Source: Cenococcum geophilum (taxonomy: Eukaryota). From it: a stretch of 64,000 nt of DNA. Of this stretch, positions 1-64,000 are shown piece after piece. The stretch covers positions 17,050,001 to 17,114,000 of the forward strand of contig CP158635.1 in NCBI GenBank assembly GCA_050273025.1. The letters run 5' to 3'. Both the position numbers and the translations under genes were made by a program. Within the stretch, counting starts at the first letter, position 1; each line of letters starts with the position of its first letter. A model generated the notes under the pieces. That model was not told the origin of the DNA, made no database searches, and saw only the letters and a program-made list of their open reading frames with translations.

Positions 1-1503
1 ATAGTACTTTATAACTATAAAGCAATTAATATAGCGCTAAATTCATTAGGGTAAATACCTTTTATAATTTAACTTTAAGATTATATACTAACCTAGCAAA
101 CTTAACTAAAAGCCTAACTTATTAATATAATAATTATAGGACTTACCTGCAAATGCCTCTAATAAATAGATTATAAATTAATTATAAATTCTACTACCCC
201 CTAAATGCTTTAAAAAACTACGCCCTATATTCCTAAATGCGGAGCTTAACAGGAATAAATTAGAAATTAATAAGTGGGATATAGAAATTAATAAATTAAT
301 AAAATATAAATATAAGAACAACTCCTAGATAGTAGATATAATAAAAGTAATTTAAATAGGGAAACGGTAATATAAGGATATTATACTCACTAAATACAAA
401 ATCCGCAATAATTGGTTATACTATTAATAGAAGATAGTAGTCCCAAATTCTAAACCCTTACGATTTAAGATACTCGAATTTATATACGATTCCCCTATAG
501 TAGGGCATCCTAGCCATATAAAGACCTATAAGATTATTCAATAAGTATACTACTGGCCTATAATATATAACTATATATAAAAATACGTTTAAGCATATAG
601 AATGTGCGTATATAGGAAGACCTCTTATATAAAGAAGTAAGGAGTACTTTAACCATTGCCAATTTTAATACAAAGATGGCAAGATATCTTAATTAACTTT
701 ATAGTTAATCTACCTAACAGTAATAGATTTATAAATGTTATGGTAGTTATTAACCATTTTATAAAAATATAATATATAATTCCTATAGACTTAATCGATA
801 TAATATTAGTAGCCAAATATTTTATTAAGTACGTCTTTAAACTATATAGACTTCTTAATTTAATAATATTTAACTGTAGAAGCCAGTTTGTTTTAGACTT
901 TTAGTAAGCCCTATATAAATAATTAAGTATATAAACACAACTCTTAACTATATTTTATCTAGAGATAGATAGTTAAACCAAAATTATAAACATAATTATA
1001 GAATAATACCTATAAATATACTACTCCTACCTGCAAGATAACTAGGAGAAATGGCTACTATTAGCTAAGTTTACTAGAAATAATATAAGAAATAAATTAA
1101 TAGGTATAACGCCGTTTTATATAACCTATAGATAAAACCCTTAACTTAAATTTAAACCATAACCCAAAATTAATATAATAGGACCTATAATTAAGAGGAT
1201 TTAACTAATTAACGTATATAACTTTACTAATTAAATAAAGTAGTTAACGGAACTATTATAAAGTAAATTAGCGTACGCTTAAATAGTATAGGAATAGCAC
1301 GCAAATAAAGAACGAGCTCCCGCGTAGGACTTTAAGGAAGGTAATATAGTTTACCTAAATATACAAAATCTAAAGACTTAATAACCTTTAAAGAAACTAG
1401 ACTAGAAGTTTGCGGGTCCGTATTAAGTTAAGAAGAAACTAAGCCTATACGCTTATAAACTTAAACTACTAACTAAGATAAAAATATATCTAACGTTTTA
1501 TAT
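1..1503 (+). pseudogene. Gypsy A pol fragment (integrase Zn-binding, core and C-terminal region), RIP-degenerate; 5' part lies outside the window
   Basis: Back-read motifs HDSPIVGHP, YYWP, PLP...WQDI, and KKLD.KFAGPY...AYKL...IHPTF. The frame continues at 23195 after the Gypsy B insertion (TSD TATAT). Confidence 0.85.
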
Positions 1504-1509
1504 TGTAAG

Positions 1510-1780
1510 TGTATAATTACAGCACCTGTCGTACTAACCGCGTACTTACGCGCTCGGTACGCCGAGTACGCGTTTACGCGTTTGGTGCACCAACCACCCG
1601 CTTACGCGTCTAGTGCACTTCTAAAGCACTAACTAATCAGGGGGGAGGCGCATTAGTATATAGACTACGTAGTCTGCTTTATACAATCGACAGTCACTAC
1701 CGTCTAAATGAGCATACGATACTATACGTATTTCGTGCCCCTAGACACGACTCACTTGTACCATTAAATTGGTACAAATA
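1510..1780 (+). repeat. Copia 5' LTR
   Basis: TGT...(C/T)A ends; direct repeat of 7509-7779. Confidence 0.95.
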
Positions 1781-1981
1781 CTAATCAGTGAGCGCGCATA
1801 GATCAGCAATCACTCAACACCTCCCCCCGAGCGATACTCGACAGCGACCACCCGTTCATATCCTAGTACGACCTACTAAAAGGTCGGAAGTTGGGGATTA
1901 CGGACCTATTACTAACTCTGTATACTTATTTAAGTCTTAGTACGGTTTACCGGAAGTATAATAGACGCAAATACAGACCTA

Positions 1982-4900
1982 TATAGGAACCCCCTACCCT
2001 CAAACCTCAAACCCCTATCCTTACTATACCTCCCCTAGACCCCTTACGGAGACCTCTTACCCTTCTACGAACCGCTACGGACCCGTTAATTACCTTTACG
2101 GACCGTTACAAGCCCTTATAGAAACCCCCTACCCTCCTGCAAACCCTTACGGACCTATTATCCGCCTTTACGGACTACTATAAGACCCTTCTACCCGCTA
2201 CGTACAATACTACACAGTATAGCAGATATTAGCAAGCAAGTCAGCGAAGGTTAAAAGAAGTGGAGTTAAGGAGTCGACCTTACGTCTACGAACAACGTTA
2301 ACAACTACATTTAATTTAAACTCCTTAAATACGGATACTTTAAGCCTACAAACAATGACATGTGGGAGCAATATAAGGAAGACTTTGCAGACTTTACGGA
2401 AGCTACTTTTAAGGCCTGCAGCCTTATAACTATCTATAACCTACAAACCCTCCTCCGTAACCACAGCGTATAGGTTAAAAAAGACAAACACGTCACTGTT
2501 GTACGGTCTTTATATAATGCAATATATGAGGAGGACCAAACGGAATGGACTAAGGAAGAAATTCTAGACCAGTTTAATACTACCAAGGAACTCTTTGCTT
2601 CTTCTAAACTTAATATAATCGCTGGCCTTATACCTGACCCACTTAACCAAATTCGTCCTATAGACCTAAACGCCTTTAGAATTAATCTTACAGGCTAAAG
2701 CACACCTAGTACCCAAGTTATAGACCACAATACCCCTGTAAACCAAAATACGGACCAAAACACTTCCGCTACTTAAGCTATAGATCCGCAAACTACATAT
2801 CCGCAAGCTACAGATCTGCAAGCTACATATCCGCAAGCTACAGATCCGCAAGCTACATATCCGTAAGCTACAGATCCGCAAGCCATAGACCCGCAACCTA
2901 CCTAAGTAAAGACCTATGGTAAGGAACTAGCCAACCTAGCTAAGCTCTATACCGACGAATCTAAGTATAGCGGTGAAAACGACAACTTTAACTTTAAACT
3001 AACCATTTTTACGGACCTTTGTTAGAAGGCTAACATTCCTAAACAAGAGTTTAGCCAAGCCTACTCTACCATACTGCGCGGCCTAGCACTTGACCACTAC
3101 TACACCAACCTCAAAAGCAACCCCCTTAGTGTCCCCTTTAATAAGCTATACAAAGCTACCCGTAACTACTTTAAAGGACCGGAATATAGGCGTGATATCC
3201 TTACCTAATGGAATGCGACCAAGCTACGGACCGTAATCAACAAGAACACCGAAAAATCGACTATAGAGTATCTACAAATCCTTATTAAAGACCTCCGGCA
3301 CCTATAGCACGGCCTTAACGCCAAGCTTCAAATAGACAACTTCCTGCACAATAAACTTATTACGGCTTACTAAGAAGTAGAGCCCTATAAGTACGCCTGT
3401 TACAAGCCTACAGACACCTTAGCTGGCCTTATTAATAACCTACACTCCTCTATTATAACGTACGAAGTCTTAAACCCACTAAATAGCACTCAAGCCTTCG
3501 CTATAGATATTTAATATCTGTAAATAGACTTAGAAGCCTATTTTACGGACCGCCGCTACTGCCAGCAGTACCCGTACCGACTAAACCCCACCCGTAACCC
3601 CCGCAGCAACCCCTATACGAAAGTATATCCACGTAAACAAACTAGCTAGAAGTGCTTCGTGTGCGGTAAGGAAGGATATTAGTTTATAAGGTATACCTAG
3701 GAAGAACGTGACAAGTCTAGGAAGAGACTTAATAACCAGATCAACCAGTTTATTTTAGAATACAAAGGAGAGGAAGTAGAGGAGCCCCCTGACGAGTCAA
3801 TAGAAGCCCTTATAATTGACTTTAACTTAGACGCTTAAGAATAGGAGACCTTAGAGACATTCCTAACTACTTTTAGACCTTTTACGGACAGTCAAGCCTT
3901 TAATACTATAACCGTATTAGCCGACCGCTCCTTTATACACTCAATTACACCCAAAAACTGGCCCGTAAGTATACCCGTTAGACCCGTTACGGACGTTACA
4001 AACCGCGAACAGGACCTATTTGCATATATTACTATAGAACGCTATACCCCCAAAGAATTCTATGGCGTTATAATTAATATAGGTGCCTCTAAGAAGTCTA
4101 CTGCAGGTTACGGACAATACCTTATATATAAGACTACCATAAATGATAATACGGACATTAACACTATGCAAGCTGGGGCCGTAAATATCCAATTTGGCAT
4201 TAGTTCAACCGCATTAATTAGATCAGTCGCAGTTAAGACCCTAATTAGCCTAGTTAACTTCCATATAGTAAAAGCGGACACCCCTTTCTTACTTTACCTT
4301 GCGGATATAGATAGGTTATAGGTTTATTATAACAATATTACGGACACCTTAATCGGCCCCGCAACTGCCCTAGGAAGTAAGTATATTACCCTGCCAATTA
4401 CACGACAATTTAGACACCCGTTCCTTATATGGGGAGAGACTTTATAGACCTACATTTAGGAATCTTTTAACTATAACCCGTGCTACCTTACTAGTACAGA
4501 GATCCACCGTCTACACCGCCGTTTCGGCTACTTATCAGCCGAAAAGCTATATAGAGTCCTTAAACGCTCTGGACATAACGACATTAATAGGAAGGCAGTT
4601 AATTACCTAACTAAATACTACTCCTTTTGCCAGAAATACAGACGTTCCCTAGGCCGATTTAAGTTCACCCTTTATAAGGACCTTGACTTCAACCACTTAG
4701 TGTACGTAGACATTATATACATCAACGGCAGCCCAGTATTACATATAATTGACAAGGCAACCCGCTACTAAGCCGCCCATTAGTTGTAAAATATATCCGC
4801 AAAACATACTTGGGACATTTTACGGACCTACTGGATTAACACATACCTTGGACCCCCTGAGTATATTACCTATAACGCTAGTAGGAACTTTATTAGTAAG

Positions 4901-7258
4901 AAATTCCAATAGTATGCTACGGCCATGGCTATTTCAATAAAAGCCGTTTTAGTTAAGGCGCACTGGTCCGTTAAACTTATTAAGCGAGCTTACCTAGCTT
5001 TACGGAGAGCTTACCAGATTATTACAGACGAGTGTAAGAATATCTAAAAAGAACTAGCTTTATAGATGGCCGTAAAAGCCGTTAACAATACCGCTAGCCC
5101 TGACGGACTGGTACCTACCCTCTTAGTCTACGGAGCCTACCTAAGGATAAGCAAACTGGACCCTCCTACCCCATCCGTTACGGATTAAGCAGCTATAATA
5201 TAGAAGGCAATAGCCGAAATAGTTAAATTACGGGCCAAACAAACTATTAATAACGCTCTGTACTACCGCAACGGACCTAATATAACCCTAGTACACAACC
5301 TCCCACTTAACTCTAAAGTCCTCGTGTGGTAGGAAAGCGGCAATTAGACTAGACCTTACTATCTACTAGCCGTAGAAGACGAGACCTACTATATATAGCT
5401 CCCTAGCGGACCAATAAGCTTCAGAAGCACGTCCGTAAAACCCTATTTTTGGTCCGAAAACACCCATAATATCGAGCTAGACGAACTAGAAGCAACCGCC
5501 GAACCAGACAAACCAGAAACGACTACCGAATTAGACAAACTAGAGGCACCCTTACCTACCCTAGAGGTCCTCTAGAAACCCACTAAACCTACTAAACCTA
5601 CCATAAAGCGTGGCCGAGGACGCCCCCGTAAGAATCCCGTAATGGAGAACCACCTAACCTCCACAGGCACATCCGCAAAGCAATCTCCGCCTGTGGATAT
5701 ATTAGTTCTAGTATAGGAAACCCCTTTTACGGACTTATGGCGTAAAGAGATTAACGGACTACTTAAAAAGGGTATCTTTGTGATTATAACGGAGAGAGAC
5801 GTTCCGCAAGGCGTCCGTATATTTAACTTACGCTTTATTAACAAGATTAAGCACCCTAGTACTAATAAAGCCTTTGAGAAATTAAGGCTCGTTATATAAG
5901 CTTATAATAACTAGGGAAAGGACCTAGTCCTTACGCAATCGCCTATAATTTAACAAGTTAGTTAACGGATTATACTCGCACTTATGCCTAGACTACAGCA
6001 AACCAAATCCGTAGCCCTTTACTTACGGGATATCTCATAAGCCTACGTATAGTCTAATACCTACCTAAGCAGGGATATCTTTATATAACCACCCTATGAG
6101 CTTAACCTATAACTAGGAACAATTTTATAGGTTATAAAACCTCTTTACGGAGTACTAGAAGCTAGAAACCATTGGTTTAAGATATACCACTAGCACCACA
6201 TTAGTAAACTTAAAATGGAACAGTTGACCTACGACCCCTGCCTCCTATATAGCCTATTAAACGGCCTTGGTATTGTTGGACTCTAAATAGATGATACCCT
6301 CTTCTTAGTAGACCGGATATTTGCGGACGCTAAAGAGATTAAACTGCAAGAAGCTAAGTTCCTGGCAAAGCCGTGAGAGTAGTTAACTAAGTAGACTCCA
6401 ATTAAGTTTAATAGAGGCTTAATTATATAAAAGGGTAACTTAATCTAGCTAACCCAGGAACGCTAAGCTTAAAACCTAAAGCTTGTTATAGTAAAGCCTA
6501 TGGACCTTACCAGTTCCCGCGGAGAGACCTATAAGACCATAAATACAAAGGACTAATACGCTGTATAGCGTGCAAGAGGCGCCTATATTGCCACAGTCTG
6601 CTAACCCGAATCTGCCTACAACTTATCCTTTGTAGCCCAGGCAGTAGATCCGTAAAAAGAAAATATTAAGTAGCTTAATAAGCGCATTTAGTGGCAAATT
6701 GACAATGTAGTAAGGGGACTTACTTTCGTACCACTAGACCTAAGTTCCCTTAGCTTACTGGTATTTATGGACGCCTCCTTTGCTAATAATAAAGACCTGT
6801 TATTATAAATCGGCTTTGTAATTGTACTTACGGACCGTAATTAGGACGCAAATATACTGTACTGGTCTTTAATTAAGTGCAAACGAGTAACCCGTAGTAT
6901 ACTAGCTTCTGAACTATATATACTAGCTTATGGATTTAATATAGCAGCCGCAATTAAATTAACGGTCTAGAAGATTCTATAACTGGAGCAGTTACCCCTG
7001 GTTTTATGCACCGATTTAAAGTCCCTTTATGACTGCCTAGTTAAACTAGGTACGACATAAGAGAAGAGGCTTATGGTCGACCTAATGTGCTTATATTAGG
7101 CCTACAAACGACGTGAGATTACGGAGGTCAAATGGATTAGCAGCGGAGATAACCTAGCAGACGCTATAACTAAGGTAAAGCCGTGTTAAGCTCTTAAAAC
7201 CCTAATCGACACGAATAAGCTTAACCTAAAGGTTATAGAATGGGTAGAGCGAGACTAA
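1982..7258 (+). pseudogene. Copia gag-pol polyprotein, RIP-inactivated (start approximate)
   Basis: Zn knuckle KCFVCGKEG (~3650), protease ID(T)GAS (~4075), LHRRFG (~4510), integrase core, RT K.RLV.QAY (~5880) and LQ.DDTL (~6285), RNase H F.DASFAN (~6765) and N.ADA.TK (~7150). Confidence 0.9.
2776..2897 (+). repeat. 15-bp tandem repeat (CAAGCTACAGATCCG-like, ~8 units) within Copia gag, encoding (QATDP/QATYP)n
   Basis: Directly visible periodicity. Confidence 0.9.
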
Positions 7259-7508
7259 CGGAGCATTTACGGTTCAGCTACGGCCCGTCGGAAGGCCATA
7301 TGGTGCATTCACGGCCCGTCAAAAGGCCGTATAGTTTATTTTACGGACCGTAAGCAGGACTTACGGCCAGCTTAGAGCACCATTTAGAAGGCAACCCAGA
7401 AGGCACCTCAGGAGGAATTTCCTATGTATTTTCTTATGTGTTTTATGGTTCTATTAAGACAATTACGGAGGCTATATATAAGTGGTTTCATTTTCCAAGT
7501 ACCGCCAG

Positions 7509-7779
7509 TGTATAATTACAGCACCTGTCGTACTAACCGCGTGCTTACGCGCTCGGTACGCCGAGTACGCGTTTACGCGTTTGGTGCACCAACCACCCGC
7601 TTACGCGTCTAGTGCACTTCTAAAGCACTAACTAATTAGGGGGGAGGCGCATCAGTATATAGACTACGTAGTCTGCTTTATACAATCGATAGTCACCACC
7701 GTCTAAATGAGCATACGATACTATACGTATTTCGTGCCCCTAGACACGACTTACTTGTACCATTAAATTGGTACAAATA
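7509..7779 (+). repeat. Copia 3' LTR
   Basis: Direct repeat of 1510-1780. Confidence 0.95.
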
Positions 7780-8108
7780 GTAAGGGATATTATTGCGGAC
7801 ACCTTAGGTTGCCCTTAGGATAACCCCCGGACGCCCCTTAGATAGTCGCCAGTTACGTACTAGAGGCACGTGCCCGTAGTATATAGTCTCTACAATCTTA
7901 AAGGCCTTACCTCCTTAAGGATTTGTCTCTCTTACTAATCTATCCTATTCTAATCGTGTCCTTATAGCCCCCTGTCTATAAGATCCCCTTATATTTAAAT
8001 CCTTCCTACTCTTTTTTAGAAGGGCAGTCGGCTTTAAGGACCAGATTGTTTATTTATATCTTTTATTTATAACTACTATCCTCCTTAAAAATCTCGCGAC
8101 GACCTAAA

Positions 8109-11100
8109 TGGAAACTCCATGGATACCTTATAGAAAGCCGTCGCGCAAAGGTAGGAAGGTCCCTCTAATAGCGAGAGATTGCGATAATATAACCCTTTAG
8201 GCAAGATGGTTAAACAAGCCCCAATACCTAAATGCTCTAGAAGCTTAAAGACTCTCGCATACCTACGGTTACCGGCAACGCTAAGGAAAATACAGACACC
8301 CTCTATAATAGTTATAACACTACTAGAAAGCAGCCGGAACCCCTCCGGCCCTACCTAGGCTAATCGAAAGATTAAGCGCTAGAGGCGACTTTAAGATCTT
8401 TCCCTAAGCCAGAAAAGCCAGAGGAATACACTAATATATCTAACTAGGGAACCAACTAAAACCCTCCTAGAAGACCACCGGCCTATAATTAGCATAGTGG
8501 CGGTACACAGACTGCTTATAAGCTAAGTGGGCCTACCCCTTTAGGTAATTTAAGTAAATCACTAACTTAAGACCCGAGCCCCGTTGGGAAGCCTATACTA
8601 GCTATTAGTACTAACACTACCTCTATAGTAGGAGCCTCCCTAAGCCTAAGTTTAGAAGGTTAAGAGCCCTATACCGATCTTCTTTAAGACGGATATTAGG
8701 AAGCTGTTATAAGGCTCTTGGAAGCTATACGGGAGGAAGCCACTAATAAATATATTAAAACCCTTTAAGGGTAAATCTAGATCTAGCAGGGTTTAATCTA
8801 AGCTAGGTAAATTCTTTTATAACCTAGTTAAGGCTAAAGGCTTTCTAGGGGCTACTTAGTACCTACCTAAGGAGGTATAGAAGACTTAAAGAGGCACCTA
8901 TATAATAAATGGAAAAAGAATATAGGCTGACTGGCTAAGGCCTCTAGTAGTCTAGAACTTCGTTATAGACCTAACGCCTAATAGCTAGACGATTGGGTTC
9001 GCGAAGTAGATAACTTCTTTAAGATGCTAATAATATAAAATAATACTAAAGAGCGTATACGCTGGATTATTAGTAAGATTAAAGACCGATTACTAAACTA
9101 AATTACGCTTAATTAACTTAATAAAGAGTAAATTATAATATGGCTATAGCTATAAACCTTCCTAAAGGGTTAGACCTAAGATCCGTATATTATACAATAT
9201 AATAATGCAGAACAATTCTAGAATGGTACGTAGCTAGACCGTTAAGACTTCCGCTAGTTTATAAACTTTATAGAAACTTATACTTAACAGATAGATCTAA
9301 AGCCCTTTAAAAATAAGGACGGCAGTGTCTATAAGAAGGAGAAAATCAGATTTATCTGGGCTAGAATTAAGCTAGCAATTTGTGACGAAATAAAGCGCGT
9401 AGGAGCCCTACTGCGGATTACCGTATATGCGGATTTCGAATAAGCGGTTCTAAACGCTAAGGATACGGTAAGGAACCAGACCTCTTCCGGTAGGAAGCTA
9501 GGGGGTCACTAAAAGTATAGGTACTCTAGTAGTAACATAGGGCAGACTTAACCTTTAAAGAAGCCGTTCTTAAAGAGAACTTTAGAAGGGTTAAGGTTAG
9601 GAACCTTAAATAATGGGAAAGACTCCTGGGGTTAACCTAATACTTATCCGGCACCTTTATAGGAACACTCTAAGAAGTTAAGAGAAAACTTTAAAGGTAG
9701 ATCCTATTAGAAAAATAAGCAGGGTAATAACCGCACTAATAATCTAAAAAAAGAAAAGCCCTAGTTGCGGACCTCTTCTAGCTGCAACTAGGGCAAGATA
9801 CGAAAGAAGAAACTCTCTATATTGCTATCAAGCTGGAAATAACACTCCCTATAGGTAAGGTATAACAGTTCTAAGCACTATACGATAGTGGTGCCGAAAT
9901 TAATCTTATATAATATAATTTAGTAAAAGAGCATAAACTTATCCCATTATAAAGGTGGCGGAAACCTATTATAGGCTTTTTAGATAAGCATTAGATTAAA
10001 CTATATAGTGCTTATAAGCTTATAGTGTTAGTAGCTAATATATATAACCGCACTAAGGTGGTTGGCCCGTAACCCTTCTAGGCGGCTAACTTTATAGGTT
10101 ATAACTTTATCCTTAAATACCCTTAGCTTGCGGAAGCAGATCTTAAGATATACTTTAAGACTAGAGCCTTTAAATGGTAGAATAATAAAGATTTGGAAGG
10201 GTGCATATTACTAATAAGCCTAAAGGATATCCTAGAGAATATAGCCCTAGGCGAAATAGTATACGCTCTATACCTAAAGGAGTATTAGATTTAACCCCTG
10301 TTTAATAGCAAGATAGGTATAGAGCCTAGTATAGGTAATAACTTCCCTATAACGAAGACCCTATAGGGAACTGCTGGATAGGTCGCAGAGACATTATAGG
10401 GAGGCGGCGATCTTAAGGATCTCATAAGATACTTTAACCGCTATGGGTTACTCTGGCTTAAGTAATATGCGGAGAGTATACTACAGCACCTTAAACGCTG
10501 CGTTAAGGAGTTCCTTACCCTCCACTAGCTACCATATAAAACGGTTTAATATACAGTGGTAACTATATACGAGTAACCACTATAGCGCACGACACTGCCC
10601 GTAAGCATCCTAAGGGAGCTCCGGGACCTACCTAATAATAACGCGAAAGATAAACGCGACCCTAATTTATTAAATATTCTAGTAGGCCTAAAGGACTTAT
10701 TAAGGGTATTTTCGGGCAGGAGAGCAAAAGTTCTACCGTAGAACTTGGAGTATAATTATATAATTGATCTAGAAAAAGGTAAATAACTACCAAACCTTCC
10801 TATCTATAACCTCTTGCGTAAAGAGCTTAAGATCCTACGGGAGTACCTTAATAGGTTACTGGAAAAGGGGTGAATCTGGCCTAGTAAGTTGCTATTAGGT
10901 ATACTAATCCTCTTCGTCCTAAAACCAGATAGAACTATAAGGCTATATATAGACTATTACGGTCTTAACAAGATTACAATTAAGAACTGTTACCTATTAC
11001 TACTGGTTAATAAAATGCTGGATCAACTATCTAGGGCGAAGATCTTTATAAAGCTAGATTTATAAGACGCCTATTATAGGCTCCGTATTAAAGAAGGGGA

Positions 11101-14100
11101 TAAGTAGAAGACCGCTTTTAAGACCCGATACGGCCACTTTAAGTATTTAGTGATGCCTTTTGGGCTAGCTAATGCGCCTACGACATTCTAATTGTATATT
11201 TACAGAGCCTTAGGGGGACTAGTTAACCGCATATATATCGTCTATTTAGATAATATCTTAATTTACTTAGAAGATAAGGATTAATACAAGCAATACGTCC
11301 GCGAAGTGCTAGAACGTTTAGATAATTAGGGCCTCTACGCTAAGGCGTTAAAGTATATCTTTAATACTAAGCAGGTTGAGTTCCTGGGTTATATTATAAC
11401 GCCTATAGGTATAGTTATAGACCTAATACGGGTGTAGATAATCTAGGAGTGGCTAGAGCTAGAGAGCTACTAGGATGTTTAAGTATTCCTAGGCTTTGCC
11501 AATTTTTATAGGCGCTTTATTTATAACTACTTAGACGTCACCTAATACCTATTTAACTATATTATAGAAGCTTTCCTAGACCTAACCTAAAGAGTAAAAA
11601 GCTTAAAGGCGGTAAGGAAGAAAACTAAAAAGGGACTAACTAAATAGTATAAGCTATAGTTATGGCCTAGAAAGGTTTAGAAGGCCTTCTAGGAATTACG
11701 CGTAAAGTTTATAAAAGCTCTATTACTGCGGCATTTCGACCTAGATTAGCCATTAATGATGGTTACTAATATATTGAATTTCGCCCTTACTGGTATTCTA
11801 CTGCAACCTAATAGGCATCTAAACGCTACCCAGCTCCATTAGAGACCAGTAATATTTTATAGCAGAAAATTCTAGGGACCTAAAGTTAGGTATTATACCC
11901 ACGATAAGGAACTACTGGCTATAGTTAACTGCTTTAAACAGTGGCGATATTACCTTAAGCACGCAAGCTATACCACTCGTGTACTCTTAGATTACTATAA
12001 TCTACGCTACTTTATAACTATAAAGGAGCTTATACCTTAATAAGCTAGATAGGCAGAGGAGCTCGCGCGATTTAATTTTAAGATTAAATATAAGCCAGGG
12101 GAAAATAACCCTGCTAATAGACTATTACGACGGCTAGACTATACTAAAGGCTTTAAAACGGGAGAAGAAAAACAGATAATAGATATCTTACTCCCTATAT
12201 TATAGAATAAGCTCTAGGTATAGGATGCTTAAGCACCCATAGCTCTATATACCAAGTCTTAGGTGGTATAAGCCCTATTAGTTTCTACTAATATTTTAGC
12301 TAGTACCCAGTCCATTACTAATAAGGGTCTAAATATACCTAGACAGGACGTCCCTAATATATTCTCAGAACCTAGTAATACACCATCTCTAATTGCTAAG
12401 CTATCCCCTTAAATAAATAGCGAAGCTATAGAGTAATTAGAACTCGGAGCCCTATAATAACTAAAGGATTTTAACCTTATAGCGGCCTTCCTAATATATA
12501 CGCATTAAAGAGTTGCAAGATCTATGGTACTATTTAGTCTTATACTTAGAGCAGTATAGGACGAAACAGCTTTTACCTGGAAACTATCCAAAAGTTTAAC
12601 GGATCTTATCCGTAAGGTGTAACGGAGGGACGCTTCCTATGCCATCCTTAATGCGGAAGTAGACCGGAAACGTAACGGAAAGGAAGCTGCTAGGCGCTAC
12701 TATTAGGAACTAGACCCAATGGGCCTACTATATAGAGGTGGCAAGGTTTAGGTGCTATAAGAAGTAAATCTATAACAGAAGATTCTTATAAAGAATTACG
12801 ATAATCTCTTAGGCGGCCACTATAGTTAAGCAAAGACAGTGGAATTACTTTAGCGTAAATACTATTAGCTAAGGCTTAATTAGGAAGTAAAGGAGTATAT
12901 TAGCTATTGCGAGAAGTGTTAAGTATATAAGATCCGTAGGTATAAGCCATAGGGTTTACTTAAATTAGTTCCCCCTGCTAGTAAGCTATAACGATATTAT
13001 GCTATAGACTTTATTACGGATCTCCTGCTATCTAAAGATGGCTAAGGATAAATATACGATTCGGTCCTTATACTTATTAATAGGTTTTTAAAGTACGTCT
13101 AATACCTTCCCGTTAACAAGACGATTAATATATAAGAGCTCGCCAACCTAATTAAGGAGAAATGCTTTCTTAAAGTAGATTAGCCACACTCTATTATTAC
13201 TAATAGGGGCAGCATCTTTATAAGCTAATACTAGTTAGACCTATGCTTCTATTTAAAGATAGACTACTAGTATAGTACGGCTTTCTACTTATAGACGGAT
13301 AGGTAAACGGAACGCCAGAACTAGGAACTAGAGTCTTACCTATAGATATATTTAAACTACTAACAAGATAACTAGTGCGAGCTACTTCCGTACACGGAGT
13401 ACGCTTACAATTTAAAGTAATACGCATTATATAAGTATGCACTAATCTAGATTGCCTATAGCGTCCAACTATTTAGGTTTAATAGTATACCCAATAATTA
13501 CTAGCTAAGGCCGTATGATTAATTATAGGATTCTACCGGGAAGTCTAAGGACATCTACTAAAGAGTATAAGGATACCTCTAGAAATGGGAGGAGTAATAA
13601 AAGTATACGAAGCAGAGCCTATAAGATGCCCAAGAGCAGTAAAGACTTTAGTATAACCGCAAGCACCAAGATAAGCATTTCGGAGTAGGCGATAAGGTTC
13701 TATTACGTTTAACGAATATTAAGACCCGTTAACTATTAAAGAAGCTCGATATAAGATACCTAGGTCCCTTTTAAGTTAAGAAATGAATTGGTAAGCTAGC
13801 CTATTATCTCTAGCTACTCCTATTTATGGCCTATATATATCTAGTGTTTTACATAAACCTACTAGAGCTATGGCATAGACCACCACCGGAAAAGAACTTC
13901 CGTCTAGGCCCAATTAAATACCCTAAGGTAGTGGGCGAGCGGTATAAGGTTAAAGCTATACTATACTATAAATCTGTTAAGAATAAGCTTTAATTTAAAG
14001 TTAAATAGCTAGGCTAGCCCGCTAAGGACTCTATATAGGAACTAGAGGATTACCTCAATTATTATAAAGATATTCTAAAAGAATATTAGGACCAAGGTCT

Positions 14101-14200
14101 ACAATCTATAAATCGTAAAAAGCGCTCTAATACTACGGTATTATCGCAACCTATAAAGAAAGCTCGTAGTAGGCTATAAAAGGCCCTAAAGAGTAAATAG
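8109..14200 (+). pseudogene. Gypsy B gag-pol (PR-RT-RH-IN-chromodomain), RIP-inactivated
   Basis: ATG at 8109, protease LYDSGAE (~9880), RT KTAFKTRYGHF..VMPFGLANAP (~11110) and YLD(D)IL (~11245), RNase H (~11760-12100), integrase (~12790-13500), chromodomain-like Y.V...VKW.GWP..DS.WE (~13940-14090). Confidence 0.9.
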
Positions 14201-15568
14201 GTTAAATCGGATATAGTATAGACAAGCTCCAGAAACTATAGGGATAGGGCTACAGCCTAAGGCAGGACGGGTCCTTAGCCTTTTCATATATATAGCATAG
14301 AGTTAATAGGGCATTTTGCTAGAATTATATTCCTATTTATTAATCTATACTAGTGTGGTGGGGTAAAATAGGCCACTGCTTAGTGCCTTGGCATTTCCTG
14401 TATATATTAAGCCTTCGGCTTCTCTCCTTCTCTTGACGACGACCTACCGGAATACATTCTTTCCTTTCTTTCTTACTGACTGCTTTCCTACTAATTGATT
14501 ACGACTGACGACCGACTGACCGACCGACCGACCGACAGACAGACAGCATTGTGACTTCCTATCTGAGAGGGACCGCGTCCACCACCACATATGGCATTCC
14601 ACGTGGGGACGACGGCAAGCTCTTTAGATTAGAAGTCTGGCATTCTATACACAACTATATACACAGGAGATACGCGCAGGAACATACCACGACTATAGAA
14701 GAACCGCCAGCTGCAGAAGAACGACCAGCTGCAGAAGAACCGCCAGCCAGACAGACGAGAAGAAAGCAGAGAACCAGGCAGTATTGGACAGCAAGGGGAA
14801 CCAGGTAGTCCCTGAACAGAAAGACAGCGGAAAAGACAGACATTAGACTTAACGCACAGGCCAAAGAGTGGCAAAAAGGAGTAGCAAAGGTCTCGGAAAG
14901 TTACGTGTAAGGACGTCTAGCGAACAGGCGAGCCAATCAGACAACTTTAACCGGTCGGAATTACCTAATATTTCTACTACCCGCGCACGAGCATGGCCAG
15001 AGCTTTATTAAAGATATAGAGATGACAAGTAGCTAAGGGCCAACGAGATCTAAGGTATCTGGCGGCAAAGGAAGTTAGCGCTGCCCTTTAGGAACAGAAG
15101 AGAGAACACCAAAAAAAGCCGTAAGCATATAAGATCAGATCTGCCCTTAAAAGCTTCCTATTCTAGCTTAACTTTATCTTCTTTTAAGTTATCCGGATCG
15201 TGTTAACAGCGGCTGCAGAGGCGTTCCATAAAGAAGTAGATATAGGCAGAAGCGTAAGGCTTAGCAGCACCCTACTGTGTGGAGCAACGGCAGGCCAAAA
15301 CAGACGGACGTATCGAGACCCGGCAGTAGTAGAAGATAGCGATTCTATGCTCTCCTAAGAAGACCGACCTCTAGGTGTTAAGAAGCAGCTAGAAGGAACC
15401 GAAGCCTATACTTCTTTTACTAAGTATAAACCAACACTAGGACAGCCACCTAAGACTAGTAACCCTTAGTAGACGAAGGATATAAGCTGTAAGGACCACC
15501 TGCAAGCTCTTAAGGAAGCGCTAGATGCACGTAACCAGCGGTCAACAGCTTAAGACAAGGTCTACGTT

Positions 15569-17273
15569 ATGGTCCAGCCTATACCAGCCCCAGGAACTGC
15601 TAGAGCTCCTTACTTTACAGGACAGAATATATCACAGTTTATTAAGCAGTACGAACGGCTATGCGCCCGATATCACATTATAAGCAAGGAGAAGCACCAG
15701 GGCCTTCTAGAGTACTGCAATTATTAGATAGGGATGTAGATCCGAAGCCTGCCTAAGTTCGTAATTGGTGACTGGACGGAGCTTGTAAGAAGGCTTAGGA
15801 CCGAATATTAAGCCGAGGACTACTACCGACGCATGGAGATAAGAGACTTTGTTAAGGCATTTGTTAGGAAGTCAGCGGAGCAGCTAGGAAATCTGCGTCA
15901 CTATATACAAGATTTCACCAGTATCTCAGCTAAAGCAGTAGCCGCAGGAAACCTTACTGAGCAAGAGAAGGGGCAATGGTTTGTGCGAGGACTTCCTATT
16001 AAATACTACAAGCACGTAATGGAAAAGACAGGAGCTGTAGCAGACGAGCCTAGTACCCTTATATTTAAGAGACTAAAGGAGGCCGTAAAGTTAAGGATAG
16101 TAGCTATAAAGGGCGCCAAGTAAATAGATGTCCTTCCGAAAGAAGACGCCCTAAATGTCCAGCTTATACAGGAGCTACGGTAGTAAAGGGATGGGCTTGA
16201 CCGTAGGAGAGAAGGAAGACTTCTTGACCTAGCTAGGCTAGGTGTACACGGAGGAGCCCTAATGTAGTAGTAGTCACCTACGACGGATTAGGAAATAGAC
16301 GAAACGGTAGGGCAGCTAAGGAGCCTAAAATTAACCAAGACGGAGCTTGCGGCAGCTATATAGTTGATGCCGTTTCTTGATTAAATACAGAAGGACCTAA
16401 AGAAGCTTATAACGCTTTCGAATCAAGCCGCAGCTTAAGGCCTAGCATAAGGATATAGCCTAGCACCAGGATACAAAGACTGGCAGAACAGCACCTAAGC
16501 TCCCTTTGCTCCGTAAGACTTTCGATATCCGTATGATTTTCAATATCTGCAAGACTATCGACCTCCGTAAGACTCTCGATATCCGCAAGGTTCTACCGCC
16601 TTTAGACAGCCGCAACGGGACGCACGGGGTACACGAGGACAAGGCCTACAGACCTGTTTTAGATGCGGAGGAAGTCACCGTTTCACTAAGCACGAATGTC
16701 AAGGCTTAAAGGATCTTATTTAGCAAGGATTTATGCATCTATCTAATTGAGGAAGACTAGCAGCTAGGATACGCGATCGGCCTAGACCTGTACTCCCGTA
16801 GCTTGGCAATAAAGGACGGCTAAAAGGTATTAAGAACTGGCTCCGTACGTACTAAGGAATAGACCTAGCTATAGATCGGAAAAGGGAAGGATAAGGACAG
16901 ACGCAGCAACAGGCCCTAATAGTATAAACGGATTTTACTGCTTTCTATAACGGAGTAGTACTACAAAACAGTAACGAAATATGGACGAACTAGGAGGACT
17001 GCTATTAAGTACGGCCCACGGACTTAGTAACGCCTAGCCAGCAACGTCCGCAGACTTGCTCAACCCTTAGAGACAGCCGTGCAACTAGGACAACCGTTAA
17101 GTAGCAGCAGGCACAGCCGTAGGAGAGGAATGTACGACCGGGAGATTACATCCAGATTGGGTCACAGCCTACGGATAAGACGGCTAAAGCTAGGAAGAAG
17201 AATAAATCGTCTAATCCTTGGAGACGGTCTTAGAGACGGACGCTTAAGCAACAGGCTCTGCAGTAGGCTCTGA
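15569..17273 (+). pseudogene. gag-like protein of element C (end approximate)
   Basis: MVQP.PAPGTAGAPYFTGQNISQFIKQYERL start resembles fungal retroelement Gag. Includes ORF 15833-16123 and a CF.CGGSH...C knuckle-like motif at ~16655-16700. Confidence 0.65.
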
Positions 17274-17461
17274 AGCAGGCTCCGCCGCAGGTGTAGGATA
17301 TTTAACTAGGGGACAGTCAAGTTCTAAGGTGGGGGAGGGGACGCAGGTAACGGCCGCATAAAAGATTTCTATTTATCTGCTTAGTTACAGTATTTCCTAA
17401 GGCTCCTTTTCTTATTTACTTTCTTAATCGCAACGCGTTAAGACGCGTCAGTCGCTGCTGC

Positions 17462-17577
17462 AAAGATGCCAGCTTAGCTCACCGCCTATCGCCGAGCTAA
17501 TAGCGATTTTCCATCCCGGGGATGGAAAATCCTAATTGGTCCATTCAGCAATAGAGCCGGCAGAACTCTATACCGCC
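17462..17577 (+). other. Conserved palindromic module Y, copy 1
   Basis: Alignable to 23665-23780 and 41948-42065. Contains the hairpin GATTTTCCATCC-cgg-GGATGGAAAATC. Confidence 0.85.
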
Positions 17578-17989
17578 CCTAGAATTCGATAATACACCAG
17601 CTGCATGACGAGAACGGCACCAAGAGCCTTAATTGATTGCATAGATATAGAGCCGGTTGTACGATGCAGAGCTAGACGCAGAGCTGTATGCAGAGCATTG
17701 ATTGAATGACTGCACAGAAGCCACGATCAGCCGTATATAGATGCAGACCTGCGGCCAGCCAAAGAACCGAATCAAGCCAGAGCCTCGACATTAGCACATC
17801 TCGTCCCTGAATCAAATCAGTCAAATATCGTCAAATTAGAGCCTTCGACCGGGCCGACTTTGTTCCTTATTCAAACAACAGCTAATCGCAGCACGACTGT
17901 TACTGCCACCCGAATTCAGCACTGTATTAGCTGCACAACGAGAACAGACGCCGCGATAAGGAAGGGACCTATATAAAGGCAACAGCACG

Positions 17990-18670
17990 ATATCAGTGAC
18001 AAAGCACCGTAGAAATGGTAGAGCAGTATATAAAAAGGCACTGCAAGAGATCGTATATAGGGCACGGCTGACCACGTTAAGCCTAAGCTATCCTTATACG
18101 ACTGAAGACGGGACCGAGCCGTGTCTAGCTGAGCTAGTAAAGGACCTTGTTGAGATTTATAAGGGAAACAGGAATTAGACGTACAGGGGCTAGCGCTTTT
18201 CCTCAGAGGTCGTCTTAATAAAGGACTGTATTGTGGACATAAGGGCAAGGGATATGCGACGGAGGTAGTTATAACAGCCGAGAAGCTGCTACCGGATGGT
18301 TTCGAAGGACGACTTAGACGAAGCATAGAGTCAGTAGACAGCAATTAAGAGACTAGAAGCAGAAAACAATCTTAAGAAGGTTCTTAAGCCGGAAGAAAAT
18401 CAAGGATATGTAAGTGTACTGCCAGTAGCGGGAATAAAGAAGTAGCCGCAAAAGCCTAAGGATGCACCAAAGAAGCCAAAAGTAAGGACGGCTTAGAAAA
18501 GGAAGAAAGCAGCTGTCAAGGACGTCCTATAAAAGCGCTAGGCCTGTTATAGTGGTTCAGAGGAAGCTACCGTTAGTGCTCACAAAGAAGGAAGTCTTAA
18601 GACGGGTCTCTAGATTGGACGTCTAGTAGACACTAAGAGCCCTAATTATACGATGCGGAGCCTTGATTAA
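17990..18670 (+). pseudogene. Unknown ~225-codon ORF inside element C (charged, Lys-rich C-terminus), RIP-broken
   Basis: The frame of ORF 17996-18178 continues to ~18670 through TAG/TAA stops explainable by RIP. Confidence 0.4.
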
Positions 18671-20968
18671 CTGTATAGATATAAGGCTTTAACCAAACGA
18701 CTATGCAGCTAGAGTTTTAATTGATTGTCCGTAGATGCCAAACCTACGGATGCAGAGCCTCGATCGTATATACAGCAGAAGATACCTTAAGTCAAGCTAA
18801 AGCCTCTGTCAAATCCTAATCAGTTAAACGCCGCCTATATAAGTCAAGTCATCAAATTAGAGCCTTCGGTCGGGCCAACCTAATACCCTATTTAAACGTC
18901 AGTCAATTATACGTTGTCACAGTCAAATCAAATGAGTCACCGTCGCCGTCAAACGTCTTCAATCGGCAGCCAAAGATGCATCACCGCAGGCACGCAGGCA
19001 CGCAGGCACTAGACCTAATTAGGAAACCAGTATACGGCTAACAGAACGTCAGAAGCACAGCCAATTAACGTCTTAGAGCCTCTGCGAGAGCCTCTTCCCT
19101 TAACTACCTACCTCCGTATTAATCGATTGCTGCCTGTCTTAACGCCTACGGATTAGTTAACCAAAACAATCTTTCCTACAGATATAGATACGGAGCTTTA
19201 CACAGAGTCTCACACGGAGTCGCATATGGACCCTACGGATATAGAGCATATAGGTGCAGATCCTTAATTGGACAACAGTACGGCAGCTTAACTAGACGCC
19301 TATAAATGCAAAGCCTTAATTAAACGGCAGATGCGGAACCTTAACCGATCAGACGTCTATACGGAAGCTTTAATCAACTATCTACGGATATAGGGCCCCA
19401 GTCGTACATGCAGCAGAAGACACCTTAAGTCAAGCCAGGGCCTCATTAAGTCTAAATCAGCTGAACGCTGTCTCCGCATTTAAATCAGGACAATTAGGGC
19501 CTTCAACCGGGCCGACTTTCTACCTTAATCAAACAACCGAACGATCAGTTGCAGCACATCGTCGCCGACCAATTAGACAGTCTTCGGCCAGCAGTTAAGG
19601 CAGCCATGTACACATACACACAGACACGGACGCAGACATGGACGCAGAATATGCAATATAGAGCTATTAATGCCAGCCAGATGTATAGCTAGACGCGCAG
19701 CCAGACGCACAGCTAGACGCACAGCTAGATGCAGGGCCTGATGCAACGCCACGGATAGAGCCTTAATTAAGAAGCTGCGTACGATGCAGACCGATACAGA
19801 GCTAGATGTAGAGTTTTAATACCAAACGGCAGCGGAACGATCGAGTCAACCCAGAGCCTCTGCTACCTTGATTGGCTGTCCTGCCACCGCCGCTGCTGCC
19901 GCTATTCCGTCCAGCTATTTCGTCCTTACTATCTCAACCGACTGCTATCTCTACCGTCCTAGATTTATACCGCTGCTAGGTCTATTTACTGCTAGATCTG
20001 CTAGATCTATCATGCCGTTCTATACTGCTATTCCAACCAATCTGTTCTACTGCTGCCGACTAGCTGTTCTACCGCTGCCACTACTGCCATTGCTATTCCG
20101 ACTGTTCCGTTCTATTATTCCGATTATTCTACTGCTACCGTTCTTACTAACTGCTACTGACTGACTGCTACCGACTGACTGCTACCGACCGTCTGCCGCT
20201 ACCGAGATTTCTACTACTAAAAGTTCTGCTGCTGGATGTCCTACTGTTTACTAACTGTTACCGAATTCTTCTACCGAGTATTCTACCGCGCTGACTGTCT
20301 GCCGTATTACTATTGCTACTACCGTTACTGTTGCTGCTATTACTGCTATTACTGCTGTTGCTACTGTTACTGCTACCGTTATTGTTTCTAGTTTACTGCT
20401 GTCCTAGTTGCTAGGTTGGATCTTAGCTATAGGTAACGGAGGACGCCGTGGAACAGTTCTATAGGAGGGCTGAGGACAAGGTTACCTGTGTTCTTTTAGG
20501 GGTGTGCTTTCCTTTTTCTATTCTGCTTTTGCTTTACTTTCGTTTAGCTATTCTTCTATAGTATAGAACGTTAGGGGATAACGTTCTTAGTGGGGGAGGT
20601 ATGTAGTGGGGTAAAATGGGCCACTGCTTAGTGCCTTGGCATTTCCTGTATATATTAAGCCTTCGGCTTCTCTCCTTCTCTCGACGACGACCTACCGGAA
20701 TACATTCTTTCCTTTCTTTCTTACTGACTGCTTTCCTACTGATTGATTACGACTGACGACCGACCGACCGACCGACCGACCGATAGACAGACAGCATTGT
20801 GACTTCCTATCTGAGAGGGACCGCGTCCACCACCATACTAGGAATATTATTTCTAGGGCTCCCAAGCCCTTCCTAAAAGCCTTCTAAGGCCTTCCTAAGC
20901 ACCTAATTAAGGTCCTTAATTGCTACTATATATAAGAATAAATCCCAAATACCTAATCTGAAAAGCCA

Positions 20969-21924
20969 CTATGCCTTATCCTCAGGAGTAGGATTAGTAT
21001 CCATCGGCCCTCTAAGGGATGGCTGACGAGAATGAGATCTAGACCCCTTAGTAGGGGTATGAGTAGGCATAAAAATAGGGGTAGGATGATAAGGTGTAGC
21101 TAGGGCAGAGATCCTTAAACGCTTAACACTAATATTAGGTCTAAACTAATACTAATAAAGCTCTTGTGGCGTAAGCTTATAGTTAATAAAGATACGCTTA
21201 AGCCCAGAATAAACAGAGACGTTAGCTGGCTAGTATAGCCCAAAACCACCAAGACCTTGCTACAGCAACTATTAATTACCTATCCGCTAGGTACCTAAAG
21301 GGTAACCTACCTAATACCGCATTATATTATGCTCTTTTAAAACTTAACGCGTATACGCAAACTTCTTCCTATAGTAGACAGCGACCTTCTTCTTATTACC
21401 CCTATCCCGTACCCTATCCTTAGTATACTAACCTTACTCTCGTATTAGGCATTACTGGCTAGCTTACTAGGAATTATGGGCGGTGTAAATAGCTGTGGTA
21501 TAGTCTCAAATTTAACTAAGACATTTAGCATTAGCGCTGGAATGAGACAAAGCCCGGGTAATGTAGTAGTTAAGGACATTAAAGGATTGTTGCCACTTAG
21601 GCCCAGGCTATTAAAGCTTAAAGTTAGCAATGGAAATCTATTAAGGATAGAAAAGCTTACCTTAACGTAACTACTGCTCTTAGTACGCATGCATTAATTA
21701 TAAGAACTAAAGGTATTAGATTTAACGCAGTGCGTCTTATTATAAGCCTCTAGAATCCTGTTATTAGATTTCTGGTCTTTTAAAGACATATAGGCAAAAT
21801 TATTTAGGTAGGACTAGCACTAGTTACAAGTTAGTAAAGGTTAGGGTTCTATATATAAAGGTAGGGCTAGGATACGCTATAGAATCTACTTAAAAGAGCA
21901 GTTAGTAGGAGAACAAAGAGGCAT
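20969..21924 (-). pseudogene. Antisense accessory gene of Gypsy B: Cys-cluster protein with one intron (21608-21660)
   Basis: ATG at 21924. In-frame CxxC...C...CxRCMRTKSGSCVK, then a 53-nt GTAAGC...GCTAAC...TAG intron. Conserved in B copy 2. Confidence 0.65.
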
Positions 21925-22974
21925 ATTAAATTATTAATGGAAAAGAAGAAAATCTTAATAATATATCGAAGATACGTCTAAAATTGGACGAAGGTTAATA
22001 ATGGGAAAGTAAGGTGTTAAGGAAAAGGAGCTGCTTAATAAGCAAAGGTATCCTTATACTTTACTGTCTAATACCCTTCTAGTAAATAGCCGTAACCTTA
22101 CTAATATAACTCTGTTATAATAGCGCTATTTAAAAGAAAAAAAACACGTGTATAAGTTATTTAACTATTACTTCCTTATAAAAACTAACTACGCGGCCAG
22201 GGGAAGGTAATTAAAACGTTAAATTAAAGATATATATAGGTTAAATTAGACCTAAAATAATACTATAGTATTAAAGAATAACGTTATAGACGTTCTTAAT
22301 AATCGTATAATAGTTACAATTACTATCGCGAAATGTCCCTATTTACTAGGTAGTAAAGCTACGCCAAATATACAGCACAAGATTACTAGATTTAAAACCA
22401 TATACACTAAATCTTAAGAGATAAGTCTCTTTAACTAACTAATTAATACCTTAACCGTATTTAATAGCCTAAGGGCAAATATAGGAGTAATGCGTTAGTG
22501 ACGCAGAGGATTATAAGAAAAGGATTATAAGAAAGAATTATAGACTATATTTTAGTAGTTAAAGACAACAGTAAGCTAAGGCTCTATACGTTAAATCCTA
22601 TACTAAAAGGTTCTATAGAACTATACTAGAACACTAAATTGCCTATAATACTTATAATTGATTACAGACCGGCATAAAGGCTTAGAAGCAGAGTTGTATA
22701 AAAATCCCTATATTAGCCTAGGTAGTCACCGGTATACTTCTAGTAAGCTTTTAATAGGTCTCCTAGCAATCCTCACGTCTTTTCTCTAGTTACGTTTTTC
22801 CCTTATTAAGGTTTTTTAGGAGTTTAAAGTAGGGGTTAGATAGATAGATAATATATAGCGGCATACTAATACTTCTCTAATATCTCTCCGAACCTCTTCC
22901 GGGATAAGCCCTTATAATCTCCCTACCGTAAGGTAATAGTAATTGGGGGCCGACTATAAGAAGGGGGGGGGTAA

Positions 22975-23189
22975 TATAAGGGATATTATTGCGGACACCT
23001 TGGGTTGCCCTTAGGACAACCCCTAGACGCCCCTTGGATAGTTGCTAGTCACGTGCTAAAGGCACATGCCCGTAGTATATAGTCTCCACAATCCTAAAGG
23101 CCTTACCTCCTTAAGGATTCGTCTCTCTTACTAATCTATCCTATTCCAATCGTGTCCTTATAGCCCCCTATCTATAAGATCCCCTCACA
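22975..23189 (+). repeat. Gypsy B 3' LTR
   Basis: Matches the split 5' LTR; preceded by a PPT; ends CACA. Confidence 0.93.
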
Positions 23190-23194
23190 TATAT

Positions 23195-24168
23195 AAACTT
23201 GCTATAACCCTTAAAGGGTAAACCTATAACTCGCGAAGTACCACTACTACCTTCCGTAATTATTAATAACGGCAACGGTTCTTATTTTATTAACTTAATT
23301 AATAATATATAATAGAAGATATAATCTAAATAATTTAAACTTCTTATTAAATAGAAAGGATATAAAATATAAACTTAGGAAACCTATAACTAGATTAAGA
23401 CTAATACGCCTTCCCTAGTAAAAGAATTCTATAAGAACTATTCTTTATGGCCTGCTCTAGCTAGATAAATACAATATAAAAGCAAATAATTATTACCTAA
23501 TATAAATACACGAAACATAATAGCAGGAAGCTTGAAATTAAAAAAGACTTAAAATACGTTATAACGTTTATAATATAATTATATAATATATAAGATATTA
23601 AGGAACTTTAACCACCAGTTAAAGTTATTTAATTAGTTAGATCTGCCTTACCAAGACCTACTATAAAGATATTAGTTCTACTTACCGCCTTAACTAAGCT
23701 AATAGCGATTTTCTATTCTGGGAATGGAAAATCCTAATTAGTCCATTTAATAATAGAATTGGTAAAACCCTATACTGCTACCTAACGCGAAAATACAATA
23801 CGCAATAAGTTATAAGTCTTAACTAAAATTAAATTATTTAGACCTTTGGTTAAAAGGGGGGGTACTATAACGGGACTAGCCCAGTTATAGTAGGAATGTC
23901 TTAGTAAAACACTTAACAGATAAATTCCAACGCTTTAACCAAAATCTGCCAGATTAATTAAATTACTAAAGTCCGTTAAAGACCGCGTGCGTATATATAC
24001 ACGCATCAACCACTAAGCCCCTAACTATTTAATTATATAATTCTCTTATTATTCCTTTCTCTTCTTTACGTAATGTCTTGTTCTTAGCGAGAGCTATATA
24101 CCCTTAGATTTAGATAGAATTTATATTATTCCTTTAAATCTTCCCCGAAGTCTCTCCACGCCCTTACA
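23195..24168 (+). mobile_element. Gypsy A 3' end: chromodomain, 3' UTR (modules X and Y), PPT and 3' LTR (23866-24168)
   Basis: Chromodomain-like LLIKW.GY...WE.Y (~23340-23400). PPT AAAAGGGGGGG at 23852-23862. LTR runs T(G)TAAC...TTACA. Confidence 0.8.
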
Positions 24169-24902
24169 CCCTGCTTAATCTCAATTTTATAGTTATATAG
24201 TTAGTAAAGTAAAAGTATATTAGACGCTGCTTTAGAGAATATATCCTTAAATTTCTGGTGTTAATAAGGCAGCTTTTATTCTGCTAGTTCCTTATTTATA
24301 AGCTCGCTTTCTTATTTACTAAACTTACTTCCCTTTTCCTTAATTATTTAATTAATTTTGTATAAGCTTATTATAAAAGTAACGGTATTAGGCTAAACAA
24401 AGTTCTAGTAGAATCCTATAGCACTAATATAGCAGATATTAACTAGTAGGAGGTCCGCTAGTTTCCTTATAGCCGTTTTCTAGACCGTATTTTACAGTTT
24501 AGGGTTTATAATCTTTTTTAGCTCCTATTCCATCTTTTATAAATTATCCCTCTAATCTATTAGTTTAGTGTAACGTCTAATATCCCTTATTATTCTTTAT
24601 AGCTATATAGGGCCTAAGCTCTCTATAGGGAGCTTTTTTAGATTACTATTAACTTCCTAGGTCTTTAATATAGGTAGTTTAGGGGTAACGTAGTATATGG
24701 ATCTGTTGCAAATTAAGCTATATATATTTCTTAAAGGCCTAATCTCTACGCATAGTATTAGCCTAGTAAATAGTATTAATCTAGGGCTGTATAAGGTTTT
24801 CTATTATAATACTAATTTCTTTTATAAAGGAAGGGGTTAAGGGTAGGGTTTTAGGCTAAATAAGCCGTCTACTTTATATATTAAGCTATAAGCCTAAATA
24901 GG
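24169..24902 (-). pseudogene. Gypsy F pol fragment (between protease and start of RT)
   Basis: Minus frame ends in an LP.HR.YDHKIEIK-like RT-start motif at the Gypsy A junction. Joins 60904 across the Gypsy E TSD ATAGG. Confidence 0.7.
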
Positions 24903-26505
24903 TATAACGGAATCCCCTAAAAGGTACATATTAGATAAAACAATAGGAGGTTTTATCTATATCCTATTTATATTTTATCTACGTCCTAGAAGACATAGTT
25001 AGATAAATAAGGGGCGAAGGGTTTTACTAGCGTCTTAGAAGGATTATATAGGGAGCTAGTTCTCCTCTAAAGAAGAGCTAGTAATTAGTCTCTAAATAGA
25101 AGAGGTTAGAAAGCATTTATCCTTTATATATAAAGATCGTTCTACCTTAACTTATCTTCTACTTACCTATAACTCTTATTCTATACTATTAATTAAATAA
25201 TTATACATTCTGGTTAAACTGGCCTTTTATAATTCTAATATAAGGGGATCTTATAGACAGGGGGCTATAAGGACACAATTGTAAAACAGAATAGATTAGT
25301 AAGAGAGACGAATCTTTAAGGAGGTAAGGCCTCTAAGATTATGGAGACTATATACTATAGGCACGTGCCTCTAGCACGTAACCGGCGACTATCTAAGGGG
25401 CATCCAGGGGTTGTCCTAAGGGTAACCTAAGGTGTCTATAATAATATCCCTTATATTACCCCCCCCCTTCTTACAGTTAGCCCCTAATCGCTATTACCTT
25501 ATAGTAGGGAGATTATAAGGGCTCGTTCCGGAAGAAGTTTGGAGAGATATTAGAAAGGTATTAGTATGCCGCTATATATTATTTATCTATCTAACCCCTA
25601 CTTTAAACTCCTAAAAAACCTTAATAAGGGAAAAACGTAACTAGAGAAAAGATATAAGAATTACTAAAAGACCTATTAGAAGCCTACTAGAAGTATACTA
25701 ATAACTACCTAGGCTAATATAGGGATTTTTATACAACTCTGCTTCTAAGCCTTTATACTAGTCTATAATTAATTATAAGTATTATAGGTAATTTAGTGTT
25801 CTAATATAGTTCTATAGAACCTTTTAGTATAGGATTTAACGTATAGAGCCTTAGCTTACCATTATCTTTAACTGCTAAGATATAGTCTATAATTCTTTCT
25901 TATAATCCTTTTCTTATAATCCTCTATATCACTAACGCATTACTCCTATATTTGCCCTTAGGCTATTAAATATGGTTAAGGTATTAATTAGTTAGTTAAA
26001 GAGACTTATCTCTTAAGATTTAATATATATAGTTTTAAATCTAGTGGTCCTATGCTATATATTTAGCGTAGCTCTACTACCTAGCAAATAGGGATATTTT
26101 GCGATAACAATTATAGCTATTATACGATTATTAAGAACGTCTATAACGTTATTCTTTAATACTATAGTATCGTTTTAGGTCTAATTTAACCTATATACGT
26201 CTTTAATTTAATATCTTAATTGCCTTCCCCTAGCCGCGTAGTCAGTTTTTGTAAGGAAGTAATAGTTAAATAACTTATACGCGTGTTTCCTTTCTTCTAA
26301 ATAGCGCTATTATAACGGAGTTATATCGGTAAGGTTGCGGCTATTTATTAGAAGGGTATTAGACAGTAAAGTATAAGAACACCTTTACTTATTAAGCAGC
26401 TCCTTTTCCTTAATACCTTACTTTCCTATTATTAACCTTTATCTAATTTTAAATGTATCTTTAATATATTATTAAGATTTTCTTCTTTTCCATTAATAAT
26501 TTAAT

Positions 26506-27464
26506 ATGCCTCTTTATTCTTCTGCTAACTACTCTTCTAAGTAGATTTTATAGCGTATTTTAGCCCTACCTTTATATATAGAACCCTAACCTCCACTAAC
26601 TTGTAACTAGTGCTAGTCCTACCTAAATAATTTTGCCTATACGTCTTTAAAAGATTAGAAATCTAATAATAGAATTCTGGAGGCTTATAATAAGACGTAC
26701 TGTATTAGATTTAATACCTTTAGTCCTTATAATTGATGCATACGTACTAAGAGTGGCAGTTGCGTTAAGGTAAGCTTTTCTATTCTTAATAGATTTCTAT
26801 TACTAACTTTAAGCTTTAATAGCCTGGGCCTAAGTGGCGACGTTCCTTTAATATTCTTAACTACTATATTGCCTAGGCTCTCTTTTATTCTAGCGTAAAT
26901 GCTAAATAACTTGGCCAAATTTAAGACTATGCTATAGCTATTTATACTACCTATAATTCCTAGTAAGCTAGCTAGTAACGCCTAATATAAGAGCAAGGTT
27001 GGTATACTAAGGATAGGGTAAAAGATAGGGGTAATAAGAAGAAGGTTGCTGTCTACTATAGGAAGAAGTTTGCGCATGCGCGTTAAGTTTTAAAAGAGTA
27101 TAATATAATACGTTATTAAGTAGGTTACCCTTCAGATACTTACCGGATAGGTAACTAATAGTTGCTATAGTAAGGTCTTAGTGGTTCTGGATTATACTAG
27201 CCAGCTAATATCTCTGTTCATTCTAGGCTTAAGCGTGTCTTTATTAACTATAAGCTTACGCTATAAAAGCTTTGTTAGTATTGGTTTAGACCTAATATTA
27301 GTGTTAAGCGTTTAAGAGTCTCTACTTTAGCTATACCTTATTGTCCTGCCCCTGTTTTTATGCCTACTTATACGCCTACTAAGGCATCTAGATCCCATTC
27401 TCGTTAGCCATCACTTAGTGGCCTAATGGATACTAATCCTACTCCTAATAATAATAAGGCGTAG
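26506..27464 (+). pseudogene. Antisense accessory Cys-cluster gene of B copy 2 (intron 26770-26822)
   Basis: Homologous to 20969-21924, with the same ATG, Cys codons and splice signals. Confidence 0.65.
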
Positions 27465-30400
27465 TGGCTTTTCAGATTAGGCATTTGTGGTTTAGACTTT
27501 TAGGATTCGTTTTTATATATAGTAGCAATTAAGGACCTCGATTAGGTGCTCGGGAAGGCCTTATAAGGCTTTTAGAAAAGGCTTAGAAGCCCTAAGGACA
27601 ATATTCCTAGTATAGATTAATGAATAGGAATGCAATTCTAGCAAAATGCCCTATTAACTCTATACTATATACGTGAAAAGGCTAAGGACCTATCCTACCT
27701 TAGGCCGTAGCCCTATCCCTATAGTTTCCGAAGCCTGTCTATTCTATATCCAATTTAACCTATTTACTCTTTTCGCGAGCTTTCTTTATAGGTCGCAATG
27801 ACACTATAGTATTAGAGCGCTTTCTATAACTTATAGATTATAGACCTTAGTCTTAATATTCTTTTAGAATATCTTTGTAATAATTAAGGTAATCCTCTGG
27901 TTCCTATATAGAGTTCTTAGTAAGCTAGCCTAGCCATTTAACTTTAAATTAAAGCTTGTTCTTAATAGACTTATAGCGTAGTATAGCTTTAACCTTATAC
28001 TACTCGCCTACTACTTTAGGGTGTTTAATTAGACCTAGACGGAAGTTCTTTTCTAGTAGTAGTCTATACTATAGCTCTAGTAGGTTTATGTAAAATACTA
28101 GATGTATATAGGCTATAGATAGGGGTAGCTAGAGACAATAGGCTAGCTTACTAATTCGTTCCTTAACTTAGAAGGGACCTAGGTATCTTATATTAAGCTT
28201 CTTTAATAGTTAACGGGTTTTAATATTTGTTAAACGTAATAGAACCTTATTGCCTACTCTAAAATGCTTATTCTGGTGCTTACGGTTATACTAAAGTCTC
28301 TACTGCTCTTGGGTATTTTATAGGCTCTGCTTTGCATACTTCTATTACTCCTTCTATTCCTAAAGGTATCCTTATACTTTTTAGTAGATGTCCTTAAACT
28401 TCCCGGTAGGATCCTATAACTAATTATATGGCCTTAGCCAGTAATTATTGGGTATACTATTAAACCTAAATAGTTAGACGCTATAGGTAATCTGGATTAG
28501 TGTATACTTATATAATACGTATTACTTTAAATTATAAGCGTACTCTGTGTATGGAAGTAGCTCGCACTAGTTATCTTACTAGTAGTTTAAATATATCTAT
28601 AGGTAAGACTCCAGTTCCTAGTTCTGGCGTTCCGTTTACCTATCCATCTATAGGTGGAAAGTAGTACTATAATAGTGGTCTATTTTTAAATAGAAGTATA
28701 GATCTAACTAGTACTGGCTTATAAAGACGCTGCCCCTATTAATAATAATAGAGTGTGGCTAATCTACTTTAAGAAAGTATTTCTCCTTAATTAGGTTAGT
28801 AAGCTCTTATATATTAATTATCTTATTAATAGGAAGGTATTGGATGTACTTTAAAAACCTATTAATAAGTATAAGGACCGAATTGTATATTTATCCTTAG
28901 CTATCTTTAGATAGCGGGAGATCCGTAATAAAGTCTATAGCGTAATATTGCTATAGCTTACTGGCGGGGGGAACTAATTTAAGTAGACCCTATAGCTTGT
29001 GCCTACAGATCTTATATACTTAATACTTCTCATAATAGCTAATATACTCCTTTACTTCCTAATTAAGCCTTAGCTAATAGTATTTGCGCTAAAGTAATTC
29101 TACTGTTTTTACTTGACCATAGTGGCCGCCTAGGGGATTATTGTAATTCTTTATAAGAATCTTCTATTGTAGATTTGCTTCTTATAGTACCTAAACCTTA
29201 CTACCTCTATATAGTAGGCCCATCGGGTCTAGTTCCTAATAGTAGCGCCTAGTAGCTTCCTTTTCGTTATATTTCCGGTCTACTTCTATATTAAGGATGG
29301 TATAAAAAGCGTCCCTTTATTACACCTTACGGATAAGATCTATTAACCTTTTAGATAGTTTTTAGGTAAAAGCTATTTTGTCCCATACTACTTTAAGTAT
29401 AAGACTAGATAGTACTATAGATTTTATAACTCTTTAATACGTATATATTAGGAAGGCCGCTATAAGGTTAAAGTTCTTTAGTTATTATAGGGCTCTAAGT
29501 TCCAATTACTCTATAGCTTTATTATTTGTTTAAGGGGATAGCTTAGTAATTAGAGATAGTATATTACTAGGTTCTGAGAATGTATTAGAGACGTCTTATC
29601 TAGGTATATTTAGACCCTTATTAATAACAGACCGGGTACTAGCTAAAATATTAGTGAAAACTAATAGGGCTTATACCGCCTAAGACTTGGTGTATAGAGC
29701 TATAGGTACTTAAGCATCCTATACCCGGAGCTTATTCTGTAATATAGGGAGTAAGATATCTATTATCTATTTTCCTTCTCCCGTTTTAAAGCCTTTAGTA
29801 TAGTCTAGCCGTCGTAACGGTCTATTAGTAGGGTTGTTTTCCCCTAGCTTATATTTAATCTTAAAATTAAATCGCGTAAGCTCCTCTGCCTATTTAGCTT
29901 GTTAAGGTATAAGCTCCTTTATAGTTATAAAGTAGCGTAGATTATAGTGATCTAAGAGTATATAAGTAGTATAGCTCGCGTACTTAAGGTAGTGTCGCTA
30001 CTATTTAAAGTAGTTAACTATAGCCAGCAGTTTCTTATTGTGGGTATAATACCTAACTTTAGGTCCCTGGAATTTTTTATTATAAAATACTACTAGTCTC
30101 TAATAGAGCTAGGTAGCGTCTAGATACCTATTAGGTTGCAGTAGGATACTAATAAGGGCAAAGTTTAATATATTAGTAATTATTATTAATAGCTAATTTA
30201 GGTCGAAATGCCGCAGTAATAGAGCTTCTATAAACTTTGCGCGAAGTTCTTAAAAGGCCTTTTAAACCTTTCCGGGCCATAACCATAGCTTATACTATTT
30301 AGTTAGTCCCTTTTTAGTTTTCTTCCTTACCGCCTTTAAGCTTTTTACTCTTTAGGTCGGGTTTTAAAAAGCTTCTATAATATAGTTAGATAGGTATTAG

Positions 30401-31604
30401 GTAATGTCTAAGTAGTTATAGATAAAGCGCCTATAGAAATTGGCAAAGCCTAGGAATACTTAAATATTTTAGTAGCTCTCTAGCTCTAGCTACTCCTAAA
30501 TTATCTACACCCGTACTAGGTCTATAACTATACCTATAGGCGTTATAATATAACCCAAGAACTTAACCTGCTTAGTATTAAAGATATACTTTAATGCCTT
30601 AGCGTAGAGGCCCTAATTATCTAAACGTTCTAGCACTTCGCGGATATATTACTTGTGTTAATCCTCGTCTTCTAAGTAGATTAAGATGTTATTTAAATAG
30701 ATAACGTATATACGGTTAACTAGTCCCCCTAAGGCTCTATAAATATACGATTAGAATATTATAGGCGTATTAGCTAGCCTAAAAGGCATTACTAGATACT
30801 TAAAGTGGCCATATTGGGTCTTAAAAGCGGTTTTTTACTTATCCCCTTCTTTAATACGAAGCCTATAGTAGGCGTCTTATAGATCCAGCTTTGTAAAGAT
30901 CTTCGCCCTAAATAGTTAATCCAGCATTTTACTAACTAGTAGTAGTGGGTAACGGTTCTTAATTATAATCTTATTAAGACTATAATAGTCTATATATAGC
31001 CTTATAGTTCTATCTAGTTTTAGAATAAAGAGGATTAATACGCCTAACGGCGACTTACTAGGCCAGATTCACCCCTTTTTTAATAACCTATTAAGGTACT
31101 TCTATAGGATCTTAAGCTCTTTACGCAAGAGGTTATAGATAGGAAGGTTTAGCAGTTATTTGCCTTCTTCTAGATTAATTATATAATTATACTCCAAATT
31201 CTATAGTAGGACTTTTACTCTTTTACCCGAAAATACCCTTAGTAAGTCCCTTAGGCCTACTAGAATATTTAACAAATTAGGGTTACGTTTATCCTTTATA
31301 TCATTATTAGGTAGGTTTTAGAGCTCCCTTAGAATGCTTACGGGCAGCGTTGTGCGCTATAGTAGTTGCTTATATATAGTTGCCACCGTATATTATATAT
31401 CAAGATTTTTTTTTTTAGGCGCGTTGTTGCAGATTGCGGCAATTTGCTGCAAACTGTGCGATTTGCGTGGTCGTATATGGTCGTTAGCGATTCGCGCAAA
31501 CCGCGCGTTTCGTAATAAATTTACAGCTTCTGCTAGCAAATTGCAGCAAAACGCTTAACTACTAAACTAATGCCAGTAAAATGCTACCCTATAAATAAAT
31601 AGCT

Positions 31605-31745
31605 CGCAAACTGTATAAATTATAAAAACTATATAAATTATAAAAACCGTACGAATTGTAAAAACCGTACGAATTGTAAAAACTGTATAAATTGTAAAAA
31701 CTGTACAAATTGTAACTATATAAATTGTAACTATAAATTATAATT
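31605..31745. repeat. ~18-bp AT-rich tandem repeat (AAAAACYGTAYRAATTGT)
   Basis: Visible periodicity. Confidence 0.85.
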
Positions 31746-31889
31746 ATATTATATAATAACCAAATTATCACATATTCCCATAGATTTCTATAATATACTT
31801 TTAAATATATTTATATTATAACTATATAAAATATAGAGCTATCTACTTTGGGCGTTAAGGGGGAAGCCTCTCGCAGAGGCTCTAAATTA

Positions 31890-32100
31890 TCTACCTACCT
31901 ACCTGCCTGCCTGCCTGCCTGCCTGCCTACCTACCTGCCTGCCTACCTACCTGCCTACCTGCCTGCCTGCCTGCCTACCTGCCTGCCTACCTGCCTGCCT
32001 GCTTGCCTACCTATCTGTCTGTCTGTCTGTCCGTCCGTCTATACCTACCCGTCTATGCCTACCTATCTGTGCCTACCTGTCTGTGCCTACCTGTCTATGT
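31890..32100. repeat. (CCTG/CCTA/TCTG)n tetranucleotide microsatellite
   Basis: Visible. Confidence 0.9.
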
Positions 32101-32169
32101 CACCTTGATTCGATCGATCGATCGAATCGTTTATCGTGTTCGCTGGCTGGTCGTTCGAACGGTTGTCGT

Positions 32170-32483
32170 GTGGCTCTGGCGACGGTCGTGTGGCGATGAC
32201 GACGGTCGTCTGGCTCTGACGGTCGTCTAGCTCTGGCGACGGTCATCTGGCTCCGGCGACGGTCGTCTAGCTCTGACGATGGTCATCTGGCTCCGGCGAC
32301 GGTCGTCTAGCTCTGACGACGGTCGTCTGGCTCTGACGGTCGTCTAGCTCTGGCGACGGTCATCTGGCTCCGGCGACGGTCGTCTAGCTCCGGCGACGGT
32401 CGTCTAGCTCTGACGACGGTCGTCTGGCTCTGACGGTCGTCTAGCTCTGGCGACGGTCGTCTGGCTCCGGCGACGGTCGTCTG
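32170..32483. repeat. 18/21-bp minisatellite (GGCGACGGTCGTCTRGCTCY)
   Basis: About 15 visible units. Confidence 0.9.
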
Positions 32484-32649
32484 CTGGCTATCGTTCTGGT
32501 GTCTTCCTAGGTAGGGAGAATGTAAGGAAGGGTAAAAAATGAGGTGGCTACCTAGGTGTATATAGGGGGTATACTTGGCAGAGGCACGTGTAGAGGCTAT
32601 TGGGAATATAGCGGGGACCCGATAGTAGTGTATCGCGCGCACACACAAA

Positions 32650-34205
32650 GGCTTTGTGTAGAGCTTCGTGTAGAGCCTCCGTATGCAGGGCTTCGCGCAG
32701 AGCCTCGTGTAGAGCTTCGCGCAGAGCCTCGTGCAGAGCCTCTATATGTAGAGCTTCGTGTAGAGCTTCGTAGAGCTTTATGCAGAGCTTCGTGTAGAGC
32801 TTTATATAGAGCTTTGTGCAGAGCTTCGTGTAGAGCTTCGTGCAGAGCCTCTGTACGTAGAGCTTCGTGTAGAGCTTCGTGCAGAGCCTTGTGTAGAGCT
32901 TCGTGTAGAGCTTCGCGCAGAGCCTCGTGCAGAGCCTCTATATGTAGAGCTTCGTGTAGAGCTTCGTAGAGCTTTATGCAGAGCTTCGTGTAGAGCTTTA
33001 TATAGAGCTTTGTGCAGAGCTTCGTGTAGAGCTTCGTGCAGAGCCTCTGTACGTAGAGCTTCGTGTAGAGCTTCGTGCAGAGCCTTGTGTAGAGCTTCGT
33101 GTAGAGCTTCGTGCAGAGCCTCGTGTAGAGCCTCTATATGCAGAGCTTTGTGTAGAGCCTCGTGTAGAGCCTCGTGCAAAGCTTCGTGTAGAGCTTCGTG
33201 TAGAGCTTCGTGTAGAGCTTTATGTAGAGCTTCGTGCAGAGCTTCGTACAGAGCTTCGTGTAGAGCCTCGTGCAGAGCCTCTGTACGCAGAGCTTTGTAT
33301 AGAGCCTCGTGTAGAGCCTCGTGCAAAGCTTCGTGCAAAGCTTCGTGCAGAGCTTCGTGCAGAGCTTCGTGCAGAGCTTCGTGTAGAGCTTTATGTAGAG
33401 CCTTTGTACGCAGAGCTTCGTGTAGAGCATCGTGCAAAGCTTCGTGTAGAGCTTCGTGTAGAGCTTCGTGTAGAGCTTCGTGTAGAGCTTCGTGTAGAGC
33501 TTCGTGTAGAGCTTCGTACAGAGCCTCGTGCGAGCCTCTGTACGCAGAGCTTCGTGTAGAGCCTCGTGTGGAGCCTTGTGCAAAGCTTCGTGTAGAGCTT
33601 CGTGTAGAGCTTCGTGTAGAGCTTCGTGCAGAGCTTCGTGTAGAGCTTCGTGCAGAGCCTTGTGTAGAGCTTCGTGTAGAGCTTCGTGCAGAGCCTCGTG
33701 TAGAGCCTCTATATGCAGAGCTTTGTGTAGAGCCTCGTGTAGAGCCTCGTGCAAAGCTTCGTGTAGAGCTTCGTGTAGAGCTTTGTGTAGAGCTTCGTGC
33801 AGAGCTTCGTGCAGAGCTTCGTGCAGAGCTTCGTGCAGAGCTTCGTGCAGAGCTTCGTGCAGAGCTTCGTGCAGAGCTTCGTGCAGAGCTTCGTGCAGAG
33901 CTTCGTGCAGAGCTTCGTGCAGAGCTTCGTGCAGAGCTTCGTGTAGAGCCTCGTGCAGAGCTTCGTGTAGAGCCTCGTGCAAAGCCTCTGTACGCAAAGC
34001 TTCGTGTAGAGCCTCGTGTAGAGCCTCATGCAAAGCTTCGTATAGAGCTTCGTGCAGAGCTTCGTGCAGAGCTTCGTGTAGAGCTTCGTGTAGAGCTTCG
34101 TGTAGAGCTTCGTGCAGAGCCTCTGTACGCAGAGCTTTATGTAGAGCCTTGTGTAGAACCTCGTGTAAAGCTTCGTGTAGAGCTTCGTGTGGAGCTTCGT
34201 GCAGC
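32650..34205. repeat. 12-bp minisatellite array (AGAGCTTCGTGY)n with periodic 15-bp variants, ~1.55 kb
   Basis: Visible; explains the (HEAL)n, (CRAS)n and (RAEL)n ORFs. Confidence 0.95.
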
Positions 34206-36716
34206 GCTTTATGCAGTTTTATGGTATTTTTATTACATTTTTATTGCATTTTTGTTGCAGCCAAAAATTAGGGTCTGCTTAAGTCGCTTAAGTCGCAATT
34301 TTAGCAATTTACATAAAGTAGCCTGCAAATCGCTGCAAATCGCCGCAAATTGCTAAAATTGCGACTTAAGCGAGTTAAGCAGACCCCAATTTTCGGCTGC
34401 AATAACGCGCCCAAAAAAAAAAATCCTAATGTACCGTTTTATATAGTAGCTAGTAAAGGGTAGGGAAATCCTTAACGTAGCGCTTAAGATGCTGTAGCAT
34501 ACTCTCTATATATTACTTAAGCTAGAGTAACCTATAACGGTTAAAGTATCTCATAAGATCCTTAAGATCGCTACCTCCCTATAATATCTCTGCGACCTAT
34601 CTAGCAGTTCCCTATAAGGTCTCCGTTATAGAGGGGTTATTACCTATACTAGGCTTTATACCTATCTTGTTATTAAATAGGGGTTAGATCCGATACTCCT
34701 TTGGGTATAAAGCGTATACTATTTTGCCTAAGGCTATATTCTCTAAGATATCTTTTAGGCTTATTAGTAATATACGCCCTTCTAAATCTTTATTATTCCA
34801 CCATTTAAAGGCTCTAGTTTTAAAGCGTATTTTAGGATCTACTTCTACCAGCTAAGGGTATTTAAGGATAAGGTTATAACCTACGAAGTTAGCCGCCTAG
34901 AAGGGTTGCGGGCTGACTACCTTAGTGCGGTTATATATATTAGCCACTAATACTATAAGCTTATAGGCACTGTATAGCTTAATTTAATACTTATCTAGGA
35001 AGCCTATAATAGGTTTCCGCTACCTTTATAATAGGATAAGTTTATACTCTTTTACTAAATTATATTATATAAGATTAATTTTAGCGCTGCTGTCGTATAG
35101 TGCTTAGAACTGTCGTATCTTACCTATAGGGAGTGTTATTTTTAGCTTAACAGCAATATAGAGAGTCTTTCCTTCTGTATCTTGCCCTAGTTACAGCTAG
35201 GAGAGGTCCGCAACTAGGGCTTTTCTTTTTTTAGGTTGTTAGTGCAATTATCACCCAACTTATTCTTCTAATAAGATTTACCTTTAGGGAAATTTCCTTT
35301 TAGCTTCTTAGAGTATTTCTATAAGGGTATTAAACAGGTATCGGGTTGGCCTTAGGAATCTTTCCCATTACTTAGGGCTCCTAACTTTAATCCTTCTAAA
35401 GTTCTCCTTAAGAACGGCTTCTTTAAAGCTTAGGTCTGCCCTATATTACTACTAAAATGCCCACGTTTTTAGTTACCCTTTAGCTTCCTGCTAGAAGAGG
35501 TCTAGTTCCTTACCATATCCTTAGCGTTTAGAACCGCTCGTTTAAAATCCGCATATACAGTAATCCACAGTAGGGCTCCTACGCGCTTTATTTTATCACG
35601 AATTACTAGCTTAATTTTAGCCCAGATAAATTTAATCTTCTCCTTTTTACGGATACTGCCGTCCTTATTTTTAAAGGGCTCTAAATCCATCTATTAAGTA
35701 CGAGTTTCTATAAAGTTTATAAACTAGTGGAAGTCTTAACGGTCCAGCTGCGTACCATTCTAGAATTGTTTTATATTGTTATATTATATAATATATAGAT
35801 CTTAGGTCCAACCCTTTAGGAAGGTCTATAGCTATAGCCATATTATAATTTGCTCTTTATTAAGTTAATTAAGCGCGATCTAGTTTAGTAATCGGTCTTT
35901 AATCTTACTAATAATCTAGCGTGTACGCTCTTTAGTATTATCTCGTATTATTAGCATCTTAAAAAAGTTATTTACCTCGCGAACCTAATTGTCTAGCTAT
36001 TGGGTATTAGGTCTATAACGAAGTTCTAAACTATCGGAGGCCTTAGCTAGTCGGTCTATATCCTTTTTCCGTTTATTACATAAGTGCCTCTCTAAGTCTT
36101 TTACACCTCCTTAGGTAGGTACTAAGTAGCCCCTAAAAAGCCCTTAGCCTTAACTAGGTTATAAAAAAATTTACCTAGCTTAGATTAAACCTTACTAGAT
36201 ATAGATTTGCCCTTAAAAGGTTCTAATATATTTATTAGTGGCTTCCTCCTATATAGCTTCCAAGAGCCTTATAACAGCTTCCCGATATCCATCTTAAAGG
36301 AGATTAGTATAGGGCTCTTAACCTTCTAAACTTAGGCCTAAGGAAGCTCCTACTATAGAGGTAGTATTAGCACTAGTAGCTAGTGCGGGTTTCCCAATAA
36401 GCCTTAGGTCTTAAGTTAGTGTTTAGGTTTAGTTTTCTAAAGGGGTAGGCCCGTTTAGCTCGTAAGTAGTCTATATACCGCCACTATACTAATTATAGGC
36501 CGGTGGTCTTCCGGAAGGGTTCTGGTTAGGTCCCTAGTTAAATGCGTTAGTATATTTCTCTAATATTTCTAGCTTAGGGGAAGATCTTAGGGTTACCTCT
36601 AGCGCTTAATCTTCTAATTAGCCTAAGTAGGGTTAAAGGGGTTCCGGTTACTTTCTGGTAGCGTTATAACCGTTATAGAGGGTATCTACGTTTTCCTTAG
36701 TGGTAACTATAGGTGT

Positions 36717-37325
36717 CTCTACGACTCCGAAAAAACAGGCCAAAATGAGGCACCGTGCGCACCCCACTAAAACAACCCCTAATTTCAAAACAAAACACCA
36801 CAACACCACCAAATCAACACTAAGTTTGCTTGTTTAAAGCCTAAATTATGGCTCGCATTTAAGAGGAACCCAGATATCGCAAATTCCGAGCTAAGCACTA
36901 TACCCCTCCACCAGAATTGCTCTATAAGGCCAGGGAAAACAAGCACCTAGATACTCCGTCCCGTGCTACTATTTTTGCTACTAAAGTAACCACTTAGTAC
37001 CTGGGCAAGTCTCTTACTTCTGCTCAACTTTATAAGATTACTAGGGTCCCTAAGCGTATGTAATTCCAAATTCTGGCTTCTAACTAATGTCAAACGTTGC
37101 ATTTTACGGATATTTGGGATAATTAATTGGGCCAGGAGCAAATTGCAGAGTACTATAATTGGTATATAAAGCGCTTACACGAGTGCAAGAGGGCAGATAG
37201 GCAGATGACCCGATATTAAGTTGTATTTGTATATAATATTTAATGTTTTAAAGCATGAGATTTCGGTGTTGTAAGGGGTGATACGCACGTGCCTTATTTC
37301 GGCCTGTTTTTTCAGAGTCGTAGAG
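36717..37325. mobile_element. 609-bp MITE
   Basis: TIRs of at least 37 bp (CTCTACGACTCYGAAAAAACAGGCCRAAATRAGGCAC). Flanking duplication GGTGT at 36712-36716 and 37326-37330. Absent from B copy 1 near 8260. Confidence 0.9.
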
Positions 37326-37859
37326 GGTGTATAAGAGTCTTTAAGCTCCTAAAGCATCTGGGTATTAGGGCTCGTTTGGCCATCTTGCCTAGAGGGTTAT
37401 ATTATCGTAATCTCTCGCTATTAAAGGGACCTTCCTGCTTTTGCGCGACGGCTTTCTATAAGGTATCTATAGAGTTTCCATTTAGGTCGTCGCGAGATTT
37501 TAAGGGAGGATAGTAGCTATAAATAAAAGATGTAAATAAACAATCTGGTCCTTAAAGCCGACTACCCTTCTAAAAAAGAGTAGGAAGGATTTAAATGTAA
37601 GGGGATCTTATAGATAGGGGGCTATAAGGACACGATTATAAAACAGGATAGATTAGTAAGAGAGATAAATCCTTAAGGAGGTAAGGCCTCTAGGATTGTG
37701 GAGACTATATACTACGGGCACGTGCCTTTAGTACGTGACCGGCGACCATCTAAGGGGCGTCTGGGGGTTGTCCTAAGGGCAACCTAAGGTGTCTATAATA
37801 ATATCCCTTACATTTAATCACTTATAATCCTTTACAGAAGGAACGTACGGCTATTGATT

Positions 37860-40800
37860 AACGATAACGGGCTATACCTCCTTACCCTTTAAAACGACGC
37901 CCCTACCGTAAGAGGCTTAGAGAGTTTCCCTAGAGGAGCACATTCCCTCTTCCTATAAAGAAGCTACGGCTAGCCCGTCTAACCTTATAAAACCCTTAAA
38001 AATAATTACCGCTAGGGAGTTATTAAAGCGGTTGCTATATAAGACCCTATAAAAAATAAAAGAGTTAGAGATATAATTAAGATAAGTATATTAAGACTAC
38101 TAAGAATAATTATAAGGACAATTAGGGGAAGTATAGATACCCTAGATATAAAGCGGACTTAAAGGGGCAACGCTATACTACGCTATAACGTTAGAAAACC
38201 CTAAATTCCGCATAAAAGAACCTAATAAGTACTATAGTAATAGTCTCCGGAACTATAATTGTTTTATCTATTAATATAAAACTAAGTTTTAGCTAAATCT
38301 AAAATATTACTTTAACGAGTATAATTAGACACTAATTGCTTCTACCTTCCTACGTAGCACCGTTAAGAGTTTATAAACACGCTATGAGAAAAAACTTATT
38401 ATACCCCTTAAATTTAGTAAACTTAAGTCCTAGTTAGTTAATTAGGTCTAAAACCCTACTAATTAAGGGATAGATTATAACTAGTAATACTATAACGCTA
38501 AATAGTAAGAAGGTTAGAGTATAGTCTAGTTTATAAACTACTTAGAAGAACTAGAAGATAATATACCCTACTTAAACCTATAGGATAACATTATATAACT
38601 TTACCAGCTACTTGCTAAGCTATAACCTAAGATTTAACAGGCTATATAGGAGAAGGGCGAAATTCCTACCTCTTAAGAAAAACTTATCTCTAAAGCTACT
38701 TAGATTAAAAATACTAAAAGAGATTATTTAGGTAAGTAAAAGGAATAAGACACTAATAATAAAGAGCGTAGGACTAGACCTAGCTTTAATAATAGGGGCA
38801 GATTTCGACCTAACTACTCTATAAAAGAATAACGCAAGTAGGCTTTAAAGCCCTAGAGTAACGCTGGCTAGCCTTAAAATAATAATAGGCAAAAACCTAA
38901 TCTAAATAAGTAGAACTAAGAGTTACGCGTTTATTATAACTGTGGTAAAAAGGGCTATATAAAGCGCTTCTGCTAGTAGAAGAAATAAGAGTTGGATTAA
39001 TTAGGAAAAGAGAGAGCCTAGTAGATCTTTATTCCCTTATACTAGGCTAGTAAAAAAAGAAGGGAGTAAGCTGCTATATAGTTATTCCTGTCTCTATTTA
39101 AGTTAATAATAAATAGGTAATATAAGGCTGCCTTATAGATAGCGGCGCGACTATAGGGTTTATTTCTTAATTACTAGTAAAAGAATTAGATTTGGACCTT
39201 AGCGGCTTATAGGTACGCACTATTTAAAGTATTAGAGGTTACTAGATGAGCTATATATATACCTTAAAACGAATATATCTAGCTTTACCCTAGGGGCAAT
39301 TATATCTTAATTAAAAGACGGAAAATAGCATCCTATGGCGTTTTAGTTAAGGAAAATAACCCCTATAGAATAGCGTTATATAACGCACGACTAGGAGCTA
39401 CTTATAATAGTCGCAGTAATAAAGTACTAGCGGCATTATTGTATAGGAAGTAATTACCCTATTAAAGTCCTTATAGACTACAATAACCTAAAATACTTTA
39501 TAACTATAAAGGTATTAAGCGGTTAATAAGCTAAATAGGCAGAGGCACTATTATAGTATAATTTTAAAATTATATACCGCCTAGGAAAGATAAATCTCGC
39601 TAATAGGTTATTAAGACGTCTAAATTATAAGATAGGAAGGATCTAGGACAGTATAGAGGAAATAATCCCTATATTGTAAAATTTGCTTAAAAAAAGAAGA
39701 CTTCTTCCTTAAAACTATAGAATTTCGTAATAGGGTAGAGGTCCTAGCAAGATAGCTATAAAGCGCTATAATTATAGAGCTATAGGATATAGTTATAGAC
39801 TAGGTTATAGGCTAGGCAGATATTATAAAGTTAGTATACCCTAGAATTAGTAAGAATTCTATAGGATATACTAGGGGTATCGCGGCACCTTTAACTTAAC
39901 GGCGCATTGGCTATAAGTATTTAGATCTAAGGGGGATAGGCGAGATACCTATCCGCAGTATAGCATACTATATAACGGTAGGAGAATCTACTAGCACTAA
40001 TAGTTTAAAACATCTTATACTATGCCTTATATTTATAATAACGGTAGGTAAAATAGAAGTAAGTAATCTACACAAAACTTTTTTTAAATCTTCTTCTTTA
40101 AGTATAATAGAGGGACGCCTTTATTTTTAAGGAGAGATAGAAAGATATAGTAGAGACTAACTTAGCCGGAGTTACTAAGAAGCTATAGTAGTAAGACTAA
40201 AAGGGTTTATTACATTTTAAGGGTGCTATATATATCCTAAAGAACTAAGCAGTTTAAGATAAAATTCTAAAGGTCTTCTATAATAACCCTTTTAGGGGTT
40301 ACTACGGTGCTAATAGAACCCTTAAAGCCGTTTAAAGGAAATACTTTTAGGATAGAATATCCGAAGAGGTTAAGGACTATATATTAAGATATAATATATG
40401 CTAAAGGGTACAGATATCTAGACATTACCTATATAGTAAGTTATTAGTGCTTCCTATTCTATAGGGACCCATATTAAAATTAACAATAGATTTTATAATA
40501 AGCTTACCCCCTACTAGAATAAGAACGGAAAAGGTTGCTAATGCTATTCTAGTAATTATTAATAGATATACAAAGTTTTTAGGGTACTTTGCTGTTATAA
40601 TAACGATTATAGTAGTAAAACTAGCAAACATATTTTTAGAACAGTAGCTCTTATTTAGTACGCTAAGGGGAATTGTGTCTAATAGAGGTACTGTATTTAA
40701 TAGCGCATTCTAGTCTTTATTTTATCTCTTATTAAAAATATAGTAAAGGATAAGTACCGCCTTTTACCTGTAAATAAATAGGCTAACGGAGCGTCTAAAT

Positions 40801-41580
40801 GCGTTATTAGAACACTACCTCCGCTACTATATTAATTATTAATAGAATAATTAGATATTATAGTTAGCTTTAGCGCAATACGTATATAATATAAGCATCT
40901 ATAGTAGTATAAAAATAACCCCTTATAAAGCATTGTTTGGGGTAAAAGTAAATAACCCCTAGAATGTTAAGGATATCGTTCTTAAAAGGGAGGCACTAGT
41001 AGCGTTTAAAAGAATTTGTAAAGAAAAACTTAAAAAGTACTTACTAGACGCCCAGGCTGTATAAAAAATGTACTATAATAAAAAAATATATACCAAAAGA
41101 ATTTAAGATAGAAGACGAAGTCTTACTATTTATAAAAAAAATCTAAATAAAACGTATTAAGAAGAAGCTGGATTACTAGTAGCTTAGACCCTTTAAAATA
41201 GTTAGGAAAACTAAAGGAAATTAAGCCTATAAATTAGAATTGCCGAAATTATATCTAATATATCCTATATTTTATATTTTCTTACTAAAGCTATATTAGA
41301 GAAGAGATAGTGCGGAACTACTACCCCTTAATAAAAATAATAGGGAACTAGAATAGAATATAGAAGATATTTTAAACTAAAGATAGTGCTAGAAAAAGCG
41401 TAAATTCTTAATCTGTTGGGAAGGATACTCCTAGGCGCATAACAGTTAAGAACCTAAGGAGCACCTTTAGCCAAGATATAATACGGCAATTAAAACCTTC
41501 CTAAGGACTAAAGGTAAAAATTTAATAACAGTTCTGGATATACCACAAATAAGACAATAGGAAAGACCCTATAAATTAAA
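37860..41580 (+). pseudogene. Gypsy E gag-PR-RH-IN-chromodomain, RT apparently deleted, RIP-inactivated
   Basis: CCHC knuckle (C)YNCGKKG(H)IKRFC (~38935), IDSGAT (~39135), RNase H HP.AF.SRK...Y.THD.ELL (~39330), integrase (~40280-40950), chromodomain FLI.WEGYS...N..EP (~41400). Confidence 0.85.
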
Positions 41581-41671
41581 ACTATAAGGTTAAGCACAGG
41601 CATTAAGAATGGAAATATTTTGCTATTATAATAGGGATCCTAAAATCCTATAAGGGGAAGCCTATAGAATC

Positions 41672-44600
41672 TGTCACAGTGCTGTAATAAAGTAGACTGA
41701 ATAACTACGTTATAGTATAAAGAGGGGAAGAAGGTGGAAAGGGGGTATTATATATAAATAGTAGGGCCGGCCGCTAAGTCGCTAATAGTAGGCTAGCTAA
41801 TAGTAGGAAATAGTATAAGACAGTATAAAACAGTATACGTTAGGTTAGTGCCGTAACAGTACTCCTCTCCCTTAGATAGTTTAGTCCCTAAACTAAATAA
41901 ATAACTTAAAAATAGGCAGTATATAGGGTTGCCTATTTTTTACCACGAAGATATTAGTTCCGCTTACCGCCCTTAACTAAGCTAATAGCGATTTTCTATA
42001 CTGGGCATAGAAAATCCTAATTAGTTAGTTTAGTAAGTAAGGTTGGCAGAACTTTATACCGCTACCTAAATCGGTCCGTGTGGCGTTTCTTGGCAAGAAT
42101 TTAGCTAATTAAATAACTTTAACCGCCGGTTAAAGTTCTATAATATCTTAACCACCATAAATTTTAATACGGTGGTCGGCCGTAACCTTAGCGTAACTTT
42201 TCCTTATCTTATACCTAGTCTAGGGGTCCTAGCTTCTTAGGGTGTTACTTATAAAAACGCTATATAGCTTATTTATAACCCTTTAGGTCTTCCTCTAGCT
42301 GCTAGGTTATATCCTTATAATATTTCCATTTAATCTTATAAGTTAGGCCCTAGGGGTCTTCGTTATATACATTAAGGATTTTCTTAAACTCCTATTTATC
42401 TTCTATGTTGCCGTTGTTATCTCTCTCTACCACTCGTCCTTATACATTACGGCGCTCTATAATATTAATATTTGCTTAGCTAGGGATCTCTTTAGTAGCC
42501 TAGAGGCGGACCTTAGATATATAAAAGGATTTGTTTACTTAGATGTGGTCTAGGAGGTCTACTATAACTGCCCCTTAGTATACTGCGAGTACGGGGTATA
42601 GGCCGTCCCATTTATTGTCCTATTTCTTCTTAGGTTTATTTATCTTTATATTTTCTAAGCTAACTATAACTATATCGCCTTTATAGAATAACGCGCTCTT
42701 ATCCCTATAGGTATTAGCATTATCTTTATAGCGTTGCTATAAAATCCAGGCTAGGGCCTTAAGCTATGTTAATATTTGCTTAAAGCGGTTGGCCACAGAG
42801 TCTACGTAAAAGAACTCCTTCTTTGCTTATGCTAATAGTGTTAGTAGGTAGGGGCTAGTAGGCTTAATTCCGAGGTAAGGGTTAAAGCTATAGTTTATAA
42901 AAAATGGGGAGATGCCTATACTCTTATTGACTTGGTTATTTATAGCAAACTTAGTAAGCGGTAGGTAGTTAACCTAGTTATCCTATATAAAGCTAATAAA
43001 AGCATAGAGGTATTTATTTACGGCAGCGTTAATAATTTTAGTTTGGCCGTCCGTTTCTAGGTGCTAGGCTAAGCTTAGTTATAAGATTGTCTTAAGGCGT
43101 TTACTTAGTTATTACTAGAAGTCGCTAATAAATTATATACCGCGATTAGAAATAATCGTATTTAGTACACTATAGAGCTTATATATGTTATTAATAAAGC
43201 TATTAACTAGCTCCTCTATTAAGAGTCCTATTACTAAAATGAGGTATTATATTTTAGTTAGGCGGTCTATAATAATAAGGATATATTTATATACCTTACC
43301 GTGGCGTTAATATACCGGCAGTGTTATAATATAGTTAATTAAGATATTGGTCTATGGGCGAGTAGGTAATTCTAGTGGCTTTAGGAAACCGGGCGGGGCA
43401 GAATAAGGGGTCTTAGTGCAAAAGTATAGGGCACAGTTTTTAATAAAGGTAGCTATAAACTAGGAGATTCCTAGCTACCAGTATATTTAGTTTAAGAGGT
43501 TAAGAGTCTTAACCTAGCTAGAGTAACTAGTGGGGCTACTACTATAAGAGTAATAGGTAACTTCTAGGCAGAGGTCTAGGGCGTTAGGGACGAAGAGATG
43601 TTAGCGGAAGTAGATCTATCTATTAATGATACTACATTCTAACTTATTACAACGGAGTAATTTTCTAATCTTCTTTAGCTAATAGCGAGCTTTCCGATTA
43701 TATAGGGCTGCTACTATATCTTTTACAAGTTTGTTCTCCTAGTATCCTAGCTAAATTAACTTATTTAGTAACTTTTTAGCTATTTTAGGGTCTAGAGCGG
43801 CTACGAACTCTATATTGTTAGAGTTATAGGACTTATATAGTAATTCTTCTAAAATTATAGGGTTAACTTTCTAGGGCGGTATAACGACTTAGGCTTGGTG
43901 GCGGAGGCGTTTGTTATTAGCGTCCTTAGGCCTTATTCCTAGTAGCCGGCTTAGGGCGTTAGGGAGTATAGCTTTACTGCTGGGTCTGTATATAATTACA
44001 AAGTTAAACTATAAAAGGAACTCTGCCTACCAGACTTAGTACTAGTTTAGCTACTTAGTAGTTATAAACGTCTATAGGTTCTTATAGTCGGTAATAATTT
44101 TAAACGGCTCCTTAGTCCCTTATAGCTTAGGACGCTATTTCTCTAAAGCCTTAATAATAGCTAAGAGTTCTTTATTATAGATCTTGTAGTTACACTCTAG
44201 TATAGAGTGCTTTATAGAGAAGAATGCGACCGGTCTTAATTTTCCGTTATTATTATACTAGGAAAGGACTCTACTAGAAGCCTAATTTAATACATCTATC
44301 TCTACTATTGTTTTCTTCGTATAGTTATAGTATACTAGTACTGGTGCTGAAGTAAAGGCTCCCTTAAGGGCCTTAAATGATTTAGCTTGTTTTAGTCCCC
44401 ATAGCTATCTAATATCCTTCTTTAGGAGTTTTATTATAGGTATAGCAATAGCAGAGTAGCCTTAGATAAATCGTTAGTAGAAGTTCGCGAAGCTAAAAAA
44501 TTGTTATAGTTCTTTAATTAATGTTAGGTCCTTTTATTCCTATAAGGCCTATACCTTTTTAGGGTCCATAGTTATACTATTAGTTAAGATAATTAAGCTA

Positions 44601-47600
44601 AGGTATTTTGTCTTAGTAGAGTAGAACTTAGACTTATTAATATTAATCTAAAGTCTAGTATTGCCAAGTCTTTAGATAATTTTATTTACATACTTAGTAT
44701 ACTCGGCGCGTACTTTAGAAAAGATAAGGACGTCGTTAAGGTAGGCAGTATAGTAGTTGTTAAGGGCGTTATATAAAATATAGTTAATATAGTTTTAGAA
44801 CGTAGCGGGTGCGTTATAGAGGCTAAATAGTGTAACTAGTATCTTATAAAGTCTAAACCGGGTAATAAATACTATAAGCCACTTATGGCCCTCTATAATC
44901 CGGATCTAGTTAAACGCAGCAATTATATTAAGTTTAGTAAAGTACTTAGCACTATAAAGTGCGTTAAGTGTCTCGCGGATTAGTAGTAGTAGGTATTAAT
45001 TCTTAATAGTAACTGTGTTTAGGCCTTAGTAGTTATAGTAGATTTATATACTGCTGCTAGGCTTAGTAGCGAGGAGGAGTAATACGGTAGCTAGTAAGGT
45101 TAATTTGCGGATAAAACCCTTATCTAGCATCTTATTAATCCACTTCTTTACATACCTAAGTTTAGCAGGTAAGAGTGGTTTATTTTTATAGTATGGGGCC
45201 TAGTTTCTAGGGGTGATCTTAATTTTATAGTCCTATGGTTGGTAAGGGGGCAGCTTATCTATATTTTTAGGGAGGAAGTGCTTAATATATTTACTAAACT
45301 CCTTTAGTAGGCGTTATAGAATATCTTCGCGGGTTAATCCTGGTTTGCTTTTTAGGAATTTTTTAATATTAGTGTTGACTATCTTCCGACGTAAAAGCTT
45401 GGGTTTAGTTTTTAGATTTATTTTAAGGAAGTTATAGAAATAGGGGGGGAGCACTTTATGGGCTTCCTTTATTATATAGTCGCCTTCTACTAGCCGGCGG
45501 AAAGACCTTTCTAATAGGTTTGGTACTTCTATTAGGCCTATAGGCAGCTCTTTAAGCAGCTATTAGTGCTTATCTTATTTAACTAGTTTTACTAGCCCCG
45601 CTATATAGATCCTTATTACCTTTACGTCTTTTTGTTTATAGAACTAGGTAAAATTAACAGCATAAGTATATTTAATATCGTCTAGGTTAGGGCGTATCTA
45701 GTTCTCTAGTGCTACAGCTAGGCTAGTACGGCTTAGTTAGCCTAGGGGGGCGGAAATAAGGCGGCGGCTTTATACGGTATATGTAGGAGATAGGTATAAG
45801 GTTAGGCGTTATAGTGGCGCGGTTTCTATTATCCGGGTCTTAGTAGTTCTATAGCTAGTCCTTACTATAACGCGAGCTATAGTATGTATATATAGTATAT
45901 GGCTTAGTTTTAGGTGTTGGGCTAAGCAGCTAGGGTTTAAATGGTGCCTGGGTTGGGGTTAAATTCTTAATAGTGGCGGCGTAAAGCGGACCTTCTTCCT
46001 TAGTCTTGGCAGGGCTAGCTAGCCCATTATTTTGGTCTTAAGTGCTAAAGTAGTCTAGTCTTCCACTGTTTCGTTTCTTTGCAGCTATATAGGCTCCCCT
46101 TTATTAGGAATGTCTTCTACTATTAGGGCTTTGTATATAGTCCTAGGCACTAGGCTTAGTAGTGCTAAGTATCTATATAGGGCGTCCCTACTAACGTTGG
46201 TTATCCCCTATAAAAGGCAGTGCCTAAAGCAGTAGTCTAAGTTAAAGTGGATCTTAAGTTTCCTAAAGCTAGGACAGGGCTCGTACTTCTAAAGCTAGGG
46301 TATACTTAAAATAATTAGGGTAGCGGGCGAGAGTTTAGTAATAAAAAAGAGCATGGCTTTAGTATAGAGGCTAATTAACATTTAGGTGGTAAAGTAGTCC
46401 GTAATAAGCGAAGTTAGGATACTATTTATGAGGCGTAGTGGCCTAGGTGCTAGCAGCTTCTTAATTATAATATTATACTTTCTTATAATAGACTCTGCGT
46501 TAATAAATGCTATTATAGTATTACCGGAGTCCACTAGGCTTACTGTATTAATATAAACTTAGGGGTATAGGTTATGTAATAAGGAGAGTTAGGTTTAAAT
46601 AAGGATTAATTTTTTATTACTATTTGCTAATTTAAGATTAAGTAGCAGTTTACTAATAGAAAGGACTAATTAATCTAGTAATAGGGACCTAATCTTCTCG
46701 TCTTCCTCCTTATATAGTTTAGATCCTTAAACGCAACTTAGTCTAAGGGTTTATCTTTTAACGACTAGGGTACAGGGCTATCTTAGCGGGGCGGTCCAGT
46801 GTCCGTCTAGCTGGCGGTATCGGTCTCGGTTTTAGTTAGGGTATAGGAAAATAATACCTCGCCAACGATATAGCCGTGTTCGTATTCGCTAGCGCAAAGT
46901 CGCTAATGCTAGGCGTTATTAATAGGTTGGGCTCCTATATAGGGCATAGTTTAGAATAACTAAGCCGTAGGGTTAAAGGGGGGGAGTTGTCCGCCGCGGC
47001 TATAATAGGCTCCACGGTCGCCGCGTCTATAATGGACTCTACGGTCGCCGTATCTGCGGTTATTAGTTCGTATCGTTTAACGGGGTGGTATTAGGACTAG
47101 GTTTACTATCTTAGCGGGGTTATAGGCATCCTTTTAGTGGCCGGGCAGGCTATAGGTAAGGCATAGTCTATTATTAATACGGCGCTTACGCTCCGTGTTT
47201 AAGATTCCATTAAGGTCTATAGGTTCTCTAGTTACTACTAGGGTTAGGGTTAATATAGGGGTAAGGGCTTGGGTAGGTAGGCGGTGGTTGGCGTTCTTCT
47301 TAAGGTTGGCTCGGTGTATATAGTTCGCGAGGTTCTTAGCGAATATATCTATCTACTTACTCCAACCTATATAGTCACTATTATTAATTTCGTAAGCAAG
47401 TCTAAGTACTAGCTCTTCTATCTTTAGAAAGATAAACTTTTAGAGTAGGTCCACCTTCTATTTATCTATCTTCTTGGCGCGGACTATTAGCTTATTAAGC
47501 TCTTTCTTCTAGGACTAATAATTACGCTCGCCCTAGGGGAAATAGTTAAGCTTATTCTTTGCGACTAGGTTATATTAAGGACCTTATAGTAGGCAGTAAG

Positions 47601-48585
47601 GTCTTTAAGTATATCTTCCTTAGTAGGCCATTTCTATGCAGATATATTATTTAGGTTCTCGTGCATAAGCTCTAGGCCCTACTTAATAAACTTATAGGCC
47701 TTGTTCTCTAGTATATCCGAGATATAAAGGATCTGGGACTAAACTATATTAAAGTAGTCCTAGTCCCAGTTAAAGACTCCCTTAATCTTAATATACTAGG
47801 TCTTAAAATTAGCTTATTATTCTAGTAGGGTACCTTTTCCGCTAAATATTAGCGGGTCTTTAGATCTCCGTTTTTTCTGCTAGGTTACTATCATTATTAT
47901 AGGGGTTAATTATTTTAGAACGGTAATAGTCTCTACTTAGGAGTTAATAGTTCCTATCTAGGAAGCAATAAGGGCACTAAGGTTTTTATTGGCTTTCTTA
48001 TTAGCGGTGTTTGTATTATATATATATTATAGTCCTACTTTAATATTGCTAAGGAACTTATTAGTATAGTTAATAAGGGTAAGGTAAGCTTTACTAGGCT
48101 TAAAGGTCTTAGGGTATAGTAGGGAGCGGCGGATTATCCACGTAATATTAGGGTATGTCTTTATAAAGAGGTCTACAAAAATATCGCGGGGGTTCTAGGT
48201 TTCGGCCATTTCGGCGTTATTAATATCGCCTATCTAGGCACTAGGTAAAAACTAAGGATCGTTTTAGGACTGTGCTAGGGATGTATCGGTTTTAGTAGGG
48301 GCGCGCGTAGGTCGCAATTACTCTAGGGTAGAGGTCAATTAGCTAGGGTACGGGGAATTAGTAATCGTAATAGGGCGCAAATTAAAGATACCATAAACTG
48401 TTACAGTGCTGTAATAAAATAGACTAAATAACTACGTTGTGGTATAAAGAGGGGAAGAAGGTAGAAAGGGGGTATTGTATATAAATAGTAGGGCCGGCCG
48501 CTAAGTCGCTAGTAGTGGGCTAGCTAATAGTAGGAAACAGTACAAGACAGTATAAAACAGTATACATTAGGTCAGTGCCGTAACA
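41672..48585 (-). mobile_element. Full-length Gypsy/chromovirus D
   Basis: 187-bp LTRs at 41672-41858 and 48399-48585. PPT at 41861-41872 (-). TSD GAATC at 41667-41671 and 48586-48590. Confidence 0.93.
42190..48209 (-). pseudogene. Gypsy D gag-pol, RIP-inactivated
   Basis: ATG at 48209, protease LVDSGN (~46530), RT AYL(D)DVLI (~44735), RNase H CNY.IY.KELLAI (~44170), integrase, chromodomain (~42300-42400). Confidence 0.88.
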
Positions 48586-49209
48586 GAATCTATAGAAGAA
48601 CCACTAGGGATACTGTCTAAAGAGGACATTATTTAAGAATAAGTAGTAGCAATATAAGAAGAGGTCTTAGGGATTTAAAAAGACCCTTAGGGATAGAAGG
48701 GGAGTATTTAGTCTAGCACTAGAGATATATAATAGAGTTAATAGTATAAAGAGGAGTAAAAAGACAGCCTATAAAGAATTAAAAATTTTAAGAAATTATA
48801 AAGTACCTATAGGAATACTACCCATTTATTATATATAGGGATTCTAGTAGTATACTACCTTTATATAAATTGCTACCAAAGCTTAAAATAAAGGCATCCC
48901 TAAAGTATAAAGTTAATTCCTAATAATAGGGCATTCTGGAGGCACCTAAAAGGCATTATATAATAATAAATTCAATTTACCGCCCGTCTTAGTCCCCCTA
49001 GTGGGTTCACGCAGGCTAATACCTTCTATAGGAAAAACTCTAACTTAGAGAAAACCCCACCTTAGGCCGCGCTAGAGAGATGGTAGTGTTCTGACATCGG
49101 AGCGCCGGCGGCTCGCCTTCTACCTGCCTTTAAGTCTGCATATTAAGCCAACTGGCCGTGCTTTACAGATAATCTCACTCTACCCCCTTCTTTCCTTATT
49201 TTTTTACCC

Positions 49210-52200
49210 TTATTCTTTTACCAGTCCTCTAGGCTTTAAAAGGGCTAGTATCTACTTATATTCTTTATATCTATTACCTTTACTACCTAAAACTAGGGTA
49301 AAATACCTAACTATACCAGCTATTTTGCTACTATTTAGGCGCTTTCTTTATTATTTAAAACACCCTAAAGGCGTTTAGAGGCGCATTTTGCTATAAAGTC
49401 CGCCCTTTAGTAGTGTGGACACTAAAATAGTATATAGTAGACTGTCTGCTTTATCTAGCTATATTTATACCGCAAGAGAACCGCCGGTACACCGACGGAT
49501 ATAAGCTATATATTAAGCCCTATTACCTCTATATAAAGGAGAAATAGTGCTATAGCCTCTGCTTTTGTTAGGCCTTTATATAATAGGATTATAGGTTTCC
49601 CCTATAGGGTTTTCTACATAATTTCTGTGCGGTCTTTAGCCTTTGCCTACCACTATTATCGCCATTCTAAATCTGCCCATTTCGCGATAAAGGTAGTTGC
49701 CTGCCTTTAGTGCTAGTAACCTTCTATATAATAGCGGCGCTCCGCCTATACTCTACTGGTGTTCCACTAGCTACGCTTATAGGGGTTTATTATAGCTTCC
49801 CGCTCTATATAGTCCTTCTAGTACGTAAGAAAGCCTTATATCTTATTTTTATAGTCCTTTATACGTTCCCTAAGCGCTTCTAATAATACTAGTAGCCGTT
49901 TTATTTTTTACTGGCGCTTTACTAATATATTCTAGATACCGTTAAGTACCTCTACTAATTCCTTTTCTACTTTATTAGAGGCCATCTTAGCGGCTCTTTA
50001 AAGGGCTATTATTTTAATATAGAGTTAGATTAGGGGAATAGCCGCTTCCTTCTCTATTGCAGCTATTAGTGTTTACTAGTATGCCCCTATAACCCTGCGG
50101 AGACACTAGTTTTGGACTTTCTATAGTAGTTTAAGCAAGCTTTTTACTAGCGTTCCGCCGTCATTCTGTACTCCCTATACTTAGGCGCTATATAGCATCG
50201 CTGGTTGGACGGTAGCTATATATAGGAGGCGTAAGCGGCGCATTAATAGGCCCTATATAGACGCGGTGATCCTTAATATCGCTTTAAAGGCTACTAAGCC
50301 CTTACTTATGGCCTTTTTAACCTATTCTTTTTATTGGAGCTTAGGGTCTACCTAAATCCCTAGGACTTATATGCTGGTTTTTTAGGGGGCTGTCTTGTAG
50401 CTAGTAATACACACAGTAGACGTAAGGTTTGTGGTGGCGTAGCGCTATCGCCTTATAAAGTGTATAAGCTAGTACTTCTTAGGGGCGAACGCCGCCCTAT
50501 ATCGATTTGCTTATACAGCGTAGTAGTTATAGGTGGCCTTTAATCGTCGACAGTTCTCTACCGCGGAGTCTCCCTAGGTAATAAGGTTTGTATCGTCTAT
50601 AAAGCTAAACCCTAGCGTGCTACTATTAGGGCGCTAGAATTCCTCTAATAGCTCTAATATAAAAAAGAGGAATAAGATTAGTAATAAGGGTAACCCTTAG
50701 GGGATGCCTATCTATATCTAAATCTAGTTGCTCTTATATTCTATAAACTTAATATAGGTTTTATGTACTATTAGGAAGCTTTATACGAAGTTTATAAGCC
50801 ACTTTAAAAAGCCTTTTCTTTTTAAAATATAGAGGAGCCTTTTATAGGAGATGTTATTAAATACCCCTGCTAAGTCTAGGCTTAGCATTAATACTATACA
50901 CCTATGGCGCGTTCGCTACGCCGTTTATACGTAAAAGCTAAGCAGTCCTATTACTAATAGTGTAAATTATTTACGCTTTACTCTCATCTAGTTCTAAAGG
51001 AGTAGCCTATACTCCTCCGCAGCCTTAGATATAATGTTAGCTATATACTTTTTTAGGACTTTTACTAGCGTGTTTTTAAGGGTAATTAGTCTATAGCTGC
51101 CTAGGAGAGAGTAATCTTTCTTTCCTTTTTTATATAATACTATAGTTATAGATTCTTTAAGGCTTTCTAGTATTATTCCGCTGGCGAAGTAATAACTAGC
51201 TACTTCTGCTAAATCTTTTATAATAACTAGGGTAACCACTTTAAGGACCTTGTTTAGTATACTATCTAGCCCTAAGGCTTTTTTATTTAGAAGACTTCTA
51301 ATAAGCTTACCGATTTCTTCTGTTAAGATAGTAGGGCTAATATTAAGCACATTTTGTTCCCTTATTGTCTCCATATTACTAAGGTCTGCTATTCTAGTTT
51401 TAGAAAAGAACTTAGCTATAAGGATATTAGCCTTTATAATATTATTATCTATTAAGGGATCCTTAGTAGACCTCCTAAGGTCTAGTAAATAGGGGTCCGC
51501 CTTTACTACGCTTGCTTTTCTACTCTATTTTAATAAAGTCTAAAGTCCCTTATTATATGGTTTTAACTAGTCTTTAATAAGTTTATAAATAAAGTGTCTC
51601 TAGTTATTATAACTAACTCTCCTAGTCTCTTTTTGCAGTTAATTATTTAATACTAAATATCTTTAGTGGTCCTTAGGGTTGTTATAAGCTTAGAGCTATT
51701 ATCGCACCTATTAGGCGCCGGCGTGGAGCTATATAGCCTATAGCGACCATTCTTAATAGGCCTGCTGGCTAGGTTGTGCTTATAGGCAGTGTTCTTTAAG
51801 TACTTACTTAATCCCTTCCTAAAGGGCTTAAAAGGGGTCTTTAAATATAGTCCAGTTAAGCTCCTATATGCTTTAGAGAAAGCCCTATAAGTTTAGCTTT
51901 TTAAGGGCAAGGCGCTGGCGTTCCGCTAGCGGATAGCCGGCGTTATTAATTTGGATATAAATCGGTATATGGTCTTTTATAAGGGCCTATTCCTTAACTA
52001 TACTATAAAAGTTAACTTTTCTATATAGATCTGGTGATATAAACGTAAGGTCTATTACACTCTCCTATTGCCCTCTTTTCTATATAGGCTCTCCTTTTAG
52101 TATAGTGAGTACTAGGCTTTTAGCATTGGTTTTGGCTAGAAGACGTTTCGCCTGCTCTTTACTAGCTATATGCTTTTCACCCTATATTAGGTAGTAGGCG

Positions 52201-52616
52201 TTAAAGTTACCTAAGAGTATAATTTCTCCCTTGGCTTCCTTAATAGCTATTTTAATCTTAGGCCATGCCCTAATCTAAGGGCCATCTTCGCGCGGGTTAT
52301 AAATATTAATAATTGTAGCCTCTAGCCCCTTTAGGCGTACCTAGAGGGCTATAGTAAAGGGGCTATACTGTCTGCGCTTCTAATGCGCGGTGTTAATATT
52401 TTAGCTAATTATAAAGCAGACCTTTATTATAGGGAGAGCGTTATATATAAGTGTAAATCCCCTAGGGCAGTATATTAATTTAGTATATCTATTATATACC
52501 AGCTTCTAAATTGTAAGGACCTAGTAGTCCGCCGGCGTAACGCTATTAAAGAAGGGGCGATATACCCCTTAGTTTGCATTTCCGTAGTTATACTAGATAA
52601 TTATATACTTACTTAT
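49210..52616 (-). pseudogene. LINE ORF2: APE endonuclease, reverse transcriptase and C-terminal Cys/His motif
   Basis: IIQYN..N start (~52600), LLG(D)FNA (~52210), KALGLDSI...YRLITL.NTL.KVL (ORF 50994-51374), GIP(Q)G.PL, FIDDTNL (~50595). Confidence 0.9.
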
Positions 52617-52619
52617 TTA

Positions 52620-54105
52620 AAGTAGGTATAGGCTTATCTATGTTTGTATCCTATTCCTCGTTATTTTTGCTATTAACTATTATTACTCTATTGGCGCAAA
52701 GCCGGAGCCTTAATTATAATCTATCTCTACTTACTATTTTAATAAAAGATAGTTTACCTAGTCCCCATTTAAGTAGTTGTTTTTAGGTCCCTAGGTAAAA
52801 CATTTCCCGTCCTCTTTTCTTATTAGTGCTAATTATAAGGTTTCTTAGTATTAAGGGTTGGTATATTATTTCTATAGCTTTTTATATACGGAGCAACTGC
52901 GTTAAGAAGACTATCTTCTTTATTTAGATACCTTTAAGGTAGCTTTAAAAGGTCCTATACTCTTTTCTTTACTATACTTTATGGGCTTTACTATAGTTAA
53001 TATAGGATACCCTTTTCTTAGGGTAATCTGTGGTGTTATATAGTCCTATACATTACCCACATTTTATTTACTTTCCGCATGCGCTTTATATATACCCCTA
53101 TTAATTATAATAGTAGCATTACTTTATAATCACGCTATTCTTAAATAGCCTAGTCTTAAAAAGCTAGGATTTAATAACTATCCTACTTTTTACAATCTTT
53201 TGCTAAATTGCTTAGGTTAGGACGCTAATTATAATTATTTCCCTAGTCTTCTTAGGTTCTCTCTAGGCGCTGCTAAAGTTTACCTAGCATTTCGCCTATG
53301 CTTTAGGGTCGTGTAGCTATCGGATCTAGCTAATAGCTATTCTAGGCACGAGGCGCTTCGTGGCTTTATAAATGGATTAAGTTAATTCTAAATTATTTAT
53401 ATCCCTTTTACTATTAATTAGAGTCTTAAGCAGGACTCCTAGTACTTTTAGGAGATAATTTTTCCTTAGTATCCTAAGTCCTAGCGTATTTAGCCCGTTT
53501 AGGATTTAGTCCTTTATTATTTAGGAGGGGATATAGACATCTACGTCCCTACTATTAAGTGTGCATACGGCGTATGCGCTTAGTATTATTCTCTAAATAG
53601 TCTTAAGAAGCTCCCCTAGTTTGTGGCCTTAGGGCTCCTTAAGCTAGACGCGTATACTCGCTCTTTATAGTGCCGCGACTATATTTACCGTGCGGGCCGC
53701 CTGCGCAGCGACGGCTGCCTAGGTTTGGACCTGTACTAAGGAAACTCCTAGGCCTAGGGGTCCTCCTTTACGCGTTTCTTTTTAGATTTTCTTAATACTA
53801 GCTTTAATTTGGTTAAGCTAGGCCTTAGTCTCTTATTCTTGGGTTATCTAGGGGACTAGACGCGTTAAGAGGGCTTTAATATACTATATTGCCTTTTAAA
53901 TAAAGGCAAGTATCTAGTGCCGTAGAGTTTCTTCCTCCTCTTTTATAAGATTGTTTTTAATTTATTTAAGTATTTCCTTTAGTTTTTACTATTGCTAGCA
54001 GCTGTCCTTTTCGCGTTATTACCCACCTAGTTCGTAGTTCGGCTCCCGCGCGTTATAACTCTTACAACTTTAGTAGGGAGCCTACGCCCCTCCGTCGTCC
54101 CCCAT
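52620..54105 (-). pseudogene. LINE ORF1 (gag-like), RIP-inactivated; limits approximate
   Basis: Lies upstream of ORF2; TWAAVAAQ-like motif at ~53700-53725. Confidence 0.6.
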
Positions 54106-54671
54106 ACTCTAAATAGGGGGCGGCGTAGTTTTATAGGGTTTCTCAGTGCGGGGAATAGGATTCTAATATTGGGTTGCTTTATTAAGTAGTTTTTAGGCTA
54201 GTTTCGCTGCTGTTACGGCTTTAAGTCTCTAATTAAAGGCACTATATAAAGCTATTCTATAAAAGAAGGGAAGAACTAGATAATAACTTAAATACTAGTA
54301 GCAGTAATAGGAGCCTCCTTATTTATCTTAACGTTATCCTTAATAGTATTATTAGGACTTTTATCCCTAGAAGCATTAGCACTTCTATTAATATTCTTCT
54401 TAGTATAACGGGAGCTAGAAGGACTAGCATAGGTAGGAGACTAGTAAAGAGAATATTTATTTTAATATTTATTGCTATTTTTAGTATTCTTAGGCTCTAA
54501 ATTAGTATAGTTCCTAAATATATTACTAGAGAAACTTACCTAGCTAGAAAAGCCTACGTAAGGGTACGAATATTATTATTTATAAGGGTAAGCTGCTTGT
54601 ATATACGCTCTTAGACACTATATATCTAAAATCATTACGTCTCTATAGTAGTGGAAACCCTTATTAAATTA

Positions 54672-57600
54672 GGTCGCCACTATTTATACACCCCCTAAAT
54701 AATATACGTACACCCCCTAATTGATACGCATCCCTTCGTGTAGCAATTGACACTTTTTGTATTAGGCGCTTTAGGCGCTTCTGCTTGGGTTAGCATGCTA
54801 CAGGCATCCTAGCTAGCGTGATTTTATTTACAAGCCCTACCAAAACACCTTAATATTGCGATGCCGACGAAATACTACCTAAGGCCACTACTACAAAAAC
54901 ATTAAATATATTTTTTGAGGAAGTTGGGTAAGAAGTCGTGATATATATAACGTTATGGCTATACGTTCCTGTTCTTCCTCCATTAACCAGCTGCTAATTA
55001 TATAGGAAAAGCCTTTATTAGAGTCCTCCCCTAAATCCTTACTACCTATACGCTTTATACGCGTTCTTATTAATAAGGATAAACTAGTAGAGGATCAGCT
55101 TAAGGTTATAAAGGAGGACGTGTTGTATACGTCAAATAAAATAGATTAGATGCTACAGGTGATTAAATAGTTTAATTAGCAATTGTTTAGTATAAAGGCG
55201 CGTTTAAAGGCAGTAGAGAAGGGCTTAAGGATAGACGCTGTAGTAAAGCTTAGTTAGCTTTAGAGTCTCAATATTAGGCGTAAGGAAGTAAAGGATTAAA
55301 AATAGTTACCTAATTATTGCCTACTAAATAAAAGTCGTTAAAGTACTATAGGTATAGAGGAAGCCTACAAACCTCGCATTTGTATACTGTTCGCCTTATC
55401 TTTACTATAAGCTTCCTTGTGTACTTCCATCTACACATCTAATACATTAGTAAGCTCTTATAGCCTTCCTTCTTTATATAGCTCTTAATATAGCGGTAAG
55501 TTTGCGTTTTATACTGTTGAATTATAAGTAGTAGGGTTTTGGCAGTAATATAAGTGCTTTTTTAATTTGTTCTAGTATTTTTATAACTAGGCCCAATACT
55601 AGGTTTATACTAACTAGGTTTATATTACCTATAATTTAGTAATATTAAACAAAGAAGACGCTTAGTATCTTCCTCATTTATGCCTATCTGCTAACTGCCC
55701 ATAATAACAAGGTTTTATGCCAATTATACGCGGAAGCGGCGATGGGTTTAAAGGAAGGGCTTGCTTAATGTTTAGAAGATCTTCTTGCTAATAATATAGG
55801 CGTTAATTATAGCCATATTAAGCGCCTAGAAGAATAAGGGTATCTAGGTGCGCATAGTGGTAATCTGGGTAGTATAGTAGCTTTAAAGTTAATTATAGAT
55901 ATTAACACCGCCTATCTAATTATTATAGTCAATAGAGAGCCTAGGAAGCGTTAACTTCTTAATTAAATTATTGCCCTAAATATTAGCTACTAGCTTCTTA
56001 AGAAAGGAATTATATACTCGCGGCTGGCGCTAATTAACTTCATTAACATCCTTATCGCCGCATAAGTAAGCTATCGTTAAAAACTATACTAAATTCTTAT
56101 CCTGCTACATAATTAAAAGCACTAAATCAGCTGCGCTAACGACTATTTCTATAATAAAATTAAACGGCAGCCTTACCTTCCTTTTATTGGCCCTTTTATG
56201 CACCTTTAAATAGTCCTTTAAGTTTAATTAAACCGTGCCAGCTGCAGCAATTCTAAGTCGTCAAAGCACCTAAAGTAATGGAATATTTGTAAAGTAGTTA
56301 TCTAAAAATAGGCAGAATTAACGGGCCTGGAGAGAAAGCTGCTAGGTAAGGTAGAGGACGCACTTAGAGGTCTTTAAGAGGACGATATCTTGGTAATCTG
56401 TTTAAGAAGGAAGCCTAAAAAAGTAACCAGATAAGGTAAATATAAAGCTATAGTAATATCCGTATTAATAAAGACTTATTATTTTAAAGCCTTTAGGTAC
56501 TAGCTTACTAGGCAATTTAATTATAGCCATAAATCGTCTAGTAAACCTTACTATTATTTTATTAAAACTAACTATAGATTTAGGTATAACGTACTTCTTA
56601 AATACCTTACCTAGAGGAGTTGTTAACGGCTTAATTTTCTCAAAGATCTGGCGTTTAACGCCTTTTAGTAGAGGCGGTGATATATAAAAAAAGCGCTTAA
56701 GTTACTCCCATCTTTTTTAGCCCATAAATAAGCTAATTGGGTGCTAAGAATATTCAAGATCTGTTGCCCAAAAGTCTTATACTTAAGGAGCTTTAAAGAC
56801 GCCTATATAGATAATAAGTCTTACCTAAATCATCAACTCGCCAGCAGAGGTCTCCTTCTATACCTATAATCGTCTACCAGCGTGTCGTCCTAATTAGTAA
56901 TATCCACCGGCGTTTTAGAAGGCTGCATAAAGGTTTGTGTTAATAGCAAGCTTCTTAAATACACTAATGCTAAAGAATAGTAGAAACACTTAAATCGGTA
57001 GGTCCTATTTAGATTTACACCTACCAGACGTTATACCAATCTAATCTGCTAGTATATAGTAAGCAGAGCGCTTAGTATCCTCATTTTAAGCAGAAAGATT
57101 AACAGATTTAACGCCCGCGCTAAAGCCGTAAATAGGCTCACCAACACGCCAAGCAGCGAATATTAGCTCCTTAGGAAGGTTAACAACTTTAAGATTTAGT
57201 TCAGAAACGGCAGCCATAGGCTCCCATGTAGTAGGAACGGTAGGAAGGTCTATTCTTACAACTTCTTCAGCTAATAGCTCTGGTAATTCAGTCTCATCCA
57301 CCTCATCTACCTTATCCTTGGCGGTCTCACCATAGGCCTCAAAAATAGCTCCTACTTCGTCCTCAATATCCTCCACCTAGGTACTCGGCCGAGCCTCTTA
57401 AATATCCTTACTTAGCGCCGCTACCTGCTGCACAAGTACTGGAGCCACCAAAGCCTCTAAAGGCTGTACAACTACTACCGCCAAGCTATCGTGTATATAC
57501 TGCGTTGCTTAAAAGGATTGTAAATAAGACTCCTATACTTGAGGTGCTTTTAGAGGCTTTGTAGGCCTTAGAGCTTTTAAAGCTTTTAGGGCCGTAGGAG

Positions 57601-58612
57601 GCTTCGGAGCTAAAGACGCACGACGTTTTCTAGGCGGCATAAGAACGATATCTCGCTAAGGGTTTAATCAAATAGGCAGCAATAATATTAAAGCTTTTTA
57701 ATCAACTATACTACTAAATATTCTATACAGGCTCCTAGCCACGTCGCTGCTGCTCACCGCAATATTCGAGCGTCAGAGGCGCATGAGGCGCCTATACCCC
57801 TACCGCCGAGCAATCGCACTGACCAAGGCTTCAACACTAAGCTATATACGGTATAGAGCCTTAGATTGGCTTAAGAGGCGTGCATATACGAAAAGTGCAA
57901 GAAATCGTTGCCCAAGAATGGGATACACCCCCCAATTGATACGCATACACCCCCTACCTTATTTAGTTTAGATGCTTCCTCATCAAGTTAGATGCTTCCT
58001 TATTAAGTTAGAATATCACGTGCGTTTGATTTGTTTGCGCCTACATCACGAAAATCAAAGTGCGAGTCCATAGTATTTCGCTCAAATGCTGAGGGCTCTC
58101 TACGAATTAATCTGTCGACGCGATTGGCAATTGTAGAGCTAGTTATAGAGTTAATTGGCCGACCGCGGCGACGCTCTACAATTGCAGGCTCTTAAATGCG
58201 AAGCAGAGGTGTTGATTTAGGTCCCACCGGGCGCAGGCGTGGGCGCGGGCGTGGGCGCAGGCGTGGGCGCGAAGCAGAGGTAGCAGCACCTAAATCAGTT
58301 TGCGCGACGCCTCACAAAGCACTGCGCAATGAATTAATTAACTCAGGCGCGATCCAAATTTAGACTCTACTACTTATGCTATAACTAAAATCAAGACTTA
58401 ATCGTGAGGTTGCAGTTATAAAACTTACATAGCGCGCACTTTGATTTTCGCGATGCACGCGCAAACAAATCAAACGCACGTGATATTCTAACTTAATGAG
58501 GAAGCATCTAACTTAATAAGGAAGCATCTAAACCAAATAAGGTAGGGGGTGTATGCGTATTAATTGGGGGGTGTACGTGTATCATTTAGGGGGTGTATAA
58601 ATAGTGGCGACC
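54672..58612 (-). mobile_element. DNA transposon with piggyBac-like transposase
   Basis: TIRs of about 58 bp starting GGTCGCCACTATTTATACACCCCC. Flanking duplication TTAAATTA at 54664-54671 and 58613-58620 (or TTA only). Confidence 0.9.
55310..57640 (-). pseudogene. piggyBac-like DDE transposase (~777 codons), RIP-inactivated
   Basis: MPPRKRR start, ELMI(W)V(G)LIIY(M)G, DFW, ISLFM..KRWE.LKRFF, and a C-terminal RTVYKCEVC.LPL(C)..(C)F..F(H) Cys-rich domain. Includes ORF 57086-57376 in frame. Confidence 0.8.
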
Positions 58613-58620
58613 TTAAATTA

Positions 58621-59004
58621 AAGAGCCTATGTAAGGGTAGATACCTTTTATCCCCGTCTATCGCTATTTAAATATAGGCGGAAATCCTAAATAGCGTAAT
58701 AGAGCTTATAAGTCTTATATATATAGATAGCGGGGATCTAATATAATTAGTAAAATTTAGAATAAGACAGAATGGAAAATACTAGAACGTAGGTCTTTCT
58801 CCTACTACAGCAATAAAAATACTTAGATTTGTTTTTACTAGAATAAGGCATCTTATAGGTATAAAATAGGTTTAGTATAAGTACGTAAACGCAATAACGG
58901 TAGCACTTTAGAGAGATTACTATAGGAGTAACAGAGGTGGTCTAGGGTGGCACCGAAATAACACCGCTGCCGGTTAAAGGACGCGCAGTACGACTATAAG
59001 ATAT
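58621..59004 (-). pseudogene. 5' part of an antisense Cys-cluster gene in the Gypsy E 3' region (intron 58738-58782); continues at ~54290-54663
   Basis: KC.R.C...(C)...K(C)..C......(C)V, then a 45-nt GT...TACTAAT...TAG intron, then IP. Several Cys are inferred from RIP-type TGY>TAY changes. Confidence 0.55.
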
Positions 59005-59391
59005 TATAAGAGAATACTATAAAAAGTTAGTATTATTAATAGAGATAAATAGGTATCTTATTACTTATAAATATATTATAAAAAGAGAATAGAGCAGCTA
59101 TAAAAGGATAGCTAGAGATATAGAAGCTAAAAGCTAAGATATAGTAAAAACAGTCTACTAAAAGACGAGACGAATGGTGTTATTAATAAAAAGACGTATA
59201 AGAGACAACAGCTTATAAACTAGAAGAAATTAAAATTAAGACGTTATTATTAGAACCTATTTTAGGTAAATAGGGATAGTAGCTTATAGATACATTGCAT
59301 AGGATAACCTCTAGATTAACTTATAACAAACTCTTATAATAAGAAAGGTAAATCCTATCCAATTATTATTATTATTATTTTAGTTCTATTA

Positions 59392-60329
59392 ATAATAGAT
59401 TTAATTTACCGTCCGACCTAGTCCCCCTAATAGGTCCACACAGACTAATTCCTATAGGAAAAACCTCCTTATCTGAGAAAAACCCCATTTTTTTAGGTAT
59501 ATAAAAAACCTCTAGGGGAAATATAAGAGGTAATACTTCTAGATAGCATCCGTACTACATTAATAAGAGGAAAAACACCGTTAGGTTACTGCTTTAAGAC
59601 TCTATAAAAGTGTCTAAAATACCTATCTTACCCCGTCTACTATTTAAACCATTTTTGCCACGTCTATATATTGCCTATATAAAGTTATATACCTATCCCT
59701 AGCTCCTTTTCCAAGTCTCCTATAAATATCTCCTGATAATGATAACGCTTTTGCGTTCCGCCCGGGCCTATATACTAAGGTCTCTTATCCATTCCTTTAT
59801 TAAAGGGTTTCTACAACGGGGTGTATATGACTTAGTATCGCTTTTACCCTAGGGCCCAAACCTAGGCCCTTATACCTATTCGTGAGGTATAGGAGGACAC
59901 TCTAGTATTTAGGGGGGACCAGTCCCTATTAACTAGATACCTAGGTTGCCGGGTAATATTAAAATAGGGGGCCTCTGCTACGCTTAGGGCGCGGATTGTA
60001 TGCATATATGTGCGGGTGCTATATAGTGTTTATAGTATTTATAGGAGGGAGGGGGTACGCCGGAGGATAATACTTGTCGATTTAAATGACTGAACGTATA
60101 TATTAGAGACGTGGTAGCTATGTTCAAACTTTTGCTGGGGCTCACCCCCTAGCGAAAAAAATTTCACACCACTACCACCACGTCGCTGCGCAGGCGCTGC
60201 GTAGCCGTACACACGTCTCTGCGTTTGCTCTGGTAGTCTATTAACACAATCCAAATAGAACATTAATAGTAGCTGCTAGGTTCCTGGGCTCCACCACGTG
60301 GAGGTGCAAAGGCCGATTTCATCGAGCCC
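59392..60329 (-). mobile_element. ~0.94-kb non-autonomous non-LTR (SINE/SIDE-like) element
   Basis: 22-23-bp TSD TTATTATTATTTTAGTTCTATT(A) at 59369-59391 and 60330-60352. The 3' ~95 nt (59392-59488) resemble the LINE 3' end (48963-49060). Confidence 0.85.
60215..60329 (-). ncRNA. Putative HDV-like self-cleaving ribozyme
   Basis: Minus strand: P1 GGGCUC/GAGCCC, P2 CUUUGC/GCAGAG, P3 ACC/GGU, L3 UCCACGU, P1.1 GG, long P4 hairpin, J4/2 CAAAC. G1 is the first base of the element. Confidence 0.75.
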
Positions 60330-60903
60330 TTATTATTATTTTAGTTCTATTATAAAGGCATTATAAGGAGCTATAGTGGAAGAAAAGCGGAAGAAAAGTG
60401 GAAGAGCTAAAAATAAAGTAAGGTTCTATGCTTATAAAGAACTAGCTATAAGCCGTATTATAGAGTACCTTTCTAGTAAGAATCTTCCCTAGTAGTTTTA
60501 GCTAGAACTCTATAAAAGCTTAGTAGAGGCGAAGTCTTAAAGGACTAAAACCCTTAAAGGGGAGGCAATTGTAACAGAATCCCCTAGAAGGTATATATTA
60601 GATAAGACAGTAGGAGGTTTTATTTATATCCTATCTATATTCTATCTACGTCCTAAGAGATACGGTTAGATAAATAAGGGGCGAAGGGTTTTACTAGCGT
60701 TTTAAAAGGATTATATAGGGAGCTAGATCTCCTCTAAAGAAGAGCTAGCGATTAGTCTCTAAATAAAAGAGGTTAGAAAGCATTTATCCTTTATATGTAA
60801 AGATCGTTCTACCTTAACTTATCTTCTACTTACCTGTAACTCTTATTCTACACTATTAATTAGATAATTATATATTCCGGTTAAACTGGCCTCTTATAAT
60901 AGG

Positions 60904-63226
60904 CTAGCTATTTTTACCTTAAGATTATATTGTAGCTACCTAGGTCCGTAATAAAAAAGGGGATATTATATTACCTTCGTCTATTAACACAGAGGTAAAT
61001 TTATATAATAGTTATAATAAGTAGCCCTATCCGCCCATTATACCTATAGATAGGAATTAGTTTAGGCAGTTCTTTAATAAATATATTTAAAAAGTTAGCT
61101 AGCTTTACGGCATACTAGGTATCTATTAAGGTAAAGATATTTACTCTAGAGTTAGCTAAAGTAAAGGTTAAAACTTAGTATCTATTACGGAATAAAATAT
61201 AAGGGATGGTGTAGCTTTTTCTACTAACTAGCTAACCTAGATTAACATATAATATATTAATCCCTTTTAACCCTAAAGAGGAGTTTTCCTCTAGGGTTCC
61301 TCTTTTTCTAACTTTATACTATCTTCCTAGATTAACAGAACCTTGTCCGCTTTTACGCCCGTTAGGTAATCCTTTATATAATAATTCATTGCTTAACGTC
61401 CGATTCGGATCCCTATTGGGCCCACGCGGACTACTCCTTATATACATGTGGGGAGAAAACTCTATTTGAGAAAACCCCGTGATCCATCTCCCCGCCTTTT
61501 GGGACTCGCCTGCGGGGCGCCTGCGAGTCACCTGTGGTGCTCCTACTACCTTACTTTTTGACCTCCTTGGGAACCACTGCTGCCGTAACAAGCCTACGGA
61601 CGCGCTAGTATCGCAAACTTTACTCTACTGCTATAGAGTCATTAGGGGGCACCCGTTGCTCGCCCCCCTGCCTTCTATTGCCATTTCCTTTGCAACCCGG
61701 AACTGGTAATCCTTTATATAGTAACCTTTCTAACTATAAAAGAAGTAAGCTCCTTAATTACTAAGGGCCTATATATAGGGGTTACTATATATAAGCCAAG
61801 CATTCACTTAACTTATAGTAGGACTAGCTATACGGCTAGCTGCTAAATTAGCAGTAGGCTATATAGGCGGTGCTATAGGGGCTACCGATCGTGCTAGGGT
61901 ATTGCGGGCCGTTCTTATATTGCTTATAGTTTAATTTAAAGGGTTTCTAGCTTTATACCGTTTAGCGTATACCTTAATTTAGTAAAGGCCTTAGTTAATA
62001 GCCAAGCACTAATCTATAAGTTCCTTTAGCATCTATATAGTAGTAAAAACTAGTAATATAGCTTGCTATAGGTCTAGGGTAAGCTTATTAAATAGGTTTA
62101 GCATTAAATCTTTTTAGGGAATTTAAGCCTAGCTAGCTAGGTGCAGAAAGTGGGTCTAAAAGGCTAAGAAGGTCTCTATTGTTTTTATATTTAGGCTTTT
62201 ATAATTAAGTTAGGTATTTTATACTTTAAAGGGGTCCTTATAAATAGAAGATAGGTAAATAATTATCTCTTTATTAAAGAGGAAGGGATTTACTAATTTC
62301 TATACGTACTAAGGACATAGGTGCGTCTATATATCCCCGCTAGTACGGCTAAAGACATAGGCCATTTTAGCCTAAGTAGTAGGAAAGTAGTCCATATTAA
62401 CTTTAAGCTTATCCTATAATTAAAGCTTCTAATTATTAAATATAGGGTTAGTTCTATTTATAAGTAATAGGGGGTCCGCAACCTTTATAGACCGTAATAA
62501 TACTAATACTATATATTAGGCTAGAGCTTTAAGGACTATAGTAAGTCTCTAGGTATTTAATACCTCTTTATTAGGTATAGGGGTTTTTCTAACTTTAAGC
62601 AGCTCTTAAAGTTATTTAATTTTAGTATTAGCTGCTATAAGCTCCACCTAGGAGTTTAAGTTAGTTACTATTTTACTATTAAAGGCATTTAATAGTCCTA
62701 CAGCTACTTTACCGGCTGCTGTATTTCTTAGCATTATGGTATAGTTATTAGGGTAACTTTTAATAGGATTCTATAGGGGTTCTGGTCTATGCGTATTTTA
62801 TAAATCTTATTATTCTTTTTTATTCTTCTAGTTTTGTTTTATTCTTTAAGTTCTAATAATAGTTTTTAGGTCTACTTCTATATTCTATTCTTATTTATAA
62901 TCCATAAATATTTTTAAGTTCCTTCTTAGAAAGAAGAGGTAGTTAAGCTTTAGATAATATTAGCGACTTAGTTAATTAAGGCACGAGCACGGTAAAAGGG
63001 ACGCGTAAGCCTATACGATTGGCAGTCTATAAACGAAGATCTAAAGCTAAAGAAAGACGAAGGGTGGCGCCGCTTAACGTTATATACAATCCTCTAGTTA
63101 CGTGACGGCAACTATTTAGAACTGTATAAAACTGTCTATAACTATCTACGACTATCTATAACTATCCGCTATAATCTACCAATATCTATTAGCTACAATT
63201 TACTAGTTTCTACTAGTGCCGTAATA
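60904..63226 (-). mobile_element. Gypsy F 5' part: 5' LTR (~62958-63226), gag with CCHC knuckle (~61705-61750) and protease (~60970-60995)
   Basis: T(G)TTACGG...CGCTAA(C)A LTR-like ends, (C)FF(C)..KG(H)..KD(C), VLIDEG. Contiguous with 24169-24902 across the E TSD. Confidence 0.75.
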
Positions 63227-64000
63227 AAGTATAAGCGGCGATAATATATAGCAAGGTAGATATTATTAAGCTATATATATAAACTGTATAAGGAGGTTAA
63301 GACGTTATATAAGGAAAGAAGGTAGAAAAATAGGAAGAAAGGGTATATATTGTGGACTTAGTTACTTAGTTAATATATATATAAAGCAGAATAGGATTTA
63401 GGTAGTAGTCCTAGTAAAACTTAGTAGGATTTAGTAGAACTTAGTAGAACTTAGTAGAATATAGCAGAATGTAGTAGGTTGCTATTAGATTGCCGCAGAT
63501 TACTATTAGATTGCCGTCTTATAGTTAGTCTTTAGTTGCTAAGTTAGTAAAAATAGGTAAACGTATATAAGGTGTTATGGGGGTGTCCCATAATAGTACC
63601 CCCCTTTTAAACTTAAGCTTCTGTAAGATAGGGCTATAGTAGTTCTAGGTGGAGTTTATAAAAGTTTTCTGCGGCTTATATAAGTCCTATAGAGTTAACG
63701 GGTTCCTATAAGGGCTTAGTAAAGCCTCTCTATTTTATAAGATATATATATTAGCATTTCTGTTTATTATACTTAATATTATTAATTCTTTTAATAAAGC
63801 ACTCATTCTTACCATCCACTTTAACTGGTAGGGGAGGGTCTTATATTTATCTGGGTAGGGCGTTTAATATAGGAGTAGTAGGGTGGAGGACTGATATATA
63901 GAATATGGGGTGGATTTTAACCATATTAGGGAGCTTTAATTGGTAGGCGTGGGAGGAGATAACCTTCTTAACCTTATAAGGGCTAGCGTTCTTCTAATTA
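63227..64000 (-). mobile_element. Gypsy G 3' end: chromodomain, PPT (~63599-63609) and 3' LTR (63595 leftwards)
   Basis: Minus frame YL.K(W)RGFT.P.(W)EP. AAAAGGGGGGGTAC followed by T(G)TTATGGG. Confidence 0.75.

Follow-up and report, generated by a model that had tools for sequence, protein, structure and literature searches.

How does one palindromic module come to be carried by three different LTR elements within a single stretch of fungal DNA, and does it act as RNA, as DNA or not at all? The question arises from an initial annotation of the window (the whole 64,000-nt stretch of Cenococcum geophilum DNA analysed here), which had noticed a module, Y, in elements C, A and D, sense in the first two and antisense in the third, and had read it as a unit exchanged between retroelements.

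Copies of the cassette in the window

A nhmmer profile built from the three module Y copies and run over the whole window matches where the module had been annotated (17456-17590, 23658-23791 and 41941-42076, each on the + strand), and no fourth full copy was found with it. A covariance model (R1) gives one extra match in the window, weak and core-less, at 41773-41826. By whole-window self-BLAST, the modules of A and D are 84.4% identical over 122 nt (E = 5e-27), those of C and A 86.9% over 61 nt (E = 5e-12) and those of C and D 79.5% over 83 nt (E = 1e-8). The three copies differ mainly by C>T or G>A transitions, and the copy in element C carries the fewest RIP mutations. Module Y is one variant of a cassette with a total length of 70-125 bp, laid out as a 70-nt common block (105-125 nt with flanks), with a 47-nt core that is near-invariant across copies except for RIP transitions. 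The element annotated as A is called chromovirus E below, and the features concerned are:

14354-20835, + strand: element C, with 234-bp LTRs and a gag with a CCHC knuckle near 16658-16702
17455-17585, + strand: cassette, Y-type, of element C; core at 17495-17541, sense to C's gag
23334-23441, + strand: chromodomain-like C-terminus of the pol of E, read from the translation, with Pfam giving no match
23591-23656, + strand: module X in E, another conserved linker block, which lies just upstream of the cassette and contains a palindrome with 10-bp arms
23658-23790, + strand: cassette in the 3' linker of chromovirus E; core at 23697-23743, sense to pol
23852-23873, + strand: PPT (23852-23862) and start of the 3' LTR of E (from 23866), which resembles the start of D's LTR
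41672-48585, - strand: element D, a Ty3/gypsy chromovirus, with a 5-bp TSD (GATTC) and a PPT at 41862-41873
41773-41826, + strand: core-less relative of the cassette's left flank, within D's LTR, adjoining a TATA-like box
41940-42074, + strand: cassette in the 3' linker of chromovirus D; core at 41980-42026, antisense to D
42088-42150, - strand: module X in D, in the same orientation to pol as in E, with the adjoining cassette inverted

Judged from its predicted proteins, D is a Ty3/gypsy chromovirus: its pol, with an apparent end near 42215, resembles Ty3 Gag-Pol (7q5b, E = 4.7e-63; 4ol8, E = 4.4e-42, query 38-487), and its integrase matches, at query positions 630-835, come after RT-RNase H. 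Its chromodomain, a reading of the translation without a Pfam match, is putative; Pfam scans of read-through translations returned no retroelement family even on clear pol, gag and chromodomain stretches, so that their silence is uninformative. The two LTRs of D (187 bp each, 41672-41858 and 48399-48585) lack the palindrome core. As D is a minus-strand element and its cassette lies on the + strand, this copy is antisense, and the orientations first given for all three copies are right. The pol of E, of which an earlier part lies at 8-1513, is interrupted by nested insertions ending at 23197, and the 23.7-kb copy follows its chromodomain-like end on the + strand. In element C the cassette is found ~750 nt downstream of gag, and pol was not detected between 14354 and 20835.

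The flanks of the module had been described as otherwise unrelated, which does not apply to E compared with D: a 66-nt block, X, is 83% identical between them (23591-23656 against 42150-42088, self-BLAST), and the PPT/LTR start is homologous too. The orientation of X relative to pol is constant between D and E, whereas Y is flipped. An in-place inversion between D and E was ruled out, the linkers on either side being different.

Hosts of the cassette and exchange between them

A metagenome scan, with a search pattern that fixed 35 of the 47 core positions, yielded at least 121 further loci, and 133 copies were aligned in all. The context is readable in 75/133 copies. Every one of these placeable copies is outside the LTR and within 450 nt after the projected end of pol; those in copia elements comprise 51 antisense and 5 sense copies, those in gypsy elements 11 antisense and 8 sense copies. 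The placeable copia-hosted copies are all (56/56) 60-273 nt downstream of the pol C-terminus. The cassette occurs once per element, in the linker from the pol stop to the 3' LTR. The purine run downstream of the GalEa pol stop had suggested a location of the core in the U3 of the LTR; flank constancy and separately found LTRs rule this out for all placeable copies. One GalEa subfamily has the same pol-side flank in 23/24 copies, with the LTR (~180 bp) found separately and then the CHSeq1 motif, and in one gypsy class X adjoins the cassette in 12/12 copies; in these groups, as in D, the cassette core does not belong to the LTR pair.

The cassette is carried by several LTR-retrotransposon families that are unrelated to one another, in an ascomycete lineage with active RIP: Ty3/gypsy chromoviruses (D, E and others), PBS-less GalEa elements of the Ty1/copia superfamily, and the gag-only element C. 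The GalEa assignment is read from published motifs, the missing PBS and a Conserved Hairpin Site (CHS) after the 5' LTR. The pol motifs that the accessible parts of the 2017 description of GalEa elements list (QTDD, KSRLVI, CQPEA and ADxxTK; PMC5445492) are all readable, in RIP-altered forms, in the host pol P0001, and a true CHS lies right after the 5' LTR in four loci (L036, L063, L067 and L069). A PDB sequence search with the GalEa pol gave no match, Pfam likewise none, and the protein Atlas gave only an RVT_2 lead for a stop-free 97-aa GalEa piece. The window holds a GalEa element of its own, B, which is 35.7% identical to P0001 over 1027 aa and has a complete true CHS at 1781-1806. Neither the nhmmer profile nor the covariance model finds the cassette in its 3' linker, and the cassette is therefore not essential for the GalEa clade.

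The discrete unit recognized by the initial annotation is indeed common to different LTR elements in both orientations, and its exchange extends even to Copia and Gypsy. When class consensuses are corrected for RIP and compared over 69 columns, the copia and gypsy versions are separated by 4 transitions and 0 transversions; for sense against antisense versions within copia the figures are 2 and 0. As the copia and gypsy versions show no transversion over 69 nt, the cassette has moved between the superfamilies. Its core is identical across families whose pol proteins are 27-41% identical or belong to different superfamilies, whereas the sequence just outside the conserved blocks has diverged by transversions; conservation in Y is block-wise.

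Pairing in the palindrome

The palindrome is real and longer than the 12-bp stem first described: it extends over ~20 bp in two helices that carry two one-base bulges, and its hairpin loop, CCGGG, includes the self-complementary CCGG. Windows of 56 nt on the core have folding z-scores of -2.5 to -5.9, whichever strand is folded; for the whole 131-nt module of C the values are -2.4 on the + strand and -3.8 on the - strand. The 133-copy alignment has 2526 pair cells, of which 97.5% are standard pairs; shifting the partners by 1-3 columns lowers this share to 28.6-55.2%.

The claim of covariation had rested on the N:N' pair, which is C:G in the copy of C, T:A in A and A.C in D. Correcting D for RIP was sound, A.C being a RIP derivative of G:C; the T:A of copy A, taken as a compensatory change, is the RIP product of C:G. 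Over the whole alignment, pair 44:50 occurs in two states, the first comprising CG (60 copies), UG (8), UA (3) and CA (3), and the second GC (8), AC (22), AU (18) and GU (10), with one gap; pyrimidine:pyrimidine or purine:purine combinations occur in 0/132. Both states are present in at least seven flank classes. Covariation is seen at one pair, C:G versus G:C with their RIP derivatives, and at no other stem pair: the remaining stem positions are invariant or show RIP-only changes, partly because of the core positions fixed by the search pattern. By the conservative measure, covariation in this larger alignment is not significant, pairs changed on both sides numbering 2 against 1.8 in shuffles and being reached by 400/500 of them. 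The covariation score is 0.130 versus 0.096 in shuffles and is reached by 0/500, to be read with 35/47 core positions fixed by the pattern. A single event followed by recombination could also account for the spread of the two 44:50 states, and conversion between the two arms of the palindrome would produce such a pattern even if pairing were not selected. On inspection, reverse complementation does not interconvert the two loop-closing states, and they were rejected as flip/flop forms.

Possible action as RNA or as DNA

Tentatively, we consider the cassette most likely to be a stem-loop acting in the element's genomic RNA or first-strand cDNA. As such it would serve as a cis element at the 3' end, recognized by one factor that both superfamilies use, and the step concerned may be 3'-end handling, RNA fate or a stage of reverse transcription. 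The palindrome would give a near-identical hairpin from either strand, which we propose as the reason why either orientation is tolerated; it probably originated by fold-back duplication of a U3-like block with a CCAAT motif. RNA-library contigs from three runs span 41980-42022; they are unstranded and not proof of transcription, run on into GC-rich flanks unlike the window, and have C at the RIP sites 41997 and 42002, as in un-RIPped cassette versions. Several features count against the RNA reading: primary sequence is kept beyond pairing, with only one covarying pair; the asymmetric flank motifs kept in both orientations fit DNA-level recognition better; and the left flank is homologous to a block beside the TATA-like box of D-family LTRs.

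A close rival to the RNA hairpin, possible although on balance somewhat unlikely, is an orientation-independent enhancer, promoter-like or anti-silencing module that derives from a U3 promoter and whose double-stranded form is a binding site for dimeric or CCAAT-type factors, perhaps with the fungal HAP/CBC complex as candidate CCAAT binder. It is the whole asymmetric cassette that keeps its sub-motifs in either orientation, not the palindrome alone, and the left flank with its CCAAT motif recurs without the palindrome by the TATA-like box of D-family LTRs and at other loci too. Tandem GGCAGAAT-type motifs and further palindromes, X included, cluster around the cassette, and in flank classes (2,5) and (0,4) it sits in units of only 250-700 bp that have TATA-like boxes close by. 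The guess that CTAATT(G/A)G after the stem conceals a reverse CCAAT box stands in part: ATTGG is intact in 44/133 right arms, and CTGATT(G/A)G is read in 3/9 copies outside the pattern-fixed set, of which 4/9 have CCAAT in the left arm. The accessible text on Sirevirus LTRs describes similar repeated palindromic motifs, located 5' of the TATA box, which its authors regard as regulatory (PMC2829016). A DNA-level module is, however, harder to reconcile with the placeable copies, 75/75 of which are outside the LTR and 5-6 kb downstream of the 5' LTR promoter. The RNA-library contigs, whose alignment to the window starts at 41980 and which are otherwise RIP-free, appear to have CTAAT and not CCAAT in the left arm, and appear from the alignment to read ATTGG in the right arm; a perfectly linked C:G/G:C switch is also unexpected if two half-sites are selected independently.

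It is unlikely, in our estimate, that the cassette is a functionless passenger, that is, a by-product of fold-back or strand switching by RT or a hotspot of recombination. As such it would be carried along in 3' linkers that tolerate it, spread by template switching between co-packaged RNAs and owe its conservation to recent transfer and concerted arm evolution. Left and right flank classes do assort as a mosaic around the core, left class 0, for example, being combined with 10 right classes; some variants lack the core and others have two; GalEa element B does without the cassette; and the copy differences are nearly all RIP transitions, which fits a recent common origin. A passenger would nevertheless have to keep an identical core in hosts as divergent as those above, while its neighbouring sequence diverged by transversions, and a constant linker position in all 75 placeable copies; the block-wise conservation in Y suggests selection. 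An autonomous MITE-like or solo-LTR-like insertion targeting retrotransposon tails is hardly credible: the ends of Y are sharp and identical in five different contexts and a 5-nt direct repeat, ACCGC with its RIP variants, brackets 25/25 parsed copies, but this 5-mer is the same in every context and is therefore part of the unit or a fixed target and no variable TSD, TIRs are absent (by eye, AAAGAT... at one end is no inverted copy of ...CTCTAT at the other), G-type cassettes have other outer limits than Y, and 0/75 placeable copies lie outside a retrotransposon linker. The known MITE with its own TSDs that the initial annotation had considered is thus not what we find, and a solo LTR with TGT...ACA ends was rejected as well, since the C/G-richest copies read otherwise and the TGT and ATA forms arose from C/G-richer states by RIP.

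The stem-loop that we favour has a partial counterpart in the CHS. The accessible parts of the 2017 paper describe the latter as a conserved hairpin in the non-coding junction of PBS-less GalEa elements, which make up to 10% of one fungal genome; its 9-mer CHSeq1 (CTGATCAGT or CTAATTAGT) forms a stem with CHSeq2, which lies at a distance of 12-41 nt, and an A/A mismatch of nt 7 of CHSeq1 and nt 3 of CHSeq2 is invariably kept; distant families of some species share a conserved 'extended CHS' of 33-62 bp (PMC5445492). Measured against that account, the cassette is likewise a conserved non-coding hairpin of GalEa elements common to distant families, and its right arm, CTAATT(A/G)G(T/C), is near the two CHSeq1 forms. 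It differs in lying after pol and before the 3' LTR, whereas the CHS directly follows the 5' LTR, in having arms 25 nt apart with two single-base bulges and no A/A mismatch, and in occurring in Ty3/gypsy too and in either orientation. Identity with the CHS was rejected on the position after pol and the missing mismatch, and the core strings have no match in the text supplements of PMC5445492. One cassette arm is complementary at 8/9 positions to the un-RIPped CHSeq1 form of L069. It is conceivable, though quite improbable, that the cassette is a portable 3'-end hairpin acquired by Copia and Gypsy for a host factor or a replication step, whose arm may pair with the CHS in GalEa elements; such pairing might circularise the genomic RNA or aid the start of reverse transcription.

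That the module matches no ribozyme core, as had been remarked, agrees with the Rfam scan (hammerhead, twister and HDV included): Rfam 15 gave no match at gathering score in the window and none at E<=5 in 17300-17750, and on six loci only two sub-threshold matches to miRNA models, away from the core. Inspection by eye showed no convincing complementarity of Y to the 3' end of a tRNA or to the PBS region of D. Retroviruses carry the dimer initiation site (DIS) in the 5' leader; another of their cis-acting stem-loops, the constitutive transport element, recruits a host factor and lies in the 3' UTR of retroelement genomic RNA. Like these, the cassette is a long imperfect hairpin with a small loop; it lies after pol, unlike the DIS, and no sequence or Rfam similarity to either was found. 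Neither is known to be shared across superfamilies or to be orientation-independent. The discussion of PMC5445492 mentions the DIS. Sharing of a conserved 3' UTR stem-loop by LINEs and SINEs, as given in the accessible text of PMC5135761, also places the same 3' structure on unrelated mobile elements; it serves one reverse transcriptase, whereas the partners of the cassette each encode their own unrelated pol. The accessible text on Sireviruses (Bousios et al, 2010; PMC2829016) describes palindromic RM boxes and a PPT-flanking inverted repeat, read as cis-regulatory. These too are highly conserved palindromic non-coding motifs common to very divergent LTR elements, some copies lying outside the LTR, upstream of the 3' LTR. 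As described there, they are short CGG-CCG boxes in many tandem copies, mostly in the LTR upstream of the TATA box and confined to one plant Copia genus, in contrast to a single 47-nt palindrome per element that lies outside the LTR, crosses superfamilies and is found flipped.

Conserved non-coding hairpins and palindromic boxes are already known inside single retrotransposon lineages. A near-identical cassette in the same linker of Copia and Gypsy elements that works either way would, if true, suggest a host-facing function or a general replication step, swappable between superfamilies as a module, and the cassette would document cross-superfamily recombination of retroelements. Pairing of its arm with the CHS, if true, would supply a partner for that unexplained site and a lead on how PBS-less GalEa elements handle their RNA ends. 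The core also provides a compact marker by which these families can be recognized in fungal DNA degraded by RIP.

Module copies and their host elements in the window

The initial annotation had described a ~115-bp palindromic module (module Y, in our analysis with a 47-nt core) at one site each in elements A, C and D, and an nhmmer profile of these three copies matches those three alone in the window. The cassette covariance model R1 adds one match in the window, a weak core-less relative at 41773-41826 inside the LTR of D. Among the three copies, C>T or G>A changes, as produced by RIP, account for most differences, and copy C carries the fewest mutations.

Pairwise BLAST of the module copies within the window
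A versus D: 84.4% identity over 122 nt, E 5e-27
C versus A: 86.9% identity over 61 nt, E 5e-12
C versus D: 79.5% identity over 83 nt, E 1e-8

The architecture of the window, reconstructed from self-BLAST and tblastn, is one of nested, RIP-degraded LTR retrotransposons with a GC content mostly of 30-45%.

Elements discussed in the text
8-1513: earlier pol part of chromovirus E
1510-7783: element B, a GalEa-type (PBS-less) Copia, with pol at 4286-7234
14354-20835: element C, with 234-bp LTRs and a gag with CCHC knuckle
41672-48585, minus strand: element D, a chromovirus with 187-bp LTRs and the 5-bp duplication GATTC

The read-through pol of D resembles Ty3 Gag-Pol (7q5b, E 4.7e-63 in a PDB sequence search), with RT/RNase H preceding integrase and, in our reading, a chromodomain-like motif at the C-terminus. 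Pfam returned no matches for read-through translations (X at stops) of the RIP-degraded pol, gag and chromodomain stretches; as the PDB search still recognised the Ty3 pol, this silence is uninformative for RIPped elements. In D, the module sits antisense to the element, with the apparent pol end (~42215) on one side and the PPT (41862-73) on the other. The 23.7-kb copy (copy A, 23658-23790) is not part of the large gypsy element, which stops at 23197. It comes after a chromodomain-like pol terminus (23334-23441) that belongs to another chromovirus, E, in agreement with its earlier placement in a 3′ UTR, and a PPT and the start of an LTR, resembling those of D, come next. In element C, where no pol is detectable over 14354-20835, the module lies ~750 nt past gag. 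Judged from the surrounding pol or gag, the module is thus sense in E and C and antisense in D, as originally proposed.

The elements are nested: E (8-1513 and 23198-~24100) is split by 1508-23197, i.e. B plus the large gypsy element (7776-23197, 220-bp LTRs), itself interrupted by C. The large element recurs in inverted orientation at 25237-37814, and this copy contains a GC-rich (53-56%) tandem-repeat block (32165-34216), in which many self-matches overlap and either strand has long open frames, e.g. 32764-34356 (530 aa). A 329-bp direct repeat (92%) occurs at 24905-25233, between the LTR region of E and the inverted large element, and at 60572-60900.

The flanks of the module, initially held to be unrelated, are related in A and D, where a 66-nt block, X, adjoins it. 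X carries its own palindrome with 10-bp arms and keeps its orientation relative to pol in both elements, while the module beside it is flipped.

A portable cassette in the pol-to-LTR linker of Copia and Gypsy elements

Scanning metagenomes with a core-derived pattern gave at least 121 loci. With nhmmer we found 130 copies in the loci listed, which with the three window copies makes 133, a lower bound; since 35 of the 47 core positions were set by the pattern, their conservation is partly circular. Among the loci listed, full Y is present in 25 copies in five different flank contexts, and ~105 share the inner 70-100 nt only and have a different conserved left flank, here termed G-type. Using tblastn with the D pol and with P0001, a pol of copia type taken from locus L071, we placed 75 of the 133 copies, all within 450 nt downstream of the projected pol C-terminus; the remaining 58 come from short loci or lack a neighbouring pol.

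Orientation of the 75 placed copies relative to pol
Copia-hosted: 51 antisense, 5 sense
Gypsy-hosted: 11 antisense, 8 sense

By their sequence, we classify the copia hosts as fungal GalEa elements: P0001 has RIP-altered forms of all four GalEa motifs listed by Donnart et al. (PMC5445492), and the ~180-bp host LTRs, which occur separately from the cassette, are followed by CHSeq1, which belongs to the Conserved Hairpin Site (CHS). For the GalEa pol, Atlas gives an RVT_2 lead, and Pfam and PDB searches were without match. Element B, whose pol shares 35.7% identity with P0001 across 1027 aa, has a complete CHS directly after its 5′ LTR (1781-1806: CHSeq1, an 8-nt spacer and CHSeq2 with an A/A mismatch); the cassette is absent from its 3′ linker (~270 nt).

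X also occurs in GalEa linkers, between pol end and core in L037 (~3124-3146), and its palindrome AACTTTAACC...GGTTAAAGTT lies between pol end and cassette in L037, L008, L081, L093, L096, L100 and L118; X is therefore a second linker block common to both superfamilies.

Membership of the cassette in the LTR was rejected for the copies that could be placed. In one GalEa subfamily the pol-side flank is common to 23 of 24 copies, with homology extending 3 kb on the pol side versus ~330 nt on the other; X adjoins the cassette in 12/12 copies of one gypsy class; and the core is absent from the LTRs of D. Two small classes, (2,5) and (0,4), have the cassette in short units of 250-700 bp near TATA-like boxes. 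Class (2,5) has another long hairpin ~200 nt from the cassette (L119:519-602, L084:523-600), which scores below threshold against miRNA-precursor models (32.3 bits versus a gathering score of 93).

The proposal that the module was exchanged between retroelements is borne out by near-identical cassettes in GalEa and gypsy elements, in both orientations and with mosaic flanks. Over 69 columns of RIP-corrected class consensuses, GalEa and gypsy versions differ by 0 transversions and 4 transitions, and antisense and sense GalEa versions by 0 and 2; farther outward, the consensuses differ by 6-10 transversions in 23 columns, and the host pol proteins either come from different superfamilies or, within gypsy, share 27-41% identity. 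Around the core, the classes of left and right flank form a mosaic. On these grounds the asymmetric cassette is a unit that was moved and inverted, which goes beyond the mere orientation ambiguity of a palindrome.

With R1, the G-type left flank and CCAAT motif are found without the palindrome in L076 and L014, and the same combination sits beside a TATA-like box in D-family LTRs (window 41773-41826; L028, L059, L019). These core-less relatives suggest that the palindrome originated by fold-back duplication inside a U3-like block. Clusters of GGCAGAAT-type motifs in tandem, together with a TTGGCAGA(N)TGCC-type palindrome, lie beside cassettes and core-less relatives (L036, L084, L011, L015, L014:427-499, L076:940-1000), in an arrangement resembling binding-site arrays.

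Hairpin pairing, arm motifs and RNA libraries

In the 133-row alignment A2, 97.5% of 2526 cells are paired in a two-helix structure, versus 28.6-55.2% when partners are slid by 1-3 columns. With the internal loop, which RNAalifold also closes, the structure comprises 20 pairs and two one-base bulges. Folding z is −2.5 to −5.9 for 56-nt core windows on either strand, and −2.4 and −3.8 on the two strands of the full 131-nt module in C. An Rfam search matched no family, in line with the earlier failure to recognise a known ribozyme.

The loop-closing pair is the sole informatively variable pair of the alignment. Its counts read as a C:G state (CG 60, UG 8, UA 3, CA 3) and a G:C state (GC 8, AC 22, AU 18, GU 10), each accompanied by its RIP derivatives, besides 1 gap; same-class combinations occur in 0/132 cells, and each state is present in at least 7 flank classes. 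This pattern confirms the earlier reading of the position in the three window copies, but it is confined to this single pair, whose history may be that of one event disseminated through recombination, or of arm-to-arm conversion. The number of pairs with a change in both partners is 2 versus 1.8 in shuffles (reached by 400/500), no better than shuffles. One GalEa subfamily has two cassettes in tandem ~100 nt apart (L047:2976-3167, L068:1214-1405, L076:2876-3067), the upstream copy having CCAATGG and the C:G state, the downstream copy the G:C state.

Nine secondary copies, not selected by the pattern, have CCAAT in the left arm in 4/9 and CTGATT(G/A)G in the right arm in 3/9. Since RIP removes only C and G, such C/G-richer forms are probably older, and they would make a palindrome containing a pair of inverted CCAAT pentamers.

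The stretch 41664-42664 is present in 20 of 24 listed runs (14 coded studies), 6 of the 20 being RNA libraries, with small shares each. We compared contigs from three RNA runs (X15-X17) and one DNA run (X1). RNA-library contigs span 41980-42022 and continue into GC-rich flanks unlike the window; with alignments starting and ending there, a left arm CTAAT and a right arm ATTGG are implied. At RIP site 41997, C makes up 42-89% of contig depth in the RNA runs versus 6% in X1 (mostly T), and at 42002 76-100% versus 80%, the RNA-library contigs being strandless and possibly including DNA, and the samples differing. This hints that un-RIPped cassette-bearing elements are transcribed and that the expressed copies may be a non-RIPped minority.

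Possible roles of the cassette

We tentatively favour, short of an even chance, a nucleic-acid hairpin that works in the genomic RNA or cDNA. Three points speak for it: the cassette keeps a constant place in the linker, its pairing survives a double transversion, and either orientation is tolerated, as a palindrome explains. Close behind, though somewhat unlikely in our estimate, comes a regulatory module at the DNA level. It draws support from the CCAAT pentamers, from flank motifs that are conserved whichever way the cassette points and from its kinship with an LTR block that is promoter-proximal; the position outside the LTR counts against it. We give lower odds to a passenger or recombination by-product, and a MITE-like element seems very improbable.

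Among described features, the GalEa CHS (PMC5445492) comes nearest: it has a 9-mer near-identical to one in the right arm of the cassette, but lies at the opposite end of the element and has a defining mismatch that the cassette lacks. As a conserved non-coding palindrome, the cassette has its nearest analogue in the Sirevirus palindromic boxes and the PPT-flanking inverted repeat (PMC2829016). Our literature search returned no description of a cassette common to Copia and Gypsy linkers, which may exist elsewhere. Overall, these data show a conserved, portable and hairpin-capable cassette in the pol-to-LTR linker, common to both superfamilies and present in both orientations, which on the favoured hairpin reading would act as a nucleic-acid structure in the genomic RNA or cDNA.

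Follow-up and report, generated by a model that had tools for sequence, protein, structure and literature searches.

Both copies of a fungal Ty3/gypsy chromovirus hold remnants of a three-exon antisense gene, probably for an accessory protein

Does a fungal LTR retrotransposon carry, on the strand opposite to gag and pol, a gene of its own that is interrupted by introns? The question is raised by the window studied here, the whole stretch of 64,000 nucleotides that was analysed, in which the original prediction had placed a spliced, element-borne coding gene between the chromodomain and the polypurine tract of a degraded element, Gypsy B. This element is a Ty3/gypsy chromovirus present in two copies in the window, the second one being inverted:

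7776..23204, + strand: Gypsy B copy 1, RIP-degraded, with a nested element inside (self-BLAST and repeats)
7776..8008, + strand: 5' LTR of copy 1, ends approximate (233-nt direct match to 22973-23204, 89.7%)
10919..14062, + strand: pol of copy 1, from RT core to chromodomain, with RIP stops (Pfam matches; chromodomain by eye)
14354..20835, + strand: nested LTR element A, separate from the antisense gene (LTR pair)
22955..22972, + strand: polypurine tract of copy 1, immediately 5' of the 3' LTR (purine run)
22973..23204, + strand: 3' LTR of copy 1 (direct match to the 5' LTR)
25237..37815, - strand: Gypsy B copy 2, inverted, more heavily RIPped (repeats; GC 0.33)

Copy 1 has a TA/AT index of 1.7-1.75 and a GC content of 0.36-0.37. 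Its pol gave matches to RVT_1, RT_RNaseH, Integrase_H2C2 and SH3_Tf2-1, all in the + frame from 7778. The chromodomain was read in translation and ends near 14060; the Pfam Chromo family was confirmed in an intact relative, L001, whose pol contains RVT_1, RT_RNaseH, rve, SH3_Tf2-1 and Chromo (E 1.9e-15 for the last). Element A, with LTRs of 234 nt each (14354-14587 and 20602-20835, 97% identical), separates the stop codons of pol and the antisense gene, and copy 2 is interrupted by a block of tandem repeats at 31396-34432. The sequence of interest is repeated in both copies, as predicted: positions 20976-23145 are 89% complementary to 25285-27454, and the two post-pol regions differ by 246 transitions and 15 transversions.

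Both Gypsy B copies hold mutated remnants of a genuine three-exon gene on the opposite strand. Mapping on L001 placed the gene at 21924-20966 in copy 1 and 26506-27464 in copy 2, between pol and the 3' LTR. As the pol of Gypsy B lies on the + strand and the gene on the minus strand, the gene is antisense, and it falls in the interval to which it had been assigned, after the chromodomain (ending at about 14060) and before the polypurine tract (22955-22972). Its parts are the following:

21661..21924, - strand: exon 1, Cys-rich module, now a pseudogene (88 codons, ATG at 21924)
21608..21660, - strand: intron 1 (53 nt, phase 0, GTAAGC...CTAAC...TAG)
21311..21607, - strand: exon 2, helical part (99 codons; tblastn 70% identity, E 7.7e-42)
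21260..21310, - strand: intron 2 (51 nt, phase 0, GTAGGT...TAG; branch site blurred by RIP)
20966..21259, - strand: exon 3 (97 codons and stop; tblastn 69% identity, E 1.6e-37)
21925..22954, - strand: spacer of about 1 kb from the ATG to the polypurine tract, which presumably holds an antisense promoter and the 5' UTR
26506..26769, + strand: copy 2 exon 1 (L001 mapping, tblastn)
26770..26822, + strand: copy 2 intron 1 (53 nt)
26823..27119, + strand: copy 2 exon 2 (L001 mapping, tblastn)
27120..27170, + strand: copy 2 intron 2 (51 nt)
27171..27464, + strand: copy 2 exon 3 including the stop (L001 mapping, tblastn)

The gene ends given by the original prediction agree with this map to within the stop codon, and its start codon and first intron, the latter present in both copies, were correctly placed. 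Coding does continue beyond this intron, but the "~210 further codons" announced there are in fact two exons of 99 and 97 codons around a second, 51-nt intron that had been missed. Exon 1 of copy 1 matched at 65% identity (tblastn, E 2.5e-30) and contains six stops derived from CAA, CAG, TGG and CGA codons. Both window copies are dead, with about 20 RIP-type stop codons each: 19 were counted in copy 1 and 22 in copy 2, nearly all derived from these same four codons, in keeping with the claim that most of the stops were of RIP type. Exon differences from L001 were C>T or G>A in 134 cases out of 156 (copy 1) and 160 out of 168 (copy 2), and the sole indel within the gene between the window copies, 3 nt at 20975, is in frame. 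The Cys pattern read from the window was right only in part, since several of these residues have become Tyr through G>A changes and the full pattern is found only in un-RIPped relatives. Since the two window copies share their RIP changes, a de-RIP based on this pair alone left nearly all stops in place.

Two un-RIPped metagenome relatives, L001 and L043, provided the intact gene. They are about 13% apart in DNA, and both have open gag (542 and 544 aa) and pol (1447 and 1452 aa) frames; the LTRs of L043 (215 nt) are 96.7% identical. The layout is the same in both, with the gene antisense between pol and the 3' LTR. Each lineage has an open antisense frame after splicing (284 aa in L001 and 280 aa in L043, with exons of 88, 99 and 97 codons), which bears out the central claim of an element-borne, spliced antisense coding gene. 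Intron 1 measures 47 nt in L001 (GTGAGC...CTGAC...AG) and 57 nt in L043. Over the 47 aligned positions it shows 13 mismatches, plus a 10-nt indel, so that the interior has diverged while GT and AG have been kept. If it were not spliced, translation would stop 6 codons past the junction in L001 and 14 codons past it in L043. Intron 2 (51 nt, GTAGGT...CTGAC...CGTAG in both) contains an in-frame TAG and is identical at 51/51 positions; its flanks are also unusually conserved. The L043 copy of intron 1 has no obvious CTRAC.

Selection was estimated by the Nei-Gojobori method on these two un-RIPped copies only. The dN/dS ratio was 0.036 for exon 1, 0.029 for exon 2 and 0.345 for exon 3, giving 0.09 for all exons, whereas the same method and the same pair yielded 0.15 for pol and 0.21 for gag. 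By codon position, exon 1 has 4/3/30 differences and exon 2 has 3/3/26, third positions thus taking 56 of the 69. As judged from these comparisons, purifying selection constrains the gene more strongly than gag or pol in lineages where both of these are open. Exon 3 departs from this pattern, as its dS is far lower (0.29) and its ratio higher (0.35); together with the identity of intron 2, this suggests either recombination or a constraint at the nucleotide level on part of the gene. As to the other frames (15 exon-by-frame combinations), the sense frame whose third positions coincide with those of the gene gave ratios of 0.12-0.45 and is interrupted by stops, for each exon, in one or both lineages, while the remaining 12 combinations gave ratios of about 1 or above.

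The family was followed further in RIPped copies, 57 of them including both from the window. No frameshifting exon indel was present in 51, and stops ranged from 10 to 24 per copy, overwhelmingly derived from CAG, CAA, TGG and CGA. Splice sites were kept in nearly all copies: GT at donor 1 in 56/57 copies, AG at acceptor 1 in 57/57, GT at donor 2 in 56/57 and AG at acceptor 2 in 53/57. Every change at a Cys codon was TGY>TAY. The de-RIPped consensus of the 57 copies had no frameshift and a single internal stop, a TAG where L001 has CAG, so that the gene came through the de-RIP check proposed for it. The 3' end of pol adjoins the gene, in the same arrangement and mostly 250-350 nt away, in 69 of 81 metagenome gene copies, and 10 of the 12 copies without an adjoining pol run off their contig.

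At the protein level, the product of about 284 aa comprises a conserved N-terminal motif, then six conserved Cys, a predicted three-helix bundle, a conserved GLG...RWYYYG motif and a poorly modelled tail. A phmmer search with exon 1 against 1.84 billion representatives returned 33 matches at E<=0.001. Annotated spliced "hypothetical proteins" of 242-397 aa are colinear with all three exon peptides across both junctions, at 30-40% identity, in hosts that are all Pleosporales: Lentithecium fluviatile, Ophiobolus disseminans, Phaeosphaeriaceae sp., Lophiostoma macrostomum and Decorospora gaudefroyi. Both intron positions are conserved in distant homologues: four sequences (P0033, P0036, P0043 and P0057) have an additional in-frame insert precisely at the position of intron 1, and the annotated homologues lack the 17 residues that intron 2 would encode. 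These "hypothetical" proteins of Pleosporales are probably candidate retrotransposon products.

Taken with a probability of roughly four in five, our reading is that Gypsy B belongs to a chromovirus family with a third, antisense, two-intron gene for an accessory protein maintained by selection, of which the window preserves dead copies. Transcription would start from an internal antisense promoter in the approximately 1 kb between the 3' LTR and the ATG. RNA depth at the locus was about 1, and no joint at 21608-21660 or 21260-21310 was found in four runs, which gave antisense transcription no support either; in the one raw RNA run among them (X21) the gene was covered to a depth of 1.8 at most, and its reads allowed no strand call. 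Two RNA-labelled contig sets (X15 and X16) were unspliced across both intron positions, which fits sense-strand RNA of the element or carried-over DNA. The introns would outlast retrotransposition, and we propose as the reason that the genomic RNA, being of the sense strand, presents no splice sites there. Selection on the gene and the analogy with other elements suggest that its product is an intracellular, probably metal-binding accessory factor aiding the propagation of its own element, in a role that may be comparable to that of antisense extra genes known from other LTR elements and from retroviruses. Its activity might lie in transcriptional control, in a nuclear step or in protection against silencing. 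A bolder version would make it the founding member of an unnamed accessory family of fungal chromoviruses, Pleosporales-wide, with no relative among solved or catalogued proteins, unrelated to brtn of the element Boty and needed for spread, for instance in LTR transcription or against host defence; this we regard as tentative.

Alternatively, the gene could be a passenger, a host gene captured once by the ancestor of the family and preserved by host-level selection or by hitch-hiking, with no role for the element. The homologues in five Pleosporales genomes are indeed annotated as ordinary hypothetical proteins, and capture has a precedent in the gene transduction by LTR elements documented in part of PMC7264820. 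However, a passenger would not be expected at a fixed site next to pol in 69 of 81 copies, nor intact in two lineages some 13% apart with gag and pol open, nor with a dN/dS below that of both. Such selection in a multicopy element would be hard to maintain unless the spread of each copy depended on the gene. Moreover, some homologues occur several per genome, on contigs of about 8 kb, which is the size of an element. Capture without an element role is therefore unlikely.

The original prediction had also suggested a Zn-cluster-like identity, and a divergent Zn(II)2Cys6 (GAL4-type) DNA-binding transcription factor was considered. The six Cys are conserved family-wide in a short fungal domain, like those of PF00172, and the C-x2-C-x6-7-C part fits the second half of the GAL4 type. 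The Zn(II)2Cys6 consensus is C-x2-C-x6-C-x5-12-C-x2-C-x6-8-C. In the lineage of L001 and L043 there is a further Cys 5 residues after the first C-x2-C, and the N-terminus is not hydrophobic, which makes an intracellular, metal-binding role plausible. On the other hand, family alignments gave the pattern C-x2-C-x19-33-C-x8-9-C-x2-C-x6-7-C, confirming the earlier remark that the spacing is not that of GAL4: the third conserved Cys lies 19-33 residues past the first pair instead of 6, the first-half spacing of PF00172 is thus unmet, and the additional Cys is not conserved family-wide.

Profile searches argued in the same direction. Zn_clus matched none of 32 family members at E<=1, exon 1 had no Pfam family at E<=10, and the best hit in a profile search of PDB sequences had E 8.7. 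The three exon peptides together gave only DUF4054 (E 0.049, below its cut-off), the 32 family members only scattered matches at E>0.03, and six-frame read-throughs of the post-pol region nothing in Pfam. Two models gave no match to solved structures: that of full-length P0015 (pLDDT 66.8) reached at best E 2.0 in Foldseek and Z 4.8 in VIA, with generic helical bundles, and that of the exon 1 domain (pLDDT 76) at best Z 2.6 in VIA and E 8.1 in Foldseek. The Zn(II)2Cys6 assignment was thus not supported, and a GAL4-type factor is quite improbable. A word-based search with exon 2 for longer proteins returned none, and in the ESM Atlas exon 2 had no usable match. The clusters nearest to P0037 there are unnamed Ascomycota proteins, with scores of at most 0.88, to be read as a lead only; DUF3716, which is assigned to 28% of one such cluster (0.82), was discarded, being unsupported by Pfam on family members.

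A further possibility is that the antisense RNA itself is functional, for example as a source of dsRNA tuning the element, the ORF being incidental. Regulatory antisense transcripts are discussed for LTR elements in part of PMC7264820, and the unusual nucleotide conservation of intron 2 and its flanks could be read in this way (the z-score of a hairpin in intron 2 is only -1.6). In L001, 296 nt separate the end of the gene from the pol stop, so that a 3' UTR could overlap pol. Yet the concentration of changes at third positions in exons 1-2, the dN/dS values of 0.03-0.04 there, open frames and homologues at 30-40% identity need selection on the protein, which leaves an RNA-only explanation very improbable; an RNA role could exist alongside that of the protein.

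That there is no gene at all, but a chance or shadow ORF opposite a sense-strand feature, is hardly credible: in the RIPped window two other frames do have fewer stops than the spliced frame, and database ORFs of at least 200 aa fall in a + frame six times and in a minus frame once, but RIP itself enriches stops in the true frame and the + ORFs that cover exon 1 do not share a frame between L001 and L043, the frames concerned having stops or a dN/dS above 1. A sense-strand ORF, as suggested by the six + frame database entries, was rejected for this last reason, and the lone minus-frame database match, P0008, is a fold-back chimera. A reading of the window by stop density, which would favour an unspliced minus frame and a + frame and speak against the intron, was ruled out by the intact copies. 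Stops accumulate preferentially in the true frame because its CAA, CAG, TGG and CGA codons are RIP targets; in RIP-mutated DNA, the coding frame may hold more stops than the non-coding ones.

An accessory gene under selection, antisense to gag-pol, would have relatives in kind. Two retroviral proteins, HBZ of HTLV-1 and ASP of HIV-1, are encoded antisense close to the 3' LTR, with an antisense promoter driving their expression, and the HBZ mRNA is spliced. The Gypsy B protein is likewise encoded opposite gag-pol near the 3' LTR, with an antisense promoter that is only presumed here; unlike these proteins, it belongs to a fungal host and has no sequence or domain relationship to them. Closer to our case is brtn, reportedly the subject of a 2011 paper by Zhao et al. 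in Virology (417:248). Antisense extra genes in LTR retrotransposons are as such already known: passages of PMC8365987, PMC7264820 and PMC4227169 describe brtn as an extra gene of the fungal Ty3/gypsy element Boty, lying between pol and the 3' LTR in the orientation opposite to gag-pol, and the last of these also mentions Boty-like gag-pol with a CHROMO domain. As far as these passages go, the Gypsy B gene resembles brtn in being carried by a fungal Ty3/gypsy element, in position and in orientation. Boty belongs to Leotiomycetes, however, whereas the relatives of the Gypsy B gene are found in Dothideomycetes. Among the 30 exon 1 matches, out of 33, that were looked up, none was named Botrytis, Sclerotinia or BRTN, and the named ones were all Pleosporales. 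The product appears to form a new, undescribed protein family of the antisense extra-gene kind, which may or may not be related to brtn.

Part of PMC7264820, a 2020 review that also mentions HTLV antisense transcription, describes a plant counterpart, aORF-3R, represented by maize Grande gene23, rice RIRE2, Silene Retand and Phaseolus PvRetro13. According to the same source, aORF-3R occurs in most copies of a family, is conserved about as well as the proteins of the element and has no clear database similarity; Grande gene23 has its own antisense promoter, and the roles of antisense extra genes are given as undetermined. Within the limits of that description, the Gypsy B gene shares the position, the orientation and the presence in most copies (69/81 with pol), and is at least as conserved as its element (0.09 against 0.15 for pol and 0.21 for gag). 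It differs in host kingdom and protein family, in that its constraint has been measured and is stronger than that on pol, and in its two short introns, the word "intron" being absent from the main text of the review. Such a family bears on the question of what antisense extra genes do in LTR retrotransposons. The case is unusually clean, as it combines intact and dead copies, a constraint above that on pol, conserved intron positions and fungal hosts in which tests are feasible. Since the sense strand over the gene is non-coding, the gene could be mutated without touching gag or pol.

The spacer at 21925..22954 contains no ORF of at least 80 aa, save for a 5' extension of exon 1 in L001 that is absent from L043. 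Within about 330 nt of the ATG the two intact lineages are 78-86% identical; over the remainder of the spacer their alignment shows about 85% identity and is interrupted by a gap of some 150 nt.

Scanning metagenome contigs with an alignment of the matching database ORFs as query gave 80 loci of the Gypsy B family. Two of them, L001 and L043, are un-RIPped, with a GC content of 0.50 in the antisense-gene region and about 87% DNA identity to each other. In both, gag (542 and 544 aa, respectively) and pol (1447 and 1452 aa) are open; L001 pol contains RVT_1, RNase H, rve, SH3_Tf2-1 and Chromo domains, and L043 has both LTRs (215 nt, 96.7% identical). The antisense gene consists of three exons in these loci, and all exons and introns could be mapped in each of the two window copies of Gypsy B, where the original prediction had placed the gene.

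Structure of the antisense gene in L001 (minus strand), window copy 1 (minus strand) and window copy 2 (plus strand)
Exon 1: L001 7529-7266; copy 1 21924-21661; copy 2 26506-26769; 88 codons, ATG at L001 7529
Intron 1: L001 7265-7219; copy 1 21660-21608; copy 2 26770-26822; 47 nt in L001, GTGAGC...CTGAC...AATAG
Exon 2: L001 7218-6922; copy 1 21607-21311; copy 2 26823-27119; 99 codons
Intron 2: L001 6921-6871; copy 1 21310-21260; copy 2 27120-27170; 51 nt in L001, GTAGGT...CTGAC...CGTAG
Exon 3: L001 6870-6577; copy 1 21259-20966; copy 2 27171-27464; 97 codons plus TAG in L001

The exon-intron structure is common to L001 and L043, giving spliced products of 284 and 280 aa; in L043, intron 1 is 57 nt long and exons 2 and 3 carry in-frame 6-nt indels. 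Without splicing, the frame is closed after 6 codons of intron 1 in L001 and after 14 in L043; intron 2 contains an in-frame TAG. The intron predicted from the window at 21660-21608 has a counterpart which the intact relatives need, and homologues bridge its junction.

The surroundings of the gene were established by self-comparison of the window.

Gypsy B copies and associated elements in the window
7776-23204, plus strand: Gypsy B copy 1, LTRs at 7776-8008 and 22973-23204
14354-20835: nested LTR element splitting copy 1, 234-nt LTRs, 97% identical
22955-22972: polypurine tract of copy 1
37815 to 25237, inverted: Gypsy B copy 2
31396-34432: GC-rich (0.54) tandem-repeat block splitting copy 2

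Both Gypsy B copies are heavily RIPped (TA/AT index about 1.7, GC 0.33-0.37). When stops were translated as X, Pfam matches to RVT_1, RNase H, integrase zinc-binding and SH3_Tf2-1 domains were obtained in the plus frame of copy 1 from 7778. Gag-pol of copy 1 therefore lies on the plus strand, and the gene at 21924-20969, located after pol ends and before the polypurine tract, runs antisense to it, as had been proposed. The nested element, which has the pol stop on one side and the antisense-gene stop on the other, is younger and weakly RIPped (GC 0.47). Across the post-pol region (2.3 kb, up to the LTR), copies 1 and 2 differ by only two indels, of 15 nt (20945) and 3 nt (20975). Both lengths are multiples of three; the first indel lies shortly beyond the 3' end of the antisense gene and the second shortly before it. 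The block in copy 2 appears to be without trace of RIP; it contains a 12-nt-period tandem array (about 32640-34220), a (TGCC/TACC)n run (31872-32043) and repeats of 20 nt (32139-32509). A third LTR element (1508-7783; 277-nt LTRs, 97.5% identical) adjoins the 5' LTR of copy 1. No homologue of the antisense gene was found in the other window elements.

We aligned 57 RIPped copies, including both window copies, to L001. The exons were free of frameshifting indels in 51 of the 57, and GT/AG was retained at the four splice sites in 56, 57, 56 and 53 copies. The start codon was ATG in 34 copies and ATA in 20. Each copy had 10-24 stops in the spliced frame (19 in window copy 1, 22 in copy 2), most commonly through CAG>TAG (285), CAA>TAA (267), TGG>TAG (169) and CGA>TAA (133), bearing out the proposal that the stops are mostly of RIP type. 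Among exon differences from L001, 134 of 156 in copy 1 and 160 of 168 in copy 2 are C>T or G>A. Wherever a cysteine codon differs in the family, the change is TGY>TAY. The de-RIP consensus had no frameshift and a single internal stop (TAG for CAG in L001), terminated one codon early and was identical to the L001 protein at 269 of 285 residues. The 3' end of pol adjoins the antisense gene in 69 of 81 copies, and in 10 of the other 12 the contig runs out.

A first reading without an intron, based on stop density in the window, was overturned by the intact L001 and L043. The window frame entered after intron 1 meets many stops close downstream, and two other frames, one per strand, have far fewer; over 20966-21924 there are 19 stops in the true spliced frame, against 14-15 in two non-coding frames. 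The database ORFs matching the region lie six in a plus frame and one in a minus frame. Stop density favours wrong frames in this RIPped DNA because RIP targets the codons for Gln and Trp and the Arg codon CGA. One 214-aa database ORF (P0008) follows a plus frame of the region and then the minus frame, and comes from a fold-back or palindromic contig of a related copy.

Selection was analyzed on the L001/L043 pair by the Nei-Gojobori method, gag and pol being treated identically.

dN/dS between L001 and L043 (differences at codon positions 1/2/3)
Exon 1: 0.036 (4/3/30)
Exon 2: 0.029 (3/3/26)
Exon 3: 0.345 (9/10/18)
All exons of the antisense gene: 0.09
gag: 0.21
pol: 0.15

The dN/dS comparison, suggested with the original prediction, thus indicated purifying selection; the two proteins share 253 of 285 aligned residues. 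Within pol, 300-codon stretches with the RT core and the integrase core gave 0.08 and 0.065. Among alternative frames over the gene DNA, a low ratio (0.12-0.45) appeared only in the sense frame sharing third positions, which carries stops; all remaining frames gave about 1 or more. Divergence in intron 1 far exceeds that of the exons, with 13 mismatches over 47 positions and one 10-nt indel. The analysis as a whole shows that the antisense gene is an integral, selected, intron-bearing gene of the Gypsy B family.

Intron 2 is identical at 51 of 51 positions, and together with about 200 nt around it is 94-100% identical between L001 and L043 (L001 6771-6960, window about 21160-21350), the flanks by themselves reaching 94-98%; only one other 100-nt stretch of the element, in pol, is equally conserved. 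The dS of exon 3 is also low. This part has either undergone recent recombination or carries a signal at the nucleotide level. The 5' splice site of intron 2 is followed by a hairpin whose loop is C(UUCG)G and whose folding z-score is only -1.6.

Searching 1.84 billion representative proteins by phmmer, we obtained 33 matches to the exon 1 peptide of L001 at E<=0.001. Four were multi-stretch and unrelated-looking, five were ORFs of Gypsy B's own family (64-82% identity), and the rest showed 30-48% identity across nearly the whole of exon 1. Names were looked up for 30 matches; those that have one are annotated as "hypothetical proteins" and come from five Pleosporales, namely Lentithecium fluviatile, Ophiobolus disseminans, Phaeosphaeriaceae sp. 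PMI808, Lophiostoma macrostomum and Decorospora gaudefroyi. Several are found repeatedly in one genome or lie on contigs about 8 kb long. Full-length homologue models (242-397 aa) are colinear with the peptides encoded by exons 2 and 3 of L001 and span both junctions without intron-encoded residues. Four homologues have an in-frame insert precisely at the intron 1 position. The homologues thus independently support the two splice junctions and indicate that the gene structure is old.

Six cysteines are conserved family-wide (C-x2-C-x19-33-C-x8-9-C-x2-C-x6-7-C), four being invariant in the family alignment A4; two related sequences have jointly lost the second and third. The Lentithecium homologue was modelled with a pLDDT of 66.8 (75-93 over residues 31-140) and a pTM of 0.62, as a small Cys-rich module followed by three long helices, a conserved C-terminal motif and a poorly modelled tail. 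The Cys-rich module probably binds metal. The Zn2Cys6-like label given to the protein is unsupported, since none of 32 family members matched a Pfam family, a PDB sequence search with the family gave no match, and neither did a fold search of two models against solved structures; the ESM Atlas returned only unnamed Ascomycota clusters.

Antisense-oriented introns are not removed from sense-strand genomic RNA and so are copied along with the element. The promoter of the gene would be internal, within the roughly 1 kb that separates the ATG from the 3' LTR. Strong purifying selection inside a multicopy element suggests that the protein may be an intracellular accessory factor on which the spread of each copy depends. 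The literature describes additional antisense genes lying between pol and the 3' LTR: in plants Grande gene23, RIRE2, Retand and PvRetro13, and in fungi one case, brtn, in the Boty-like elements of Botrytis and Sclerotinia. The function of all of them is given as unknown (PMC7264820, PMC8365987, PMC4227169). By its orientation and position we class the Gypsy B gene as a further case of this kind. Text searches of the literature on fungal antisense ORFs in retrotransposons turned up no description of its protein family.

For 20836-23204, we used one raw RNA run, two RNA-labelled contig sets (X15, X16) and one DNA run. No joint was seen at intron 1 or intron 2, at a raw-read depth of at most 1.8 over the gene, and the RNA-labelled contigs run unspliced through both intron positions. 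Over 21041-21477 and at 23083, X15/X16 also contained a 4.5-kb contig (depth 142) 86% like 21041-21448, and a joint linking LTR position 23083 back to 21384; these point to a relative of Gypsy B that is rearranged and possibly transcribed.

Follow-up and report, generated by a model that had tools for sequence, protein, structure and literature searches.

A Cys-Rich, Intron-Bearing Gene Relic Probably Lies Antisense to gag-pol in a Chromodomain Gypsy Element of Cenococcum geophilum

Introduction

The DNA analyzed here, called the window, is a stretch of 64,000 nucleotides of Cenococcum geophilum contig CP158635.1 (positions 17,050,001 to 17,114,000). In the 3' region of one of its Gypsy elements, family E, the minus strand carries a frame rich in Cys and Tyr codons that ends at a short intron-like motif, and a first-pass annotation took this to be a gene belonging to an accessory module of fungal chromoviruses. 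The questions raised by this locus are whether a gene was ever there and, if so, whether it is peculiar to E or part of something more widespread. Related copies of the element indicate that the frame had a protein-coding past: the place and orientation of the gene, its exon–intron structure, its ancestral Cys residues and a coding-type substitution pattern are established for E. The minus strand at 54288-59004 is likely the RIP-mutated relic of a three-exon gene, antisense in a chromodomain Gypsy element. The first-pass observation was confirmed as a whole, in that E holds the antisense relic of a Cys-rich, intron-bearing gene. Its interpretation held for the Gypsy identity of E, the antisense placement, the two introns and the coding pattern, but not for homology to a gene of a second family, B, nor for the wider module.

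Element E and Its Nested Insertions

Element E occupies 24903-60898 on the plus strand, interrupted by five nested insertions and flanked at both ends by the target duplication ATAGG (Table 1). It was compared to 80 other copies from metagenome contigs, giving 79 aligned rows, of which 78 are other copies. These loci were retrieved with the ORF itself, so its presence in 80 of 80 is uninformative about E copies without it. In one of them, L030, the strand opposite the ORF encodes, in order, zf-CCHC, aspartyl protease, RVT_1, rve and SH3_Tf2-1, followed by a chromodomain seen by eye and without a Pfam match; the order along L030 is 3' LTR (9062-9404), ATG (10001) and stop (10814) of the antisense gene, then the pol stop (near 11296). 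The LTR segment repeats about 7.4 kb onward in the loci. The LTR pair, the target duplication, the gag-PR-RT-IN order and the C-terminal chromodomain (by eye) are those of a chromovirus, and the domains, LTRs and target duplications together bear out the call of a real chromodomain Gypsy family on the plus strand, split by a DNA transposon. Relative to L030, the window's gag-pol has a 1.36-kb protease-RT deletion; RNase H and integrase similarity is retained at 39329-40905.

Table 1. Features of element E, its antisense gene and family B in window coordinates.
Feature	Position	Strand	Remarks
Family B putative intron	21608-21660	-	GTGAGC ... CGCTAAC ... TAG in consensus
Family B copy 1, Cys-rich antisense first exon	21661-21852	-	8 Cys, ends C-V-K; consensus of 5-6 copies
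E 5' LTR	24903-25233	+	ATAGG before it at 24898-24902
E gag-pol	37816-41667	+	pol end near 41600; aligned to L030
Gypsy family D, inserted in E	41668-48586	-	target duplication GAATC
E spacer, pol stop to antisense-gene stop	48587-48963, then 54237-54287	+	
LINE, about 50 nt past antisense-gene stop	48964-54236	-	target duplication about 14 bp
Exon 3 remnant	54288-54503	-	ends in TAA; acidic tail pre-RIP
Intron 2 remnant	54504-54539	-	5' site GTAAGT here, GTGAGT pre-RIP; 3' end deleted
Exon 2, second part	54540-54670	-	
DNA transposon in exon 2	54671-58613	- (DDE_Tnp_1_7)	61-nt terminal inverted repeats; 8-bp target duplication TTAAATTA
Exon 2, first part	58614-58737	-	Arg-rich
Intron 1	58738-58782	-	45 nt; GTATTT ... 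TACTAAT ... TAG; two in-frame stops
Exon 1	58783-59004	-	74 codons here, 76 in family; carries Cys cluster
E spacer upstream of ATG, putative promoter region	59005-59391, then 60330-60569	-	about 590 nt in intact copies; predicted role
5'-truncated copy (3' end) of same LINE family, in E	59392-60329	-	
E 3' LTR	60570-60898	+	ATAGG after it at 60899-60903

The loci also serve to separate E from its insertions. Window pieces 60900-60330, 59391-58614, 54670-54237 and 48963-48588 are contiguous in them, the DNA transposon is missing from them, and the full LINE is absent at this site in all 80. That LINE matches Exo_endo_phos_2 (1.8e-7) and RVT_1 (1.8e-10), with ORF1 zinc knuckles seen by eye. The truncated LINE is recognized from the similarity of 59491-59380 to 49063-48950; most loci are without it, and RNA reads fall on it. 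The DDE_Tnp_1_7 match of the DNA transposon is weak (E 2.6e-4; 20.8 bits, under the cut-off of 22.4). The surroundings of E (60901-63999 and 23205-24904) are a mosaic of several repeats, and a protease called there by eye at 60970-60730 was withdrawn, since it overlaps the E LTR. Families D and A each have only about two extra copies. A CCRC stretch is seen antisense in the D 3' region, near 42400 on the plus strand.

Structure of the Antisense Gene

Much of what was first read from the window copy stands. Its minus strand reads ...KCYRYCV...KSKYFYCCSRRKTYVL with the end at 58783, the 45-nt intron with GT..TACTAAT..TAG is present, and the frame goes on with IP.... The start codon is ATA in this copy through RIP, and across the rows it is ATG in 56 and ATA in 22 of 79. 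Intron 1 begins with GTATTT, which has no G at position +5, in 74/79 rows; both of its in-frame stops are kept in every one of the 79, with CAA, CAG or TGG never found there. Exon stops, by comparison, vary with CAG, CAA, CGG or TGG between rows. For intron 2, the 5' site is GTAAGT or GTGAGT in 74/79 rows and the 3' TAG is found in 75/79. The start of this second intron was correctly placed at 54539, but the end proposed at 54497 is a RIPed TTTGG inside exon 3; that call was false because a 42-nt deletion, private to the window copy (1/79 rows), took the true 3' splice site along with about 12 codons. In natural copies, the introns read GTATTT..TACTAAC..TAG (45 nt) and GTGAGT..TGCTAAC..TAG (46 nt). 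Like ascomycete introns, both are short, run from GT to AG and have a CTAAC-type branch site close to their 3' end. The terminal codon is TAA in 73/79 rows.

E is thus a plus-strand chromodomain Ty3/Gypsy element that probably carries an accessory gene running the other way, in the interval from the pol end to the 3' LTR. The ancestral gene would have had exons of 228, 251 and 250 nt separated by two short spliceosomal introns (45 and 47 nt), and its transcript may have begun in the spacer of about 590 nt or within the 3' LTR. The retroelement RNA that gets reverse-transcribed is the sense strand. Since the introns of the antisense gene would be wrongly oriented for splicing on that RNA, they could persist through transposition of E. 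The window copy itself is dead: RIP has put 12 stops into its frame, a DNA transposon interrupts exon 2, and the 42-nt deletion affects intron 2.

Coding Evidence from Related Copies

Taken alone, the window does not set the Cys ORF and its intron beyond chance: it has 82 stop-free runs of at least 64 aa, 377 of 4843 stop-free 53-aa windows are equally rich in Cys and Tyr, and motifs loosely resembling an intron number 143 over 128 kb. With the 78 other copies, the signal of the antisense gene is beyond chance. RIP changes Cys codons in one direction, from TGY to TAY only. TGY is found beside TAY at codons 36, 37, 40, 52, 64, 67 and 74 over the 79 rows, and Cys is ancestral at these seven sites. 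Five residues had been inferred from the window copy, four as Cys and one as His. The four, at codons 37, 52, 64 and 74, were ancestrally Cys because RIP only makes TAY from TGY, whereas codon 39 was Arg rather than His (CGY in 23 rows). The contrary expectation, that unmutated copies would have Tyr rather than Cys, was checked, and TGY was seen at all four of the inferred Cys codons. One Cys actually present in the window copy, at codon 68, was created by RIP from an Arg codon.

In the de-RIPed consensus, the gene frame as far as intron 2 has three stops only, all of them intronic. The frame of exon 3 is stop-free until the terminal TAA, whereas 5 to 17 stops interrupt each of the remaining frames. 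The frame shift over intron 2 leads into the single open frame. The motif GTRNNY..CTAAC..YAG occurs at two sites on the gene strand, which are the two introns, and at none on the other strand (2 x 2241 nt). A further indication of coding is found in the differences between two subfamily consensuses, one built from 37 copies and the other from 34. Sorted by codon position, these differences number [12,11,29] in exon 1, [13,10,26] in exon 2 and [19,8,23] in exon 3; pooled, they are [44,29,79], a third-position excess with p=2e-6. The same test is flat in all three flanks, and 0/33 control windows reach p<0.01. Codon differences between the subfamilies are 56 synonymous and 63 non-synonymous. Periodicity alone is blind to strand, and the strand call comes from the open frames and splice signals. 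Pooling of copies in this way keeps RIP-ruined repeats readable.

Some observations go the other way. An intact antisense gene was not found among the 79 rows, in which in-frame stops number 5 at the minimum, 10 at the median and 14 at the maximum. Transversions per site are 0.044 in the coding part versus 0.031-0.035 in the flanks, that is, the coding part is no more conserved. In subfamily 0, codon 93 is TAA in 34/37 copies and never CAA; its founder probably carried an already truncated gene and still multiplied. De-RIPing clears stops in all frames, and a 145-codon open stretch arises in another frame.

Searches for Transcripts and Homologs

In RNA run X21, the window copy has a depth of 0 over 58648-59349 and of at most 1.48 over 54202-54669, from a mapping at 80% likeness or more of one run, read to about 12%, in which reads of unmutated copies would fall below the threshold. 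Among the 15 splice joints listed (82 more were recorded), none falls at either intron, where depth is near zero, and no letter difference lies inside the gene among the 40 listed of 1862.

Pfam gave no family at E up to 10 for P0001 or for the exons of three natural copies. Its near-silence on the stop-free ORF pieces of the window, with almost nothing matched, is due to RIP. A search of 1.84 billion representatives returned two matches only, both fragments of E. In the homologous-protein search, P0001 matched itself only, exon 1 of L030 had no match among longer proteins, and the RNase H piece had none. P0001 found no usable match in the protein atlas, the PDB sequence search gave 0 matches, and Rfam and tRNA scans gave none. 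An AlphaFold2 model of 53 residues from exon 1 of L030, built without an alignment, is unusable (mean pLDDT 49, pTM 0.26).

Could there never have been a gene here? The frame, the Tyr/Cys stretch and the intron motifs might have arisen by chance in an AT-rich, RIP-degraded spacer, the consensus ORF being an artefact of changing T to C and A to G. This is in keeping with the insignificance of the window by itself, with the further frames opened by de-RIPing, and with the lack of a match for homologue, domain and RNA in the searches above. We consider it improbable: the third-position excess recurs in each of the three exons against flat flanks, ancestral stops are confined to the proposed introns, the intron motif occurs at just those two sites, and the shift over intron 2 arrives in the one frame that is open. 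A different explanation would assign the Cys stretch, as a leader or an upstream ORF, to the 5' part of the LINE that follows it on the minus strand, and so make it sense to that LINE. An endonuclease/RT LINE does lie directly downstream on the same strand, with the 3' end of a LINE immediately upstream, but 80/80 loci have no LINE sequence beside the ORF (coverage is 0.0-0.6 over window 54157-49157), and the LINE has a target duplication of its own within E. The idea is refuted by the loci, and we give it practically no credence.

The Predicted Protein

Reversal of RIP in the consensus of the 79 rows gives a product of about 243 residues. Its N-terminus is Pro/Ala/Gly-rich and leads into a cluster of seven Cys, CC-x2-C-x11-C-x11-C-x2-C-x6-C, set among Arg and Lys. 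The middle is Arg-rich with a net charge of +12, and the tail, rich in Ser, Asp and Glu, has a net charge of -7. An acidic tail had been claimed at first sight; it is acidic only once RIP is reversed, and Lys/Asn-rich in the window copy. This layout of Cys cluster, Arg-rich part and acidic tail suggests nucleic-acid binding.

The Zn(II)2Cys6 cluster of the Gal4 type (Zn_clus) has the spacing C-x2-C-x6-C-x5-12-C-x2-C-x6-8-C. Six of the seven Cys of E can be written as C-x2-C ... C ... C-x2-C-x6-C, the second half being an exact fit, and there is an RSRRK-like basic run. The first loop, however, is x11 rather than x6, so that the canonical pattern fails and a fit is obtained only with this loop relaxed to 6-14 residues. 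Up to an E of 10, the Zn_clus profile matched neither P0001 nor exon 1 of the natural copies L030, L043 and L052, all of which have Cys-to-Tyr damage. After the cluster, the E product has a basic helical part and an acidic tail, as small activators do; the likeness is a matter of resemblance only. We tentatively suggest that the product may have been a nuclear protein that bound zinc and nucleic acid and regulated either the element or host silencing.

Relationship to Known Antisense Genes and to Family B

The E gene is of an already known kind, the genes that run antisense in the interval from pol to the 3' LTR, which include brtn in Boty and the aORFs of plants. To our knowledge, no function has been assigned to any of these, in plant Gypsy elements or in Boty. 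The E case is open to comparative study, with dozens of copies, two subfamilies and clear introns. As the citing papers describe it, brtn lies antisense in Boty of Botrytis and Sclerotinia, after pol and before the 3' LTR (Zhao et al. 2011, Virology 417:248, cited in PMC8365987, PMC7264820 and PMC4227169), and a BRTN-like transcript is mentioned in Monilinia (PMC5987419). Like brtn in these descriptions, the E gene is an extra gene in a fungal Gypsy element with a chromodomain, and it runs against gag-pol in the stretch from pol to the 3' LTR, but protein searches with the E product gave no named match, only the two E fragments. In plants, according to the account in PMC7264820, aORFs in this position are found in Grande1, RIRE2, Retand and PvRetro13; they are family-wide across copies, with coding-like conservation, and their function is given there as unknown. 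The E gene likewise lies between the pol end and the 3' LTR on the strand opposite gag-pol, with coding-like conservation across family copies, as judged from loci that were selected by the ORF and are all RIP-mutated. The plant cases described there are in another kingdom and other element lineages, and the likeness drawn here is in position, orientation and coding-like conservation.

Within the window, family B shares the layout, as had been proposed. Its antisense first exon is Cys-rich and ends C-V-K, and the intron motif comes directly after it, the sole such site in 2 x 3324 nt. B and E have in common the position, the orientation, the Cys-rich first exon, an intron two codons after a Cys and, in consensus, a CGCTAAC branch site. 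Homology of the B and E proteins was not shown: Smith-Waterman alignment scored 40 against 28.8 +/- 5.4 for shuffles, the p-values being 0.042 (exon 1) and 0.17 (full length). The later exons look different, with an acidic tail in E and an end that is Pro/Thr-rich and hydrophobic in B.

The same comparison bears on whether the gene, if real, was taken up just once by E from its host, with a separate and unrelated capture by B and no module shared among chromoviruses. The marginal similarity of B and E, their unlike later exons and the failure to find relatives in other elements fit such an origin. Against it, a host homologue was not found either, B and E agree in the layout features just listed, and brtn, as presented in PMC7264820, indicates that genes of this sort are a recurring feature of fungal Gypsy elements. 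We regard independent capture as somewhat unlikely. Rather doubtful as well is the broadest proposal, that unrelated families of fungal chromoviruses each carry an antisense gene, protected by introns, whose product would be a small zinc-cluster protein with basic and acidic parts, a regulator resembling a transcription factor that acts on the LTR of its own element or on host silencing, with E, B and brtn as diverged members of one old class that RIP and introns have hidden from annotation. The first-pass claim of a conserved module stays conditional because B–E homology and presence beyond this genome lineage are both unsupported, the outside matches being the two E fragments, with none in Pfam or among longer proteins. 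If E, B and brtn were homologous, they would constitute a third conserved class of genes in fungal chromoviruses beside gag and pol, and such a class would be relevant to how these elements govern their expression or escape silencing. As to the extent of the B gene, a KKKVAVYY stretch near 21400 was also tried as its coding sequence and rejected, since further copies show its Tyr residues to have been His; the Cys exon is 21852-21661.

The E Gene and Its Further Copies

Element E, a chromodomain Gypsy element, carries an accessory gene in antisense (the E gene, on the minus strand), which is real but dead by now. The window is a fungal repeat region, heavily mutated by RIP (C to T and G to A repeat mutation), with TA/AT of 1.4–2.6 and (CA+TG)/(AC+GT) mostly 0.3–0.6. 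The minus strand at 59004–58783 reads as given in the first-pass annotation, and it is directly followed, at 58782–58738, by a 45-nt GT..TACTAAT..TAG segment with two in-frame stops. Judged within the window only, chance could account for a Cys-rich ORF with an intron-like segment: stop-free runs of at least 64 aa number 82, 377 of the 4843 stop-free 53-aa windows are equally rich in Cys/Tyr, and intron-like motifs number 143 by a loose and 13 by a strict definition in 128 kb.

The read-through translation of 58614–59004 was compared with 1.84 billion representative proteins. Only two matched: P0001 (85 aa, 70% identity, E 2e-25) and P0002 (45 aa), both fragments of E itself. Both start with Met at 59004, where the first-pass annotation had ended its interval, and both have Cys at the Tyr sites of the window. 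With P0001, 80 of 88 relatives were fetched as loci from metagenome contigs. In these loci, the window pieces 60900–60330, 59391–58614, 54670–54237 and 48963–48588 are contiguous, and the first 330 nt of the pieces are LTR sequence that reappears after about 7.4 kb.

The least-mutated locus, L030, encodes on the strand opposite to the ORF, in order, zf-CCHC, aspartyl protease, RVT_1, rve and SH3_Tf2-1, followed by a chromodomain recognized by eye; the pol stop is near 11296. This domain order, the LTRs and the target duplication uphold the earlier description of E as a plus-strand chromovirus. In the window, E is broken by five insertions, and 1.36 kb of the protease-RT region is missing.

Coordinates and properties of the features of E and of family B (window positions except where L030 is named)
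Feature	Position	Strand	Properties
E	24903-60898	plus	target duplication ATAGG at both ends
Insertion in E: B copy 2	25237-37815		
Insertion in E: D	41668-48586		duplication GAATC
Insertion in E: LINE	48964-54236		near full length; duplication ~14 bp
Insertion in E: DNA transposon	54671-58613		duplication TTAAATTA
Insertion in E: truncated LINE	59392-60329		940-nt 3' end
E ORF	L030 10001-10814	opposite to pol domains	
E 3' LTR	L030 9062-9404		
E gene exon 1			76 codons; ends two codons past seventh Cys
E gene intron 1			45 nt; donor GTATTT
E gene exon 2			Arg-rich, net +12
E gene intron 2			47 nt; GTGAGT..TGCTAAC..TAG; shifts frame
E gene exon 3			acidic tail, net -7
B first exon	21852-21661	antisense	64 codons, eight Cys; ends C-x2-C-x7-C-V-K
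B putative intron	21660-21608	antisense	directly after first exon; GTGAGC..CGCTAAC..TAG

The ORF was suspected early to be the leader of a LINE, because a LINE on the same strand adjoins it downstream (Exo_endo_phos_2 and RVT_1 within 48587–54668, from self-comparison and Pfam on read-through frames), the 3' end of a LINE lies just upstream, and no plus-strand Gypsy domains were found near it in the window. This was wrong; the LINE is absent at that place from all 80 loci, as is the DNA transposon.

Structure and Coding Constraint

Aligning the window with 78 loci gave 79 rows, from which a de-RIPed consensus was made by restoring C or G where kept in at least 6% of copies. It yields a three-exon E gene of 243 codons. 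Its frame has three consensus stops, every one within an intron, and the frame of exon 3 is stop-free until the terminal TAA; other frames have 5–17 stops. The motif GTRNNY..CTAAC..YAG occurs on the gene strand only at the two introns, and nowhere on the other strand. Both stops of intron 1 are present in 79/79 rows, while stops in the exons vary among rows, alternating with CAG, CAA, CGG or TGG. Of the 79 rows, 56 have ATG and 22 have ATA as start codon, and 73 terminate at TAA. In a single DNA contig of run X1, extra tandem TAGAATAAAA-type units occur at 58758–58787, the place of intron 1, so the length of this intron varies among genomic copies.

The first-pass annotation would have been refuted by Tyr instead of Cys at the inferred positions in unmutated copies, and this check does not refute it. 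Over the 79 rows, TGY/TAY counts are 54/25 at codon 36, 42/37 at 37, 43/36 at 40, 8/71 at 52, 57/22 at 64, 16/63 at 67 and 54/25 at 74, and since RIP cannot turn TAY into TGY, Cys is ancestral at all seven. Arg was the original residue both at codon 39, for which His had been guessed, and at codon 68, which is Cys in the window copy.

The copies include two subfamilies, of 37 and 34. Their consensuses differ by codon position as [12,11,29] in exon 1, [13,10,26] in exon 2 and [19,8,23] in exon 3, summing to [44,29,79] (p=2e-6). The flanks give [16,16,12] for the LTR, [35,35,36] for the upstream spacer and [25,32,26] for the downstream spacer, and none of 33 control windows has p<0.01. The codon differences are 56 synonymous and 63 non-synonymous.

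Several observations speak against a gene. The divergence of the coding part is not below that of the flanks, every copy has 5–14 stops, the donor of intron 1 is GTATTT, and de-RIPing likewise opens other frames. Codon 93 is AGG in subfamily 1; in subfamily 0, it is TAA in 34/37 copies and CAA in none. Therefore, the founder of subfamily 0 probably already had a truncated E gene, and this subfamily probably still multiplied despite the stop. In one RNA run, at a likeness of 80% that would miss reads from unmutated copies, depth is 0 over 58648–59349 and at most 1.48 over 54202–54669, and none of the splice joints listed lies at the E gene region. The window copy itself begins with ATA, is interrupted by 12 in-frame stops and carries the DNA transposon inside exon 2. 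It alone among the 79 rows has a 42-nt deletion, which took the acceptor of intron 2 and about 12 codons, so the second intron end proposed at 54497 is coincidental.

Family B and Known Antisense Genes

Family B was read in antisense from its two window copies and 3–4 locus copies. The intron motif occurs at one site only in 2 x 3324 nt; nine stops remain in the later part, where the reading is uncertain. Similarity between the B and E proteins is marginal (score 40 vs 28.8 +/- 5.4; p=0.042 for exon 1, 0.17 overall). Pfam gave no family match for three natural copies of the E gene product or P0001, a longer-protein search, protein atlas and PDB returned no matches for the E gene product, and its single-sequence fold was unusable. 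The protein departs from canonical Zn2Cys6 spacing, which its second half alone fits. From composition alone, we infer that it would be a zinc-binding, nucleic-acid-binding regulator.

Grande1, RIRE2, Retand, PvRetro13 and Boty are described as having antisense ORFs in the interval from pol to the 3' LTR, with function reported as unknown (PMC7264820). Other papers cite brtn, the antisense gene of Boty, in Boty-like elements (PMC8365987, PMC4227169) or mention a Monilinia transcript resembling BRTN (PMC5987419). The E gene is a further case of this kind. Our literature search found no description of an antisense gene of fungal chromoviruses that has introns or encodes a Cys cluster. The wider claim of the first-pass annotation, a conserved antisense module across fungal chromoviruses, is a hypothesis.

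A short 'LLCCRCY' stretch, with more Cys downstream, lies at ~42390–42470 on the plus strand, antisense to the 3' region of D. This stretch may belong to a further Cys-rich ORF in antisense, the third, but only about two other D copies are available for comparison.

Other Repeats

The two LINEs in E belong to one family. RNA read depth over the truncated one reaches 459, and many reads begin at 60133–60181, with unlike sequence upstream. An inverted repeat of 141 nt (57924–58064 / 58435–58575) lies inside the DNA transposon, and RNA-type contigs of run X16 omit 54961–55011 and 54927–55005, a sign that related copies may give spliced transcripts. An LTR-bounded element at 14354–20835, inserted in B copy 1, has 234-nt LTRs that are 97% alike, little RIP ((CA+TG)/(AC+GT) 0.85–0.94), a GC content of 44–49% and no Pfam domain in any stop-free piece of at least 48 aa; it may be young or non-autonomous. 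Inside B copy 2, 31800–34400 is a GC-rich (53–56%) tandem-repeat block with periods of 12, 20 and 4–8 nt and long open frames on both strands. At 63650–63993, the minus strand encodes an integrase SH3 domain (Pfam 9.4e-9) and, by eye, a chromodomain of yet another Gypsy family, which continues past the window end. Finally, a 330-nt unit at 61379–61708 stands by itself in many loci, and in other loci the flanking sequence is otherwise contiguous without it; the unit is probably a small insertion or a solo LTR.

What the first reader, a model, noticed from the sequence alone, without database searches (positions are those of the whole stretch)
59392..60329. SINE-like element that starts with an HDV-like ribozyme and ends with a LINE-like 3' tail
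Seen: a 938-bp non-coding insert between 22-23-bp TSDs. On the minus strand it begins GGGCUC gaugaaaucggc CUUUGC ACC UCCACGU GGU g GAGCCC a GG aac [P4 hairpin with CUAUUAA/UUAAUAG] ag CAAAC GCAGAG. This fits the HDV/CPEB3 nested double pseudoknot, with the predicted catalytic C at + position 60227 and the cleavage site exactly at the TSD boundary. The 3' ~95 nt resemble the 3' end of the Tad1-like LINE here, but that LINE's 5' end shows no such fold. Known: HDV-like ribozymes process the 5' ends of R2 and some other non-LTR elements and their short derivatives. Inference: a fungal ribozyme-headed SINE that cuts itself out of read-through transcripts and borrows a Tad1-type RT/endonuclease.
Basis: partly seen in the sequence, partly recalled or inferred. 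Interest (0 to 1): 0.88.

Follow-up and report, generated by a model that had tools for sequence, protein, structure and literature searches.

The report
Fungal retroelement headed by HDV-like ribozyme
A 938-bp non-coding jumping element in a fungal repeat region begins at what looks like an HDV-type self-cutting RNA and ends with a tail borrowed from a LINE, which would extend a design known from flies and trypanosomes to fungi.

Summary
A 938-bp insert (59392-60329, minus strand) sits between perfect 23-nt target-site duplications. Its last ~100 nt match the 3' end of a degraded APE+RT LINE in the window.

The window copy is a dead, RIP-mutated copy. Its drawn fold needs a bulged A, which is a G-to-A mutation.

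I fetched 122 related heads from metagenome contigs. Seventy-three start at the same GGGCUY with unrelated flanks. Of 27 long enough to test, 12 have exact 12-16-nt duplications flush with G1.

The consensus head fits an HDV-like nested double pseudoknot with no bulge: P1 7 bp, P2 6 bp, P3 ACC/GGU, L3 UCCACGC, GG directly after P1, J4/2 CAAAC. A strict descriptor matched 2 of 742,334 background sites, one of them a shifted real head.

The only Rfam match to an unmutated head is the HDV-like family drz-agam-1, below threshold.

A divergent relative keeps P1 through three two-sided changes and has a different P4.

All 30 copies that retain a ~215-nt upstream leader have P1 broken.

Self-cleavage is not shown, and RNA-seq 5' ends were uninformative. 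There is no pol III head, so this is closer to an R2 SIDE or NARTc than to a true SINE.

Verdict: a new member of a known kind, with ribozyme function about 70% likely.

The parts
59392..60329 (-). 938-bp non-autonomous non-LTR retroelement (SIDE/SINE-like). This is a RIP-mutated copy.
   Evidence: Bounded by a perfect 23-nt TSD. It is high-copy in DNA runs, and in run X8 depth drops at both ends of the element. Full-length relatives of 829-1011 bp with TSDs were found in metagenome loci.
60330..60352 (.). Target-site duplication, copy at the element's 5' side
   Evidence: TTATTATTATTTTAGTTCTATTA, 100% identical to 59369-59391
59369..59391 (.). Target-site duplication, copy at the element's 3' side
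60217..60329 (-). HDV-like ribozyme module, RNA index 1-113. Predicted cleavage is 5' of G at 60329.
   Evidence: The consensus of 100 heads fits the nested double pseudoknot. Strict descriptor background was 2 of 742,334 sites. The only Rfam match is drz-agam-1, at 16.9 bits. The window copy differs from the unmutated relative L113 at 8 positions, all C>T or G>A.
60323..60329 (-). P1 5' strand (GGGCUCG here; GGGCUCC in the consensus)
   Evidence: Pairs with 60286-60292. There were 0 non-RIP changes in positions 1-6 among 67 class A heads.
60306..60311 (-). P2 5' strand (CUUUGC here; CUCUGC in the consensus)
   Evidence: Pairs with GCAGAG at 60217-60222. 96.8% of cells are paired across 95 distinct heads.
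60293..60305 (-). P3-L3-P3' core: ACC UCCACGU GGU (L3 is UCCACGC in the consensus)
   Evidence: Aligns letter for letter with the drz-agam-1 consensus ACCUCCuCGuGGU. P3 is 100% paired.
60286..60292 (-). P1 3' strand (GGAGCCC)
   Evidence: This strand lay inside the search pattern, so its conservation among fetched copies is forced.
60284..60285 (-). P1.1 positions (AG here; GG in the consensus)
   Evidence: At + position 60285 other copies carry C where the window has T (A>G on the RNA strand): 161 of 161 RNA reads, and most depth in X1 and X5 but about a third in X8. 48 of 95 distinct heads have the C30-G45 pair.
60230..60279 (-). P4, a long imperfect hairpin
   Evidence: Pair 67-86 switches A-U to G-C in 13 heads. 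P4 is replaced by a shorter, different hairpin in the divergent relative L077.
60223..60227 (-). J4/2 CAAAC, with the predicted catalytic C at 60227
   Evidence: Class B has CGAAC here.
60217..60222 (-). P2 3' strand (GCAGAG)
59392..59487 (-). LINE-like 3' tail, ending ...GGUAAAUUAAAUCUAUUAUU
   Evidence: 80% identical to the LINE 3' end at 49059-48963. A five-way tail alignment shows a shared 3' terminus.
48961..54663 (-). Degraded APE+RT LINE, the likely source family of the tail. APE is about 51957-52316 and RT about 50355-51122. The 5' limit is uncertain.
   Evidence: Pfam Exo_endo_phos_2 (E 3.3e-7) and RVT_1 (E 3.5e-10) on a read-through translation with X at stops. 3' parts of the same LINE occur in loci L004 and L041.

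Best explanation
The insert is one dead copy of a high-copy family of roughly 830-1010-bp non-coding non-LTR retroelements in a RIP-competent fungus. The family has three modules.

(1) A 113-nt 5' head that folds as a canonical HDV-like nested double pseudoknot. It has a 7-bp P1 (GGGCUCC/GGAGCCC), an 11-nt J1/2, a 6-bp P2, P3 ACC/GGU, L3 UCCACGC, P1.1 GG directly after P1, a long P4 and J4/2 CAAAC.

(2) A variable body.

(3) A ~100-nt 3' tail shared with an APE+RT LINE.

Inferred mechanism: the element is transcribed by read-through, or from a promoter outside or overlapping the head. The head then cleaves 5' of G1 and sets the RNA 5' end. The LINE's protein recognises the shared tail and copies the RNA into AT-rich targets by target-primed reverse transcription, which produces 12-23-bp duplications.

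Shown here: the anatomy, copy structure, a shared exact 5' terminus, the fit to the fold, the pattern of conservation and the tail homology.

Inferred only: catalysis, read-through transcription and which LINE mobilises the element.

The window copy carries 8 RIP-type changes in the head, including G45>A in P1.1, and is probably inactive.
For: TSD and anatomy.

Shared 5' terminus:
- 73 of 122 distinct heads from metagenome contigs start at GGGCUY with unrelated flanks.
- 12 of the 27 class A copies long enough to test have exact 12-16-nt TSDs ending flush at G1.

Fold:
- The consensus passes a strict HDV descriptor.
- Background was 0 of 128,000 window sites and 2 of 614,334 loci sites, one of which is a shifted real head.
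- 18 of 62 class A copies still pass the strict descriptor and 21 of 62 pass the loose one.

De-RIPping repairs the fold. U21>C makes a P2 C-G pair, and A45>G removes the bulge.

Placement of non-RIP variation among 67 class A heads:
- J1/2 positions 7-9 carry 36 changes, and P4 carries 118.
- The P1 5' strand and P3 5' strand carry 0, L3 carries 1, P2 carries 2 and J4/2 carries 1.

Covariation:
- P4 pair 67-86 switches A-U to G-C in 13 heads.
- The divergent relative L077:1751-1842 (50.6 bits with my model) keeps P1 through three two-sided changes: G1-C44>A-U, U5-A40>C-G, C6-G39>U-A. This is my manual pairing and it needs a bulged U. The same copy has an unrelated shorter P4 hairpin. Its TSD puts its 5' end within 0-3 nt of the predicted site.

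Rfam:
- The only match to an unmutated head is the HDV-like drz-agam-1 (16.9 bits, E 0.28). Its core ACCUCCnCGnGGU and its first G-C pair are identical to ours.
- L077 weakly matches HDV-F-prausnitzii (11.1 bits, E 6).

Natural contrast:
- All 30 copies that retain a ~215-nt upstream leader have CGACUC in place of GGGCUC, so P1 pairs 1 and 3 are broken.
- 0 of 28 class B copies pass the descriptor, and 0 of 73 class A copies have the leader.

Pol III is unlikely: T5-T6 runs near positions 170, 760, 825, 850 and 870 occur in 5 of 5 full-length copies.

Expression: stranded RNA-seq of a related organism gives sense-strand reads on the head.

Precedent: R2 SIDEs and L1Tc/NARTc.
Against: - No cleavage assay was done.
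- No Rfam HDV-like family reaches its gathering score.
- The family is shallow. Most variation is RIP, and P2 and P3 show no informative covariation. P1's 3' strand, P3's 3' strand and P1.1 lay inside my search pattern, so their conservation is forced.
- The strict descriptor's sequence terms (L3 U[CU]C, J4/2 C[AG]A) were chosen after I had seen the sequence, partly from recalled HDV/CPEB3 features.
- The nested MFE of the window head is no better than shuffles (z +0.83). Alternative hairpins (G1-U20; CUCCAC/GUGGAG) compete. RNAalifold does not recover P1.
- The first pair is G-C, not the G.U that I recall for HDV itself. The drz-agam-1 consensus also has G-C.
- RNA-seq showed no pile-up of 5' ends at 60329. 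No read was 99% or more identical to this copy.
- In L077 the second P1.1 pair is broken (C.A), and its P1 needs a bulged U.
- Class B keeps the rest of the module although P1 is broken. This could mean the module has another role.
Confidence: 0.7

Rival explanations
1. The head is an internal promoter or structured 5' UTR module. G1 is a transcription start site, and the HDV-like fold is a coincidence. A milder form is that it is both promoter and ribozyme, as in L1Tc Pr77; that form is not a rival to catalysis.
For: - A shared exact 5' end is equally expected from a fixed start site.
- The head is the most conserved part across subfamilies, with bodies diverging after about nt 130-150.
- Class B and class C families keep parts of the module without an intact P1.
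- No Rfam family reaches threshold.
- The MFE is not unusual.
- RNA-seq gives no cleavage signature.
Against: - The strict descriptor background was 2 of 742,334 sites, yet the fold starts exactly at the TSD-defined terminus.
- L3, P3 and P1.1 are identical to an experimentally named HDV-like family consensus.
- Variation avoids exactly the ribozyme core.
- P1 is compensated and P4 swapped in L077.
- Leader retention goes with a broken P1 in 30 of 30 copies.
Confidence: 0.2
2. The full-length element is the ~1150-bp leader-bearing form (class B). The 'class A' copies are only 5'-truncated products that stop at a hot spot, for example reverse transcriptase stalling at a stable structure. On this view the terminus says nothing about RNA processing.
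For: - Class B has its own TSDs 1-6 nt upstream of the leader in 11 of 12 copies.
- 5'-truncated copies exist at -56, -27, -26, -3 and 0.
Against: - Class A and class B differ at fixed positions: G1/G3 against C1/A3, L3 U28/C32 against C/U, and J4/2 A104 against G. Class A therefore has its own master copies.
- 73 copies share one start nucleotide, while other truncation points have one or a few copies each.
- Several class A subfamilies with different bodies all start at G1.
Confidence: 0.07
3. Chance: an ordinary retroelement 5' end that happens to be drawable as an HDV fold.
For: - The loose descriptor hits about 1.3-1.5 per 1000 sites.
- The window copy alone needs a bulge.
Against: Same as for the first rival. 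De-RIPping removes every irregularity rather than adding any.
Confidence: 0.03

Closest known systems
[quoted passage not shown]
   Same: Short non-coding non-LTR elements with an HDV-like ribozyme at the 5' end and the 3' end of a LINE. They are mobilised in trans with target-site duplications. In the hybrid SIDEs the ribozyme and the tail come from different LINEs. That paper also describes template jumps that add small RNAs at the 5' end.
   Different: Those elements live in rDNA and are cut from 28S co-transcripts. This family is dispersed in AT-rich repeat DNA of a fungus, is high-copy, and has a ~700-nt body unrelated to the LINE. Whether its ribozyme came from a LINE is not shown. Cleavage was shown for the SIDEs and not here.
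L1Tc / NARTc and ingi / RIME of trypanosomatids (Pr77 / L1TcRz; PMC3185411 passages; PMC3383444 and PMC4035085 abstracts only)
   Same: Dispersed LINE and non-autonomous partner with an HDV-like ribozyme at nucleotide +1 that sets the RNA 5' end.
   Different: That module is 77 nt, has a P1.1 of 1-2 bp, and doubles as an internal promoter. Here promoter activity is untested, and the autonomous LINE was not shown to carry the head.
drz-agam-1 (Rfam RF01787), an HDV-like ribozyme of Anopheles gambiae
   Same: It is the only Rfam family matched by an unmutated head. It shares the core ACC-UCCnCGn-GGU, GG after P1, and G-C as the first P1 pair.
   Different: The score is 16.9 bits against a gathering score of 37. 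Our J1/2 and P4 are longer, so the model misplaces P2.
Fungal HDV ribozyme variants (Li & Breaker 2017, PMC5640933; section 7 and Table S1 row read)
   Same: HDV-class self-cleaving RNAs in filamentous fungi. There are 230 variant representatives in 26 species plus 11 canonical ones, and two were shown to cleave.
   Different: Those variants have an extra nucleotide between P2 and P3, an E-loop in P4 and a C-G pair at the cleavage site. Ours has a zero-length P2/P3 junction, an ordinary P4 hairpin and G-C. The word 'retrotransposon' does not occur in that paper's main text. Its Stockholm alignments could not be read, so overlap cannot be excluded.
Classical SINEs (tRNA, 5S, 7SL or snRNA heads)
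   Same: Head-body-LINE-tail architecture and trans mobilisation.
   Different: There is no pol III-type head: ARAGORN found 0 tRNAs and Rfam gave no match. T5-T6 runs inside the element would stop pol III.

Membership tests
HDV-like self-cleaving ribozymes | Nested double pseudoknot: P1 of 6-7 bp from the cleavage site, P2 of 5 bp or more, P3 of 3 bp, P1.1 between L3 and the nucleotides after P1, and P4 (ranges as described for R2 ribozymes in PMC3774820) | tested here: met
   The consensus and 21 of 62 class A copies pass the loose descriptor, and 18 of 62 pass the strict one. The window copy fails because of RIP changes. 93.4% of cells are paired over 95 distinct heads.
HDV-like self-cleaving ribozymes | Catalytic C at the start of J4/2, and conserved C and G in L3 | tested here: met
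   J4/2 is CAAAC (class B CGAAC, L077 CCAAC). L3 is UCCACGC and aligns to UCCuCGu of drz-agam-1. Which residues are 'rigidly conserved' rests on a figure that I could not see and on recall.
HDV-like self-cleaving ribozymes | Covariation supporting the pseudoknot helices | tested here: inconclusive
   Covariation was seen in P4 (13 heads). In P1 it rests on one divergent relative only, with three two-sided changes. P2 and P3 do not vary. P1-3', P3-3' and P1.1 were fixed by the search pattern.
HDV-like self-cleaving ribozymes | Match to a curated covariance model at its gathering score | tested here: not met
   drz-agam-1 scored 16.9 against 37 bits. HDV-F-prausnitzii scored 11.1 against 44 bits. 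Nothing appeared on the window copy or on 8 whole loci. These models are narrow and ignore pseudoknots.
HDV-like self-cleaving ribozymes | Mg2+-dependent self-cleavage giving a 5'-OH at the base of P1 | not testable with these tools
   The only indirect evidence is that the TSD-defined 5' terminus equals the predicted site in 12 copies. RNA-seq was uninformative.
Ribozyme-headed non-autonomous non-LTR elements (SIDE / NARTc type) | No ORF, TSDs, and a 3' end shared with an autonomous LINE | tested here: met
Ribozyme-headed non-autonomous non-LTR elements (SIDE / NARTc type) | The autonomous partner carries the same ribozyme (origin by internal deletion) | tested here: inconclusive
   No second head was found in the window or next to LINE pieces in 346,775 bases searched with the model. 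No Pfam domains lie downstream of 5 divergent heads. The LINE's 5' end is not established.
SINE (strict sense) | Pol III-transcribed head derived from tRNA, 5S, 7SL or snRNA | tested here: not met
   ARAGORN found 0 genes in 6 loci. Rfam gave no small-RNA match. T5-T6 runs lie inside the element.
Tad1-clade LINE (the partner) | RT phylogeny and domain order of the Tad1 clade | not tested
   Only the APE and RT Pfam domains were found on a read-through translation. A homology search with the RT fragment found nothing.

The most novel reading that the evidence does not exclude
The two forms of the family act as a natural genetic test, and they show how a new promoter-carrying family can arise.

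- Copies with an intact P1 (GGGCUC) never keep upstream sequence and start exactly at the cleavage site.
- In two different lineages, class B and L092, a P1 broken at pairs 1 and 3 (CGACUC) goes with retention of a ~215-nt leader. That leader then travels with every new copy.

On this reading, loss of cleavage turned a read-through-dependent, ribozyme-processed element into a longer element that carries its own 5' leader, perhaps with a promoter. Class B 5' junctions carry 1-6 extra purines between the TSD and the leader, whereas class A junctions are flush. That difference would fit a capped 5' end in class B against a 5'-OH end in class A.

The family might also account for some of the fungal HDV ribozymes reported with 'widely variable gene associations'.
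Probability: 0.3. Interest if true: 0.65.

Novelty: new member of a known kind. Interest (0 to 1): 0.55.

Why it matters
HDV-like ribozymes at the 5' ends of non-LTR elements and their short parasites are documented in insects (R2 and the SIDEs) and trypanosomatids (L1Tc/NARTc). HDV-class ribozymes are also known in fungi. In the fungal paper I read they were reported without a mobile-element context.

If the head cleaves, this family would link those two observations. It would be a high-copy, dispersed, ribozyme-headed parasite of an APE-type LINE in a RIP-competent fungus. Many unmutated copies are available for assay. A built-in P1-mutant, leader-retaining sister family offers a natural control. 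The family also shows how RIP can hide such RNAs from single-copy inspection and from Rfam.

My searches found no paper describing an HDV-like ribozyme on a fungal SINE or LINE. Webb 2009 and Webb & Luptak 2011 were not held. I did not look for Ruminski 2011 by id, and it did not appear in one search. The claim 'not in print' is therefore weak.

Tried and rejected
- No whole genome is held for the window.
- Rfam found no HDV family on the window region at E up to 10, nor on 8 loci at E up to 1.
- The nested MFE of the window head is not more stable than shuffles. The RNAalifold consensus is weak at -13 kcal/mol and does not recover P1.
- A viral-contig scan with the head pattern gave 0 matches.
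- The search of earlier findings returned nothing by place, by sequence or by words.
- RNA-seq 5' ends gave no answer. The only pile-ups were at 60284 and 60316, probably where alignments are clipped at divergent positions. Reads come from relatives, mostly under 90% alike, so the data speak neither for nor against cleavage.
- Joints 59282>60333 and 59284>60330 in DNA contigs look like sites without the insert. They skip about 85-90 nt more than the element plus TSD, so I do not count them as clean empty sites.
- The class B leader has no tRNA, no Rfam match and an unremarkable fold (z -1.28). It occurs only upstream of class B heads, plus one split copy in L045. Its origin is unknown.
- Search for an autonomous element carrying the head: no Pfam domain in 3 kb downstream of 5 heads with divergent bodies. 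L005's downstream sequence matches nothing else held.
- Taxon: a protein search with the RT fragment found nothing. The 530-aa ORF at 32764-34353 gave only weak, uninformative hits. 'Fungal' rests on the run labels (fungus, root and soil metagenomes) and on the RIP signature: 627 of 1011 changes are C>T or G>A, and CpA sites are mutated at 21.6% against 5.5-11% for other contexts.
- LINE 5' end: with the SINE removed, the loose descriptor hits several registers around a possible LINE start. P1 there is (UAA)n against (UUA)n, which is low-complexity pairing. At a loose background of about 1.3 per 1000 sites this is not significant.
Full report
**1. What is in the window**

On the minus strand, 60329 down to 59392 is a 938-bp insert. 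It is flanked by a perfect 23-nt direct repeat (59369-59391 and 60330-60352).

The window holds only this one copy. The sole other match is between its last ~96-100 nt and 49059-48963 (minus), at 80% identity and E 1e-16.

That second site is the 3' end of a heavily degraded LINE. A read-through translation, with X at stops, gives Exo_endo_phos_2 (about 52316-51957) and RVT_1 (about 51122-50355). A five-way alignment shows that the SINE-like tails and the LINE tail end at the same ...GGTAAATTRAATYTATTATT terminus.

The surrounding region is repeat-rich and AT-rich. It contains a piggyBac-like DDE transposase between 69-nt inverted repeats.

**2. The window copy is a mutated copy of a large family**

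No genome is held, so I laid public runs on the region. Three points came out.

- The element is covered by 1,311-1,941 contig pieces in each of three DNA runs.
- In the soil-metagenome run X8, depth falls from hundreds or thousands to single digits at both element ends.
- Where other copies differ, they mostly carry G for the window's A and C for its T. The window copy has therefore suffered C>T and G>A changes.

In an alignment of 100 heads, 627 of 1011 differences from the consensus are C>T or G>A. CpA sites are hit at 21.6%, against 5.5-11% for other contexts. This is the RIP signature.

**3. Real copies**

These gave 122 distinct heads, which fall into four groups.

- Class A (73 heads) starts GGGCUY with unrelated, AT-rich upstream flanks. 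Of the 27 class A copies with enough sequence, 12 have exact 12-16-nt TSDs that end flush with G1. Their element lengths are 829-1011 bp. The remaining 15 had no convincing exact TSD.
- Class B (29 heads, plus the related L092) has a conserved ~215-nt leader upstream. It has its own TSDs in 11 of 12 copies, lying 1-6 purines upstream of GAACAC.
- Four copies (L011, L012, L034, L056) have a different 5' module fused at about position 29.
- Three copies (L004, L111, L120) share one upstream sequence joined at three different truncation points.

No conserved ORF exists in eight full-length copies. T5-T6 runs occur at about 170, 760, 825, 850 and 870 in five of five copies. ARAGORN and Rfam find no tRNA, 5S or 7SL. 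The element is therefore not a pol III SINE.

**4. The fold**

The consensus head reads, in order:

- GGGCUCC (P1)
- AUGAAAUCGGC (J1/2)
- CUCUGC (P2)
- ACC (P3)
- UCCACGC (L3)
- GGU (P3')
- GGAGCCC (P1')
- GG (P1.1)
- GAAC
- P4 (positions 51-100)
- AG CAAAC (J4/2)
- GCAGAG (P2')

- The P2 U.G pair becomes C-G.
- L3 ends in C.
- The 'a' between P1 and GG becomes the first G of P1.1, so no bulge is needed.

The window head differs from the unmutated L113 head at 8 of 113 positions, all RIP-type.

I wrote a descriptor with P1 of 6-7 bp, J1/2 of 0-40 nt, P2 of 5-8 bp, P3 of 3 bp, L3 of 7-8 nt, J3/1 of 0-1 nt, a 2-bp P1.1, a P4 region of 8-90 nt, and J4/2 starting with C.

| Descriptor | Window sites hit | Loci sites hit |
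|---|---|---|
| Loose | 192 of 128,000 | 794 of 614,334 |
| Strict (L3 U[CU]C and J4/2 C[AG]A added) | 0 of 128,000 | 2 of 614,334 |

One of the two strict hits is a register-shifted real head.

The consensus passes both forms. Among class A copies with enough sequence, 18 of 62 pass the strict form and 21 of 62 pass the loose form. The window copy fails. None of the 28 class B copies passes.

One caveat applies. The strict terms were chosen after I had seen the sequence, partly from recalled HDV and CPEB3 features.

**5. Comparative signal**

Across 95 distinct heads, 93.4% of cells in the proposed pairs are standard pairs, against 30-51% when partners are slid. This is expected for a structure derived from the consensus, and the family is shallow.

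The placement of non-RIP variation is more telling. Among 67 class A heads:

| Region | Non-RIP changes |
|---|---|
| Positions 7-9, start of J1/2 | 36 |
| P4 | 118 |
| P1 5' strand | 0 |
| P3 5' strand | 0 |
| L3 | 1 |
| P2 | 2 |
| J4/2 | 1 |

P4 pair 67-86 switches A-U to G-C in 13 heads.

BLAST and a covariance model built from the alignment (23 nested pairs) found one divergent relative, L077:1751-1842, at 50.6 bits. Its features are:

- P2 and P3 are unchanged.
- P4 is a different and shorter hairpin.
- J4/2 is CCAAC.
- In my manual pairing, which needs one bulged U, P1 is kept through three two-sided changes: G-C>A-U, U-A>C-G and C-G>U-A. The model's own alignment of P1 differs from mine and leaves one non-standard pair.
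- Its second P1.1 pair is broken.
- Its 12-15-nt TSD places its 5' end within 0-3 nt of the predicted cleavage site.

**6. Curated models**

Rfam finds nothing on the window copy or on eight whole loci.

On a 144-nt stretch around an unmutated head, the only match among 4,227 families is drz-agam-1, an HDV-like ribozyme. It scores 16.9 bits with E 0.28, against a gathering score of 37. Its consensus ACCUCCuCGuGGU...GG matches ours, and it also has G-C as the first P1 pair.

The L077 head weakly matches HDV-F-prausnitzii, at 11.1 bits and E 6.

Membership by curated model is therefore not met. The resemblance is nonetheless specific.

**7. The leader-bearing forms**

All 30 leader-bearing copies (29 class B and L092) read CGACUC or a RIP variant of it where class A reads GGGCUC. 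This breaks P1 pairs 1 and 3 with no change on the 3' strand. No class A copy has the leader.

L092 has class A-type L3, P2 and J4/2, yet it carries the leader and CGACUC. The association therefore appears in two lineages.

Under the ribozyme reading this is the expected outcome: no P1, no cleavage, leader retained. It could also be simple linkage of adjacent sequence.

**8. RNA**

A stranded RNA-seq run of a related organism gives sense-strand reads. Depth is 273-984 over positions ~30-200 of the head, 28 in the last bin, and 0 beyond the element. None of the reads is 99% or more identical to this copy, and 79% run on into unlike sequence. No pile-up of ends occurs at 60329.

This shows that relatives are transcribed in the sense orientation. 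It says nothing about cleavage.

**9. What is known**

- R2 ribozymes have a 6-7-bp P1, a P2 of 5 bp or more, a variable P4 and very few fixed nucleotides (PMC3774820, passages).
- L1Tc/NARTc carry an HDV-like ribozyme at +1 (PMC3185411, passages).
- Fungal HDV ribozymes exist: 230 variant representatives plus 11 canonical ones. The variant type differs from ours, and no retrotransposon link is stated (PMC5640933, section 7).

I found no paper placing an HDV-like ribozyme on a fungal SINE or LINE. Two key papers, Webb 2009 and Webb & Luptak 2011, were not held. The Stockholm alignments of PMC5640933 could not be read.

**10. Verdict**

The element is a non-autonomous non-LTR retroelement with a LINE tail; I put this at about 0.95. 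Its family head is very probably an HDV-like fold placed exactly at the RNA 5' end. I put functional self-cleavage in intact copies at about 0.7.

It is a new, fungal and dispersed member of the known ribozyme-headed SIDE/NARTc kind. It is not a pol III SINE. The copy in this window is a RIP-killed relic.

Noticed in passing
window 54664-58621: A piggyBac-like DNA transposon. DDE_Tnp_1_7 (E 1.3e-28) lies at about 56998-55796 on the minus strand, between ~69-nt inverted repeats (54664-54731 and 58553-58621, 91% identical). It is degraded by stops.
   Followed up: partly
window 60354-60365 and 48949-48960 (minus strand): The 12 nt TATAATGCCTTT directly after the LINE's 3' end recur directly upstream of the SINE's upstream TSD copy. 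If this is the LINE's own TSD, the LINE runs from 60353 to 48961 (about 6.5 kb once the SINE and the piggyBac-like insert are removed), and the SINE sits only 24 nt inside its 5' end. A 12-mer match in AT-rich DNA could be chance. No homologues of these flanks were held.
   Followed up: partly
window 60353 downstream (minus strand), with the SINE removed: The loose HDV descriptor hits several registers at the possible LINE 5' end (L3 UUUACCU, J4/2 CAAUG). P1 there is low-complexity (UAA)n/(UUA)n pairing in RIP-degraded sequence, so the hits are not significant as they stand.
   Followed up: partly
L021:2752-2966 and 29 other loci: A conserved ~215-nt leader (GAACACCAAAAUCGAGAUCC...) precedes class B heads. 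It has no tRNA, no Rfam match and an unremarkable fold, and it was found nowhere else in the held sequence. 5' junctions carry 1-6 extra purines between the TSD and the leader.
   Followed up: partly
L004, L111, L120 (upstream of heads): The same upstream sequence (...GGCCTGGATAAGCAGGCAYGTCGAACTCTACTATATAACTA...) is joined to heads truncated at three different positions (about 5, 7 and 27). This could reflect repeated insertion at one site of another repeat, or template-switch chimeras.
   Followed up: no
L011, L012, L034, L056: A further family in which a different 5' module, ending in a T-run, is fused to the head at about position 29. It lacks the 5' strands of P1, P2 and P3.
   Followed up: no
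L045:1803-2003 and 2937-2966: A class B leader split by about 930 nt of inserted sequence, with about 10 nt of the leader (positions 195-205) present on both sides. It looks like an insertion into a class B copy.
   Followed up: no
window 32764-34353 (+): The only long open frame in the window (530 aa) lies in a 53-56% GC island. It has a sub-threshold DUF1997 match and only weak, low-complexity-like homologues.
   Followed up: partly
L002, L024: Two class B-type heads (CGACUCC) lack the leader and start at -3 and 0 relative to the predicted cleavage site. These are either chance 5' truncations or residual cleavage in the P1-weakened form.
   Followed up: no
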